A DNA stretch of 64,000 nt. Source: Vicinamibacterales bacterium (GTDB taxonomy: Bacteria; Acidobacteriota; Vicinamibacteria; Vicinamibacterales; JAMQPK01). This document shows positions 1-64,000 of the stretch, piece after piece. Made by a program: the position numbers and the translations under genes. The notes beneath the pieces were generated by a model. It had not been told where the DNA came from and did no database searches. It was given only the letters and a program-made list of their open reading frames with translations. Position 1 is the stretch's first letter. Each line of letters opens with the position of its first letter. Location: positions 85,486 to 149,485 of the forward strand of contig CAVZIS010000007.1 in the NCBI GenBank assembly GCA_963775345.1, read 5' to 3'.

Positions 1-9
1 AGTCCTTTC

Positions 10-394
10 ATGTCGATACAAAGGGAAATCACGGTGAAGCTGGCCAATAGCCCAGGGACGCTCGGGTCGCGTCGCCCAGGTGCTCGGCGCCGAGCGAATC
101 AACATGCTGGCGATGTCGATCGACCCGTCAGGCTCGCTGCGGATGGTGGTCGACAATCCGCTGCATGCCGCCGGCACGCTGCGCGAGCAGCACTACAACG
201 TCGAGGAGCGCGACGTGCTGTTCACCGCGATGCCCAACGAGCCCGGATCGCTCGGCCGCGCGTTGAGGCTGCTCGCCGACGCCGGCATCAACGTCGAGTA
301 CGCCTATGCGAGCGGCATCGATCGCACGCCGATGGTGGGCGTCGTCATCGGCGTCGGCGACGCGCAACGGGCGTCGTTCGTCGCCGGCATCTGA
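10..394 (+). CDS. ACT domain-containing protein (two ACT-like motifs); one frame break near nt 70
   Basis: MSIQREITVKLANSPGTLGS (frame of nt 10) continues in ORF 80..394 (ERINMLAMSIDPSG...MPNEPGSLGRALRLLADAGINVEYAYAS). The repeated G-x-L-x(n)-L-x(n)-IN pattern is typical of ACT folds. Confidence 0.6.
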
Positions 395-407
395 GCAAGA
401 GAGGGCG

Positions 408-592
408 ATGCGTCTGTTCGTTCCCACCATGGATGCGTTCCTCGTCGAGTTCGACCAGGACGGGCGTATCAGGCTGGAAAATGAAGATGGGCGAGACCGT
501 CGGTTCAGGAACGGCGGGCGATTATTCACGCAGCCAAAGACGAGCTCGAGAACCTGAAAGAACTCTTGGACGTGCTGGAGAATCAATCATGA
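408..592 (+). CDS. small hypothetical protein (~60 aa, one frame break), translationally coupled to the M16 peptidase
   Basis: ATG 408 gives MRLFVPTMDAFLVEFDQDGRIRLENEDG. A second frame then reads ...ERRAIIHAAKDELENLKELLDVLENQS with TGA at 590-592, overlapping ATG 589 (ATGA). No family recognised. Confidence 0.3.
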
Positions 593-1943
593 AACCGCAT
601 CGCCTCCTCCTCGCAGTCCTGTTGGTCGCGGCGTGCGCCGCCGTAGTCGCGGCGATCACGATCCCGAAGGTCAATTTCACCGACACGCGTCTGAAGAACG
701 GCCTGCGCGTCATCATCTCGCCCGATCGCGCGGCGCCGGTCGTATCGGTCGCGGTCGCCTACAACGTCGGATCGCGAAACGAGCGCCCCGGCCGCACGGG
801 TTTCGCGCACCTGTTCGAGCACCTGATGTTCAAGGGCTCGGAAAACGTGGCCGACGGCGAGCTCGCCGGCCTGATCGAGAACTACGGCGGCAACCACAAC
901 GGGCAGACCGACAAGGATCACACGATCTACTTCGAGCAGGTGCCCTCGAATCAGCTCGACATGGTGCTGTTTCTCGAGGCAGACCGCATGCGCGCGCCGG
1001 CCATCACCAAGGAGAACGTCGACAATCAGCGCGAGGCCGTGAAGGAAGAGCGGCGCCTCCGCGTGGACAACCAGCCATACGGACGCACGTCTGAGACGAT
1101 CGCGGAGCTCGCGTTCGAGAATTTTGCCAACGAGCACTCGATTATCGGATCGATGGCCGACCTCGACGCCGCGTCGCTCGAGGACTTCGCTGCGTTCTTC
1201 AAGACGTATTACGCGCCAAACAACGCCGTGCTGGCGATTGCCGGTGATGTCGACGAGAAGGGCGCCCTCGAAAAAGTACGGAAGTACTTCGAGAGCATTC
1301 CTTCCGGTCCGCCGCCACCGCCGCTCGATGCGTCCGAGCCGCCGCAGAAAGAGGAGACGACGAACGATCGTCCAGGATCCGCTCGCGCGCCTCACGCTGG
1401 TCGACACGGCGTATCAGGTGCCGGGCGGATTGAATCCCGACATGGATGCGCTGAGCGCGCTGGCTCGGTGCTGGGAGCCGGCCGAAGCTCGCGGCTGTAT
1501 GACAGCCTTGTGCGGCAGCAGCAGGTTGCGGTGCAGGTGTACGCAGGGGTGCAGCAGTCGAAAGGGCCTGGCCTTTTCTATCTCGAAGCGATGGTCGCGC
1601 CTGGCAAGGATCCGGCTGAGGTCGAAAAGGCGATCTACGCGGAGGTCGAGAAGGTTCAGAAGGGACCGATTCAGGAGTGGGAGCTCGAAAAGGCGCGGAA
1701 CGCCGCACGCCGCAGCCTGGTCGGCAACCTGCGGAGCTCGCTGCAGCGTGCGATTCTGCTCGCCCGGTATGCGGTGTTCTTCGACGATCCCGGCGATCAT
1801 CAACACGCGCTACGAGCGCATCGCGTCGCTGAAGATAGACGATCTCCAGCGCGCCGCTCGGCAGTATATCGTCGCCGACCAACCGCACCGTGGTGATCAC
1901 CGTGCCCGCCAAGAAGGAGCCGCCGGCGGGAGGTGCGAAATGA
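589..1943 (+). CDS. M16 family zinc peptidase (pitrilysin-like, catalytic-type subunit); at least 4 frame breaks
   Basis: Signal/TM segment MKPHRLLLAVLLVAACAAVVAA and inverted zinc motif HLFEHLMFKG (HxxEH). Pieces in ORFs 10..1896 and 1124..2086 join at about 1365, 1465, 1790 and 1880. The reconstructed end ...NRTVVITVPAKKEPPAGGAK-TGA overlaps the next ATG. Confidence 0.85.
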
Positions 1944-3413
1944 AGCGGCTCTTCGCTCTCTGCTCTCTGCTCCTGGCTCTTCTCACAGCGGCTCTCGCGC
2001 AGGCGCCGCTTGCCGGGCAGGCGGCGCTTCCGCACCGACCGCACCCAAGTTCAAGGGGAAGGCGCCGGTCAGCAACGAAGTCCTGAAGATCAAGCTGCCG
2101 CGCGCGCAGGAAGTCGGCCTGTCGAACGGCGCGCACCTGATGGTGCTCGAAGATCATCGCGTGCCTTCGGTTCAGTTCGAGATCATCATCATCGGTGCGG
2201 GCGGTTATTACGATCCGCAGGATCTTCCACGGCCTCGCCGACACGACCGCGTCGTTGATGGACGAGGGAACGGCCTCGAAGACGTCGGAGCAGATCGCGC
2301 AGGCGCTCGACACGATGGCGGCGACCGTATCGGTCACAGCGAACGAGGGATCGCAGATCGCGACAGTGACGGGCTCGGCGCTGACCGATCAGCTCGATCC
2401 CGTGCTCGCGCTCGCCGCCGACATTCTGCTCAACCCGAGCTTTCCGGAAAAGGAGCTCGGGCTGTACAAGGGCCGCGCGCGCGCCGCGCTCGAAGAGCAG
2501 CGCAGCGACCCGGATTTCCTGAAAGAAGAGCGCTACGCGAAAGCCATCTACGGCGACGCATCCCGCGTCGAGCATGGGGCTCACCAGGGAGTCGCTCGAG
2601 AAAATCACGCGTGATGCGCTGGTCGCCTTCCACAAGAACAACTACGTTCCGGATCACACGATCATCGGCGTCTCCGGTGACATCACGCTCGCGGAAGCCC
2701 GCACGAAGTTCGAGGCGGCGCTCAAGGGATGGACGAAATCTGGCAAGCCTCGTCCCGGCGTCGTCGATCCGCCCGACTCCGGCCCGATGAAGATATCGCT
2801 CGTCAACCGGCCCGGATCGGTGCAGACCGGCTTTCAGCTCGGCGAGCCTGCGATCCATCGGCTGCATCCGGACTACGACGCCATGCAGGTGATGAACGCA
2901 ATCCTCGGCGGCGCCAACGGCCGCCTGTTCCGGGAGCTGCGCGAGTCGAAAGGCTATACCTACGGCGTGTACAGCACGGTGCGCGCGCTTCGATATCGCG
3001 GCGACTGGCGCGCGGCGATGGACGTGCGGACGGAGGTGACCGACGCGGCGCTGCGCGACCTCCTCGCAGAACTGACGAAGATGCGCGATCAGCTGGTGCC
3101 CATTGACGAATTCAGGGATGCGCAGCGATCTCTGACGGCGTCCTTTGCCCTTTCGCTCGAGAACCCGGCCGAGCTGCTGAACCTCTACATCGTCCGCCAG
3201 CTGTACAACTATCCCGTAGACTACTGGGATCGCTATACGGAGCGCATCATGGCGATCACGCCGGCCCAGGTGCAGGCTGTGGCAAGAAAATATCTCGACC
3301 CTGCCAAATTCCAGATTGTCGCTGTCGGAGACGCGTCGAAGATCGAGGCTGGCCTTCGAAAGTTCGGCCCACTGCAGCTCTTCGACGACGAAGGGAAGCA
3401 GGTTCTTCGGTGA
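1940..3413 (+). CDS. M16 family peptidase, second subunit (no HxxEH seen); at least 3 frame breaks
   Basis: Signal peptide MKRLFALCSLLLALLTAALAQA. M16 domain sequence runs through ORFs 1933..2790, 2195..2614 and 2574..3413 (...GGANGRLFRELRESKGYTYGVYS...). Tandem M16 pairs are a standard arrangement. Confidence 0.8.
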
Positions 3414-3418
3414 TTGGG

Positions 3419-3500
3419 GTAAGAGCTAAGAGATAAGAGCGAAGAGACAAGAGTCTTGTGCTCTTAGCCCTGCGCTCTGAGCTCTCTGGCTTAGCTCTTA
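3419..3500. terminator. long imperfect hairpin of heptamer units (TAAGAGC class) between convergent genes; putative bidirectional terminator
   Basis: The left arm is taagagc taagaga taagagc gaagaga caagag. The outer 11 bp (3420-3430 taagagctaag) pair perfectly with 3490-3500 cttagctctta, and the apex is acaagaGtcttgt. TAA at 3420, 3427 and 3434 closes all three plus-strand frames. The right arm encodes the last codons and stop of the cupin gene. Confidence 0.5.
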
Positions 3501-4075
3501 GCTGCTGGCTTTGCCGCCGGCGGGGCAGCCGGAGCGGCAGGAGCGGCTGCGGGGGCCGTTACTCCAGCAGCAGCAGCGGGCGCCGTTCCAGGATCCGGCT
3601 TGATGAACAGCTCGATCACCTGAACAGCCGCCGAGCTCTTGTTCGTGAATCCGTGCGTCTGCCCCTTCGCCATGTAGTACGCCTGCCCGGGGACCGTGGT
3701 GACCACCGGATCCTTCTCGACGGTCAGCTCGAGCGATCCCGTGACCGGGACCAACATGTGAAACGTGACGTCGTTATGGACGTGCGGCCTGCGCACCGCG
3801 CCGGGTTGCAGCGTGACCTGCAGCACACGTACATGGGCATTCTCGACGACGACGAGGAAATTTACGCCGGGATCGGGATTGCCTGTCACCCCGGCCTTCG
3901 TGGCGCCGCCCCCGCGTGCCGGCGGTTGCGCCTGACCCGTCGCCGGGGCCGGAGGTGCCGGGGCCGGGGCTGCGGGGGCCGGGGCCTGCGCCGCTGGATC
4001 CGGTGTTTGCGCTATTGCCGGGAAATACGCCAAAGCACTAATCGCGATCGTCAATCCGATCACTTTCTTGAGCAT
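3491..4075 (-). CDS. secreted cupin domain protein with Ala/Pro-rich flanks
   Basis: The internal start MLKKVIGLTIAISALAYFPAIAQ (signal peptide) is preceded by a GAGGAG Shine-Dalgarno. Cupin barrel motifs PHVHNDVTFHMLVPVTG ... GQAYYMAKGQTHGF are present. The ORF track extends it to 4159. Confidence 0.7.
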   Translation of the reverse strand: MLKKVIGLTIAISALAYFPAIAQTPDPAAQAPAPAAPAPAPPAPATGQAQPPARGGGATKAGVTGNPDPGVNFLVVVENAHVRVLQVTLQPGAVRRPHVHNDVTFHMLVPVTGSLELTVEKDPVVTTVPGQAYYMAKGQTHGFTNKSSAAVQVIELFIKPDPGTAPAAAAGVTAPAAAPAAPAAPPAAKPAAKS

Positions 4076-4130
4076 CGATGACTCCTCTGCCTTTAGCCGC
4101 GGGCCAGATACCTGCTCCGGCGTCCAGTTC

Positions 4131-4733
4131 TCATACGCGGGCGGCTGCCGGTTCTTCATGGGTGATTGTGGTGCCGAGCGCGGCGAGGAACTGCCTCAGC
4201 CACTCGACATGGCAGGTCCACGCGGGGCCGGTGACGAGGTTGCGATCGGTGATCGCTTCGGGAAAGTCGAGGTTGACGAACTCTCCGCCAGCGGCGGTGA
4301 CCTCGGGTGCCACGGCCGGGTAGGCGTTCAGCCTGCGTCCCTTCACGACGCCTGCCGCGGTGAGCAGTTGCGGTCCATGACAGACTGCGGCGATGGGTTT
4401 GTTCGCATCGGCGAAATGCCTGACTGCCTTCAGAACGTCCGGATTCAGCCGCAGGTATTCGGGCGCCCGACCCCCTGGAACGAGGAGCGCGTCGTAACTC
4501 GCCGGAGCGATCTCGTCGAAGGTCGCGTTCAGCGAGAAATTATGGCCCGGCTTCTCGGTGTAGGTCTGATCGCCTTCGAGATCGTGAACGGCGGTCTTCA
4601 CCTTGTCACCAGCTTTCTTACCTGGGCAGACCGCGTGCACAGTGTGGCCGACGGCCTGCAGCGCCTGGAACGGAACCATGGCTTCGTAGTCCTCGACGAA
4701 ATCGCCGACGATCATCAGAATTTTTTTCCCCAT
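4131..4733 (-). CDS. DJ-1/PfpI family protein (intracellular protease / glyoxalase III-like)
   Basis: Intact 200 aa: [17 protein letters not shown] ... [11 protein letters not shown], the nucleophile-elbow Cys-His of the DJ-1/PfpI fold. Confidence 0.85.
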
Positions 4734-4741
4734 CGCGGCAC

Positions 4742-4774
4742 CTCTGCCCTTTGCTCTCTGCTCTTTGGCGTTGG
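4742..4774. repeat. heptamer tract CTCTGCC class in the pfpI/SDR divergent spacer
   Basis: ctctgcc ctttgct ctctgct ctttggc. The purine-rich complement lies directly upstream of the pfpI ATG (4733). The same unit class occurs inside polA (16741-16777). Confidence 0.6.
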
Positions 4775-4840
4775 ACTGTCAAGTGAGGCACGGTACGTTA
4801 CCATCAGCGGAACAGGTTGTCAAACTGCTAAGCTTGTCGA

Positions 4841-5581
4841 ATGGAGCTCTCGAATCGCGTGGCATTGGTGACCGGCGGCAAGCGGATTGGCGCCGTGGTG
4901 GCCATCGAGCTCGCGCGGCACGGAGTTGATCTCGCGCTGTGTTACAACCGTTCGCGCGCGGAAGCCGACCAGACCGCCGCCACCATCAGGAATCTCGGGC
5001 GCCGCGTGTTCGTGAAACAGGCGGACCTCACAAAGGCGTCCGAGGGCGAAGTGTTTGTGAACGAAAGTGCGGCGGCGCTCGGCAGAGTCGACATCCTCAT
5101 CAACATGGCGTCGATCTATGTCAGCAAGCCGTTCCGCGAATTAACCGTGGAGGATTACGACGAGAATGTCGCGGTCGACATGCGCTCGGTCTTCGTCTGC
5201 TCTCGCGCTGCATGGCCGCACATGCGGCGAAACGGCGGCGGCCACATCATCAACTTCTCCGATTGGCTGTCTCGCAGCGGCCGGCCGCGATACCCGGGCT
5301 ATCTGCCGTACTACGTCGCGAAAACAGGTGTGATCGGGCTCACCGAAGCGCTGGCGCTCGAGCTCGCTGCTGACCAGATCCGTGTGAACGCCATTGCGCC
5401 CGGGCCCATCCTCGCGCCGCCCGAAACGACAGACGAAGAACTGGCGTCAGTCGAGAAGGCGACGCCTCTCGGTTCGTGGGGTGGAGAGAAGGCGATTTCG
5501 GACGCCGTGCTCGCGCTCCTGAGGTGTGACTTCATTACCGGAGAAACCATCCGCGTCGACGGCGGACGGCACGTGAAGTGA
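4841..5581 (+). CDS. SDR family oxidoreductase
   Basis: Intact 246 aa with the Rossmann motif VALVTGGKRIG, NMAS, and catalytic YYVAK (YxxxK). Confidence 0.85.
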   Translation: MELSNRVALVTGGKRIGAVVAIELARHGVDLALCYNRSRAEADQTAATIRNLGRRVFVKQADLTKASEGEVFVNESAAALGRVDILINMASIYVSKPFRELTVEDYDENVAVDMRSVFVCSRAAWPHMRRNGGGHIINFSDWLSRSGRPRYPGYLPYYVAKTGVIGLTEALALELAADQIRVNAIAPGPILAPPETTDEELASVEKATPLGSWGGEKAISDAVLALLRCDFITGETIRVDGGRHVK

Positions 5582-5582
5582 A

Positions 5583-5632
<50 letters not shown>

Positions 5633-5720
5633 TAACGCAGAAACTGCAGTCTCGCGAACAAATTCACTGCGGTACTCTGTGCGACGGCCGGCGGCAAGCA
5701 TCGTGCAAGGTTCCACGGGC

Positions 5721-6099
5721 ATGAGAAACATGCCTGACCTGCTCGATCGCGTTTACCGGTTCTCGCTTGCATCGCTCCGGTTTTATCGACGACTGCCCAA
5801 AGGCCCGGATGCACAGGTCCCTGGGGTTCAGTTTTACAGAGCTGCCACATCAAGCTGGGCAAACTACCGAGCCGCTCAACGAGGACGCTCGCGGTCTGAA
5901 TTTATCGCGAAGCTCGGTAATGTCTCGGAGGAATCAGATGAAGCCGTGGGCTGGCTCGAAATTCATGCGGGATGGAGAGATTGCAAGTGACCCGACCCTG
6001 CTTGTCGAAGCGAAAGAACTGGCCGCAATGTTTACCGCGTCACTGACCAGCGCGCGGCAAAACTCTAAGCGGCAGGATAGAGATTCGCCGAATCGCTGA
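5721..6099 (+). CDS. four-helix-bundle protein (23S rRNA intervening-sequence protein family, PF05635/TIGR02436-like); one frame break near 5955
   Basis: MRNMPDLLDRVYRFSLASLRFYRRLPKG...QFYRAATSSWANYRAAQRGRSRSEFIAKLGNVSEESDEAVGWLE continues in ORF 5767..6099 (...DPTLLVEAKELAAMFTASL). Size (~126 aa) and motif spacing fit the family. Confidence 0.7.
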
Positions 6100-6108
6100 C
6101 TCTCGACC

Positions 6109-6153
6109 TCCTTTTTACTTTTCACTTTCTACTTTTTCACTTTCTACTTACAG
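6109..6153. repeat. right inverted arm of the four-helix-bundle cassette
   Basis: The reverse complement reads ctgtaa gtagaaa gtgaaaaa gtagaaa gtgaaaa gtaaaaa gg. The termini CTGTAAGT (5584-5591) and ACTTACAG (6146-6153) are perfectly complementary. The arm encodes the last four codons (VSRK) and TGA of pckG. Confidence 0.8.
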
Positions 6154-7903
6154 CAGCGCCACCGAGCGCATCCGCGAGCCGCTTTTGTTCCTCGAACATT
6201 TCCTTTGGCACGCGAGGCCCAAGCGACCTGAAGAACATCGCCTGATCCGCGGAGGCTTCCGCCCAATCTCCCGGTTCGACCGCTGTCAGCGCCTGCAATG
6301 CTTCGTCGGAGATACTCAACCCGCTGCGATCGATCGCATCCGGGGTCGGAACGATGCCAATCGGCGTGGCCTTGCCGTTGCCGGCTCCGTCGCATCGCTC
6401 GAGGATCCACTTGACGACCCGCAGGTTTTCACCGAAGCCCGGCCACAGAAATTTTCCACGCGAATCGGTACGGAACCAGTTGACGCGAAACACCTTCGGC
6501 GGCGACGAGAGGGTCCGGCCCATGTCGAGCCAGTGCTGGAAATAGTCACCGATGTTGTACCCGCAGAACGCGAGCATCGCCATGGGATCGCGCCGAAGCA
6601 CGCCGGTCTTGCCTGACGCCGCTGCCGTCGTTTCCGACGACAGCGTGGCGCCGAGGAACACGCCGTGCTGCCAGTTCTTGGACTCGTAGACGAGCGGCAC
6701 ACGCTGCTGGCGACGAGCGCCAAACATGATGGCGTCGAGCGGCACCCCCTTCGGATTTTCAAACTCGGGCGACAGCGACGCGCAATTCACCGCCGGCGTC
6801 GTGAATCGGGCGTTGGGGTGCGTCGCTTTCTCGCCAGAGTCGGGCGTCCAGGGTCTGCCTTGCCAGTCGAGGGCCTGGTGCGGCGGTGGATCGTCGTGCC
6901 CCTCCCACCACGGCGTGCCGTCTGGACGCAGTGCTGCGTTGGTGTAAATCGTGTCGCGTCTGAATCATATCGAAAGCGGTCGGATTCGTGCTCGACTCGT
7001 TCCGGGAAGCACACCGAAGAACCCGGCTTCGGGATTGACGGCCCACAGGCGGCCGTCGGTGCCGGGACGAATCCACGCGATGTCGTCACCGACCGTCCAG
7101 GTGTTCCAGCCCGGCATCGAGGAGGGAGGCACGAGCATCGCCATGTTCGTCTTGCCGCAGGCGGAGGGAAATGCTCCGGCGACATATCGCACCGGTCCAT
7201 CCTGGTATCGGCAGCCGACGATCAGCATGTGCTCGGCCAGCCAGCCTTCGTGGTGCGCCTGGTAGCTTGCAAGGCGGAGTGCGAGGCATTTTTTTCCAAG
7301 CAGCGCGTTGCCGCCATAGCCCGATCCGACCGACCAGACCGCGTTCTCTTCAGGGAAATGCACGATATAGCCGGCGATCCGGGCTCAGGTCGCCAAGAGA
7401 ATGCAGGCACTTGGTGAAGTCGTCCGAGTCGCCGAGGTGATCGAGCGCGACCTGGCCCACACGGGTCATGATGCGCATGTTGAGCACGACGTAGCGGCTG
7501 TCGGTGATTTCGACGCCGACCTTGGAATACGGCGAGCCGGGAGGGCCCATCAGAAACGGCACCACGAACATGGTGCGCCCCTTCATCGATCCGGTGAACA
7601 GCGGGATCAGCTTCTCGCGCGCTGCGTCCGGCGCCATCCAGTTGTTGGTCGGTCCGGCATCCTCCTGGATGGACGTGCTGACGAACGTCAGATGCTCGGT
7701 GCGTGCGACGTCGTGAGCAGCACTGCGATGAAGGTAGCAGCCGGGAAGCTTCTCCTGGTTGAGCTCGATCAGCTCTCCGGAGGCAAGGCACTCGGCGATC
7801 AGTCGATCCCGTTCAGCCTTCGATCCGTCGCAGTACACGACAGCTGACGGCAACGTCGAGAGCCTTTGATGTCCTCCACCCATTGACGAACGGCCGAATT
7901 CAT
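6137..7903 (-). CDS. pckG: phosphoenolpyruvate carboxykinase (GTP); at least 4 frame breaks
   Basis: ATG at 7903 ([13 protein letters not shown]). Signatures: [16 protein letters not shown] (P-loop), [37 protein letters not shown]. Fragments 7350..7949, 6965..7363, 6759..7076 and 6137..6790 join at about 7865, 7355, 7000 and 6955. Confidence 0.9.
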
Positions 7904-7962
7904 TCGCACATCCTATCCCAGAAGATTCCTCGACGGAACGCGGTACCATACGGTTTCACAAT

Positions 7963-9344
7963 ATGACAAAGCTGACCTTCCTGGGCGCGGCGCGTACCGT
8001 CACAGGCTCCAAATATCTCCTCGACATCGACGGGCGGAAAATCCTGATCGATTGCGGACTGTTTCAGGGGCTGAAAGAGCCTGCGGCTTCGAAACTGGGA
8101 GCCGCTGCCGCTCGTCGCCGTCTGACCTGTCGGCGGTCGTCCTCACGCATGCGCATCTCGATCACACAGGATATCTGCCGCGCCTGGTTGCCAATGGCTA
8201 CCACGGGCGCGTGATGTGCACAGCCGGAACGGCCGATCTCTGCAAGCTGGTGCTGCCCGATTCGGCGCGGCTGCAGGAAGAGGACGCGCGCGAAGCCAAC
8301 CGTCTGCACTATTCGAAGCATAGCCCGGCATTGCCCCTCTACCGCGAATCGGATGCGTTTCGTGCCTTGTCCCAGCTTCAGGCCGTCAGGTTCAACGCGC
8401 CGATGTCGTTGATCGACGGCGTGGACATCGAGTTCATCAATGCCGGCCATCTCCTGGGATCGTCGTTCATCAAGATGACAATCAAAGGGGGGCGCACAAT
8501 TCTCTTTGGCGGCGACCTTGGCCGATATGCGCGGCCTGTGCTTCCGGATCCCTCGGCGCCGCCACGGGCCGACATTCTGCTTCTCGAATCCACCTACGGC
8601 GATCGCATTCACGAGCCGGATGACCGGGGCGAGCGGCTCGCGGCGATCGTCAAGGACACGATCGCACGGGGCGGCAAAGTGATCATTCCGGCGTTTGCGA
8701 TCGGTCGCGTCGAAGAGGTCTTGTACTGGATCAAGCAGCTGGAGGACGAGGGGCAGATTCCAAAACTTCCGGTTTTTCTGGACAGCCCCATGGCGCTCGA
8801 CGCCCTGCGCTATTACGCGAACCGCGCCTCGGAGCTCGACCCCGATATCCAGTCAGCGGCAGACATCCGGCGATTCTTCACCGCGCGATTCCAGCCGGTC
8901 TCTTCTCCCCAGCAGTCGTCGGATCTCGTACGGTCGAGAATTCCGTCGATTGTCGTGTCGTCGAGCGGCATGGCGACCGGCGGTCGGGTTCTCCATCATC
9001 TTCAGGCTGCGCTGCCGGACAAACGCTGCACGGTGCTGTTTGTCGGGTTATCAGGCGGCCGGCACGCGAGGTCGTCAGCTGGTCGACGGAGCGCGGGAAG
9101 TGAAGATTCGCGGGACAGTTCGTGCCGGTCAGCGCGCGAGTCGAGCGGCTTGATTCGATGTCGGCGCACGCCGATTCGCGAAGAGACACTGCGATGGCTT
9201 GGCGGCTTCAAGACGCCGCCGCAGATGACCTATCTGGTACACGGCGAGCCGGGACCCATGGACGCGCTGAAAGCGACGATCGAGTCGCGCCTGCACTGGA
9301 ACGTGCAGACGCCGGAGCACCTGCAGCAAGTCGAGTTGAGCTGA
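7963..9344 (+). CDS. MBL-fold beta-CASP hydrolase (RNA-metabolising metallo-beta-lactamase family); at least 4 frame breaks
   Basis: [33 protein letters not shown], a beta-CASP middle region, SAHADS and a C-terminal YLVHGEP. Fragments 7963..8214, 8052..9344, 8695..9153 and 9122..9688. Confidence 0.8.
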
Positions 9345-9351
9345 GGAACGC

Positions 9352-10544
9352 ATGTTTTCTTCGCGGCTGCGGCAGGTCACCGAGCGCAACCGGATTGCGT
9401 TCGCGCTCGAGGCGCGCAGAGCGGCAGGGCTGCCAATCGTCGATCTCACGCTGTCGAATCCCGACGCGCGCAGGCTTCGTGTATCCACCCGGCGTCCTTC
9501 AGCCGCTCGCGCAGGAGCGCGCCTCTGTTACGAGCCTCAGCCGTTCGGATCTGCCATCGGCCCGGCAGGCCGTGTCGGACGAGTTCGCACGGCGAGGCGT
9601 GACACGTCCAGCCCGATCGCATCGTGCTGACGGCCAGCACGAGCGAAGCGTATTCTCTGCTGTTCAAGCTGCTTTGCGATCCCGGTGATGTCGTGCTCGC
9701 GCCGAGGCCGAGCTATCCGCTGCTCGAGCATCTGACCGGTCTCGATAGCGGTCTCTACTGCGAACACTGCAGTCTCGAATTCCACCGGGCAGATGGGCGA
9801 TGGATCATCGACGGCCTGCAGGAACAGACTGTCAGCTCGGCGAAGGGACGGTACGCGCGATCATCATGATCAGCCCGAACAATCCGACCGGCTCGGTGGT
9901 AACCGCCGGCGAGGCTGCGCGCAGTTGGCCTCGCTCGCACATGCAGCACGGCCTGGCGCTGATTTGCAGACGAGGTGTTTGCGGACTATTCGATCGCCGG
10001 CGAGGAATGTACCAGCGTGCTCGACATGCGATGATGTGCTGACGTTCGCCCTTGGCGGGCTGTCGAAGTCGGTAGGGTTGCCTCAGATGAAGCTGGGATG
10101 GATCGGCGTGGGCGGGCCGGCCTGCTTGGTCAGCCGACGCGATGGATCGCCTCGAGACAATCTGCGACGCATATCTGTCGGTTTCGACGCCCGTTCAGGT
10201 CGCGGCTCGCGGAACTGCTGAAAGCAGGAGCGCAGGTCCGCGCGCAGATTCAGCGCCGCGTGCGCAGCAACTTCGCAACGCTTGTGGACATCGCGTCAGA
10301 ATTCCCTTCCTGCTCGGTGCTTCCTGCCGAAGCCGGCTGGTATGCCGTCCTCCAGGTGCCGGCGATCAGAGTCGGAGGAGTCGTGGGTGCTGGAGTTGCT
10401 CGACAAGACCGGCATCCTCGTCCATCCGGGGTACTTTTTCGACTTCGAACGCGAAGCATTCCTCGTCATCAGCCTTCTTCCGGAACCAGCCTTGTTCTCA
10501 TCGGCGCTGCAGACGCTCTTCCACGAGATCGGCCGGTTCGATGA
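9352..10544 (+). CDS. pyridoxal-phosphate-dependent aminotransferase (class I/II); many frame breaks (8 or more)
   Basis: LTASTSEAYSLLFKLLCDPGDVVLAPRPSYPL, ISPNNPTGS, GGLSKSVGLPQMKLGW (PLP-lysine region) and ILVHPGYFFDF are spread over six or more ORF fragments. The 3' end is taken as the TGA overlapping the malQ ATG and is uncertain. Confidence 0.7.
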
Positions 10545-12050
10545 TTCAGCGGCGCGCCGGTCTGGCATCAGCGTGCCGCTGTTCTCGCTGCGCTCGAGCC
10601 GGAGCTGGGGCATCGGCGAGATCGGCGACATTCCCGCCGTCGCCTCGTGGCTTCGATCCGCGCAGTCAATCGGTGCTTCAGATTCTTCCGCTGAACGAGC
10701 TTGCGCCCGGCGAAGCGTCCCCGTATTCGGCATTGAGCGCGATGGCCATCGATCCCCAGTTCATCAGCATCTGGATGCTGGAGAACACGATGAGCGTTCG
10801 AGCGAGCACTGGGCCGACGATCTCGAGATCGTCGAAGGATTACCTCGCATCGACTACCAAAAAGTTCGAGCGCTCAAGACACCGCGCGTTGAAGAGCCGC
10901 CTTCGAACGGTTCTTCGAGACCGAATGGCTCGCCGAGACTCGAGCAGGCCGCATCGTTTCGAGTCTTATGCCGCGCGCGAGGCGTGGTGGCTCGATGAGT
11001 ACAGTCTGTATCGAGCGCTGCGGTCGGAATCGGGGGAGCGCCCTGGACCGAATGGCCCGCCGATGTCCGCGATCGTGATGCGTCGGCGCTGGCGCAGGCG
11101 CGCGAGCGACTTGTCGATGGAGATTCTGTATTTCAAGTACGTGCAGTGGATCGCCGACACGCAGTGGCAGACCGTGCGGCGCAGACTAGAAGGCAGTCGA
11201 GATTCTCGGCGATTTTCCGTTCATGGTGACGCTCGATTCCGCCGACGTCTGGAGCCGCAGGCAGGACTTCATCCTCGACGCGTCAGTCGGGACGCCGCCG
11301 GATGCGTTCAGCGAGACGGGACAGGAATGGGGGTTGCCACCGTACAACTGGGACGCAGGCGCGAAAGAACGATTACGCAATGGCTTGCGGATCGCGTGCG
11401 CGCCGGTTTGCGGATCTCTACGACGGGTTTCGCGTCGATCATCTCGTCGGCTTCTATCGCACCTACGTGCGTCCGCTCGACGGCCGCGCGCCGTACTTCC
11501 TGCCGGCCGACGAACAGGAACAGCGCGATGCTCGGCGAGACGGTCATGCGGATCATGATCGAGACGGGCGCGGACGTCAGCGTGGAGGATCTCGGCACCG
11601 TGCCGGATTTCGTTCGCGCGTCGATCGCCCGGCTCGGTCTGCCCGGATACAAGGTGCTTCGTTGGGAGCCTGGCGATCCGAAGGTCTATCCGCCGAATTC
11701 AGTGGCGATGACCGGGACTCACGACACCGAGCCACTGGCGGTCTGGTGGGAATCGCTTTCACCGCCACGAGCGGCGACGATTCGGGTTCGACTCGCCAGT
11801 GTTCAACGCGGCCATCCGCGACGCCGTGCTGCGAATCATGTTCGACGCGGGATCGAACCTTGTGCTGCTGCCGATCCAGGACGTCTTCGGATGGCGCGAT
11901 CGCATCAATCAGCCCGCGACTATCAACGACACCAACTGGACGTATGTGCTTCCGTGGCCGGTTGACGAGATGCTGGCGCAGCCCGAGGCGCGCGAACGCG
12001 CCGTCCGGCTTGCGGAATGGAGCGCCTCGAGCGGGCGTGCGAGCCTCTGA
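10541..12050 (+). CDS. malQ: 4-alpha-glucanotransferase (amylomaltase, GH77); multiple frame breaks
   Basis: GISVPLFSLRSSRSWGIGEIGD, LQILPLNE..SPYSALSAMAIDP, YFKYVQW, FRVDHLVGFYR, EDLGTVPDFV, GTHDTEP, NQPATINDTNWTY. Confidence 0.8.
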
Positions 12051-12145
12051 TCCGAACACGAAGATCCACGGAACCGAAGATCACGAAACACGAAGATCCA
12101 CGAAGAGCACGATCCACGAGAACACGGCCCACGAAGAGAAAGAAG
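12051..12145. repeat. degenerate tandem repeat, CACGAAG class (about 9 units, period 7-10 nt)
   Basis: cacgaagatc cacggaaccgaagat cacgaaa cacgaagatc cacgaagag cacgatc cacgagaa cacggcc cacgaagag. It lies between the malQ stop and the DUF1015 start. No inverted partner arm is seen. Confidence 0.7.
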
Positions 12146-12171
12146 CCTGTAGATATAATTGAAGGTTCGAG

Positions 12172-13392
12172 ATGGCTGCCATCCGACCCTTCCGTGCGGT
12201 TCGCCCCGCTCGCTCCGGCGGCGCCGCGTGTTGCGGCCGTTCCCTACGATGTCGTTGATACGGAGGAAGCGCGAGCGCTGGCGGCGGGGAATCCGCTGAG
12301 CTTTCTTCACGTTTCCAGAGCCGAGATCGACCTCCCGATGGCACTCGATCCTCACGATGACCTCGTCTATCGCACGGCCGCCGAGCGATATCGCATCGCT
12401 GAAGCGAGAGGCGCCATTCGTTCAGGAGCAGGAGCCGTCGCTCTATCTGTATCACCTCGATTTTGACGGGCATGGACAGACGGGCTTGGCCGCGTGCTAT
12501 TCGCTCGACGAGTACGACACCAACCGTCATCAAAAAGCACGAGCGGACGCGCAAGGACAAGGAAGACGATCGGACGCGCCACATGCTCGAGCTGCGCGCG
12601 CAAACGGGTCCGGTGTTCCTGACCTACCGGCCGAAACGCGCAGATCGACGAGATTGCCAAACGAGTGCGGTTCAGCAGCTGAGCCGCTCTTCGACTTCGA
12701 AGCGCTCGACGGGGTGCGCCACGCGATCTGGCGCGTCGATTCGTCCGATGTGGCCGGCGCTCGTGCCGGGCGTTCTCATCGGTCGAGTCCCTCTACATCG
12801 CTGACGGCCATCACCGAGCGGCCAGCGCGGCGCGCGCGCGCGACGGTGTTCGTGATTCGATCGAGGCAAGCTACTTCCTGGCGGTGGCGTTTCCCTCGGA
12901 CCAGGTCCGGATTCTTCCGTACAACCGCGTCGTTCGCGACCTCAATGGCATGACGCCGGAGCACTTTCTGGGCGAGGTCGCACGCCATTTCACGATGACG
13001 TCCGGCACGCCGAGCCCCGAGCGAGAAAGGTCAGGTCTCGATGTATGTGGCCGGCAAATGGTACTCGGTCGATCTCGAGACCGGTGGGCTTCCCGGTCCG
13101 GGCGTCATCGACGCTCTCGATTGCAACGTTCTTCAGGAGCGCCTGCTGCGGCCGATTCTCGGAATTCAGGATGTGCGAACCGACACGCGCATTCGATTTC
13201 GTTGGAGGCGCCAAGGGGACGCATACGCTCGAACAGATGGTCGACAGCGGCAGAGCCGCCGTCGCATTTTCCATGTATCCGGTCAGCGTCGTCGAGTTGA
13301 TGGAGGTGTCGGATGCCGGCGAGATCATGCCGCCGAAATCGACGTGGTTCGAGCCAAAACTTCGCGATGGATTGCTGATTCATGAAATCTGA
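12172..13392 (+). CDS. DUF1015 family protein; multiple frame breaks
   Basis: [71 protein letters not shown]. It lies next to serC, as is common for this family. Confidence 0.75.
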
Positions 13393-14475
13393 GCGCATTT
13401 TCAATTTCTCGGCCGGTCCCGCCGTGCTGCCTGTGCCGGTGCTCGCAAAGGCTCAAAACGAGCTGATGGCGTCTGCCCGGGCGTCGGCATGTCGATTCTC
13501 GAGATCAGCCATCGCTCGAAGGTATTCGAAGGACGTTCTCGCGCGGGCCGAGGCGGACGTCCGGAAACTTGCGAACGTGCCTTCGAACTACCGCGTGTTG
13601 TTTCTCCAGGGAGGCGCGAGCCTGCAGTTCGCGATGGTGCCGATGAACCTGCTTCCGCCGGAGGCCACGGCGGACTACGTCGTGACCGGCGTCTGGGCGA
13701 CCAAGGCCGCCGAAGAGGCGAGAAAGATCGGCAAAGTCCACATCGCCGCAACGACGAAGGCGGAGCAGTTTGCGCGCGTGCCTCGCGCCGAAGAAATCGT
13801 CCTGACCCCCGGCGCCGCCTACGTGCACATGACGTCGAACAACACGATCTACGGCACCGAGTGGAAGGACCTGCCCGATGTCGGCGATCTCCCGCTCGTC
13901 AGCGACACGTCATCTGACATGTTCAGCCGTCCCATAGACGTGTCGAAGCACGCGCTCATCTACGCCGGCGCGCAGAAAGAATATGGGACCGGCGGGCGTG
14001 ACGGTTGTCATCATCCGCGACGATCTGCTGGCGCGATCGCCAGCCTCGCTTCCCGCGACGTTGAGCTACGCGGTCCAGGCCGAGAACGGCTCGATGTACA
14101 ACACGCCGCCGGTGTTCGCGATTTACATGCTGGGCCTGGTGACGCAGTGGCTGATCGAGCAGGGGCGGCCTCGAAGCGGTCGCGAAAATCAACCAGCGAA
14201 AGGCGGCAAAGCTGTACGCGGAGATCGACAGGACCGGGTTTTATCGCGGCACCGCGCAGAAGGACAGCCGTTCGCTGATGAACGTCACGTTTCGCCTGGC
14301 GAGCGAAGATCTGGAGAAGCAGTTCATCAAACAGGCGGAGCAAGCCGGCCTCGATGGGTTGAAAGGACATCGATCGGTCGGAGGAATCCGCGCGTCGATC
14401 TACAACGCGTTCCCGGAAGAGGGCGTGGATGCGCTGGTCGAATTCATGAGGGAGTTCGAACGGCGCAACGGCTGA
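13382..14475 (+). CDS. serC: phosphoserine aminotransferase; about 4 frame breaks
   Basis: [63 protein letters not shown]. The start overlaps the DUF1015 end by 11 nt. Confidence 0.85.
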
Positions 14476-14476
14476 T

Positions 14477-15229
14477 GTGTTAGGCTGTCGCGTGCTCCGG
14501 CAGCTGTTCTGGTGCCTGCTGCATCTCCGCGCTCGTTACGCAGGCCGCCGTCTTCAGTACAACCATCTTCCTTCATCGCAGCGTCACGCACAAAGCTCTC
14601 GAGCTGCATCCGGTCGTCGCCTTCGTGTTCCGGTTCTGTCTGTGGATTACGACCGGTCTCTGCACGAAGGAGTGGGTCGCGGTGCATCGCAAGCATCATG
14701 CGTTTACCGAGATCGAAGGCGATCCTCACAGTCCGCATCTGCACGGGTTCTGGTCGGTTCAGCTCGGGAATGTGTTTCACTACCTCAAGGAGGCACGCAA
14801 TCCCGAGACGCTCGAACGCTATGCGCGCGATATCGAGGAGGACGTGTTCGACCGTTATGCGTTTCGCTTCGGGCTGGTCGGCCCGGTGCTGGGCATTCTC
14901 GCGCTGTGTTACGTGCTCGGCGTCTGGTGGGGGCTCCTGGCGGCGGCGCATCCATCTCTTCATGTACGTGTTCGTGCTGTCGTCCTCGATCAACGGGTTG
15001 TGCCACTACTTTGGGTACAGAAACTTCGACAACACCGCAACCAATATCAGATTCGTCGCACTGCTGACCGGCGGCGAAGGCCTTCACAACAACCATCACG
15101 GTCATCCGCGAAGCCCGAAGTTCAGCTTCCGTCCGAACGAGATCGATCCGTCCTGGCCGCGTGATCAGGCTTCTGATCGCGATGAGGCTCGCGCATCCTT
15201 ACAAAACCATCGACGACATGCGGACGTAG
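14477..15229 (+). CDS. membrane acyl-CoA/fatty-acid desaturase (di-iron, His-box type); about 3 frame breaks
   Basis: His boxes HRSVTH, HRKHH and HNNHH with hydrophobic segments between them. The GTG start is at 14477 or 14492. The reconstructed end is ...[15 protein letters not shown] at 15227-15229. Confidence 0.75.
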
Positions 15230-15251
15230 GCGCTGGCGCCATGCGTCACTG

Positions 15252-16542
15252 CTAACGATCCATTCCAGGCGCTGGATAGCGCCTTCTTCTGCGCCGCCGC
15301 CTTCGCCGGCGCGGTGAGACTTCTCCCGGTCTGCGCCATCGCGTCGGGCATCTGTTCGGCAACAGTGCCTGCAGTTCGCGCCACGACTCGACGAGGTCCG
15401 GAGCGTTGCCGTGGAGCTCGAGCCACGTCAGGGCGGCAGGAAAGGCACTGCGATGAAGGATCGCGCGCTTGTGCCGTGGCAGACGCGTTTCGGTCGCGCA
15501 GGTGCCGCTGCAAGCATCAGGATCTGCCGCAAGATACTCGACGTCCCGGCGCGCGAGCGGGAGTATGCCAAAGCGCGCGCCCAGTTCCTTGGTGCGGCCG
15601 TGGTGCTGATCGAGAAGGCCCGAGCGGAATCAGCAGCGAGCCGAGCAGAATCGCGTTTCCAAGCGCTTCGGGATTGCGCTTGAACGCACGGCGGTAGCTG
15701 TCGATCGCCGCGAGCGACTGCCAGAACGTCGGTGAGATCCGCCCGGGCACTTCCGGTGCGATTGCCGCGAGCAGTCCCGTATCGACGAGCATGTGGAACG
15801 CCTTCTCCGCGAAGCCGGCCCGAAGCACCTTGTAGATTTCTTCCATCAGGCGCGCCGGGGCGCTGCGCGCCAGTTCACCGTGGTAGCGCTCGATCGCTCG
15901 CAGAATCGGCGCGTCGATCGCGAAGTCGAGCCGGGCCGCCAGGGAGACGGCGCGCAACATCCGGACCGGGTCTTCCTGAAAGCGGTCCTCCGGCACGCCG
16001 ATGCAGCGAATAACACCGGCGCGAATGTCTTCGAGGCCGCCGACGTAATCGATGATCGAGCGCGTCTCGATATCGTAGAACAGCGCGTTCAGCGTGAAGT
16101 CGCGGCGGAACGCATCCTCTTCTGGTGTTCCGAACGTGTTGTCGTGATGAATGAGGAGATCGGGATCGTCAACCGCTTCGCCCGGCGGCGTCGGCACAGG
16201 CGGGACGACGACCGGCTCTTCTTCGGTTCCGGCCGGAATCTGGCGGCGGAACGTCGCGACCTCGATGATCTTCGGCCCGAATTTCACATGCGCGAGACGA
16301 AAGCGCCGGCCGATGATCCAGCAGTTCCGAAACAGCCGCTTCACCTGATACGGATGTGCCGACGTGCCGATGTCGAAATCCTTCGGCGTGCGGCCGAGGA
16401 GAAGATCGCGCACGCTGCCGCCGACGAGATACGCGATGTGGTTGAACTGCCGGAGTCTGTAGAGAACCTTGAGAGCGTCGGCGTCGATGTGCTGGCGTGA
16501 GATCGGATGATCGCTGCGCGGGATGATGACGGGCGAGGACAT
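15252..16542 (-). CDS. pcnB: poly(A) polymerase / CCA-adding nucleotidyltransferase family (PcnB-like); C-terminal part frame-shifted
   Basis: MSSPVIIPRSDHPISR..., YLVGGSVRDLLLG..DFDI (nucleotidyltransferase motifs), RDFTLNALFYD and an Arg-rich tail. The 3' end is approximate. Confidence 0.75.
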
Positions 16543-16543
16543 C

Positions 16544-19298
16544 TCAGTGACTAGGGCAATGAGGCAGCGAGACGTTTGCGTCTCGCCAATTTGGGCCGAT
16601 CCCCACGTCAACCGTTAACGGCACCGGACAGCGAGGCGGCACCTTCCATGGCTTGCCGCACCTGATCGGCGACGTCACCTGCATATTCCTCCCGGCTCTC
16701 GATGAGCAGCTCGTCATGAACCGTGAGAATCATCCTTGCGCGCTCTGCCCTCTGCCCTCCCCCCCTGCCCTCTGCACCTGTCGGAATTCAGCGCCTCGTG
16801 AACCCTGAGCATCGCGCGCTTGAGGATGTCGGCGGCGGTTCCCTGAATCGGAAAGTTCACCGTCATGCGCTCGGCGCCCTGGCGGATCTGGTGTGTTCCG
16901 GCTGTTCAGCTCCGGCACCATGCGGCGGCGCCCGAACATCGTTTCGACGAAGCCCCTGCGTCCGCGCCTGCTCGATCGTGCGATCGATGAACTGGCGCAC
17001 GCGCGGGAAGCCGCCGAAATACGCGTCGATGAACTCCTGGGCGGCGCCTGGCGTGACACCGATGTCGCGCGCGAGCGTAAACGCCGTTTTGCCGTACAGC
17101 AGGGCGTAGTTGATGATCTTCGCCCGCCGCCTCAGTTCGTGCTTGTCGAGGCCGCTGTCGGGCCGAAAACCTTGAGCGCCGTCCGATCGTGGATGTCCTC
17201 GCCTCGACGGAACGCGTCGACGAGGGCCTCTTCCTCGGCGAGATGCGCGAGCACGCGCAGCTCAATCTGCGAGTAGTCGGCCGAGATCAGCACATAGCCG
17301 GGATCGGCAATGAACGCTCGCCGAATCTCGCGGCCCAGATCGGTACGGATCGGAATGTTCTGCAGATTCGGATCGCTGCTGCTGAGACGTCCGGTGGCTG
17401 CCACCGCCTGATTGAAGGAGGTATGCACGCGTGCGGTGCGCGAGTGAACCAGCTGCGGCAGGGCGTCGATGTAGGTGCCCTTCAGCTTCTGCAGCGCACG
17501 CCACTCGAGAATCAGCTTCGGCAGCTCGTGCGTGAGCGCAAGCTCCTCGAGCACTTCGACGGCGGTCGACGCGACCCGCGTCTTGCCCGTGCGCTTGGCC
17601 GTCGGAAGTTGCAGCTTGTCGAACAGAATCACCGAGAGCTGCTTCGGCGAGTTGATGTTGAACTCTTCTCCGGCCAGCTCGAAAATGCGCGCGCTCCGTG
17701 GACGCCAGCTCAGCCTCGATCCGCTGCGATTGGCTGGCAAGGGCGGGCTGGTCGATTCGAATGCCATGCCGCTCGATATCCGCCAGCACCGGCACGAGCG
17801 GGAGCTCCAGATCGCGGTAGAGCGGCTCGAGACCGTGTTCTCGCAGGCGAGCGCGAGTTTGTCGGCGAGTTGCCACGCGAGATCTGCTCGCTCGCCCGCG
17901 AAATTCAGAATAGCTGCGGCGGGAAGATGGGGCAGAGCAATCGTCTTCTGCCCGGTACCGCACACGTCTTCCTGTGTCAGCGCCTTGTAGCCCAGATGCT
18001 CGAGCGCGACTTCTTCGATCGTATGGCCCGAGCGCGTCGCATCGACGACATAGCTGGCGAGCATGGTGTCGAACTCGAGGCCGTTCAGGTTGATGCCTTC
18101 GTGCGACAGCATCATCAGATCGAATTTCAGATCGTGCCCGATCTTCCTGACGAGCCGGATTTTCGAGAACGCGCTTCAAGCGCGGCGAGCCCGGCCTTTC
18201 CCGTGATCGCCGAAGGCTCGTCGAGCGCGGTATGTCCCACCGGCAGGTAGCGGGCTCGCCCCGCCGCCGTCGAAAACGAGATACCGACGAGCGACGCGTG
18301 CATGCCGCCAGGGCAGTCGCCGATGACGCTCAACGCGAATCGTCCGGCACTCTCCAGCTCCGATACCAGCGCAGCAAGGTCCGCCTCGGTCGCCACGATC
18401 TTGTAGTCGGCATCGACCGTGTCCGCGGTCGGCGCGTACTCGGTCACGAGCGTGCGGAATCCGAGCAGGGAGAAGAGCTCGAAGCACTTCTGCCGATTCG
18501 GGCCCCGATAGTCGAAACAGGACATGTCGACATCGGGCAGCGGCACATCGGTGCGGATTCGCAGCAGCAGTCCGGCTCTCGCGCGCAGAGTCTGCGTTGC
18601 GCGAGCAACGCTTCGCGATATTTCTTCTGCGTGAGCGAGCCGGCATTCTCGAGCAGCTCGTCGAGCGACCCGTGGGTCGCAGATCAAATCGCGCGCGCCT
18701 TTTTCGCCGATGCCAGGCACACCCTTGATGTTGTCGATGGTGTCGCCCATCAGCGCGAGCACGTCGATGGCCTGCTCCGGAGTGACGCCAAGTTTCTCCT
18801 TCACGCCGGCCGCGTCGTACCACGCGCCTTCATCGCGCGGATTGAACACGCGGATTCCCGTCTCGTCGTTAACGAGCTGAAAGAAATCCTTGTCGCCGGT
18901 TACGATCGCGACCGGGCGCCCTTCGGCCGCGCTCCGCGACGGCCAGCGTGCCGATCACATCGTCGGCTTCGAAGCCCGCGAAGGTCAGCACCTGCACGCC
19001 GAGTGCTTCGCACGCCTGATGCACGAGCGCGATCTGCTCGGCCAGATCCGACGGCATCGGTGCGCGGTTCGCCTTGTAGTCGTCGCGCATCTCCGATCGG
19101 AACGTCGGCCCGCGGAGATCGAAGGCCGCTGCGATGCACTGCGGGTTTGTGATCGTTGATGAGCTTCCGCAGCATCGTCACGAAGCCGTAGATGGCGTTG
19201 GTCGATCGGCCATCAGGCGCAGTCAGACCCCGAATCGCGTGGTAGGCGCGATACATCTGGTTGCTGCCGTCGATGAGAAACAGTGTGGGTTTGGACAA
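16544..19298 (-). CDS. polA: DNA polymerase I; heavily frame-broken (about 10 breaks)
   Basis: TTG start with MSKPTLFLIDGSNQMYRAYHA (5'-nuclease domain). Motif A is DYSQIELRVLAHL, motif B is RRAKIINYALLYG and motif C is MILTVHDELL. The C-terminus is VDVGIGPNWRDA. Confidence 0.9.
16741..16777. repeat. intragenic heptamer tract (CTCTGCC class) inside polA; G4 motif on the coding strand
   Basis: ctctgcc ctctgcc ctccccc cctgccc tctgcac. C-runs at 16748-50, 16755-57, 16759-65 and 16768-70. The tract encodes a Gly/Arg-rich insert just before motif C, and a frame break maps to or next to the C7 run. Confidence 0.7.
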
Positions 19299-19343
19299 AG
19301 TTAGCTGGTAGCCGGTAGCTCGTAGCTGGTAGCTGGAAGCTAT
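19299..19343. repeat. heptamer tract nnGTAGC x6 directly upstream of the polA start
   Basis: agttagc tggtagc cggtagc tcgtagc tggtagc tggaagc. TAG occurs every 7 nt (19302, 19309, 19316, 19323, 19330), so it falls in all three frames. The inverse unit GCTACnn occurs at 43141-43175. Confidence 0.75.
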
Positions 19344-19368
19344 CTAAGTGAGTATATCATTTGGGGTT

Positions 19369-20254
19369 ATGGCTTTCGGGCGGCGGTCGCCGTGCGTGAT
19401 GCTGATCGTGCTGATGTCGTCGGCATGTCAGAAGCTCGGCCTTGCCACGGAGTACGAGTACGACGAACGCGTCGAATTGTCGCTGGACGGGTCGGCGGTC
19501 GTCGACATCAATGCGTCCGTGCCGGCGTTGGTAGCGCTGCGCGGTGCGACACTGGACGTCGATCCCGAGGCGCGGTTCGATCGACAGGCGTTCCGGCGAG
19601 CTCTATGAAGGGCCGGGCGTCGTCGGTCCGCGAGGTCAGCACGTATCGTCGGCACGGGCGCCGGTTTGTTCACATCAGGCTCGACGTCGCGGACATCGCA
19701 CGGCTGCCGCGTCTCGCGCCGCTTTCATGGTCGCGTTACACGGCTGGATCGCCTTGAGAACGAGTTTCGGTTCGTGCAGGAGGTCGGGCTCTGCCGCCCA
19801 GCTTCCGATCGGCGATGTTGGATGGACAGGCGAGGAGCTCATCGCGTTCAGGGTGCATTTGCCGAGCAGGATTACCTTTCACAATGCGCCGCGACTGGAG
19901 CGGGGCAACATCCTCGCCTGGGAACAGCCACTTCGCGATCGCCTGGCCGGCAGACCGATGCGCATGGAAGCGCGGATGGAAACGCAGTCGATTCTCTACC
20001 GCACGCTCTGGCTGTTCGGCGGCACATTCGCCGCGGCGATGGGCGTGCTCGCCCTTATCATCTGGTGGGTAGGTCGAAAGCCGCGAGCGGCCGCCTCCGC
20101 CAAGGCTACGGCGAGCCACGCCGAAGCGCAGCGAAGGCGGAGCGCGGGGCGAGCGGGGTCCCCAACGCGGCAGCCGACAAGTTCAGGGCGTGCCGGCAAG
20201 GTCGGGGCTCCGCAAGCGAGCGGCGAGGAGCGGGTGTTGGGGCCCCGCGACTAA
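19369..20254 (+). CDS. hypothetical lipoprotein-like protein with C-terminal TM segment; about 2 frame breaks, 3' end uncertain
   Basis: MAFGRRSPCVMLIVLMSSAC (lipobox-like), then ...VELSLDGSAVVDINASVPALVALRG..., and later ILYRTLWLFGGTFAAAMGVLALIIWWVGRK. The as-sequenced ORF tail runs through the 20148-20250 repeat. Confidence 0.4.
20148..20250. repeat. inverted pair of GCGGGG(T/C)CCCCAAC elements (REP-like)
   Basis: gcgagcggggtccccaacgcgg (about 20148-20170) and gagcgggtgttggggccccgcgac (about 20228-20250). The cores are reverse complements, and each contains a GGGGnCCCC palindrome. Confidence 0.5.
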
Positions 20255-20280
20255 GAAAGGGAAGGAGCGTGGTTCCCGCA

Positions 20281-20880
20281 TGAGTTCATCGTTCGGCACC
20301 AAACCGGCGGTGTTGCGCTGCAGTCGCTGCGGGACGTTCGTCGATTGGGCTGAGGCGCGGGCGCAGGTCGTCTGCGAGTGCCGGCCGCGCATCGAGCTGC
20401 CGCCGGTGCTCGTGCGCGAGGCCGCCGATGTCGATCGCGCGGGCGCCCTCGAACTGTTCCGCCGCGACTTCGGGCGAAGCGGATCGTCGCGTTCGGCCAG
20501 CTGATGGATCTCGACGCGGCTCCGACGATCGTTGCCGAAATGAACGGTGAAATAGGTGGCGCGCTCGCTTACCGCCTGGTCGACGCGGGCCTTCACATCG
20601 TCGCGCTCGCAACCGATCCGATGTGGCAGCGATCGGGCGTCGGCGGGCATCTCGTCGCCGAAGCGGAGCTCCTGGCCAGGCGCCTCCACATCCCGAAAGT
20701 GATCGTCACGATGACCAACGACAACCTGCCGGCGCTCTATTTCTACCAGCGCCGCGGATACTACGTCACCGAATGGATCCCGAACGGCGCCGCTCAGCAC
20801 GCGAAGAGCGCGGGCCTGCAGGGCTTCGGAGGAATTCCGATTCGAGATGAAGTGAGGTTGGAGAAAACGCTCGCTAGAAC
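20281..20880 (+). CDS. GNAT family N-acetyltransferase with N-terminal Cys4 zinc-ribbon; one frame break, 3' end uncertain
   Basis: LRCSRCGTFVDW...VCEC is followed by ...LATDPMWQRSGVGGHLVAEAELLARR (acetyl-CoA motif) and YFYQRRGY. A GGAAGGAG Shine-Dalgarno precedes ATG 20281. No in-frame stop occurs before the convergent gene. Confidence 0.6.
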
Positions 20881-20931
20881 AGGAGATCGAGTCAGGAGTT
20901 TCTTGAAATATTTCTCCTGGTCCCTGTCAGA

Positions 20932-21698
20932 TTATTTCGGCGCCATCCGAATCGCCCCATCCAGCCGGATGACTTCGCCGTTCAGCATTTCGTTTTCGAT
21001 GATGTGCTTGACCAGCGCGGCGTATTCGGCAGGCCGGCCGAGACGCGGAGGGAAGGGCACCTGCTGTGCGAGGCTGTCGCGCGCGGCTTGTGGAAGGCTC
21101 GCCATCAACGGCGTGTCGAAGATGCCTGGCGCGATGGTCATCACTCTGATGCCGTAGCGCGCGAGCTCGCGCGCAATCGGCAAGGTCATGCCGACGATCC
21201 CGCCCTTTGACGCCGAATACGCGGCCTGGCCAATCTGCCCGTCAAATGCCGAGACCGACGCGGTGTTGATGATCACGCCTCGTTCGCCGCTCGACGCCGG
21301 TTCGCTGGCCGCCATGATCGCCGAAGCCAGGCGAATCACGTTGAACGTTCCGCCGAGATTGATGCCGACAATGCGCATGAACGCATCGAGCGCATGCGGG
21401 CCGTTCTTTCCCAGCACTTTCTCGGCGAGGACGACGCCGGCGGCATTGACGACCCCGCGCAGCGTTCCCAGCTCCGCGGCGATGGCCAGTCCGTTCTGAA
21501 CGCTTCGCTCGTCGGTGACATCAACGCAGGGCAAAGCGCGCGTTCGAGCCAAGCTCGGCCGCGATTTGCATCGCCGGCTGCCTCATTGACGTCGGCAATG
21601 ACCACGCGCGCGCCGGAGGCGGCAAGCATCCGCGCCGTGGCGGCGCCCAGTCCGGACGCTCCACCGGTGACGAAGAAGACGCTATCGGTGAGTTGCAA
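20932..21698 (-). CDS. SDR family 3-hydroxyacyl-CoA dehydrogenase-like oxidoreductase; one frame break near 21545
   Basis: [14 protein letters not shown] (TGxxxGxG), [23 protein letters not shown] (YxxxK), [14 protein letters not shown]. Confidence 0.8.
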
Positions 21699-23022
21699 GC
21701 TGCTTTTCGGCGGTATCGATGGCTCTGCGGACGGCGTCGTAGTCGTTGGGCAGCTCGACGGGCTTGTTCGCGAGCCGCGACGAGACGCCGGCGAGCGTGC
21801 CGGTGTGGTAGCCCACCTTGAAGTCGGTGAACTTCAACCCGTTCGCGGTCGAAATGACGACGACCCGATCGTGAGGCTTGATCTGACCTCGTTCGCGAAG
21901 CTTGATGAGCACGGCAAGGGCGACGCCGGTGTGCGGGCAGTTGAACATGCCGGTGCGGTCGGCGCGGGCGGCCGCGTCGGCCAGCTCTGCCTCGGTCGCC
22001 TGCTCGACAACGCCGTTGTATTTCTGCAGCGCGCGGATCGCTTTCTTGACCGAAACGGGATTGCCAATCTGAATGGCCGATGCCAGCGTCGGCTTCGCCG
22101 TCACGGGATGGAAATCCCAGCCGTTCTTGTAGGCCAGATACAGCGGATTGGCGGCGGCCGCCTGCGCGACGACGATCCGGGGGCGTTTGGAAATGAGGCC
22201 GAGCGCTTCCATCATGTCGAAGCCGGCGCCGAGGGCACTGACGTTCCCCAGGTTTCCACCGGGGATGACGATCACGTCGGGGACCGACCAATCGAACTGC
22301 TGCACGATCTCGATGCCTACCGTTTTCTGGCCTTCGAGGCGCAGGCTGTTCATCGAGTTCGCGAGATAGACGCCTTCTTCGACCGACAGACGCTGGACGA
22401 TCGCCATGCAGCCGTCGAAATCGGTATCGAGTGACAGCACGAGCGCGCCGTTTGCGAGCGGCTGGACTAGCTGGGCCGTTGACACTTTGCCGCGCGGAAG
22501 AATGACGATCGAAGGGATTTCGGCCGCAGCCGCGTAAGCGGCGAGCGATGCGGAAGTGTCACCAGTCGACGCGCATGCGACCGCGCGAACGGGCTTCCGG
22601 TCGGCAATCATCTGCCTGACGACCGACACGAGCACCGTCATGCCGAGGTCCTTGAACGATCCGGTGTGCGACTGTCCGCACATCTTGATCCAGAGCTCGT
22701 CCATGCCGAGCTCGCGTCCGAACCGCTCGGCCCACATCAGGTTCGTGCCGCCCTCGTCCATCGACACGATGTTTTCGTCGCGCACACCGGGACAGACCCA
22801 TTCCTTCTTGCCCCAGACCGCCGATCCGTATGGCCACTCGGTCCGCTTGTAGCGGACGTCGAAAGTCTTCTTCCACTCGGCCGCGCTGCGCTTGCGCAGC
22901 GCACTCAGGTCGTGGACGACTTCGAGCAGGTCCCCGCACTTCGGGCATCGATAGATCGCCTGCTCCAGGTCGTACTCGCCCTCGCAGCCGGCGATGCACT
23001 TGAACGCGGCACGGTATCCCAT
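21682..23022 (-). CDS. thrC: threonine synthase
   Basis: Intact 446 aa with an N-terminal Cys ribbon (CPKCG), the PLP-lysine motif [10 protein letters not shown] and GNLGN. Confidence 0.9.
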
Positions 23023-23128
23023 GGCCGTCTTCGTACATATAGTAACTTAGACGGTCCGGCTGACCCGCCTTCGCCAGGCTGCGGCGCGTCCGCCGTGCGC
23101 TTACGCGGAGCGGAAGCCGGACACGAGC

Positions 23129-24156
23129 TTGCGAAAACCTGTCGTTCTCATCACCGGCGCGAACGGCGAAATCGGCCACGCCCTGGTGGCGAATCTCGCC
23201 GAAACGCGGCACCAGGCGGTCGTCGCGCTCGATGTCAACGCGCTCGATCCGCACGTCGCGCGGCTGGTTCACCGTGAGTTCACGGGATCCATCCTCGACC
23301 TCAACCTGCTCGAACGAATCCTGGCGGAGTTCGAGGTCGACCTGATTTTTCACCTTGCGGCCCTTCTTTCGACGCGCGCCGAGTTCACCCCGATGGCTGC
23401 GCACCACGTGAACGTCGAAGGGACGCTCAACCTCCTCGAATTCGCGGCGCACGAAACGGAGTCACACGGCCGGCCGGTGGTGTTCATCTATCCCTCTTCC
23501 ATTGCTGCCTACGGCCTGCCGGACCTCGAGACGCGACGGAAGGCGGGTCGCGTTCGGCGAGGATGACTGGAACAAGCCCATCACCATGTACGGCTGCAAC
23601 AAGCTGTACTGCGAGCACCTCGGCCGGTACTATGCCAAGCATTACAAGCAGTTGTCGGAAACACGGCCGCCTCGGGTGGATTTTCGGTGCGTCAGATTCC
23701 CCGGACTGATCTCCGCCGTCACGGTGCCTTCAGGCGGCACATCCGATTACGCCTCGGAGATGATTCATGCGGCCGCGCGCGGCGAGCCGTATGCGTGCTT
23801 CGTCCGGCCGGATTCACGCATCCCGTTCATGGCGATGCCCGACGCGATCGACGCGCTGCTCAAGCTCTCTGCGGCGGCGCCCGATCGCCTGTCATGCAGC
23901 GCTTACAACGTGAAGGCCTTCAACCCATCGGCCGACGAGATTCGCACATCGGCGCTGCGCGCGTTCCCCGACGCAGCGATTACATATCGTGTCGATGCGA
24001 AGCGCCAGAGTGTCATCGATTCGTGGCCCGAGGACGTCGACGACAGCGCGGCGCGCAAGGACTGGGATTTTTCACCCGAGCTACGACTTCGACCGCGCGT
24101 TTCACGAATATCTGATACCGACGATCAGGAAACGACGGAACTGGACAAATGCATAA
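23129..24156 (+). CDS. NAD-dependent epimerase/dehydratase family protein resembling GalE-like L-threonine 3-dehydrogenase; 2 frame breaks
   Basis: VLITGANGEIGHAL, MYGCNKLYCE (YxxxK), RFPGLIS...GGTSDYASEMIHAA..YACFVRPDSRIPFMAMPDAIDA. A T5 run at about 24068 breaks the frame, and the reconstructed stop is TAA at 24154-24156. Confidence 0.7.
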
Positions 24157-24162
24157 ACAGAA

Positions 24163-24203
24163 CCTAGAACAGGAACCCAGCACCCAGCACCTGGAACCGT
24201 GAG
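24163..24203. repeat. heptamer tract CCAGCAC class upstream of the quinone oxidoreductase gene
   Basis: cctagaa caggaac ccagcac ccagcac ctggaac cgtgaga. A related ctggaac tggaacc occurs at about 51224-51240. Confidence 0.6.
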
Positions 24204-24214
24204 ATACATGCCAC

Positions 24215-25201
24215 ATGATCGCCATCGCCATCACTAAACCCGGCGGCCCCGAAGTCCTTCAACCAGTCGAAATTCCGACTCCGCAGCCAGGTCCGCGCGA
24301 AGTGCTGATTCAGGTCGCGGCGGCCGGTGTCAATCGTCCGGATCTCATGCAGCGCGAGGGCAAGTATCCACCGCCACCCGGCGCGAGCGATATTCCGGGC
24401 CTCGAGGTGTCGGGCACGATCGACCGCGTGCGGAGCCGATGTCGAGCCGGTGGCGTGCAGGCGATCGTGTCTGCGCGCTCGTTTCAGGTGGTGGATATGC
24501 GGAATATTGCATCGCGCCTGACGTGCAATGTCTGCCGGTTCCTCCGGCACTCGATCTCGTAGCCGGCGGGAGGTGTGCCCGAAACGTTTTTTACGGTCTG
24601 GACCAACGTCTTCGAGCGCGGCCGGCTCCGCGAAGGAGAATCGTTTCTCGTCCACGGCGGGTCGAGCGGAATCGGCACGACCGCTATTCAGATGGCCCGA
24701 GCATTCGGCGCGAGGGTGTTCGCGACCGCCGGCTCCGGCGAAAAATGCCTGGCGTGCGAGCAGCCTCGGGGCCGAGCGCGCGATCAACTACAAGACCGCA
24801 CGATTTCGCCGCCGTGCTGATGGATCTCACACATGGCCGCGGAATCGACGTGATTCTCGACATGGTGGGCGCCGCCTATTTCAGCTCGAAACCTGGATTT
24901 GCTGGCGCTCGAAGGACGGCTGCTGCAGATTGCCGTGCTTCACGGCGCGAAGGCGCGAGATCAACCTCGTTCGTCTGCTGCGCCAGCGGCTGACGGTGAC
25001 CGGCTCGACGTTGCGGGCGAGGACCGTCGAAGAAAAGGGCGCGATTGCCTGAGCGCTCGAGAGCGCCGTGTGGCCGCTTGTCGAGGACGGGAAAAATTCG
25101 GCCGGTGATCTACGCGACGTTCCCGCTAACGAGCGGCTGCCGAAGCCCATCGTCTGATGGAATCCGGCAGCCATATCGGAAAGATTCTTCTTACGGTCTA
25201 G
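24215..25201 (+). CDS. NADPH:quinone oxidoreductase (medium-chain dehydrogenase/zeta-crystallin family); about 7 frame breaks
   Basis: [65 protein letters not shown]. The C-terminus is ...[14 protein letters not shown] with TAG at 25199-25201. Confidence 0.75.
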
Positions 25202-26307
25202 CCGTGTACGTTCTCGAGTATCCGTTCCGGCTGTTGGTCACGGTGAACGAGCCGTCGGGTCGCGCAGTCACCTTGAGGTAATGCGCGGGCGAATGCGCCG
25301 CATTGCCGCCCGGTCCCGCTGGCGGCGTCGGAGATCCGCTGATGATCGCCGCCAGCTGATCGGGCGGGTCGATGTTCGCAATCATCACGCCGGGCGCGTT
25401 GTGCTCGACACCGCCCGCATACGACCAGTGAAGCTGCCAGAGGTCTTCGAAGCCCGGCGACGTTTCCAGCGTCTGAAACGTCTGCACGGCACCACCTTTG
25501 CGCGTGCCGTTGTTCATGATGGCCACGCGCGGCTGGATCGCGTGCACGAACGCCGGCGCACCCGACTGATCGAGGCCGTGGTGGTTCGTCAGATACAGAT
25601 CGACGGTTCCGACAGGGTTGTTCGGGCACATCAGCATGAATTCCCGGCTCCAGGTGAGATCGCCGAGATTGATCATCCGGAACCTTCCCAGCGCCATCAC
25701 GAATCCAGCCGAGTGATGGTTGTCCGGATCGACTTTGCTCTCGTCGCGCTCCTTGTGGGCGGCACATCCTGGATTCGGTCGGCCCGCGCCGGGCGCTTTC
25801 GGCAGCGCCGTTTTCAGCGGAACGCTGTCGCTCATCACCGCCGTCGTATCGGTCCCGGCAAATGCGAGCTTGTCGCCGGGCTTGATGATCGTGCGAGGAA
25901 TCGTCTTGTACAGCTCGGCGTACGCGGCCTGGAATTTCTGGATGTTCGGCCGGTCGCCTTCCACCGAGGGTCCGTGATCGTAGAGATGCTTGATCGGGAA
26001 TCTGCTTCGCGATATCGAGAAGGCTGCCGTAGTGATCGCCGTGATAGTGCGTCATCCAGAAATGATCGAGCTGTTTGACGCCGGCGATCTTCAGGACGTC
26101 CAGGATGCGATTCAGGTCGCGCTCGCCCGCGTTGCCGGCATCCACGAGGAGCGTCTGTCCCGCCGGCGAGATGTAGAGCGTGGCCTGTCCGCCTTCGGTA
26201 TCGATGAAATAGATGTCGAGGTTTTTGCCTGCTGCGGGCGCTTGCGCGGACGAAACGATCGGCATCACACACACGGCTAACACGATCAGGCACAGAGCTC
26301 TGCGCAT
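25191..26307 (-). CDS. secreted MBL-fold metallo-hydrolase; one frame break near 25970
   Basis: Signal peptide MRRALCLIVLAVCVMPIVSSAQA, IDTEGGQATLY, MTHYHGDHYG (HxHxDH), then ORF 25191..25964 (...LTNHHGLDQSG...). Confidence 0.7.
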
Positions 26308-26375
26308 GGATGCTCCTTTGGATTCGATCCAGCGCTGGGCGCGGTTTGTCCTCCGACCCGGCCTGCGAAGCTACG

Positions 26376-29300
26376 CTATGCGCCGCCCTCGATCGATCGC
26401 CGCAGCGCGATTGCCGGCTCACCCGGCGATGCCGCGGGCGCTGGGCCGCTTCCTGCTGCCCGGCACGCCGCTTCATGAACCGCACACGCGCACCCTCGAT
26501 GTAGACGTAGTACACGGGGGTGATGTAGAGCGTGAGGAACTGCGAAACGAGAAGGCCTCCGACGACCGCCAGCCCGAGAGGACGCCGCGATTCCGCGCCG
26601 GCGCCGAGGCCAAGCGCGATCGGCAGCGTGCCGACCAGCGCGCACATCGTCGTCATCATGATCGGGCTGGAACCGGACCAGACAGGCTTCGTGAATCGCT
26701 TCGAGCGGCGTCTTGCCGTGCTCGCGCTCGGCAAGCCGAAGCGAAGTCGACCATCATGATGCCGTTCTTCTTCACGAGGCCGACCAGCATGATGATGCCG
26801 ACGAACGCGTACAGACTGAGGTCGGTCTTGAACAACATGAGCGTCAGCAGCGCACCAAAGCCGGCCGCAGGAAGTCCCGACAGGATGACGAGCGGCTGCG
26901 TGAAGCTCTCGTACAGGACGCCGAGCACGATGTAAATCACGACGATTGCCATGATCAGCACGAGTCCCAGGCCCTTGCAGGGATTCCTGGAACGCCTGCG
27001 CCGTTCCCTGGAATTTCGTCGTTACCGTCGAGGGAAGGGTGGCCGCGGCGGCTTGCTCGATAGCGCTCACCGCGTCGCCAAGCGCATAGCCAGGCTTGAG
27101 GTTGAACGACATCGTGACCGACGGGAGCTGGCCCGTGTGGTTGACCGACAACGGCCCGACACCGGTCGTCACGGTCGCGACGGTATTGAGAGGGATGAGT
27201 TTTCCGCTCGTCGAACGGACGTACAGCATGGACAGCGCTGCGGGGTCCTGCTGAAACTCCGGCGCGACCTGCAGAATGACCTGGTACTGATTGCTGGCGG
27301 CGTAAATCTGCGAAACCTGCCGGGTGCCGTACGCATTGAAGAGCGCGGTTTCGACCTGGTTGACGGTCAGGCCCAGCGCCGCGATCCTGTCGCGATTCAG
27401 GCTGATCTGAATCTGCGGGTTGTTCAGACGCAGGTCGCTGTTGACATCCTCGATGCTCTCAATGTTGCGCATGACCTCTTCGAACTGGGGCGCCGCACGA
27501 TAGAGCTCCGGGGTATCCGGATCCTGAAGAGTGAACTGATAAGCGGCGCGGGCGCCTCCACCGCCGCCGATATTGATGGGCGGCTGATTGACCATGAAGA
27601 CGCGCACGCCCGGCACCTGCGAAAGCTTCGGCCGCAGGCTGGCCATGATTTGATCGACTGAACGGGTCCGCTGCGCCCGCGGTTTCAAGTCAACGCTGAT
27701 TCGACCCTGGTTTGACGTGCCGCCACCACCGCTCATCATCCCGCCGCCGCCGCCAATGCTGCTGCTGGAACCTGCGATGTCGGGGTCCTGCGCCAGAATC
27801 GCCGCAACTTCCTGCTGGTGGCGGACCATTTCGTCGAACCCGATGCCCTGGATGCCTTCGACGCTGACGTTGAAACGTCCCTGATCTTCGGACGGCAGAA
27901 ATCCCTTCGGGACGATCACGAACAGGTACGCCGCTCCCGCGACAAACAGCAGCGACAGGGCCATCGTGACCGCGCGATGCCTGAGGGCGAATTGCAACGA
28001 CACGTCGTAGGCCCACAGCGAGCCGTCAAACATCCGCTCCGTGAAGTTGTAGAGCCGGCCATGTTTCTTGCCGTGAGCCGTCGTCAGGAACCGGCTGCAC
28101 AACATCGGCGTCAGGCTGATTGACACGAAGCACGACACGAGAATGGCCACGCCGATGGTGACGGCGAACTCCTGCAGGAGACGTCCGACGATTCCGCCCA
28201 TGAACAGAATGGGGATGAACACGGCGACGAGCGAGGCCGTCATCGCGACGATCGTGAATTCGACTTCCTTCGCCCCATCGAATGCGGCCCGCATCGCCGG
28301 CTTGCCCATCTCCATGTGCCGTCCGATGTTTTCCAGCATGACGATCGTATCGTCGACGACGAACCCGATACAGAGCGTCAGGGCCATCAACGAGAGATTG
28401 TCGAGGCTGTAGTTCAGCAGGTACATCACCGCGAAGGTCGCGATGAGCGACACCGGAAGCGTCAAGCTCGGGATGATCGTCGCCGTGAAGCTGCGCAGGA
28501 AAACGAAGATGACCGCAATGACAAGTACGAGCGCAATCAAGAGCGTCAGCTTGACGTCGTGGACCGATTCGCGTATCGAGGTCGACCGATCCATTCTGAC
28601 GTCGAGCGGCACCGCCGGCGGCAGCTGCGCGCGAAGAGATGGCAGGAGTTCCCTGATTTGATCGACGACTGCCACGACGTTCGATCCCGGCTGCTTCTGA
28701 ATCATCAGAGAGATGTTGCGCATCCCCTGCCACCAGCTGGCCGTCTTGTCCTGTTCCACTCCGTCGTACACGCGCGCGACATCCGCAAGGCGAACCGGGT
28801 TGCCATTACGATACGCGATGACCATCGGGGCATACGACGCGGCGTTCAACAACTGACCATCGGCCAGAACGGTGAAGACGCGCTCCCGGCCGGCCATCGT
28901 GCCGGTTGGCAGGTTCACGTTCGAAGATTGAATCGCATTCACGACCTCATCGATGCCGATCCCATGCGCGGAGAGCTTCCGAGGGTCAACGTCGATGCGG
29001 ACGGCGTACTTCTGAGGGCCGAACACATTGACCTGCGCGACGCCATTGACAGTGGAAATGCGCTGCGAGACGTTCGAATCTGCGTATTCGTTCACCGTTG
29101 AAAGCGGAAGCGTCGCCGAACGCATCACGAGCATCATCACCGGATAGTCGCCGGGATTCACCTTGAAATACGACGGTGGCGACGGCATCTGCGGAGGAAG
29201 TTGACGCGTGGCGCGCGCAATCATCGTCTGGACGTCCTGCGCGGCCGCATCGATATCCCGGCTCAAGTCGAACTGGAGGGTGATGCTCGTACTGCCTTGC

Positions 29301-29554
29301 GTATTGCTCGAGTTCATCGACGTGAGACCCGAGATCGTCGAGAACTGCTTTTCCAGCGGCAGCGCCACAGCCGATGCCATCGTTTCGGGGCTTGCGCCTG
29401 GCAGCGACGCACTGACGGCGATCGTCGGGAAGTCGATCGCCGGCAGGTCGGCGACAGGCAGCACGCGATAGGCCATGATGCCGAACACCACGATGCCCAG
29501 CGTGATGAGCGTCGTGGTGATTGGGCGCTTGATGAAAAGACCTGCTAGGTTCAT
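26376..29554 (-). CDS. RND family efflux transporter permease (AcrB/HAE1-like); 2-3 frame breaks, 3' end uncertain
   Basis: [25 protein letters not shown]..., 12-TM RND architecture with two large periplasmic loops. Fragment 26656..26961 supplies TM10-11. The as-sequenced ORF runs on to 25835 over the next gene, and alternative-frame stops lie at 26419 and 26376. Confidence 0.85.
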
Positions 29555-30688
29555 GAGTCCGCCTTTAACCCGCTCGGGGTTTTGATGCTGATCCGGCTGC
29601 CGGGCACTAATCGCAGTTGGCCGTCGGTCACGACAGTCTCCCCCGGTTTCACGCCGCTCTTGAGAATCGTTTCTCGTGCCGCCGTGCGTGCAACGGTGAC
29701 CGGTCTCATCTCAACCGTTTGGTCGCTCTTGACCACGTAGACGTATTGACCCTCGGGGCCGGCCTGCACTGCCACCGCCGGTACGACGATCGCTTTCGCG
29801 TCCGTTGCGAGCCTCACGGACACGTTCACAAACTGCCCCGGCCACAGCCGCCGGTTTTCATTGGGAAACGTCGCCTTGATGCGGATCGTGCCGGTCGTCT
29901 GGTCGACGGCGTTATCGACGAACGTGATGTGGCCGACGGCCGGTGTGCACGGCTTCGTTGGGCGGTGTTGCCTCGACCTCGAGCGTGCGTGCGGCCATAT
30001 ATCGCCGCAAATCCGGAAGCAGGGTCTCTGGAATGCCGAACGAAACGTAGATGGGTGTGACCTGATTGATGACGACGAGCGGTGTCTGGTCGTTGGCCCG
30101 CACGAGGTTGCCGGCGTTTACCATCAGCGCGCCGGTTCGTCCGGAGATAGGAGCGCGAATCGTCGCGTACTGAAGCTGGACCTTCGCGTTCTCCACGGCG
30201 GCCCGGTTGGCGCCGACGACGGCATCCAGTGCCGCGGCCGTCGTGCGCGCAGTGTCTCGCTGCTCGCGGGTGCCGACTCCACGCTCGACGAGATCCTCCA
30301 TCCGTTGCGCGATGACTTTTGCGTTCGCGGCCTGCGCGGTGTCCCTCTCGAGATTGGCCTCGGCTTGATGCAGCGCGGCTTCCAACGGCCGATGGTCGAG
30401 CGTGAAAAGCACCTGACCGGCTTGCACGTCTTCACCCTGACGGAAGTTGACCGCTTTCAATTCCCCGGTAACCTGGGCCCTGACAGCGACGGTCGAAAAC
30501 GCCTCGACTGCGCCGACGACATTGGCCTCGAGAGGCATTGCCTTCTCGACGACGCGGTCGACGGTCACCGGAACAGCCGATGGAGTCTGGGTTCCACGCG
30601 GAGCATCCGCGCCTGCTCCTGAACAGGCTGGAGAAACCGCGCCTCCCGCGACGAGCAATATGAAAAGCAGGCCTCTAAGTCTCAGCAT
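29551..30688 (-). CDS. efflux RND transporter periplasmic adaptor (membrane fusion protein); one frame break
   Basis: Lipoprotein-like N-terminus LLVAGGAVSPAC, a coiled-coil hairpin region, RAPISGRTG, and a C-terminal beta-barrel domain in ORF 29551..29829. The stop overlaps the RND ATG (ATGA). Confidence 0.8.
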
Positions 30689-30775
30689 GGGGAATGTTGA
30701 TTCTATCGATCTGCGCGCCGATTGAATAGCCTAAACTCAGTTGCCGCCATACTATAGAGGTCGGTACTCCAACCA

Positions 30776-31477
30776 ATGACACCGCTGCGTATTGGCTTCG
30801 ACATGGACGGCACGCTGGCCGACCTCGCTTCGGCGTATGCCGACGTCGAGGACCGGCTTTTTGGCGCAGCCAGTTCCGAACATGTGGAGCCGGAACCGGA
30901 GGACCGCGAAGCCGAACAAAAGGCGGAACCCCGCATCTCTGAACGCCGTTCACGACCCCGTGACTCTGCTTACCACCGCGACCGGGTCTGGCGGACGATC
31001 GAAGCCACCCCCAATTTCTGGATGACCTTGAAGCCGATTGAAGAGAGCGCCGTCAAACGCCTTTACCGGCTGACCGGGGAGCACAGCTGGGAGGTCTTCT
31101 TCATCACTCAGCGTCCGGCGACAGCGGGCGGCACGGTGCAGTGGCAGACCCACAAGTGGCTGGTCGAGCAGGGATTTCTCACACCCAGCGTGATTCCTTT
31201 GTCTGGCGGTCGCGGCAGGGCGGCGGCGGCGCTGCGGCTCGATTACCTCGTGGACGATACGCCGCAGAATTGCGTGGATGTGCTCGCGGATTCCAAGACT
31301 CGCGCCATTCTTCTCGTCGCCCCCGGAGATGCGCTGGCGGAGAGCAGCGCGAGGCGGCTCGGCATCGGGACCGCTCACCACATTCACGAGGTGCTGGACT
31401 TGCTCGTTCAGGTGACCGAGGCGCGTGCGAACCCGTCACTGCTTGAGAAAATTCGAAACTTGGTCGGTTGGACCTAG
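30776..31477 (+). CDS. HAD-superfamily hydrolase, 5'(3')-nucleotidase-like, with an acidic/charged insertion after motif I
   Basis: Intact 233 aa with motif I FDMDGTLAD, FFITQRP and a late YLVDD. About 45 residues of Glu/Arg-rich sequence follow motif I. Confidence 0.55.
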   Translation: MTPLRIGFDMDGTLADLASAYADVEDRLFGAASSEHVEPEPEDREAEQKAEPRISERRSRPRDSAYHRDRVWRTIEATPNFWMTLKPIEESAVKRLYRLTGEHSWEVFFITQRPATAGGTVQWQTHKWLVEQGFLTPSVIPLSGGRGRAAAALRLDYLVDDTPQNCVDVLADSKTRAILLVAPGDALAESSARRLGIGTAHHIHEVLDLLVQVTEARANPSLLEKIRNLVGWT

Positions 31478-33795
31478 CACGGCGCAGTCAGAGTCCTGAA
31501 AAAACGCGTCAGTTTGACGGTGACCGCGCGATTGCGCAACGCCTGAGACCCGCGCTCGAGTGTGTTGCGGCTGTCGCTGTAGACGATGAACAAGTCGCTG
31601 CCCGGGCGGTATTCCCAACGAAAGCGCGCGTTGGTGGCCAATAGTCCGCCATCCGAGTTGTATTGCACCAGTGCGCTGACGAAGATGCGCGGGCTGAACA
31701 TGTAAACGAAGCGCCCGCCGAGCACCTTCGCGGTGAAACTTCCCTGCGGGACGTTGATCCAGTTGAACGAGATGTTTGGCTCGACAAGGAGATTCGGAAG
31801 CGGCTCGATCCGGCCGTCGGAAAACCCGACAGTGTGCTTGGTGCCGCCGAAAAAACCCCCCGATTCGAACGACAGCTCACCCGAGAGCCGGCGTTGGGTT
31901 CCAAACTCGTACTGCGCGCTGATGTTTCTGAACTGATACTTCCCGAGAGGAATCTCAACGCCCTCGATCACCTCGTACGGCTCGGTCAGCTCCTCTAGAT
32001 TGTCGACCAGCTCGAAACGGAACCCGTCACCGTTCTGAAACTCAATCCCGAAGGTGCCCTCGGCCACACGCGTTTCGAGCAACCCGTCGGACAGACGCGT
32101 GAATTGGTCGACGCTCGCAGAGTATTCGTACTGTCGAACGACCGCGCTCGACGCCGGTCTCGGACTGAACCGCAGCTCGCCGCTGTTTCTTCTGATATCA
32201 GCCCGTTGCACGTACCCTGCTTCGGGATTGAAGTGTTTGCCGACCCGCAAGTCTTCCAGAACAGCGCCGTACCGATCGCCACCGTACTCGAGTTGCACTC
32301 GAGAGCTTGCGGTGTCGCCGCGCAACCCCGGCGTATGGGTGTTGGCGAGATAGGTGTTGATGTTCAGGTTCTCATAAAAGGAAAACAGACCGTCAACGCC
32401 ATAGGCCTGATTCGCCGATTGCCGTGCGCCGTACGCGGACCGGTTGGCCATGATCAGCCCGATGTTGCTGCGGCGAAGGATGTCGCGGCGAACGCGCACC
32501 ACCGAGAAATTCGTCGAAGGCTGGCCCGACGCCTCGTCCTGTTTCGTCTGTATGCCCGACCATACCCAGCGTGATACTTTCCGGCTCGGCCGGTGAGACG
32601 CGCGCCGCCCAGGATCGGCACGGCGCGCCCTTCCTCATCGATCCCAATCCGCCGGCTGAAAAATGGCAACGGGATTTCTCCGGGTCGTCCGGATCCGCGT
32701 TGTGTGAAGCCTCCGAATGCGAAAATGCCCTGTCCTTCGAGGAAGAACTCCCGCTTTTCCGGATAAAACAGGCTGAAGCGCGTCAGGTTGACCTGCTGCT
32801 CGTCGTCTTCCACTTGAGCGAAGTCGGTGTTGTATGTGAAATCAGCAGTAAGGCCGCGCGTCACGCCGACTTTTGCGTCGACGCCGACGTTGGCTGAGCC
32901 TTTGTTGACGTAGGGAACCTCGGCCACCCAGATCTGTTTTCAGCGAGGAAATTCCATACGGCTTCACCTCGAACAGCCGCGATTCGGGAGGCGTCGTCAA
33001 TCCGACAAGCGTTGCGGCCGATGAGAATCGAAAGAGGCCGAACTGAGGTGGGGACTCGCCGCTCAGCGGGACCGGATTGAGATACGACATCTCATTCTTC
33101 CACTGCACGGTCCGGCGAACGTTGATGCCCCAGACCTGCTCGCCGGGGGCATATCTCAGCGAGCTGAACGGGAATCGCCATCTCGACCGCCCAGCCGCCG
33201 TCGAATCTCGCCGTGCGCGAGTCCCAAATCGTGTTCCAGTCCCGATTGTTGTCGCGCTCGTTGGTAATCGCGCCATCCGAAATGCCCCCAGCGGGGTTGA
33301 TCCCGAAGGAGAATCCATTGCGCCTGTCGTGAAACGTGTCCAGCGAGACCGACACGCTTTCGCCTTGACCGAACCCCGAGCTGTCGCGACGCATGTCAAG
33401 ACTGGACCATCGCTCCGGCGCCGAGTCGAAACATCGGAGTCCGATGTAGATCGCACGGTCGTCGAAAAATATCCAGAGCTGCGTCTGCTCGGTGGCCGGC
33501 TCGTTGTGACGCGGTTCGACCTGCACGAATCCGCTGGCCGGCTGATACTGCAAGTAGATCGATTCGTCGAGACGGCCATCCAACACGACCCGCTCGGGAA
33601 GCGGATGCGCATGGATGACGAGTTGGCCGTCTGCATCGCGCGACGCCATCTGGCCACCAGCGGCGGGCGGCGAAATCGGACTAGACGTGCCATGCCGGTG
33701 TCGGTTGACTGTGCCTTCGACCGGCCCGATGCCAGTGTCAGGAACAGCAGGACTGCGATCGCCGATGTGCAAGAGCTCTTATGAATTGGGCGATT
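31474..33795 (-). CDS. DUF5916 / carbohydrate-binding-family-9-like secreted or outer-membrane protein; about 6 frame breaks, start approximate
   Basis: Fragments 33092..33772 (VVLDGRLDESIY...WIFFDDRAIYIGLRCFD...), part of 32842..34038 (FPFSSLRYAPGEQVWGINVRR), 32454..32927 and 31474..32502 (a beta-strand-rich C-terminal half). A signal-like AIAVLLFLTLASGRSKAQ lies at the 5' end. Confidence 0.6.
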
Positions 33796-33842
33796 ATTCG
33801 TATACAGAGATTCGGTTGGCCAAGATCCACTAAGATCGCAAC

Positions 33843-35689
33843 ATGTCCATCGAAACACCTGTCGATCCGCGACGCGCGGACTCGTGAGCAAATCCCCGAA
33901 GCTTTCACCTGGAACCTCGCCGACATCTATCCGAGCTGGAACGAGTGGGAGGCCGGCCTCAGCGAGTTCGAAGCGAAAGCTTGCCGGGTACGCCGAGCTG
34001 CGGGGAACGCTCGCGCAGGGAGCCGACCGACTGCTCAAGGCGCTGCACCTGGACGACGATCTCGGGCCAACTGTCGTACAAGCTCTGGCACTACGCCAGC
34101 CTCACCTACGACCAGGATCAGCGGGACAACTCCGCCAACGCCCGGCGGCAGCGTGTGCAGATTCTCTTCGCCAAGGCGTCGGAGGCGAAGTCGTGGTTCA
34201 CTCCTGAGCTCCTGCGGATTCCGCTCGCGACCGTGCGTGGCTGGATGCAGGCCGATCCCGACCTTGCGACATACCGCTTCGCCATCGAGAGGGTGTACCA
34301 CCAGCAGGAGCACGTCCTGGATGAAAAAGGGGAGCATCTGCTGTCGCTGTCGAACCGATTCGGCGACACGCCGCACGACATTCACTCGATGCTGGCGAAC
34401 GCCGACATCAAGCACCCCGTCATTACGCTGCACGACGGGACAAAGGCGACGCTGACCTACGGGCAGTACAACGCGCTGCTGCAGACCAATCGTCTACCAG
34501 CCCGATCGCGCGAATGCGTTTCAGGCGTTTCACGAGACCTTCGCGGCAAACGCGAACACGTATGCGGCGGTCTACAACGGCGTGCTGCAGCGCGACTGGT
34601 TCATCGCACAGGCGCGCCAGTTCAAGAGCACGCTCGAGGCGGCGCTCCACGGAAACGACATTCCGACCAGCGTCGTCGAGAACCTGGTTGCGACGGCGAA
34701 GGCAGGAACGGAGCCGCTGCGTCGGTACCACAGGCTGAGGAAGCGCGTGTTGAACCTGGAGACCTATCATGCGTACGACCAGCTCGTTCCTCTGATCGAC
34801 TTCGATCGGAAGTACGAGTATTCGACTGTCCTCGACGAGATCGTCGAGGCGATGAAGCCGCTCGGAGTCGAGTACCAGGAGAACGTCCGGCGTGCATTCC
34901 AAGAACGCTGGATCGATGTCTATGAGAACCCGGGCAAACGCAGCGGCGCGTATTCGGCGCCGGTGTACGGAGTGCATCCGTACATGCTGTTGAACTACAA
35001 CGACACGCTCGATTCGGTGTTCACGCTGGCGCACGAGATGGGACACTCGATGCACAGCATGCTGTCCGAGGCGCATCAGCCTTTCGTGTACTCGGACTAC
35101 ACGATCTTTGTCGCCGAGGTGCCGTCGACGCTCAGCGAAATGCTGTTCTTCGACTACAAGCTGTCGCGCACCAACGATCAGCGTGAGAGAATCGTGCTCC
35201 TTCAGCATGCGATCGACGACATCGTCGGCACGTTCTATCGCCAGTGCCTGTTTGCCGACTACGAGCTGCAGGCGTTTCGCCTGGCGGAGCAGGGGGAGCC
35301 AATCACCGCCGAGACCCTGAGCCGGATTTATTTCGATTTGTTCAAGGCGTATCACGGCGATGCCATGACCTACGACGACATCGCGCAGATTACGTGGGCG
35401 CGGGTCCCGCATTTCTTCGGAAGCCCGTACTACGTTTATCAGTACGCCACGTGCTACGCCTCGTCGGCGCAGCTTGATTCAGAGGATCACGTCGGGCAGC
35501 GTCGACGAGCGGCGCGAAGGGGTTGAGCGGTTTCTCGATCTGCTGCGCGCCGGTGGCAGCGATTACCCGATGAACCTTCTGAAGCGTGCAGGTGTCGACT
35601 TGAGCACGCCGGCGCCGGCCGAGGCGGTCGTGCGCCAGTTCGACAAGCGCGTGTCGCAGCTCGAAGCAGAAATCGCGAAGTTAGGATAG
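33843..35689 (+). CDS. pepF: oligoendopeptidase F (M3B); about 6 frame breaks
   Basis: [17 protein letters not shown], zinc motif [37 protein letters not shown]. Confidence 0.85.
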
Positions 35690-35732
35690 GCACGGCGGGA
35701 TCGACAACGTCGATATCAGCGTCATTGAGAGA

Positions 35733-38700
35733 ATGTCCCTGGAAAATCTCCATCCTGTAGTTCGCGATTGGTTCCGGTCGCATTTTGGCTCGGCGACCGA
35801 ACCGCAGTTGCGCGCCTGGCCGGCCATCCGGTCCGGTGGGCACGTACTGATCTCGGCCCCGACAGGCTCGGGCAAGACTCTCGCGGCGTTTCTCATCTGT
35901 CTCGACGACCTCGTCCGTGCGGGTCTCGACGGCGGCCTGCCGGACACGACGCTGGTCGTGTACGTTTCGCCGCTCAAGGCGCTCAGCAACGACATTCACA
36001 AGAACCTGGATGTTCCACTGTCGGGGATCGCCACGCTCGCAGCCGAGCGGGGGCTGCTGCTTCCGGCGATTCGTACCGCCGTCCGTACCGGTGACACACC
36101 GGCGTCCGAGCGGCAGCGGATGGTGAAGAGCACCGCCTCATATTCTGGTGACGACCCCGGAGTCGCTGTTCATCCTGCTGACGGCAGAGCGGAGCCGGCA
36201 GACGCTGCGGAACGTGCGTGCGGTAATTGTCGACGAAATCCACGCGATGGCCGACGACAAGCGCGGCACTCATCTCGCGCTGACGCTCGCTCGTTTGGAT
36301 GATCTCGTCGAAAAATCAGGCCGGGCGCGGCCGCAGCGCATCGGCCTGTCGGCGACCGTCAGGCCCATCGAAACCGTCGCGCGGTTCCTGGCTCCGGATG
36401 AGGGGGCGGCGGTCGCGGTCGTCGACCACGGTCATCGCCGCGCGATGGATCTTGCGGTCGAGGTGCCGAACGACGAGCTCGGGGCGGTCGCATCGAACGA
36501 GATGTGGCAGGAGATTTACGACCGGCTGACGGCCCTGATTCAGGCCCACAGGACGACCCTGGTGTTCGTGAACACGCGTCGCCTTGCGGAACGCGTCGCA
36601 CACCATCTGGGCGAGCGGCTGGGCGAAGATGCCGTGCTCGCGCACCACGGCAGTCTTTCCCGCAAGCTGCGACTCGATGGCCGAGGAGCGGCTGAAAGGC
36701 GGCAAGCTCAAGGCCGTCGTCGCCACGGCCTCGCTCGAGCTGGGCATAGACATCGGAACCGTCGATCTCGTCTGTCAGATTGGGTCGCCGCGATCGATTG
36801 CGGTCGCGCTGCAGCGCATCGGCCGCTCGGGACATCAGGTCGAGCACACCACCAGGCCGAAGGGGCGCATCTTCGCGACCAGCCGCGACGAGTTGATTGA
36901 ATGCGCTGCGCTGGTCAGGTCGATTGGAACCGGGCGAGCTCGATCGGTTGATTGTCCCCGTCGCGCCGCTCGACGTGCTGGCGCAGCAGATCGTGGCAAT
37001 GGCGGCCGCGGAAGACTGGCAGGAAGAGCCGCTTTTCGATCTCGTTCGCCGCACGTACTGTTATCGCGATTTGACCAGAGCTGAGTTCGACTCGGTTGTC
37101 GATATGCTCTCGGAGGGCATCAGCACAAAGCGCGGTCGCAGCGGAGCATATCTGCACAGGGATCGGGTGCATGGAATCGTTCGAGGAAGACGCGGGGCGC
37201 GCCTCGCGGCGATTACTTCAGGCGGCGCCATCCCCGACAATGCGCAGTACCTGGTTCTGGCCGAGCCCGACGAGACGGTCGTCGGGACGCTCGACGAGGA
37301 TTTCGCCGTCGAAAGTCTCGCCGGCGATGTCTTCCTGTTGGGGACGACGTCGTGGCGGATTCGACGGGTTGAGGCGGGCCGCGTCCGGGTCGAGGATGCG
37401 CACGGCGCTGCGCCGACGATTCCATTTTGGAATGGTGAGGCGCCAGGCCGTACCGCCGAGCTGTCGAGGGCCGTAGCCGAAGTGCGCGAGAAGATCCTGA
37501 AAATAGGGTCAGACCCTATTTCTTTTCTTGCCACAGAGTGCGGGCTGGATCGACGGGGCGCTGAGCAGGCCGTGCTCTATGTGCGAGCTGGGGCCGCCGC
37601 TCTCGGCGCCTTGCCATCCACCGGCACCGTCGTTGCCGAGCGCTTCTTCGACGAAGGCGGCGGCATGCAGCTCGTTCTGCACTCGCCGTTCGGCGCTCGG
37701 ATCAACCGGGCCTGGGGTCTCGCACTGCGTAAACGCTTCTGCCGCTCGTTCAACTTCGAGCTCCAGGCGGCGGCCACCGACAACGGCATCGTCATTTCTC
37801 TCAGCGATCAGCACAGCTTTCCGTTGGAGCTCGTCTTCAAGTTCCTGAGCCAGGAGACCGTCGAAGAAGTGCTTACGCAGGCCATGCTGCCCGCACCGAT
37901 GTTCGAGGTGCGCTGGAGATGGGATACCTCGCGCGCGCTGGCTGTCCTCAGGTTTGCCGGCGGCCGGAAGGTTCCGCCGCCGCTTCAACGCATGCGCGCC
38001 GACGATCTCCTCGCCGCGGTCTTTCCAGATCAGGCAGCCTGTCAGGAAAACGTCGTCGGCGACATCCGGGTTCCGGATCACCCGCTCGTGAACGAGACCA
38101 TCAAGGACTGCCTCCACGAGGCGATGGATCTCGACGGGTTGAAGCGATCTGATCGGCCAGATTGGCGCAGGCGAGGTGAAAACGGTTGCGATTGATACAC
38201 CGGAGCCGTCGCCCTTCTCGCACGAGATTCTGAACGCGAATCCGTATGCCTACCTGGATGATGCGCCGCTCGAGGAGCGACGGGCACGGGCGGTTCAGAT
38301 GCGCCGGACGATCGGGACGGAGACCGGCGGGGTTGCCGCGCTCGATCCCGCCGCGATTGCCGAAGTGGCGTCGGAATCCTGGCCGGCGGTCCGCGATGCC
38401 GAAGAGCTCCACGATGCGCTGCTGACCCTCGTGGTCCTGCCACCCCTGAGCGAATGGGAAGAGTTTTTCCGCACGCTGCGGGAGTCGGGGCGTGCCACGG
38501 TCCTCAGTGCGGGCGGCGCCCAGTTCTGGGTCGCTGCTGAACGGTTGAAGTCTGCGCGTCTGTTGTACTCCGAGAGCGCGATTGCACCCGTCATCGTCGA
38601 CTACGATCGCACTCCGGCATCCGATCAGGAATCAGCGGCGACCGAAGCGCTGCGCGGCTGGCTCGAGTCGACAGGACCGCAGACGCAAAGCGGCCTCGCC

Positions 38701-39978
38701 CGCCGCTTCGGCTTGCCAGCTGACGTGCTGGAAGCGGCCCTGCTGCGCCTCGAAGCCGAAGGACAGATCCTGCGCGGGCGTTTTACAGCCGCTGCGGCAT
38801 CGCAAGGAACGGAAATCGAGTGGTGCAATCGCCGGGTGCTCGCGCGAATCCATCGTTTGACGCTCGGCCGGCTGCGGCGCGAAATCGAACCGGTCAACGC
38901 CCGCGATTTCATGCGGTTTCTCCATCACTGGCAGCATCTCAAGCAGGGGACGCAGCTCCATGGTCCTGATGGAGCGCTCCACATCATCAAGCAGCTTCAG
39001 GGCTACGAAATCTCCGCGGCCGCATGGGAATTCGACGTGCTGCGGAGAAGGGTGGGGAAGTACGCGCCGGAGCTACTCGATCAGCTCTGCATCTCGGGTA
39101 TGGTCGTCTGGGGCCGGCTGTCGCCGCACCCTGCGTTCGACGATCGCGATCGCGGCAACCACGGCACGGTTCGTCGTGTCAGGCCGACGAGATCGGCGCC
39201 TGTTGCGCTGTTTCTGCGCGAAGACGCGCCCTGGCTTCTCGAAGCCGCGGCGAGGCGCGCAGCGGCAAACGGGTTGCTGCCCGATCAAGGCCAGGGACTG
39301 TCCAACGCCGCGCGACAGGTTCTCGACTCTCTGGGCCGTCGCGGTGCGTCATTCCTGGCAGATATCGTGAAGGCCACGGGCCAGCTGACCAGCAGCGTCG
39401 AGGATGGGCTTTGGGAGCTTGCCGCCGCCGGATTGGTGACAGCCGATGGCTTCGAAAACCTGCGGGCGCTGATCGATCCAAAGCGGCGGCTCGCGACGGC
39501 GAAGCATCATGCGCGCCGCGCTCGATTCGTGCCCGGCCGTTGGGCGCTGCTGTCCGCCTTCGCTCCTGAGGGGCGTGGTGAGGAGCTTCGGAGCGACAGG
39601 CTGCCGGACGATGGGCTTGCGACGGCGACGCTCGAAGCCATTGCGCGTCAGCTGTTGCTGCGATGGGGCGTGGTGTTCCGGGATCTGCTTGCGCGCGAGA
39701 CGATCACCCCGGCATGGCGCGACCTGCTCGTCACGTTCCGCCGCATGGAAGCGCAGGGAGAGATCCGAGGCGGCCGATTCGTCTCCGGCTTCGTCGGCGA
39801 GCAGTTTGCCAGACCGGAGGCCGTCGAATTGCTGCGTGAAATCCGAAGAGATCAGAACGCAGGCGCCGCGCCGCAGGTCGCCGCAGCCGATCCCCTGAAT
39901 ATGGCCGGCATTATCACGCCTGGGCCGCGAGTCGAGCCCTTTGGTCGGCGTCACAGTCCCGCTCTGGGAGACCGATGA
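35733..39978 (+). CDS. lhr: ATP-dependent helicase Lhr (large helicase-related, with long C-terminal domain); about 5 frame breaks
   Basis: [21 protein letters not shown] (motif I), VIVDEIHA (DEIH), [18 protein letters not shown] (motif VI). The Lhr winged-helix and C-terminal regions then run through ORFs 36897..38195 and 38176..39978. Confidence 0.85.
37501..37521. repeat. 21-bp perfect palindrome AAATAGGGTC-A-GACCCTATTT inside lhr, followed by a T-rich run
   Basis: Read directly from the sequence. It is in frame (..[15 protein letters not shown]..) and is followed by cttttctt. A second copy lies at 39981-40001. Confidence 0.85.
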
Positions 39979-39980
39979 CA

Positions 39981-40008
39981 AAATAGGGTCAGACCCCATT
40001 TTTACGAA
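39981..40008 (+). terminator. second copy of the palindromic element (one mismatch) plus T-run, 3 nt after the lhr stop; putative lhr terminator
   Basis: aaatagggtc a gaccccattt ttta. The 17-mer aaaatagggtcagaccc is shared with the intragenic copy. Confidence 0.5.
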
Positions 40009-40016
40009 TCTCGTAA

Positions 40017-41255
40017 ATGCTGCCCATCAGGCTACATAAGACCATTGGGGTAACAGTCGGGCCCGTCCAGATCGGCGGCGGCGCGCCAGTCGCCGTCCAG
40101 TCGATGACCAACACCGACACACCCGACGTCGACGCGACCGCGCGGCAATGCATCGAGCTGGCTGAGGCCGGTTCCGAGCTCGTCCGCATCACTGTGAACG
40201 TGCCGGAAGCCGCTGCCGCCGTGCCGGCCATCAAGCAGCGGATGCTTGATGCCGGGATCAACGCACCGCTGGTCGGCGACTTCCATTACAACGGCCACCT
40301 CCTGCTGACGAAGTATCCCCGTTGTGCACAGGCGCTCGACAAGTACCGCATCAATCCCGGAAACGTCGGCACCGGCAAACGGCGGGACGAGCAGTTCACG
40401 ACAATCTGTCAGGTCGCGGCAGACAACGGAAAGCCCGTCCGCATCGGCGTCAATGGCGGCTCGCTGAATCAAGAGCTGGTCATGAGCAAGATGCAGGAAA
40501 ACACCGATCGGAGTCTTGGAAAGTCGTCCGAAGAGATCATCAACGAGTGTCTGATTCTTTCGGCGCTCGACTCGACCGCGCTCGCGCTCGAATCGGGACT
40601 CCGCAAGACCCAGATCATCATCTCGTGCAAGGTGTCGCGCCCGTTGCATCTGATTGCGGTTTACCGCGAGCTTGCACGGAGAACGGACCAACCGCTCCAC
40701 CTCGGCCTGACCGAGGCAGGAATGGGCATCAAGGGGCTCGTCTGGTCCGCCTCGGCGATGGGCTCGCTGCTCAACGAGGGAATCGGCGATACCGTGCGCG
40801 TGTCGCTCACGCCGCGTCCGGGTGGCGATCGGCGCGAGGAAGTGTACGCCGCATGTGAGCTGCTTCAGGCGCTGGGCCTGCGATCCTTCGCGCCGAGCGT
40901 CACGGCGTGTCCGGGCTGCGGCCGAACGACGAGCACGACGTTTCAGGAGCTCGCCGAACGCACCCAGGACTACATCCGCGAGATGATGCCCGTCTGGAAG
41001 AGTCGTTATGAGGGCGTCGAAGAGATGACGCTCGCCGTGATGGGATGCATCGTCAACGGTCCGGGCGAGTCGAAGGCGGCCAATATCGGCATCAGTCTGC
41101 CCGGCACCGGCGAGGAACCCAGCTGCCCGATCTACATCGATGGCCGGCATGTCAGGACGCTTCGCGGGAGCTACGACGAGCTCGCGTCGGCGTTCCGGCA
41201 GATTGTCGATGATTACGTCGAGAGAAAGTACGCAGCACGCAGTGTCCGGCCATAG
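40017..41255 (+). CDS. ispG: 4-hydroxy-3-methylbut-2-enyl diphosphate synthase (flavodoxin)
   Basis: Intact 412 aa: [37 protein letters not shown] (Fe-S cysteines). Confidence 0.95.
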
Positions 41256-41274
41256 CCGGCTTGATGAGCGGGAC

Positions 41275-41661
41275 CTAATGGACGGTCGTGTACGGTTCGG
41301 TCAAGGTGAACATCGGAATTTCGATATCGAAATGCTCCCGGTCGGCGTTCACCATCTGATAGGTTCCCCGCATCGACCCGAACGGAGTGCTCAGCGGGCA
41401 GCCTGAGGTGTACTCGAAACTTTCACCCGGCTCGAGCAGCGGTCTTTTTCCAACGACTCCTGGCCCTTGTACTTGCTGCACCTCACCCATCGCGTTGGTG
41501 ATAATCCAGTGACGGCTGAGGAGCTGCACGGTCTCGCTGCCCTCATTTGTAATGCGGATCGTATAGAGGAAGAACCATTGGTTCTGATGCGGATTCGAGC
41601 GCTCCTTGGCGAACTCCGATTCGACGCGGACGCGGATGTTCCTGGTCACCGCTTCTGGCAT
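41275..41661 (-). CDS. apaG: ApaG (DUF525) protein
   Basis: Intact 128 aa: [58 protein letters not shown]. Confidence 0.85.
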
Positions 41662-41674
41662 CGGCTTCCATCAT

Positions 41675-42043
41675 ATGACAGCCGACCCGCGTAAACGACT
41701 GATTGAGCTTGCAGCGTCGGTCGGCGTGTCGAGCGCTCGGCGGCATATCTTCCTGTGCGCCGATCAGACGACGCCCAAGTGCTGCGAGCGCGACAGGTCT
41801 CTGGCCGCTTGGGACTACCTGAAGAGACGGCTCAAGGAACTCGGTCTTTCCGAATCAGGCGGTGTGCTCCGCACCAAGGCCAACTGTCTTCGTATCTGTG
41901 AGAGCGGACCGATCGCGGTTGTCTATCCTGAGGGGACCTGGTACTTCGCATGCGATCCTCCCGTACTCGAGCGAATCATCCAGGAACATCTGATCGGAGG
42001 AACGCCGGTGGCGGAGTATTTGATCACCACTGCGCATCTATAA
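41675..42043 (+). CDS. thioredoxin-like [2Fe-2S] ferredoxin family protein
   Basis: MTADPRKRL...[15 protein letters not shown]...[22 protein letters not shown] (Cys pattern of this fold). The ATG is 13 nt from the divergent apaG ATG. Confidence 0.6.
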
Positions 42044-42329
42044 ACGGTCGAGGTCCTCTTTTCCGATGACGGGCGCCCATCCGATCAGTTCGGTACTGCG
42101 CGACGCCGTTCTGCACGAACGGATCGTGATCTCTGATCGCGTCGAGTGCCTTCCCGTCATCGTCTGCGACGCGCAACAAGCACAGGCCCCCGAATCGGGG
42201 GCTCATGGGTCCGGATGCGATGAGGACTCCTTTCTCTTTCAGTCCTCGGAGATACGCACGATGCGCGTCCTGATGGGCGACAACCTCCTCGAGCGGCCGA
42301 CGGTAGCGAATGATGGCCAACGCGTACAT
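42038..42329 (-). CDS. YciI family protein; one frame break near the 3' end
   Basis: [41 protein letters not shown]...[11 protein letters not shown]. The reconstructed tail is [20 protein letters not shown]. Confidence 0.6.
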
Positions 42330-43081
42330 CAGTGTCCTCCAGCGAATACGTTGAGCGCGACGACGCTGCCAATGCCGGCGACGGCGAGCGCGAGCTCACG
42401 AAACGTTTTTGCGTCCACACGGCCTCGATGCAGATCGGGAATGAGGTCGGCCATCGCGACGTACAGAAACCCCGCAGCAGCGACCGAAAGCACGTATTGA
42501 TTAATCTCCGGCAGCCACTCGAGCGCGAACACTGCGAGCACCGCCCCGAGCACGGCTGCGCCGCCGGAAAGAAGATTCAGGAGGAGCGCCGATCGGCGCG
42601 TGTATCCCGCATTCAGCAGGATGGCGATGTCGCCGAGCTCCTGGGGGATCTCGTGCGCCGCGACAGCGAGCGCCGTGCTCACGCCAAGCGGGATCGACGT
42701 TCGGACCGCGGTACCGATGACCACACCATCGAGGAAGTTATGAAAAGCATCGCCGATGATGACCATTGGCGCCGCCATGCCGTGCACTTCGCAGTCGTGT
42801 GTGTGGCAATGCCTCCAGAGAACGAGCTTCTCGAGCAGGAAGAACAGCATGATGCCGCCGAGCAGCGACGCGAGCACAGTTCTCGGTGAGAGATGCGCCA
42901 GCGCTTCGGGGAGCAGGACGAGCAGCGCGACCCCAAGCAGTGTGCCGACGGCGTAGCTGACGAGCCACGGGACTACCGTGAGTCGAATACGGTCGTTGAA
43001 AGAGAGGAGAGCGGAAGCAACCAGGACCCCACCGAGACTGCCGACGAGGGTCAGTCCAACGGCCCATGCGAGCAAGCGCAC
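42329..43081 (-). CDS. ZIP family metal transporter (ZupT-like)
   Basis: Intact 250 aa with a GTG start, 8 TM-like segments, HNFLDGVVIG and AHEIPQELGD motifs. Confidence 0.85.
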   Translation of the reverse strand: MRLLAWAVGLTLVGSLGGVLVASALLSFNDRIRLTVVPWLVSYAVGTLLGVALLVLLPEALAHLSPRTVLASLLGGIMLFFLLEKLVLWRHCHTHDCEVHGMAAPMVIIGDAFHNFLDGVVIGTAVRTSIPLGVSTALAVAAHEIPQELGDIAILLNAGYTRRSALLLNLLSGGAAVLGAVLAVFALEWLPEINQYVLSVAAAGFLYVAMADLIPDLHRGRVDAKTFRELALAVAGIGSVVALNVFAGGH

Positions 43082-43097
43082 GGGCCGATGTTATCAA

Positions 43098-43175
43098 AGC
43101 CACCGGCCACCAGCCAGCGAGCAGGGCTGAAGCCTCGCGCTACGAGCTACAAGCTACCGGCTACGAGCTATCAAC
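43098..43175. repeat. two-block heptamer tract (CCACCnG block, then GCTACnn block) between the VWA and ZIP genes
   Basis: ccaccgg ccaccag ccagcga ... gctacga gctacaa gctaccg gctacga gctatca. On the transcribed (minus) strand this gives TAG every 7 nt immediately after the VWA stop codon. Confidence 0.75.
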
Positions 43176-43179
43176 TCGC

Positions 43180-44288
43180 CTAGGGCGTGGCGATGTAACC
43201 GCGCCGCGCTCTGACACGCAGCGCCTTGTCGCGGGTCTCGACACGAATCGCGTGCCAGCGTCCGTCTTTTTTGGTGGTTGACGAATAGCCGAGATAGTAC
43301 CTGACGGCTCAGCTCGTCGGCAATGTTCGCGGTGGCCGGATCGAGATCACGTCCTGTCCGTACAACCTCAGTGCGCCCGCCGCTGTCGTCGGTAATCTCG
43401 CGCAGCGCATGCACATTCACCCGCTCGTCGCCGCCTCTGCGAACCGTCGTGCGTCCCTGCGGAACGGGCCACTGAAACTGCGACAGGTCGTTCGACTGGA
43501 GCTGCTGCATCGGGGACGCCGGCCGCAGCGGCAAGCCGACTCCGCCGGGCCCGCGAGGGCGCCGGCCGCCCGGAAACGGAATCGGAAACGGAGGCAGGGT
43601 CGTGGGAGGACGCGATGGAATGCCCAACATGCGTGTCGGCCTGACCGTCGATGCCGATCGCGTACACCATCACTTCCGATTCGCGAATCATCTGTTTCAC
43701 TTCGTTCAGCGAGCTCTGGCTGTCGGTGTCGTTGCCGTCGGAAATCAGCACGATTGCACGCTTGCGGTGCTGTCCGGTCTGCGCGAGCGGGACCGATTCG
43801 GCGATCGCGTCGAGCATCGCAGTTCCGCCGCCGGCATTGATTCGGCGAATCGCGCGGGTCATCCGCTGGCGGTCGGTTGTCCAGTCCTGCACGAGCTCGG
43901 GGAAATTGCTGAACTTGTAGAGGAAGATTTCATCCTCAGGCGAGAGGAGCTTCGTCAGAAATCGATCGACGGCCGCCAGCGCGGAAGCCATCTTCTCGCC
44001 CGCCATGCTGCCGCTCGTGTCGAGAACAATGCCCAGACTGACCGGTACGCGTTCGTTGCTGAAGTGCGTGACTTCCTGCAGCTCGTTCTCCTCGTACACG
44101 ATGAAGTCGTCCTGCTTCAGCCCCGGCACGAAACGGCCATTCCTGTCGGTGACGGTCGCGGTGACGTTGACGAGATCGACGCCGCTGCGGAATCGGAACT
44201 CATCCTGCTTCTGTCCCGCGACGCTGGAGCTGCCAGCGACAACCATCAGGGCAGCGGCAGCAGCGAGTCCAGTCCAGAGGCGAAGCAT
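43180..44288 (-). CDS. VWA domain-containing protein (acidobacterial VWFA-related, TIGR03436-like); 2 frame breaks
   Basis: Signal peptide, FRSGVDLVNVTATVTDRNGRFVPGLKQDDFIVYEENELQEV, MIDAS motif DTSGSM, ISDGNDT. The C-terminus is ...YYLGYSSTTKKDGRWHAIRVETRDKALRVRARRGY. Confidence 0.8.
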
Positions 44289-44300
44289 ATGTTCTTCTCC

Positions 44301-44738
44301 CTACTTGAGTGCGCTTGCCAGCTTTATGTCGCTGCGGCGATCGACGTGCGGGACGACGTCCGTTCCAGCACGAAAGCTGACTCGATAACGTGCGATCGGC
44401 CCTGCGTCCGGAATGCTGACCTTGAATGGCGCCTCCTCACCCGGACCGAGCGCGCGATAATCGAGCGGCACGTCTTTGGTCGACACGAGCACCCCGTTGC
44501 GATCGAGCAGCGAAACGACGGCGGTGAGGCCTTCCAGTTTAGCGCCGGTGGCTGGATTGCGGACGGTTCCCGATATCGTCAACACCCTGAGCTCACGTGC
44601 ATGACCGAGCGCGATCAGCTCGAGCGGCTCGGACTGCGCCGTCTGCGCAAGGGGGGCCGCGTGCTCGTCCGAGGCCGAGGTATTCAGAAAGATCAGCGTC
44701 CCTCCCAGCATCACAATCAGCGCCGCCGCCGCGAACAA
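44301..44738 (-). CDS. membrane-anchored beta-sandwich protein (FxLYD/DUF3426-like)
   Basis: A TM segment (R)LFAAAALIVMLGGTLIFL is followed by LRVLTISGTVRNPATGAKLEGLTAVVSLLDRNGVLVSTKDVPLDYRALGPGEEAPFKVSIP. The TTG start is uncertain, and the gene may be the distal part of the upstream ORF. Confidence 0.45.
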   Translation of the reverse strand: MFAAAALIVMLGGTLIFLNTSASDEHAAPLAQTAQSEPLELIALGHARELRVLTISGTVRNPATGAKLEGLTAVVSLLDRNGVLVSTKDVPLDYRALGPGEEAPFKVSIPDAGPIARYRVSFRAGTDVVPHVDRRSDIKLASALK

Positions 44739-45114
44739 TCGGCAACCTGGTTCCCGCTGGCTCGTCGCGCTCGACGGTTCCGAACAACCGCTCGGACGAC
44801 GAACCAGGGATTGGGGGTTGGGGATTAGGGATTGGGCCAGTCACGCGTGTCGCGCGTTCGGTCCTAATCCCTAATCCCCGATCCCTAATCCCAGCGGGTT
44901 CTGAGGGTTCAGCGTCAGGTGTCCATTGCCATTCTCCAGCCACCTGCGTCCATCCGCCATCGGTGGCGCCGTGGGTCTCGGCAGCGGCGGCCAGTGCGGC
45001 GACGCGCGCTTCGGAACGCTCCTGCTCACGACGTTGAACTCGGCGAGCCGATGAGAACGCAGCGACTGCGGCGGCAACTGAAACGATGGAGATGACGAGC
45101 ATTGCGGTTTCCAT
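44593..45114 (-). CDS. hypothetical N-terminally membrane-anchored protein; the ORF reads through the hairpin repeat
   Basis: METAMLVISIVSVAAAVAAFSSARRVQRREQERSEARVAALAAAAE... Only the part 5' of the repeat (about 44900-45114) looks like genuine coding sequence. The remainder overlaps the 44301..44738 gene in another frame. Confidence 0.3.
   Translation of the reverse strand: METAMLVISIVSVAAAVAAFSSARRVQRREQERSEARVAALAAAAETHGATDGGWTQVAGEWQWTPDAEPSEPAGIRDRGLGIRTERATRVTGPIPNPQPPIPGSSSERLFGTVERDEPAGTRLPIVRGGGADCDAGRDADLSEYLGLGRARGPPCADGAVRAARADRARSCT
44804..44893. repeat. long hairpin with telomere-like heptamer arms (TAGGGAT / ATCCCTA) and loop core CACGCGTGTC
   Basis: The left arm 44804-44836 (ccagggat tgggggt tggggat tagggat tggg) is C-free from 44806. 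The loop is 44837-44862 and the right arm is 44863-44893 (cctaatc cctaatc cccgatc cctaatc cc). By hand alignment about 27 of 33 positions are complementary. Confidence 0.8.
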
Positions 45115-45118
45115 GGGT

Positions 45119-46189
45119 CTACCTCAACTTGAATTCAACGGCGACCTCGACGATCACGTCCACGGGCTGCCCCAGGCGGGTGGCCGGTGCAAATCGCCAC
45201 TGCCGCACGGCGGCGATTGCACGTTCGTTGAGTCCGTTGGGCAGGCCGCTGATCAGCTTGACGTCGCTGACCGATCCATCACGTCGGACCACGATCTCGA
45301 GCACCACCTCGCCTTCGAGATTCCGCAGACGGGCCTCTTCGGTGTAACCGGCCTTCACTTCCTTGAGCAATCGAGGCGGCATGATTCCGCTGCCCGGTCG
45401 ATAAGGGCCTCCACCCATCCCGCCGCCTGATCCTTCGCCAATCCCAGAGCCGTCGCCCTTGCCGAGGCCGGTGCCGGTACCCGAGCCCACGCCTCCGCCC
45501 GCTCCTGGTCCGCGGCTTTCGCTCTCCTTTGGCGCGGGCGTGTCGATGACGCCAGGCCGATCCTCTTGATTCGCGGCGACGGTTGCGACCGGCGCGACGA
45601 CTGGCGGAAGCGGCTCTGGCTTCACAACGGGCGGCGGCGGTGGGGGTTCTGGCTCTGGAACCGGCTCAACCGGCTTGGGCGCCTTTCGGATCGGAATCGG
45701 GCTGTCGAGTGACGATTTTCCCTTGCGCTGCGCGCGAGGTGGAGGCGCTTTCTGACGGAGGCCGCCCCCGCCGCCCCCGCCCCCTGGACCCGGCGAGGCG
45801 ATGAAGACCAGGCGTGTCGACAAGGGCTCGCTTTGCAGGCGCTCGGGTTCGACAGCCTGCGGCAAGCCTATCGTGCTTATCAAAATGATAGAAGCGGCGA
45901 CGCCTGCGTGAAAGGCGCTGGAAACGGCAATCGGTAATCGCGGGGAGGCATGAACGAACTCCGGGCGATCGAAGAGCATCGCGGCACTGCGACCGCCATC
46001 TACACGAAGCGATCGGACGGCCGCAATGGCATCGGCCGGCGCAAAAAACAGCGCCGTGGCGCCCACGACCGGCCGCAGCTTTCCGGCGTCAACCAGCGCT
46101 TCGACGCGGGCGGCAGGTACGCCCGCAGCTTGTGCGATTTCGGCGACCGAGTACACATCCACTGGGAGGTTTTTCGGTGTAAGAGTCAT
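45119..46189 (-). CDS. TonB C-terminal-domain protein with N-terminal helix-turn-helix, TM segment, Gly- and Pro-rich linkers
   Basis: Intact 356 aa. YSVAEIAQAAGVPAARVEALVDAGKLRPV resembles an excisionase/MerR-type HTH. The TM segment is LPIAVSSAFHAGVAASIILISTIGL, followed by PEPEPPPPPPVVKPEPLPP and the TonB_C region PRLLKEVKAGYTEEARLRNLEGEVVLEIVVRRDGSV..V. Confidence 0.75.
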   Translation of the reverse strand: MTLTPKNLPVDVYSVAEIAQAAGVPAARVEALVDAGKLRPVVGATALFFAPADAIAAVRSLRVDGGRSAAMLFDRPEFVHASPRLPIAVSSAFHAGVAASIILISTIGLPQAVEPERLQSEPLSTRLVFIASPGPGGGGGGGGLRQKAPPPRAQRKGKSSLDSPIPIRKAPKPVEPVPEPEPPPPPPVVKPEPLPPVVAPVATVAANQEDRPGVIDTPAPKESESRGPGAGGGVGSGTGTGLGKGDGSGIGEGSGGGMGGGPYRPGSGIMPPRLLKEVKAGYTEEARLRNLEGEVVLEIVVRRDGSVSDVKLISGLPNGLNERAIAAVRQWRFAPATRLGQPVDVIVEVAVEFKLR

Positions 46190-46285
46190 CGAGGGTTATG
46201 CCCGCAGTTTTCTGAGGCAAAACCCTTGCCGTGCGTTTCCAGCGAATTGCTTGGAAAAATGAGGGTTACTGGCGCAGTGTCCACG

Positions 46286-46848
46286 CTAACGTACGCCTTC
46301 GAAGAAGGACAACCCATCGCGCTGTGCGAGAGCGCGCGCGCCTCGAAAGCCTTCGGCCTGGAGCGCAGCGACCGCGCCACCCGAGTAGTGGGGATCCACA
46401 GGCGGGCCGCTCGACGATTTCACCAGTGCACCCAGGCCAGCACGAGGCGCCCGCTCGATGATGACGATCCGGCCGCGCGGTATGAGAGTGCGGAACGCCT
46501 CTTTCAAGGTCGCCACGCGCTGCTCGGGCCGCATGCTCGACAACAGCCCTTCCTGATTGTCGAGCACAATCAGGTCGAACGATCCGTCCTCGAACGGAAA
46601 ATTGTCAGATGGCCGGTCTCGATCTCGAGGAGCGCGCCGGCTTTTTCGGCGCCTCGTCGCGCGCGCGCCGCATCGGCGTCGGTCGGTACGATCGCGCACG
46701 CACGGCCGCTCAACCCGACTTTGGAGCTGAGTGCGCCAACGAGCGAGGAGTCAGTGCACCCGATATTCAGCAATCGATCGCCAAGCTTGACGCCGGTCAT
46801 CGCGATTGACAGAGAATGCTTCTCTCCGCCTTTCCGAAAGAGTCCCAT
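46286..46848 (-). CDS. class I SAM-dependent methyltransferase; one frame break near 46610
   Basis: MGLFRKGG..., LLNIGCTDSSL (motif I-like), FPFEDGSFDLIVLDN, LIPRGRIVIIE. Confidence 0.65.
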
Positions 46849-46867
46849 CACACGGTAGATGATATAG

Positions 46868-48187
46868 TTGCCGGCTGTGAAAAATCCTGAAATCGCGCCG
46901 GCAAGAGGCAAGCTCGGGATTCTGCTGGTCGGTCTCGGAGCGGTCAGTACGACGACAATTGCCGGCGTCCTTGCTGTTCGCAAGGGGCTCGCGCGCCCGA
47001 TCGGCTCGCTGACGCAGATGGGCACGGTGAGGCTGGGGAAGCGAACCGAAGGCCGATCGCCCAGGATCAGCGAAATCGTTCCGCTCGCGGGGCTGGACGA
47101 TATCGTGTTCGGCGGCTGGGACATCTTCGAAGAGAACTCGTACCAGGCTGCCCGCACGGCGGGCGTTCTCGACAGTTCCTTGCTCGATCAACTCCGGCCC
47201 GAGCTCGAGGCCATCAAGCCATGGCCCGCGGTGTTCGACCAGCGCTACGTGAAGAGGCTCGACGGCCCGAATGTGAAGACCGGCAGCAGCAAGAGAGAGC
47301 TGGCCGAGCAGGTTCGTGCCGACATCCGCAACTTCAGGAGCCAGCACGGCCTCGACCGCATGGTGATGGTGTGGTGCGGCAGCACCGAAGTCTTCATGAA
47401 GGAGTCGGGCGCACATCAGTCGCTCGAGGCTTTTGAAAAGGCGCTCGAAGCGAACGACCCCACCATCCCGTCGAGCATGATCTATACCTACGCCGCCTTG
47501 ATGGAAGACGTGCCGTACGCCAACGGCGCGCCCAATCTGTCGGTCGATGTTCCCGCAATGATGGCTCTCGCGCAGCAGAAAAAGCTGCCCGTCGTCGGCA
47601 AGGATTTCAAGACCGGGCAGACATGGATGAAGACCGTGATCGCGCCAGGCATCAAGGCGAGGCTGCTTGGCGTGGATGGCTGGTACTCCACCAACATTCT
47701 CGGCAATCGAGATGGGGAAGTGCTGGACGACCCGGAATCGTTCAAGACGAAGGAAGAGAGCAAGAAGTCCGTGCTCGACTACATCCTTCAGCCTCAGTTG
47801 TACCCCGAACTGTATCGCGATCTGTGTCACGTCGTCCGGATCAACTACTACCCGCCGCGCGGCGACAACAAGGAAGGGTGGGACAACATCGATCTGGTCG
47901 GCTGGCTTGGCTACAAGATGCAGCTGAAGATCGATTTCCTGTGCCGTGACAGTATCCTTGCCGCGCCGATTGTTCTCGACCTCGCGCTGTTTCTCGACCT
48001 CGCGAAGCGCGCCGGTATGTCCGGAATCCAGGAGTGGCTGTCGTTCTACTTCAAAAGCCCCATGCACGCTCCGGGGCTGTATCCCGAGCACGACCTGTTC
48101 ATCCAGTTGATGAAGTTGAAGAACACGCTGCGCTATATGGTGGGCGAAGAGCTGATCACCCACCTTGGTCTCGAGTACTACGATTAG
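46868..48187 (+). CDS. ino1: inositol-3-phosphate synthase (myo-inositol-1-phosphate synthase)
   Basis: Intact 439 aa with a TTG start: LGILLVGLGAVSTT, YANGAPN, GKDFKTGQT, STNILGNRDG, INYYPPRGDNKEGWDNIDL. Confidence 0.9.
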   Translation: MPAVKNPEIAPARGKLGILLVGLGAVSTTTIAGVLAVRKGLARPIGSLTQMGTVRLGKRTEGRSPRISEIVPLAGLDDIVFGGWDIFEENSYQAARTAGVLDSSLLDQLRPELEAIKPWPAVFDQRYVKRLDGPNVKTGSSKRELAEQVRADIRNFRSQHGLDRMVMVWCGSTEVFMKESGAHQSLEAFEKALEANDPTIPSSMIYTYAALMEDVPYANGAPNLSVDVPAMMALAQQKKLPVVGKDFKTGQTWMKTVIAPGIKARLLGVDGWYSTNILGNRDGEVLDDPESFKTKEESKKSVLDYILQPQLYPELYRDLCHVVRINYYPPRGDNKEGWDNIDLVGWLGYKMQLKIDFLCRDSILAAPIVLDLALFLDLAKRAGMSGIQEWLSFYFKSPMHAPGLYPEHDLFIQLMKLKNTLRYMVGEELITHLGLEYYD

Positions 48188-48220
48188 GCGTGCACTGCAG
48201 CGCAATTGCGTGCAGGTTGC

Positions 48221-48262
48221 GCCCCAATCCCCAGCTCCTCCTCCCCAGTTTCTCATCCCCAA
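48221..48262. repeat. C-rich heptamer tract (CCCCAAT / CCCCAGT class) downstream of ino1
   Basis: gccccaa tccccag ctcctcc tccccag tttctca tccccaa. The unit matches the ATCCCTA arm class at 44863-44893. Confidence 0.55.
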
Positions 48263-48337
48263 CGCTTCTATCGCTTTACAAGCGAAGTACCGAAATAACA
48301 CTCGTTCGAAGAGCCCGTCATATCTTGGGAGATCGAC

Positions 48338-49208
48338 ATGTACGAGTACTATTACGGGTTCACCGAAAAGCCCTTCAGCCTGACGCCGGACCCGAAGTAC
48401 CTGTTCAAGAGCGAATCGCACGCGAACGCGTACGACCTACTGCAGTACGCCGTGCTGCCGCCGTGAAGGTTTCGCGGTCGTGACGGGCGACATCGGCACG
48501 GGCAAAACGACACTGTGTCGTGCGCTGATCGAACAAATCGACCGGAACACGTTCTCGTCGCTCGTGCTGAATCCGTTTTTGTCCGAGGAAGATTTGCTGA
48601 AGCTGATCCTGCAGGACTTCGGTGTGGTATCGCGCGAGGACGTGAAGCGCGGCCGGCTCGCACGCGTGGCCAAACAGGAGCTGCTCGAGACGATTTACGA
48701 TTTCCTCCTCAGCCTGCTGCCACTACGGGCGAGTGCGGTGCTGGTCATCGACGAAGCGCAGAATCTGCCGATTCCCGTGCTGGAGCAAATTCGCATTCTG
48801 TCGAATCTCGAGACCGACAAGGCCAAGCTGTTGCAGATCGTGCTCGTCGGACAGCTGAACCTGCATCCCTTGCTCAAGGCGCCACAGATGCGCCAGCTCG
48901 ATCAGCGTGTGTCGATCCGGTCTCAGCTCCGGCCTCTGAGTCGTGACGAAGTGGCGGAGTACGTCTCGCATCGCCTCATCGTGGCAGGCGGAGCCGCGTC
49001 GATCATGTTTCAACCCAGGGCGCTCGATCTCCTGCATAGCCGTTCGGGCGGCATCCCCCGTCTCGTGAATCTGGTGTGCGATCGCTCTCTTCTGGCGGCA
49101 TATTCCGCGAGGACCAATCGCATCTCTCCCGAGATGGTCCATCAGGCTGCGGAGAACCTAGAGTTGTTCGAAGAGCCGGCGAAGGAGAAAATCGAAAGCA
49201 GAAAGTAA
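48338..49208 (+). CDS. ExeA/GspA-like AAA ATPase (resembles the PEP-CTERM-locus secretion ATPase subfamily); one frame break near 48460
   Basis: [28 protein letters not shown], Walker [10 protein letters not shown], Walker [10 protein letters not shown]. The last codons SRK-TAA lie in a purine heptamer tract (49181-49216). Confidence 0.8.
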
Positions 49209-49216
49209 AAAGCAGA

Positions 49217-51208
49217 ATGTCGTATCCTTCCCCCATGGCCGCAAACGATCCCGAAATCTCGGCGCTCCTGCACGAAGACCGTGTTTTCGCTCCCCCGCCG
49301 CAGTTCCGTGCCGATGCCACTGTCCGCGACGCAGCGATCTATGAGGAAGCTGAGCGCGACTACGAAGGGTTCTGGGCGAGGTTTGCCTCAGAGCTCGAGT
49401 GGACCCGCAAATGGACGAAGGTCCTCGAGTGGAACCCGCCGCATGCAAAGTGGTTCATCGGCGGACAGATCAACGCATCGGTCAATTGCGTGGATCGTCA
49501 CATCCGCAGCGCGCGCCGCAACAAAGCTGCGATCGTGTGGGAAGGAGAACCTGGCGACCGCCGCACGCTGACCTATTTCGATCTCTATCGCCAGGTGAGC
49601 GCCTTCGCGAACGTTTTGAAATCGCTCGGCGTCAAGAAGGGCGATCGCATCGCGATTTACATGCCGCTCGTGCCGGAGCTGGCGGTCGCGATGCTTGCCT
49701 GCGCGCGGCTCGGCGCACCACACAGCATCGTGTTCGGCGGTTTCAGCGCCGAATCCCTGCGCGATCGCATCAATGACGCGCAATGCAAGCTCCTGATCAC
49801 GGCGGATGGCGGATACCGGCGCGGGTCGGTCGTGCCGCTGCTGAAGGTCGCTCACGAAGCCATCGAGGGCACACCTTCGATCGAGAACATGATTGTGCTT
49901 CGGCGGCTTGATGGGTTAGGTTCCGGGGCTGATCAGGCGGGCGGCCCGAAGTCTGGAGTCCAAATCCATGACTGGCACGCACTGATGGCAAAGGCTCCCC
50001 TCGACTGCCCGGCCGAACCGATGGACTCCGAGGACCTTCTCTACATTCTTTATACGTCGGGCACAACGGGAAAACCGAAAGGCATCATGCACACAACCGG
50101 GGGGTACCTCACCGGAACTTACGCCACGTCCAAGTTGGTATTCGATCTCAAGGAAGACGACGTCTATTGGTGCACGGCCGATATCGGCTGGGTCACTGGC
50201 CACAGTTACGTCGTCTACGGACCGTTGGCCAACGGGGCGACCGTCGTGATGTACGAAGGCGCACCAGACTGGCCCCGGAAGGACAGGTTGTGGGAGATCA
50301 TCGAGCGGCTCGGCGTGACCGTCTTCTATACCGCGCCAACAGCGATACGCGCGTTCATGAAGTGGGGGACTGAGTGGCCGAAGCGCCATAACATGTCCAC
50401 CCTGCGATTACTGGGATCGGTGGGGGAGCCTATCAACCCGGAAGCATGGATCTGGTACCACAAGAACATCGGCGGCGAGCGTTGCCCCATCGTCGACACA
50501 TGGTGGCAGACAGAGACCGGGATGATCATGATTACGCCCCTGCCCGGCATCACGCAGCTCAAGCCGGGATCGGCCACGGTGCCCTTCCCCGGGATCAAGG
50601 CGGAAATCCGGATGCAATCCGGGGAGGTCGTGAATGTAGGGGGCGGGTTGCTGGCGCTCACGAGGCCCTGGCCCGCGATGCTCCGGGGGATTTACGGCGA
50701 TCCCGAACGCTTCGTGAAGCAGTACTGGAGCAAGTGGGATCGCGCCACTTACTTTACGGGCGACGGGGCGAAGCGAGACGATGACGGCTACTTCTGGGTG
50801 CTCGGACGCGTGGACGACGTGATTAATGTGGCGGGCCATCGTATCGGGACAATGGAAGTGGAGAGCGCCCTGGTTGATCATCCGAAGGTGGCGGAGGCGG
50901 CGGTCGTCGGACGGACCGACGATCTGAAAGGCCAGGCGATTGCGGCTTTTGTGATCCTCAAAGAGGGAAACGCCGCGGCTCCTGATCTGGCTGCAGAATT
51001 GAAAGAACATGTCGTCAAGAAGATCGGATCGATTGCACGGCCGGAAGATATCCTGTTTGCTGCGGACCTTCCGAAGACCCGGTCCGGCAAGATCATGCGC
51101 CGCCTGCTGAAGGACATTGCCGAGGGTAAAACCCTCGGCGACACGACAACGCTTGCCGATCCGGGTGTCATTGCCAGGTTGAAGGCCGAGTACGAAGAGG
51201 GCGGCTGA
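49217..51208 (+). CDS. acs: acetyl-CoA synthetase (AMP-forming)
   Basis: Intact 663 codons from ATG 49217: [60 protein letters not shown]. Confidence 0.95.
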
Positions 51209-51270
51209 GTGGTGGATCAGCCTCTGGAACTGGAACCCAACCTTCGTTGCCGTCGTATGAGTGAGTAGCT

Positions 51271-51975
51271 ATGGCCCTCATCGAAACCCAAGATCTCTGG
51301 AAGACGTACGTAATGGGCGAGGAAGAGATCCACGCGCTGCAGGGTGTGTCGATTTCGATCGAGCGCGGCGAATACGTCGCAATCATGGGCCCTTCCGGGT
51401 CGGGCAAGTCAACGCTCATGAACCTGATCGGCTGTCTCGATACGCCGAGCAAGGGAAGCTACCTCCTGAACGCCCAGGAGGTCGCGCGGATGAACGACAA
51501 CGAGCTGGCACGCATCCGCAACGAAGAGATCGGGTTTGTGTTTCAGACCTTCAATCTGCTGCCACGTGCGACCGCGCTCCACAATGTCGAGTTGCCGCTG
51601 GTTTACGCCGGAGTGCCTGCCGTGGATCGTCAGGCCCGCGCGAGAGCTGCTTTGGAGAAGGTCGAGCTGGGGCCGCGCATGCAGCATCGTCCCAACGAGC
51701 TTTCGGGCGGTCAGCGCCAGCGCGTTGCGATCGCCCGTGCGCTCGTCAACAATCCATCGATCCTTCTGGCCGACGAGCCAACCGGGAATCTCGATTCGAA
51801 AACCGGCGCCGAAATCATGGGACTCTTCGCCCGTCTTCACGAAGCCGGCAATACGATCGTCCTCGTGACTCACGAAGCAGATGTTGCGGCATATGCGCAC
51901 CGGACCCTTCACTTGCGCGATGGGATGGTCGAACGAGACGTCCGGGAGCAGCGCGCCGCAATCAGTGCACCGTAG
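51271..51975 (+). CDS. ABC transporter ATP-binding protein (MacB/LolD-type)
   Basis: Intact 234 aa with Walker [10 protein letters not shown], signature LSGGQRQR and Walker B ILLADEPT. No permease gene is adjacent. Confidence 0.9.
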
Positions 51976-52867
51976 AACGCTTTTTCAAACAGCGGCGAAG
52001 TGGCCGGGTGACGACCTCTCGCAGCGGCGCGTCCCAATTCACATCCTCAGGATTGAGCTCGATCCGCGCTGGCTTGTGGTCTGGATCCGGGATGGGAATC
52101 GCCGACAGCAGCGCCTTCGTGTAGGCGTGCTGCGGATTGCTGAAGAGACGCGCCGTGTCGGCCAGTTCGACGATTCGTCCGAGGTACATCACCGCTGTGC
52201 GCCGGCAGATATGCTCGACCAGCCGAAGATCGTGGGCGATGAAGAGATAGGTGAGCCCGAGTTTTTCCTGGAGCTCGATCAGCAGATTCACGACCTGCGC
52301 CTGAATGGACACGTCGAGCGCCGACACGGGCTCGTCGGCGATGATCAACGATGGATTGAGCGCGAGCGCGCGGGCGACGCCGATGCGCTGCCGCTGGCCG
52401 CCGCTGAACTCATGTGGATACCGGTCGATCGTTGCGGGATCCAATCCCACCAGGCGGTAAAGATCGAGCACCCGGCCTCTTCGTTCGTCGCGGCTGCCCA
52501 TCTGGTGGATGATGAGCGGCTCTTCAATGATCTGCCGCACGCGCATTCGAGGATTCAGCGAAGAATAGGGGTCCTGAAACACAATCTGCATGTTGCGGCG
52601 GGCCAGCCGCATCTCCTCACGCGAGAACGCCAGCACATCCTCGCCGCGAAAGAGCACCTGGCCCGACGTCGGCTCGATCAACCGCAGGATGCATCGGCCA
52701 GTGGTCGTCTTTCCGCTGCCGGATTCGCCAACCAGACCGAACGTTTCGCCTTGATCGACCGCGAAGCTGACGTTGTTTACCGCGCGTACCACGCTGGCTC
52801 TGGTGAGAAAACCCTCACGGCGGGTGAATTCCTTGACAAGTTGACGGACTTCGACGAGCGGAGCCAT
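51962..52867 (-). CDS. oligopeptide/dipeptide ABC transporter ATP-binding protein (OppF/DppF-type)
   Basis: Start [43 protein letters not shown]. The ORF track extends it to 52990. Confidence 0.9.
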
Positions 52868-53850
52868 TACCGCCGTACCGGGTCGTGAAGGTAGCACCGC
52901 GCCTGCTGGCCGGGTGTCACCTTGTAGGGTGGAGGTGGCGCGGTCGGGCAGCGGTCGAAACGTTCCGGGCAGCGAGGCTCGAATGCGCAACCCGGAGGAA
53001 GACTGGCCAGGTTGGGAACCGTGCCCTCGATCGCCTGAAGTCGCTGGCCGGGCGCGCCCCCCGGAATCGATGCCAGCAATCCTCGCGTATACGGGTGAGC
53101 GGGAGAGTGGAAGATCTGCCGCATGGGGCCTTCCTCGACGATCCGCCCGGCGTACATGACGGCTACGCGATCCGCATGGCCGGCCACTACGCCGAGATCG
53201 TGCGTGATCAGAAGCAGCGCAAGATGAAATCGTTCCTTCATTTCCTGCAGGAGGTCGAGAATCTCAGCCTGGATCGTCACGTCCAGAGCCGTCGTTGGTT
53301 CGTCGGCGATCAGCAGCAGCGGCTGGCAGGCCAGCGCGATCGCAATCAGCACGCGCTGCCGCATTCCGCCGGACAATTGGTGGGGATAATCTCGCAATCG
53401 CCGGGCAGGGTCGGGAATCCGCACGGCGTCGAGCAATTCCAGCGCTTTTGCACGCGCCTGCGAGCGCGACAATTTGTCGTGGACGAGCAATGCTTCGGCA
53501 ATCTGAGCGCCTACCGTAAAAACAGGGTTCAGAGCGGTCATCGGCTCCTGAAAGATGAAGCCGATTTCCGCGCCTCGTATAGTGCGCATTTGCCGCTCGC
53601 TGAGCTCGAGGAGATCGTGCCGGCCGTTGAAACTGACTGGACCGCCCTGAACTTCTCCCGGAGGCTGAACCAGCCGGAGGATTGAAAGAGCGGTCATGGA
53701 CTTGCCGCTTCCCGACTCGCCGACGATGCCGAGTGTCTCCCCTCGCCGGAGCTCGAAGCTGACATGATCCACCGCTCGCACCACGCCTGTCCGAACCTTG
53801 AAGGTCGTCGTCAGGTCGTGGACGCGCAACAGGGGCGTCTCTGTTGGCAC
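52867..53850 (-). CDS. oligopeptide/dipeptide ABC transporter ATP-binding protein (OppD/DppD-type)
   Basis: Intact 327 aa with a GTG start: [29 protein letters not shown], and a C-terminal Cys-rich Opp/Dpp extension CAFEPRCP..C. The stop overlaps the next ATG (TAATG). Confidence 0.9.
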
Positions 53851-53852
53851 GG

Positions 53853-55446
53853 CTAAGACGCTTCCCGATGCTCGCCGAAGATATCGCGAAGCGCGTCCGA
53901 GATTTCTCCGACCGTTGCCTTTGCGCGCACAGCCGCGATGATGGCGGGCACCAGGTTGGCGTCGCCAGCGGCGGTCCGCCGGACCGTCTCGAGTGAATCA
54001 CGCCAGGATGTGTCCCGGGCGGTGCGGACCTTTCGCAACCGTTCCTGCTGCACGCGGTCGATTTCGGGATCGATGATGAAGGTCGGAATCGAGGCGCCTC
54101 CGTCGGTCTGAAATCGTGTGACGCCCACGACCGTAGCCTCACCCGTCTCAATCGCGCGCTGCGCACGGTATGCCGACTCCTGTATCTCGCCTTGAATGAG
54201 TCCAGACTCGATGGCTCTCAACGTTCCACCCATGGAGTCGATGCGCTTCAAGAGCGCGCGTGAGGCTTCCTCGATATCGTTGGTCCGGGTCTCGATCTCG
54301 TACGAGCCCGCCGACCGGATCAACGGTGTTCACGACTCCCGTCTCGTGCGCGATGATCTGCTGGGTCCGGAGCGCGAGCGTGGCCGATTCCTCGGTTGGC
54401 AGCGCAAGGGCTTCGTCGCGAGCGTTGCAGTGAAGCGATTGCGCCCCTCCGAGCACCGCGGCCAGGGCCTGCAGTGCTATCCGGACGAGGTTGTTGTCGG
54501 GTTGTTGAGCGGTCAGCGTGCTGCCGGCGGTCTGCGCATGAAAGCGCATTTGTTGCGCACGCGGATTGGACACACCAAACCGTTCTTTCATGATCCGGGC
54601 CCATAGACGGCGCGCCGCGCGGAATTTCGCGATCTCTTCCAGGAAATCGTTGTGGGCCGCAAAGAAAAACGACACGCGCTCGCCGAGTGATTCGGGCGAC
54701 GACCCCTTTGCACGCCCCGCTTCGAGGTACGTGATGGCATTGGCCAGAGTAAAGGCCACCTCCTGGACGGCCGTGGCGCCCGCTTCTCGAATGTGATACC
54801 CGCTCACAGATATCGGATTCCATTGGGGCAGCTCGCGCTCGCAAAACGCGAAAATGTCGGTCACCAGGCGCAGCGATGCGAGTGGCGGATAGATGTAGGT
54901 CCCTCGCGCGAGATACTCCTTCAAAATGTCGTTCTGTACCGTTCCAGAGAGTTTCTCGCGCGGAAATCCTCGGTCATCGGCAAGTGCGATATACATCGCG
55001 AGCAGGATCATCGCCGTCGAATTGATCGTCATCGATGTCGAGACGCGGTCGAGCGGGATGCCTTCGAACAACGCTGCCATGTCGTCGAGCGTGTCGATCG
55101 CCACGCCCACACGTCCGACTTCGCCCGCTGCCAGCGCATGGTCGGAGTCGTATCCCATCTGGGTTGGAAGGTCGAAGGCGACGCTGAGGCCCGTGACGCC
55201 CTGCGCCAGAAGGTGCTGGTATCGACGGTTGGACTCGATCGCCGTACCAAAGCCGGCGTACTGACGCATCGTCCAGAGCCGTCCCCGGTACATCGTGGGC
55301 TGGATGCCCCGTGTAAACGGGTAGACACCGGGCTGTCCGAGGTCGCGGTCCGGATCCCAGCCGGCGAGATCGGCCGGAACGCGAGAAGAATCAACCATAT
55401 AAGGCCGTACACGTGATTCTATCGTCCTTGACAGTACCGGAACCAC
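53853..55446 (-). CDS. methylmalonyl-CoA mutase family protein, catalytic (N-terminal barrel) subunit without a B12-binding domain; one frame break near 54310
   Basis: [70 protein letters not shown]. It ends ...[18 protein letters not shown]. The start is GTG 55446 or ATG 55398. Confidence 0.85.
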
Positions 55447-55457
55447 GGACCTACAAT
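55428..55457 (+). promoter_or_regulatory. near-consensus sigma70-type promoter (TTGACA-N18-TACAAT) facing the small ORF at 55612
   Basis: TTGACA at 55428-55433 and TACAAT at 55452-55457, read directly from the sequence. This would give a leader of roughly 150 nt. Confidence 0.45.
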
Positions 55458-55611
55458 GAACACCGTCCTACATTTGTAGTTTCCCGAGTTCGATATTCTG
55501 AAAAATGGCCGAGTCCGGTGGACAGACTTCTGTCGAGCCAATGGTGTAGGCCGGAGACCTATTGCGCTAGGTCCGACCAAGAGCACTAGTTATAGGGGCT
55601 GGAGCCCAGAG

Positions 55612-55941
55612 ATGGAGGATCAATCAATGGATGACGTTGTCAACCGGCTGGCACGTGAGCTCGCCGATGCCATTGCTGCCGCAGTTGCAGATGATCCTCA
55701 AGTCGAGGCGTGCCGGGAAAAGGCCCGCGCCGCCGGGTTTGAAATGAAGGTGACGCTCGAGGCGGTCGTCGGCTTCGTCAGCCGTACAGTGACGGCCGAG
55801 AAGGGCGGGGCCATCGTCAAGGTCCCTGCCGCGAAGACCGTTGCAGCCCGCCGAGCGCTGGATATGACGGCCAACGATCGCCGGTTCCTGCGCTCTCTGA
55901 GAATCGCGGCGGATGAGGCGAAGAAAGAGGAAGTAGAGTAA
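55612..55941 (+). CDS. small hypothetical protein (104-109 aa), family not recognised
   Basis: Intact ORF. The second ATG (55627, MDDVVNRLARELADAIAAAV...) has a GGAGGA Shine-Dalgarno 7 nt upstream. The protein is Ala-rich and helical, with ...TANDRRFLRSLRIAADEAKKEEVE at the end. Confidence 0.5.
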   Translation: MEDQSMDDVVNRLARELADAIAAAVADDPQVEACREKARAAGFEMKVTLEAVVGFVSRTVTAEKGGAIVKVPAAKTVAARRALDMTANDRRFLRSLRIAADEAKKEEVE

Positions 55942-56024
55942 GCAGTAAGGAAGAAGGAAGAACGAAAAAGGAATAGAGCACGCGTGTCACGCCGCTCTTT
56001 TCCTTCTTCCTTCTTCCTTTTTCC

Positions 56025-56031
<7 letters not shown>
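55942..56031. terminator. long hairpin with AAGGAAG-class heptamer arms and loop core CACGCGTGTC between convergent genes; putative bidirectional terminator
   Basis: The left arm 55942-55978 is gcagtaaggaagaaggaagaacgaaaaaggaatagag. The right arm 55995-56031 is ctcttttccttcttccttcttcctttttccttatagc. By hand, 31 of 37 positions are complementary. The arms abut the stop of the 55612 ORF and contain the gpmI stop. Confidence 0.6.
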
Positions 56032-60138
<4,107 letters not shown>

Positions 60139-60178
60139 GGCTAAAACCCTTGATCAGAAAGAGTTCGGACGCAACAGA

Positions 60179-60208
60179 TTGACTTGAATTGCAACGCCGT
60201 CCTATCAT
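60179..60208 (+). promoter_or_regulatory. possible sigma70-type promoter (TTGACT-N18-TATCAT) for the 60259 gene
   Basis: TTGACT at 60179-60184 and TATCAT at 60203-60208. An AGGAG Shine-Dalgarno lies at 60247-60251, before ATG 60259. Confidence 0.3.
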
Positions 60209-60258
60209 CGTAAATTCAACACTCAGCTTTTTTTGATTGGAATTACAGGAGATTTTCG

Positions 60259-61309
60259 ATGAAGTTCCGTCGCGCTTTCGGGACCCTGGCCATTGCGGCC
60301 TTCTTTGCGGTCCCCACATTCGGACAGGACAAAGAGCAAGCGCAGCAGCAGCGAAAGCTCAGCAATGACGAACGTCGTGAATACCTGGCGGTGAACGAGC
60401 TTGTCGATGCCGTCGCTGCCGGCAAGCAACCGGCGCCCGCGGACCTGAAGCTCAAGTTCCAGCATCACTTCCTGAAATCGAACAAGAACGTTTACATCCC
60501 GTATATCACCGAGATCAGCGGCGGCAAGTTCAGCTCCTTTCCGGTCACGATGTATGTGCGGGCGGTCCAGAAGACGGCATCCCCGACCCCGGCCCCGCCC
60601 GGCGGCGCAGGCGAAGCCGACCGACAGTGAGCCCAACTGGCCTTTTGCCGACGTCTATTTTCTGAATGAGAAGAACATCACGGCCTCGGGCGACGTGACG
60701 GAAATCGGGCGCGCGCTCGAGCTTCCGCCCGGCGAGTACACGCTTTACATCGCGATACGCGAACGTCAGCCGCGCGACAAGAAGCAGGGACCTGCCAAGA
60801 GTGTCGTTCTGGCCCAGCCGCTGTCGGTACCCGATATGAACAAGGGGCTGACCACGAGCAGCATCATTCTGGCCAAGGGACTTGACCCGGCGCCCGAACA
60901 GCTCACGGGCCAGCAGCAGCTCGAGCAGCCTTTCACTATTTCCGGCTATCGGGTGACCCCTGCGTTCTCGTCGACGATTCCCCAGTCGGGAGAGTTGTTA
61001 TTCGTCTTTTTCATCTACAATGAAGGTGTGGCTGCCAGCGGGAAGCCCGATCTGGACGTGGAGTACAACTTCTTTCGTGCCTCCGAGGAGAAGCCCTTTA
61101 CCAGGCTGGCCACGCAATCGTTCAACGCAACGACTTTGCCTGGGCAGTTCGACTTGAATGTGGGGCACCAGGTGTTTGTTGGCCAGGGGATTCCCCTCAA
61201 GAGCGCCCAAATGACGTTCGCGCCGGGTGAGTATCGGTTAGAGGTCAAAATAACTGATAAGACCAACAGCCAGACTATTACTCGAAATGTTCCGTTTACC
61301 GTTGCGTGA
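60259..61309 (+). CDS. secreted hypothetical protein (~350 aa); one frame break near 60600
   Basis: Signal peptide MKFRRAFGTLAIAAFFAVPTFGQ and a Pro/Ala linker, then ORF 60554..61309 (...GEYTLYIAIRE..., ...GEYRLEVKITDKTNSQ...), suggesting two beta-sandwich-like repeats. No family recognised. Confidence 0.55.
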
Positions 61310-61382
61310 GCGTGTCTTGTTCGTGCAGGCGGGTCTTGTTGTCCGGGACCCGGCATTTGTTAGAGGGTGGTACGGTGGGTTA

Positions 61383-63276
61383 ATGGCCCGATGGTTCCCT
61401 GCGGCGGCAATCGCGATTCTCGTGGTTGGCGCTCCATCTGCGTACCCGCAGACCCCTTCAGGCGGGCGGTCCAGCCGCAGCGCCTTCCCGGCGGGCAGCA
61501 TCGAAGGACGTGTGCTGGACGATCGTCAGAGCCCGATCCCGGGCGCAATGGTGTCGGTCGTCGGCCGGGTGACAGCCGCTGCGACCACTGACCGCAACGG
61601 CCGCTACACGCTGCGTGAGCTTCCTTACGGTCCCTACATTCTGAGCGTGCACTCGCGCGGCTACTACCGATCGCGCGGGCGCACTGTTCAGCTCACCTCG
61701 ACGATGGTTTCGATTCCCGAAATACAGCTGGCGCGCGCGTCGGCTCCAAAGACTCCGGAAGCGTGAGCCGGCGCCGGTCGTTCAAACGACGCAACTGGCA
61801 GGATTCAATCTCGACGCGGCGCCAGCTGAACAGAATGTCCGAGAGGAATCTGCCGGTGGTGACGAGCCGGAGATCGATGACAGCGAAGCGGGTGAGACGG
61901 CGTGGCGGCTGCGCCACCTCCCCCGCAGCATCCTGAAGGACGTGGCTGACGGCTCGGTTTGGGCCGACAACGGCGACGTCGAGACACCCCGCTGGTGGAG
62001 CGAGAGCTCGGGCGCGGTGATTCCCATCGCCTTCTTCAGCGACCTTCCCCTCTCGGGGCAGCTGAACCTGATGACGGTGGAGTCGTTCGATCGTCCTGGT
62101 GAAATCTTTGGAACACACGACGTTCGCAGCGTCGCGTTCGTGTCGGTGAATACGCAGGCCGCGGGCGGCGCCTGGTCGATGCAGGGTGCGATGACGCAGG
62201 GGGACCTGTCGTCGTGGATTGTGGCCGGCTCGTACAAGTCGATCCACTCGGATAACCACGCCTACGAGCTTGGGCTCTCGTACAGCACGCAGCGATACGA
62301 CGGCGGGAATGCTGCTGCGGTGAGTGCCATCCGCGACAACGCGCGGAATGTCGGCAGCGTGTATGGATTCGACGAGTGGACAGTATCGCCGCGGCTCGTG
62401 TTGGGATTCGGCACCGGCTATGCCCGCTACGATTACCTTGGCGGGCCCGGCGTCTGGAGCCCGCGGCTGAGCGTCACCGTGCCTCTGGATGGCTTCCGCA
62501 TCAGGGCGCTCGCTTCACAGCGGGCGGTCGTGCCAGGCGCCGAGGAATTCGCACCATCGGTCACCGGAGTGTGGCTGCCACCCGAGCGTACGTTCTCGTC
62601 TCTCGCACCGCAGGGTCGCTTTACCGTAGAGCAGACGCGCCACCTGCAGCTTTCGCTGGAGCGTGATCTCGCGGCCGGCGTCGCGGTGTTCGCACGCGGG
62701 TTCGATCAGCGGACCGACGATCAGTTGATCGAAGTCTTCGACGCCGTCCCGGGCCACGCGCACTTGCCGCTGGGGCACTACTACGTCGCGACCGCCGGCA
62801 ACATCGAGGCGCGCGGCTGGGGCGTCGGTATGACGCAGGAAGTGCCCGGCTATGTTCGTGGCACCGTCGAGTACACCGTCGCTTCGGCCTACTGGGATCC
62901 GTCATCCGATACCTCAGTCGTGCGAGCGATTCGTACTCTGCCGTTGAGATCGGTGGAGAACGTCCACGACCTCCAGACGACCGTCGAGGCAACCATTCCG
63001 CAGACCGCTACCCGGCTTTACGCGAAGTATCGGGTCAACAGTGCTTTCTGGAGCGGAGAGCCGGACGCTTACATGCGCTCGGGCGCCAACGCGCGCTTCA
63101 ACATCCGCGTGAACCAGGCGCTTCCGTTTCTGCGCTTCTCGAATGCCCACTGGGAGGCTCTAGTGGATGTTCGAAACATGTTCCGCGAGGAGATCGCCGA
63201 GGCGTCGGTCTACGATGAGGCTTTGGCCATCCGGGCTCCCAAACGCATCGTGGGTGGCCTGCTTGTAAAGTTCTAA
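61383..63276 (+). CDS. carboxypeptidase-regulatory-like domain protein fused to an outer-membrane beta-barrel; one frame break near 61760
   Basis: Signal peptide MARWFPAAAIAILVVGAPSAYPQ and GSIEGRVLDDRQSPIPGAMVSVVG..TDRNGRYTLRELPYGPYIL (CarboxypepD_reg). The C-terminal 440 aa are rich in alternating beta-strands and end in ...GGLLVKF (terminal Phe). Confidence 0.65.
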
Positions 63277-63447
63277 ACCACCCTCACTTTTCCACTTTCT
63301 CCTACAATAGAATTCAAGATTCTGGATTTTTTAGTCCATTGGGATGGATTCCGTTCGTCAAACTGCCGATAAGTTGTTGTAGATAAAAGAATTGCTGGGG
63401 TATGGGCTTTGCAATCCAGTAGACGCTCCCCGAATGACCGTTCTCGA

Positions 63448-64000
63448 ATGAAGGATCAGGTCCATCGAACGCAGCGGCGTCCGCTGACGGGCTGGGGCAT
63501 GTTTGCCCTCGTTGGAGTCCTCCTTTGCTTTGGGGCCCTCAACATCGCCATACGAGCGACCTCGCAGAAGCTCGAAGACGGCGTGCTGTGGACGGACAGA
63601 CCAGAAGGCATCACGGCCGCGGACCTCGCCGTACGCGGGGGCGCAATGGCAGCCGGGATTCAGCCAGGCGACGTCCTCGTTGCCATTGATGGCGTGCCGG
63701 TCGAGAACGTTCAGGATGTTCAGCGGGCTCTCGGGCGCGCGCGCGCGTCCGAATCGCTGTCATATGCCGTGCTCCGCCTCGGCGAGCAGCGAATGCTCAC
63801 CGTTCAGGTCGCGCCCGTGCCCGCCGGACGACCGACCTTATATGTGGTGGGCGCCGCGATTGGGGTCTTCACGCTGCTGGTTGGTGCCTCTGTGCGGCTT
63901 CGCCGTCCGAGCGATCCAGCAACACTTCATTTCTTCTGGCTGTGTCTCGCGTTCTTCGGGACGCTGACGTTTTCCTTCAGCCGGCTCGATCGCCTGGACT
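63448..64000 (+). CDS. PDZ domain-containing membrane protein, 5' partial (runs off the window)
   Basis: My own translation from ATG 63448, which is not in the ORF track because no stop is reached: MKDQVHRTQRRPLTGWGMFALVGVLLCFGAL..., AAGIQPGDVLVAIDGVPVENVQDVQRAL (PDZ), then further TM segments LYVVGAAIGVFTLLVGA and FFWLCLAFFGTL. Confidence 0.6.
   Translation, partial: MKDQVHRTQRRPLTGWGMFALVGVLLCFGALNIAIRATSQKLEDGVLWTDRPEGITAADLAVRGGAMAAGIQPGDVLVAIDGVPVENVQDVQRALGRARASESLSYAVLRLGEQRMLTVQVAPVPAGRPTLYVVGAAIGVFTLLVGASVRLRRPSDPATLHFFWLCLAFFGTLTFSFSRLDRLD

Follow-up and report, generated by a model that had tools for sequence, protein, structure and literature searches.

Several systems of short tandem repeats with a period of seven nucleotides are known from bacteria. 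Hairpin-forming 7-bp STRRs are located between the cyanobacterial genes hupS and hupL (PMC2670836), and 70-75 convergent GGGAATC pairs were described in Xanthomonas, 89-93% of them intergenic and mostly overlapping a stop codon or at most 50 bp away from it (PMC4692102). Repeats of the type GGGNATC form G4 structures in vitro (PMC4692102), while TAACTGA repeats occupy positions just upstream of start codons in Beggiatoaceae (PMC4679880). According to a hypothesis of Mrazek (2007), as quoted in PMC4679880 and PMC4692102, the polymerase is in contact with about 7 nt of DNA; that polymerase slippage causes the 7-nt period is a published guess. A second related system is Coxiella's intervening sequence (IVS), in which the S23p ORF lies in the loop of a 28-bp stem. 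This sequence is removed by RNase III, which cuts at the first of two to three tandem GACAGAT heptamers, and S23p is reported to be probably not expressed (PMC4990558).

The window analysed here, a stretch of 64,000 nucleotides, originates from a soil acidobacterium (Vicinamibacterales, Acidobacteriota). Tracts were identified with TRF and a period scan, and a period-7 tract was defined by 16 or more self-matches out of 21 at lag 7. The window contains 13 such arrays, compared to 0.23 expected from 30 dinucleotide shuffles (Table 1). The multiples 14 and 21 gave seven and four tracts, all other lags from 2 to 22 between zero and three each, and no period but 7 is enriched. The tracts that an earlier, sequence-only reading of this DNA had reported are thus real and confirmed where it had placed them, and its interpretation, which named no mechanism, is partly supported. 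The signal-peptide-encoding tract at 1945-1982 had not been listed before.

The arrays belong to the known STRR or heptameric-SSR class. A literature search directed at Acidobacteriota found no description of heptamer arrays in that phylum, in agreement with the sequence-only reading, which knew of none. It had also considered the inverted-arm arrangement as possibly new; this arrangement was already published for cyanobacterial hupS/hupL (PMC2670836) and, as inverted pairs near stop codons, for Xanthomonas (PMC4692102), and is therefore not new in itself.

Table 1. Repeat tracts and associated features in the window (4HB, four-helix-bundle)
Feature	Position	Strand	Unit and context
T1	1945-1982	+	GCTCTCT-type period-7, MKRLFALCSLLLALL; signal-peptide coding region of second M16 peptidase gene
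T2 left arm	3416-3455		(TAAGAGC)n; begins 3 nt past M16 stop 3411-3413
T2 right arm	3460-3503		(GCTCTTA)n; holds minus-strand cupin stop codon 3491-3493
T3	4740-4772		solo (CTCTGCC)n; between divergent DJ-1/PfpI (4131-4733, minus) and SDR (4841-5581, plus); begins 6 nt upstream of DJ-1 start codon
T4 left arm	5586-5635	+	(GTARAAA)n; begins 5 nt past SDR stop; 5' terminus of 4HB cassette
4HB protein gene	5720-6107	+	PF05635 / TIGR02436, 23S rRNA IVS protein family; loop of hairpin T4
T4 right arm	6108-6149	+	(YACTTTY)n; holds PckG stop codon 6137-6139, minus strand
Purine-rich array	12054-12134	+	period 8-9, CACGAAGAT-like, right after stop codon; related, not period 7
T5	16737-16780	-	(GGCAGAG)n in polA sense; within polA ORF, variable loop before motif C (RMILTVHDELL); in frame in relatives, translation RAEGRG...
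T6	19299-19344		solo (TAGCTGG)n; adjoins polA TTG start (19298, minus strand)
T7	24163-24203	+	solo (ACCCAGC)-type between co-directional genes; ends 10 nt before ATG
T8	43098-43170	-	(TAGCTCG)n and (AGCCACC)n; between VWA stop (43154) and ZIP transporter start (43081)
T9	44805-44893	-	(GGGATTA)n / (TAATCCC)n hairpin, in frame in ORF of conserved ~265-aa membrane protein (45113 to 44301, minus strand); arms translate as GIRDxGLGI and PIPNPQxPIP
T10	48221-48262	+	C-rich (CCCCAAT)-type; past myo-inositol-1-phosphate synthase stop (48187), preceded by small hairpin
T11	49181-49217	+	(GAAAGYA)n; covers exeA-like C-terminus and 9 nt before acetyl-CoA synthetase ATG (49218)
T12	55935-56033		(AAGGAAG)n / (CTTCCTT)n hairpin; GC-rich core stem-loop, then T-rich tail; between convergent 55612 ORF and gpmI, both stop codons at its outer edges
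T13	63281-63305	+	short pyrimidine-rich (CACTTTY); 5 nt past M16 stop (63276)

Ten of the 13 tracts occupy short spacers, where they mostly begin at a stop codon or a few bases from it; the other three are intragenic and in frame. The claim that the tracts mark gene boundaries holds for the former, but not for two tracts it had included, 16737-16780 and 44805-44893, which are intragenic. All seven gene 3' ends named before adjoin a tract, those of the cupin gene (stop 3491-3493), PckG (6137), the exeA-like gene (49208), the 55612 ORF (55941), the VWA gene (43154), M16 (63276) and gpmI, whose true stop lies at the outer edge of 55994-56033. PckG (...VSRK*) and the exeA-like protein (...ESRK*) indeed end with the same three residues, and the units can supply stops in all three frames, as seen for TAA at 3420, 3427 and 3434. 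STRR-type arrays that are concentrated at gene boundaries and provide stop codons are therefore supported. Conserved genes of the window carry many 1-nt frameshifts, which the earlier reading had overlooked and from which some apparent gene ends stem.

The proposed C-depletion of one strand is found in part: C does not exceed 0.10, or G does not exceed 0.07, on one strand in seven tracts (left arm of T2, T4, T9, T10, T11, T12, T13), but the GGTAGCT tracts T6 and T8 lack strand asymmetry. In T1, T3 and T5, A amounts to 0.03 at most. That each locus uses its own unit could not be upheld, as six locus pairs have the same unit within one mismatch (2.1 expected, P=0.008). At least six unit families occur within the 64 kb, and the arrays are shown to draw on a limited repertoire of such families.

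About half of the window arrays are complementary pairs, which form hairpins of 30-45 bp with energies down to -70 kcal/mol. Several pairs surround a small GC-rich stem-loop, and either transcript can fold a hairpin starting at the stop codon. The fold of T9 reaches -70 kcal/mol on the plus strand (z -8.5) and -56 on the minus strand, that of T12 -51 and -54 kcal/mol (z about -9.5), and the T2 hairpin is weak (z -1.4 on plus, -3.1 on minus). Solo arrays have no structure (z about 0); T3 and T6 are examples of solo arrays positioned upstream of a start codon at a divergent junction. Of 48 arrays in 520 kb of loci that were not chosen for a 4HB gene, 24 have an inverted partner. The core of T12 was scored as terminator-like; between 43000 and 57000 a simple terminator scan revealed no excess of such sites (11 versus 10.1 expected). 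T9 has no U-tract and is located inside an ORF, which counts against a role at transcript ends. Its hairpin is kept in four orthologs (-60 to -66 kcal/mol) although it is encoded by the rare codons ATT, AGG and TTA, which points to maintenance at the nucleotide level.

Arrays were found in related Vicinamibacterales genomes (L002, L005, L007, L008, L012, L017, L022), MEGAHIT and SPAdes assemblies among them, also at the same gene junctions as in the window, and are a lineage-wide feature of this group of Acidobacteriota. Whole 7-nt units are gained and lost: compared to L023, which is 92% identical to the window, the left arms differ by 14 nt and the right arms by 7 nt. The site of array and hairpin outlasts the unit sequence, which drifts or is replaced. 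The SDR/PckG junction has GTAGAAA units in the window, ACGAAAA in L005 and GAAGAAT in L022, and the 3' end of the inositol-1-phosphate synthase gene carries arrays in five of five genomes with the units TAATCCC, GGTTCTG and GGTTCGT, the T10 site forming full hairpins in relatives. The junction equivalent to T3 has (TAGGGAT)n in L005. No T6 array is present at the corresponding junction of L005 and L022; this array resembles a local seed, GAAGCTA. Relatives also have canonical bidirectional terminators at or within array sites. At the T2 site of L005 and L022 a terminator core (A6 / GC-stem / T5) lies between heptamer arrays, and the T8 site is a plain bidirectional terminator in L120, a full GGTAGCT heptamer hairpin in L119 and occupied by solo arrays in L117 and the window.

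The ORF between the two T4 arms, which had been overlooked before, is a 4HB gene of the 23S rRNA IVS family (PF05635, E 2e-5; PDB 2RLD, E 4e-15 with a profile; TIGR02436, E 1e-10 for P0001, a protein with 97% identity across 100% of the query). The window copy contains a 1-nt frameshift near 5960, and the 581-nt cassette transcript folds with both arms paired. A hairpin (5586-6149) that encloses an S23p / IVS-protein gene is the architecture of ORF-bearing 23S rRNA intervening sequences. The window has a single 4HB gene but 13 arrays, and the 400 kb of L001-L022 lack the gene altogether, so most arrays are not cassette termini now.

The same gene family is bordered on both sides by inverted 7- or 8-nt arrays at 85 metagenome loci and on plasmids from cyanobacteria and Chloroflexota (Gloeocapsa, Planktothrix, three Nostoc strains and Chlorohelix, with heptamers); for a Bernardetia plasmid gene the inverted heptamer framing is not clear. 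Beside 4HB genes, period-7 arrays reach 2.22 per kb versus 0.087 in far flanks and period-8 arrays 0.78 versus 0.055, and no other period is enriched there. With the intergenic location allowed for, the array frequency is estimated at only about fourfold that of generic spacers. The specific feature is the inverted pairing; inverted complementarity exceeds all shuffles in 42 of 61 loci. The arms typically have 4-7 units, and the Pseudanabaena gene is flanked by a 35-nt (5 x 7) super-repeat. Flank period follows the 4HB protein clade in 57 of 58 cases, periods 7 and 8 are found together in the same contigs, and where proteins are related, their units are related too (GAAAGTR for the window, L024, L028, L030, L038 and L042). 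A purine-rich left arm was counted in 29 of 37 cassettes; the 3' arm is then T-rich, which a terminator requires. Read in the 4HB sense strand, mismatches in the arms are not biased toward G·U (68 versus 88) and therefore do not demonstrate selection at the RNA rather than the DNA level. A 23S-rRNA-IVS-family 4HB gene inside inverted heptamer-array hairpins, here and in several other phyla, appears to be the undescribed point.

How the arrays arise and what they do can be explained in several ways. An artefact of an error-prone, long-read-type contig would agree with the many frameshifts, one of them in a C7 run inside T5. However, arrays of the same kind are present at the same junctions in independent MEGAHIT and SPAdes MAGs and JGI contigs, as well as in finished cyanobacterial plasmids; they are thus not confined to this contig, and their occurrence in Illumina assemblies of relatives rules out an assembly artefact, an explanation refuted by this cross-assembly conservation and left with practically no probability. 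A replication or repair bias toward slippage of 7-nt units would leave functionless arrays wherever tolerated (spacers, disordered protein loops), and the hairpins would be ordinary terminators with flanks expanded by chance. The polymerase-contact hypothesis, as quoted above, the whole-unit indels between close relatives, arrays at every junction type and inside ORFs, the seed-like T6 array missing in L005 and L022 and the arm mismatches without G·U bias all fit. But arm complementarity is kept while units change, the T9 hairpin is retained across orthologs against codon preference, and unlinked loci have units in common beyond chance. Host-wide slippage also predicts one period per genome, whereas the same contigs contain both 7 and 8, and the period goes with the 4HB clade; we regard a neutral origin as rather unlikely.

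Another explanation is a protein-and-repeat system analogous to REP/RAYT. The arrays would have a 4HB pentamer as their cognate binder, and the cassettes with a gene would be the autonomous form; hairpins lacking the gene and solo arrays would be MITE-like derivatives of these or landing pads, spread by copying from locus to locus. Inverted arrays around 4HB genes of three phyla as well as in the Coxiella IVS, the link of related proteins to related units, the co-segregation of period and clade, unit families recurrent at unlinked loci, the arm lengths and the 35-nt super-repeat, and the five chains of 2RLD are in line with this. The 4HB protein, however, has no nuclease, recombinase or polymerase domain, the genes are rare relative to the arrays, the unit families of the window would need many paralogs or a loose specificity, and co-inheritance of gene and arms by descent accounts for the clade-period link without binding. 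Those cassette ends that were read by eye, short of a systematic search, had no target-site duplication, and the probable lack of S23p expression in Coxiella (PMC4990558) adds to the reasons why such a system seems doubtful. It is still less probable, and indeed improbable, that the arrays are cis-regulatory, with solo ones before starts binding a post-transcriptional regulator or replacing the ribosome-binding site and G-rich units forming G4. Start codons lie 6-10 nt beyond the ends of T3, T7 and T11, and T6 adjoins one; the Beggiatoaceae repeats hold a similar position (PMC4679880). GGGNATC repeats form G4 in vitro (PMC4692102), and T9 and T10 have GGGATTR units. Yet most window units are not G-rich, the orientation to the downstream gene is inconsistent (sense purine-rich in T3 and T11, C-rich in T7 and T10), and most arrays adjoin stop rather than start codons.

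The explanation we prefer, with slightly better than even confidence in it as a whole, combines lineage-wide STRR-type arrays, paired ones acting as transcript-end hairpins, and a 4HB cassette of the IVS type. We infer a function as transcript-end or RNase III element. The array hairpins would be extended, often bidirectional, transcript-end elements that act in termination, in 3'-end protection and probably also as RNase III substrates, and solo arrays may be half-decayed or nascent arms. The arrays would double as termini of an IVS-type selfish cassette, which host RNase III may cut out of the transcript at the stem.

The period-7 arrays that a sequence-only reading had described at gene boundaries of the window are listed by Tandem Repeats Finder (TRF) at essentially all of the positions named there, with 3.3 to 6.4 copies per array, and the head-to-tail units can also be read directly in the sequence. 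We also scanned lags p from 2 to 22 for tracts in which, of 21 bases in a row, 16 or more are identical with the base p positions further on, with 30 dinucleotide-preserving shuffles as control. Thirteen tracts were found in the window at period 7, where 0.23 were expected; the multiples 14 and 21 gave seven and four tracts, and all other lags none to three. This over-representation refers to the 64-kb window and about 0.5 Mb of related loci, and the enrichment is present in some, not all, of the relatives scanned. The GC content of the window is 60-66%, without a compositional island.

At least six unit families occur in the window, most of them not G-rich. Strand asymmetry had been claimed for the tracts in general; it holds for most arrays (one strand has a C fraction of at most 0.10, or the other a G fraction of at most 0.07) but not for the GGTAGCT arrays, which are symmetric. 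The stops that the repeats were said to place in all three frames are present as TAA at 3420, 3427 and 3434. Unlinked loci share units more often than expected: 2.1 pairs that differ by no more than one mismatch are expected, and six are present (P=0.008). Among all arrays in the fetched loci many units form two loose groups, containing GATT/AATC or AAGT/ACTT, across unrelated hosts. Relatives carry a 1.6-kb insertion near the junction of the longer-period array at 12054-12134. One acidobacterial MAG (L018) has period-9 stretches, not period 7, at 16506-16593 and seven other sites, which include a GGACACAAA / TTTGTGTCC hairpin.

Genes were called by Pfam on selected ORFs, as GC3-based calling is too unspecific in this GC-rich window. 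PckG is encoded at 6137-7950 on the minus strand; the 607-aa ORF at 10142-11965 was rejected as PckG, and an exact-protein look-up gave no record for it. The reported association with gene boundaries is borne out: ten of the 13 arrays are intergenic, and seven stop codons lie within an array or at most 5 nt from one. Frameshifts made a few gene ends seem nearer to arrays than they are. All seven of the 3' ends named earlier abut arrays. A C-terminus ...SRK followed by the stop is indeed common to PckG and the exeA-like gene. Convergent junctions hold paired complementary arrays, and the hairpins there begin at, or a few bases from, both stop codons. Solo arrays are also found at 5' junctions of genes. 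The array in polA stands in frame in three relatives (L001, L002, L005), where it reads RAEGRG....

Tandem arrays of the window, their setting and predicted folds
Feature	Position	Setting	Fold (kcal/mol; z)
T1	1945-1982	intragenic, signal-peptide coding	
T2, paired	3416-3503	M16 / cupin, convergent	3414-3506: weak; z -1.4 (+) / -3.1 (-)
T3, solo	4740	co-directional or divergent junction	unstructured; z about 0
T4, paired	5586-6149	SDR / PckG, convergent	
Period 8-9, purine-rich, CACGAAGAT-like	12054-12134	directly after stop codon	
T5	16737-16780	intragenic, polA variable loop before motif C	
T6, solo	19299-19344	co-directional or divergent junction	unstructured; z about 0
T7, solo	24163	co-directional or divergent junction	unstructured; z about 0
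T8, solo	43098-43170	co-directional or divergent junction	unstructured; z about 0
T9	44805-44893	intragenic, conserved gene for a membrane protein of ~265 aa (45113 to 44301, minus strand)	44800-44898: -70 (+) / -56 (-); z -8.5 / -6.6
T10, solo	48221	co-directional or divergent junction	unstructured; z about 0
T11, solo	49181	co-directional or divergent junction	unstructured; z about 0
T12, paired	55935-56033	55612 ORF / gpmI, convergent	55930-56036: -51 (+) / -54 (-); z about -9.5
T13, solo	63281	co-directional or divergent junction	unstructured; z about 0

Conserved genes of the window are interrupted by many frameshifts of a single base. At least four are located in polA (16612-19298, minus strand), which is in frame in the relatives, and one each in the exeA-like gene (~48460), in the gene around 44745 and at the gpmI C-terminus near 56030. 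The small ORF within T4 contains at ~5960 an extra A in comparison to the 92%-identical JGI contig L023, and at least one frameshift falls into a homopolymer, the C7 run inside T5. These frameshifts are probably indel errors of the assembly. Contigs assembled with MEGAHIT or SPAdes and contigs of JGI share the array junctions, so the frameshifts are not the source of the arrays; independent Illumina MAGs with arrays at the same junctions rule out an assembly artefact, and the conservation that the earlier reading wanted to see in related genomes is thereby found.

The relatives are loci found via one window ORF, all of them from Acidobacteriota and mostly labelled Vicinamibacterales, and several are syntenic with the window at 76-81% nucleotide identity. 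Compared with L023, the left arm of T4 (at 5586) has an indel of 14 nt and the right arm one of 7 nt. In the closely related loci L007 and L008 the number of units differs, and at one site the unit itself. The hairpin at the SDR/PckG site persists while its unit varies (GTAGAAA in the window, ACGAAAA in L005, GAAGAAT in L022); in L002 an unrelated gene replaces it. At the 3' end of the inositol-phosphate synthase gene, arrays occur in five of five genomes with the units TAATCCC, GGTTCTG and GGTTCGT, and as full hairpins in L118 and L119. The VWA/ZIP junction carries a GGTAGCT hairpin in L119, solo arrays in the window and L117, a plain bidirectional terminator in L120, and neither array nor terminator in L118. 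Taken together, these comparisons show slippage by whole units, change in concert within an array, and array sites that are long-lived. The array 19299-19344, at the 5' junction of polA, is absent from L005 (~20600) and L022 (~20830), and looks as if it had grown from, or been inserted at, a local GAAGCTA. This seed adjoins a conserved promoter-like TAAGTGAGTATATCAT. Two further differences were seen: the DJ-1/PfpI gene (window 3992-4818) is confined to the window lineage, and in relatives an insertion of 2.2 kb follows PckG (window 7928-7935).

An inverted partner is present for half (24 of 48) of the period-7 arrays in acidobacterial loci that total 520 kb and were selected without regard to the small gene within T4. 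Like bidirectional intrinsic terminators, the hairpins lie between convergent genes and start at stop codons. A terminator-like core, i.e. an A-rich 5' flank, a GC-rich stem-loop and a T-rich 3' flank after the stop, is found in T12 and at orthologous sites in L005, L022 and L120; at the M16/cupin junction of L005 and L022 this A-tract / GC-stem / T-tract core is canonical, with heptamer arrays on both of its flanks. The junctions thus compared place the hairpins where relatives have predicted intrinsic terminators. In contrast to plain terminators, the flanks in the window are expanded to mutually pairing heptamer arrays of 30-45 nt, and some hairpins such as T9 are without a U-tract; as a terminator T2 is weak. 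A terminator scan found no excess of terminator-like sites overall and detected only the T12 core, and a check on RNA-level selection gave no G·U wobble bias among arm mismatches (68 vs 88). The Rfam scan of the window returned no family at or above the gathering score and no rRNA anywhere.

The hairpin T9 lies within a gene that has full-length homologs of up to 88% identity. Its arms encode the peptides GIRDxGLGI and PIPNPQxPIP, both of which are kept across the homologs, and the middle part encoded by the loop is variable and sometimes missing. The hairpin is present at -60 to -66 kcal/mol in four orthologous DNA sequences, which use ATT, AGG, TTA and GGG codons, rare for this GC3-rich genome. 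In a fifth ortholog the AATCCC arm is lost, and one arm is absent in some homologs. The comparison points to maintenance of the hairpin as a nucleotide sequence.

The hairpin T4 encloses a 125-codon ORF between the arms 5586-5635 and 6108-6149, which match at 35 of 38 aligned positions. With one frameshift corrected, the ORF hits PF05635, the 23S rRNA intervening-sequence (IVS) protein family (S23p), at E 2.3e-5, and its 25 bits fall short of the gathering score of 33.8; its 97%-identical homolog P0001 reaches 41.7 bits (cut-off 24) with TIGR02436, 'four helix bundle protein' (4HB). With the family profile PDB 2RLD is matched at E 4e-15, and the sequence search gave no other relative of solved structure; 2GSC, which we take to be the entry of Xanthomonas xcc0516, a 4HB gene, was not among the matches of the PDB sequence search. 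In a 581-nt transcript the arms pair around the ORF in both MFE and centroid folds. The element is not located in helix 25/45 of 23S rRNA, as it lies between SDR and PckG. In the cassette ends inspected the inversion extends to the outermost bases, CTGTAAG...CTTACAG, and no direct target-site duplication was obvious. As to a single insertion of the cassette in one clade, the PckG of the cassette-bearing L024 is 81.7% identical to that of the window, and those of the cassette-free L005 and L002 80.4-80.5%. Homologs of the 4HB gene in other contexts (L025, L027, L028) have an inverted heptamer array on either side; in L024 the right arm is present and the contig ends within the left flank. The window has one 4HB gene for its 13 arrays, and related loci with a total of 400 kb contain no such gene.

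How general this link is was studied in 85 loci, 80 of them from a profile scan of metagenomes (38-76% identity to the query) and the remaining ones being L023-L025, L027 and L028. Flanks were defined as 260 nt upstream and 160 nt downstream of the ORF, with the rest of the loci as control. Period-7 arrays number 2.22 per kb in the 4HB flanks and 0.087 in the rest, period-8 arrays 0.78 and 0.055, and no other period is enriched beside the genes. An array is present on at least one side in 48 of 63 loci with full flanks; by estimate from the same contigs the chance of an array is 56% for a 4HB flank and roughly 14% for a generic spacer. Complementarity between the upstream and downstream flank exceeded all 20 shuffles in 42/61 loci, the direct-orientation control in 11/61. 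Of these features the inverted pairing is the specific one.

The flank period is the same as that of the nearest-neighbour protein (<95% identity) in 57 of 58 cases, for period 8 in 15 of 16, and none of 2000 permutations reproduced this link of period and clade. The repeat period is, judging from these sequences, inherited with the protein clade. A period determined by the host is insufficient as the sole cause, since elsewhere in these contigs arrays of period 7 and of period 8 are found side by side in one contig.

The 4HB family, which is reported to be pentameric, comprises 9078 clusters at 50% identity (E at most 1e-3). Plasmid-borne 4HB genes are framed by TTTTAGA / TCTAAAA in Gloeocapsa, by CCCCAAT and CGTAAAT in Planktothrix, by (AATTCGC)4 / (GCGAATT)4 in Nostoc punctiforme and by GATGAAG / CTTCATC in Chlorohelix (Chloroflexota), and are likewise array-framed in two further Nostoc strains. 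Genes of the IVS family therewith sit in array hairpins outside rRNA in Acidobacteriota, Cyanobacteriota and Chloroflexota. On four of the plasmids (Gloeocapsa, Pseudanabaena, Planktothrix and Chlorohelix; L109-L111, L115) the array-flanked gene lies between genes of a defence operon, in the contexts drmD-4HB-MmeI, csx2-4HB-cas1, DUF1156-4HB-Swt1 HEPN and helicase-4HB-N6 methylase. The Pseudanabaena gene (L110 1295-2060) is flanked by a 35-nt super-repeat of five heptamers.

The STRRs (short tandemly repeated repetitive sequences) of cyanobacteria, first described in 1990, resemble the window arrays: they are intergenic, consist of head-to-tail units of 7 nt and comprise several unit families in one genome, and their CCCCAAT-type units also occur in T10 and beside the Planktothrix 4HB gene; the host of the window is in contrast one of the Acidobacteriota (Vicinamibacterales) with a GC content of about 62%. 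Vioque reportedly described in 1997 an STRR inserted in the gene of a structured RNA. We know of no link between STRRs and 4HB genes, and a limited literature search gave no relevant report connecting STRRs or heptamers with the 4HB / S23 family and no description of heptamer or tandem repeats in Acidobacteria. The 7-bp STRRs form hairpins, e.g. in the hupS-hupL spacer, and their function is unknown (PMC2670836).

The GGGAATC repeats of Xanthomonas and the GGGGA(C/T)T repeats of Anabaena are 89-93% intergenic, mostly lie within 50 bp of a stop codon or overlap it, and keep their position between species, with variation in length; starts and ends of transcripts tend to coincide with them (Rehm et al. 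2015, PMC4692102). The same study counts 70-75 convergent, i.e. inverted, GGGAATC pairs per Xanthomonas genome, so that the inverted-arm arrangement, which had been thought possibly new, is already published; the study deals with one G-rich unit, interpreted as forming G-quadruplexes, and does not mention a 4HB protein (PMC4692102). The window arrays share the intergenic, stop-proximal position, the inverted pairs and the kept sites of varying length, and differ from the Xanthomonas repeats by at least six families, terminator-like hairpin cores, in-frame intragenic hairpins and a gene inside a hairpin. The TAACTGA repeats of marine Beggiatoaceae form arrays of 2-6 copies in spacers and in some ORFs, and occur in cyanobacteria and Bacteroidetes as well (PMC4679880); unlike the window arrays they consist of a single unit, nearly always direct and just upstream of start codons. 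The closest counterpart of the cassette is the ORF-bearing IVS of Coxiella and Leptospira, in which complementary termini likewise loop out an S23p/4HB ORF. In the Coxiella 23S IVS the S23p ORF lies in the loop of a 28-bp stem, the 5' part contains 2-3 tandem GACAGAT heptamers in strain-variable number, RNase III excises the IVS with a cut at the first repeat, and the protein has no known function (PMC4990558). The window cassette is different in its place between SDR and PckG and in its arms, which are arrays of 6-7 units and 40-50 nt. Because of the Xanthomonas, Anabaena and cyanobacterial precedents the arrays and their inverted arrangement are of known kinds, and the arrays of the window are an ordinary new instance. 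What is undescribed, as far as we can tell, is the acidobacterial host and the general link to the cassette.

The array hairpins may well serve as transcript-end elements and as substrates of RNase III, and, by analogy with rRNA, the host would cut the 4HB cassette out of the transcript at the stem; the cassette would be tolerated because the stem allows this excision. How the arrays arise is a further question. Heptanucleotides are the commonest class of long SSRs in many bacteria, for which polymerase slippage was proposed (Mrazek 2007, as cited in PMC4679880), and the unit-wise length changes among the relatives are of that kind. Next to these stand the complementary arms and the 4HB association, both of which are shown here, and we consider it unlikely that purely neutral slippage produces the arrays.

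REP/REPIN sequences are dispersed intergenic palindromes, and a single small RAYT gene lies between inverted repeat copies. The cassette with its one small gene invites the comparison to such a protein-cognate system of 4HB protein and arrays. In contrast to REP/RAYT, however, the gene encodes a 4HB protein and not a Y1 transposase (IS200/IS605-like), the flanked gene matching only PF05635 / TIGR02436, and the repeats are tandem arrays with a locus-dependent unit; a REP/RAYT-like system is in our view quite improbable. A wider reading, which we put forward as a doubtful conjecture, would regard hepta- and octanucleotide arrays and 4HB (S23p/Avd-like) proteins as the halves of one cross-phylum element, with the arrays as its termini and putative binding sites of the pentamer. 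The rRNA IVSs, STRRs, Xanthomonas GGGAATC pairs and acidobacterial hairpins would then be gene-bearing or gene-less (MITE-like) forms, and the 7- or 8-nt period would be set by the protein and not by the host polymerase.

The link of arrays and 4HB genes joins two puzzles, the heptanucleotide repeats of bacteria, which have long been without function or origin, and the S23p four-helix-bundle protein. It also concerns annotation, as the arrays supply stop codons, sit in frame within genes and coincide with long-read frameshift errors.
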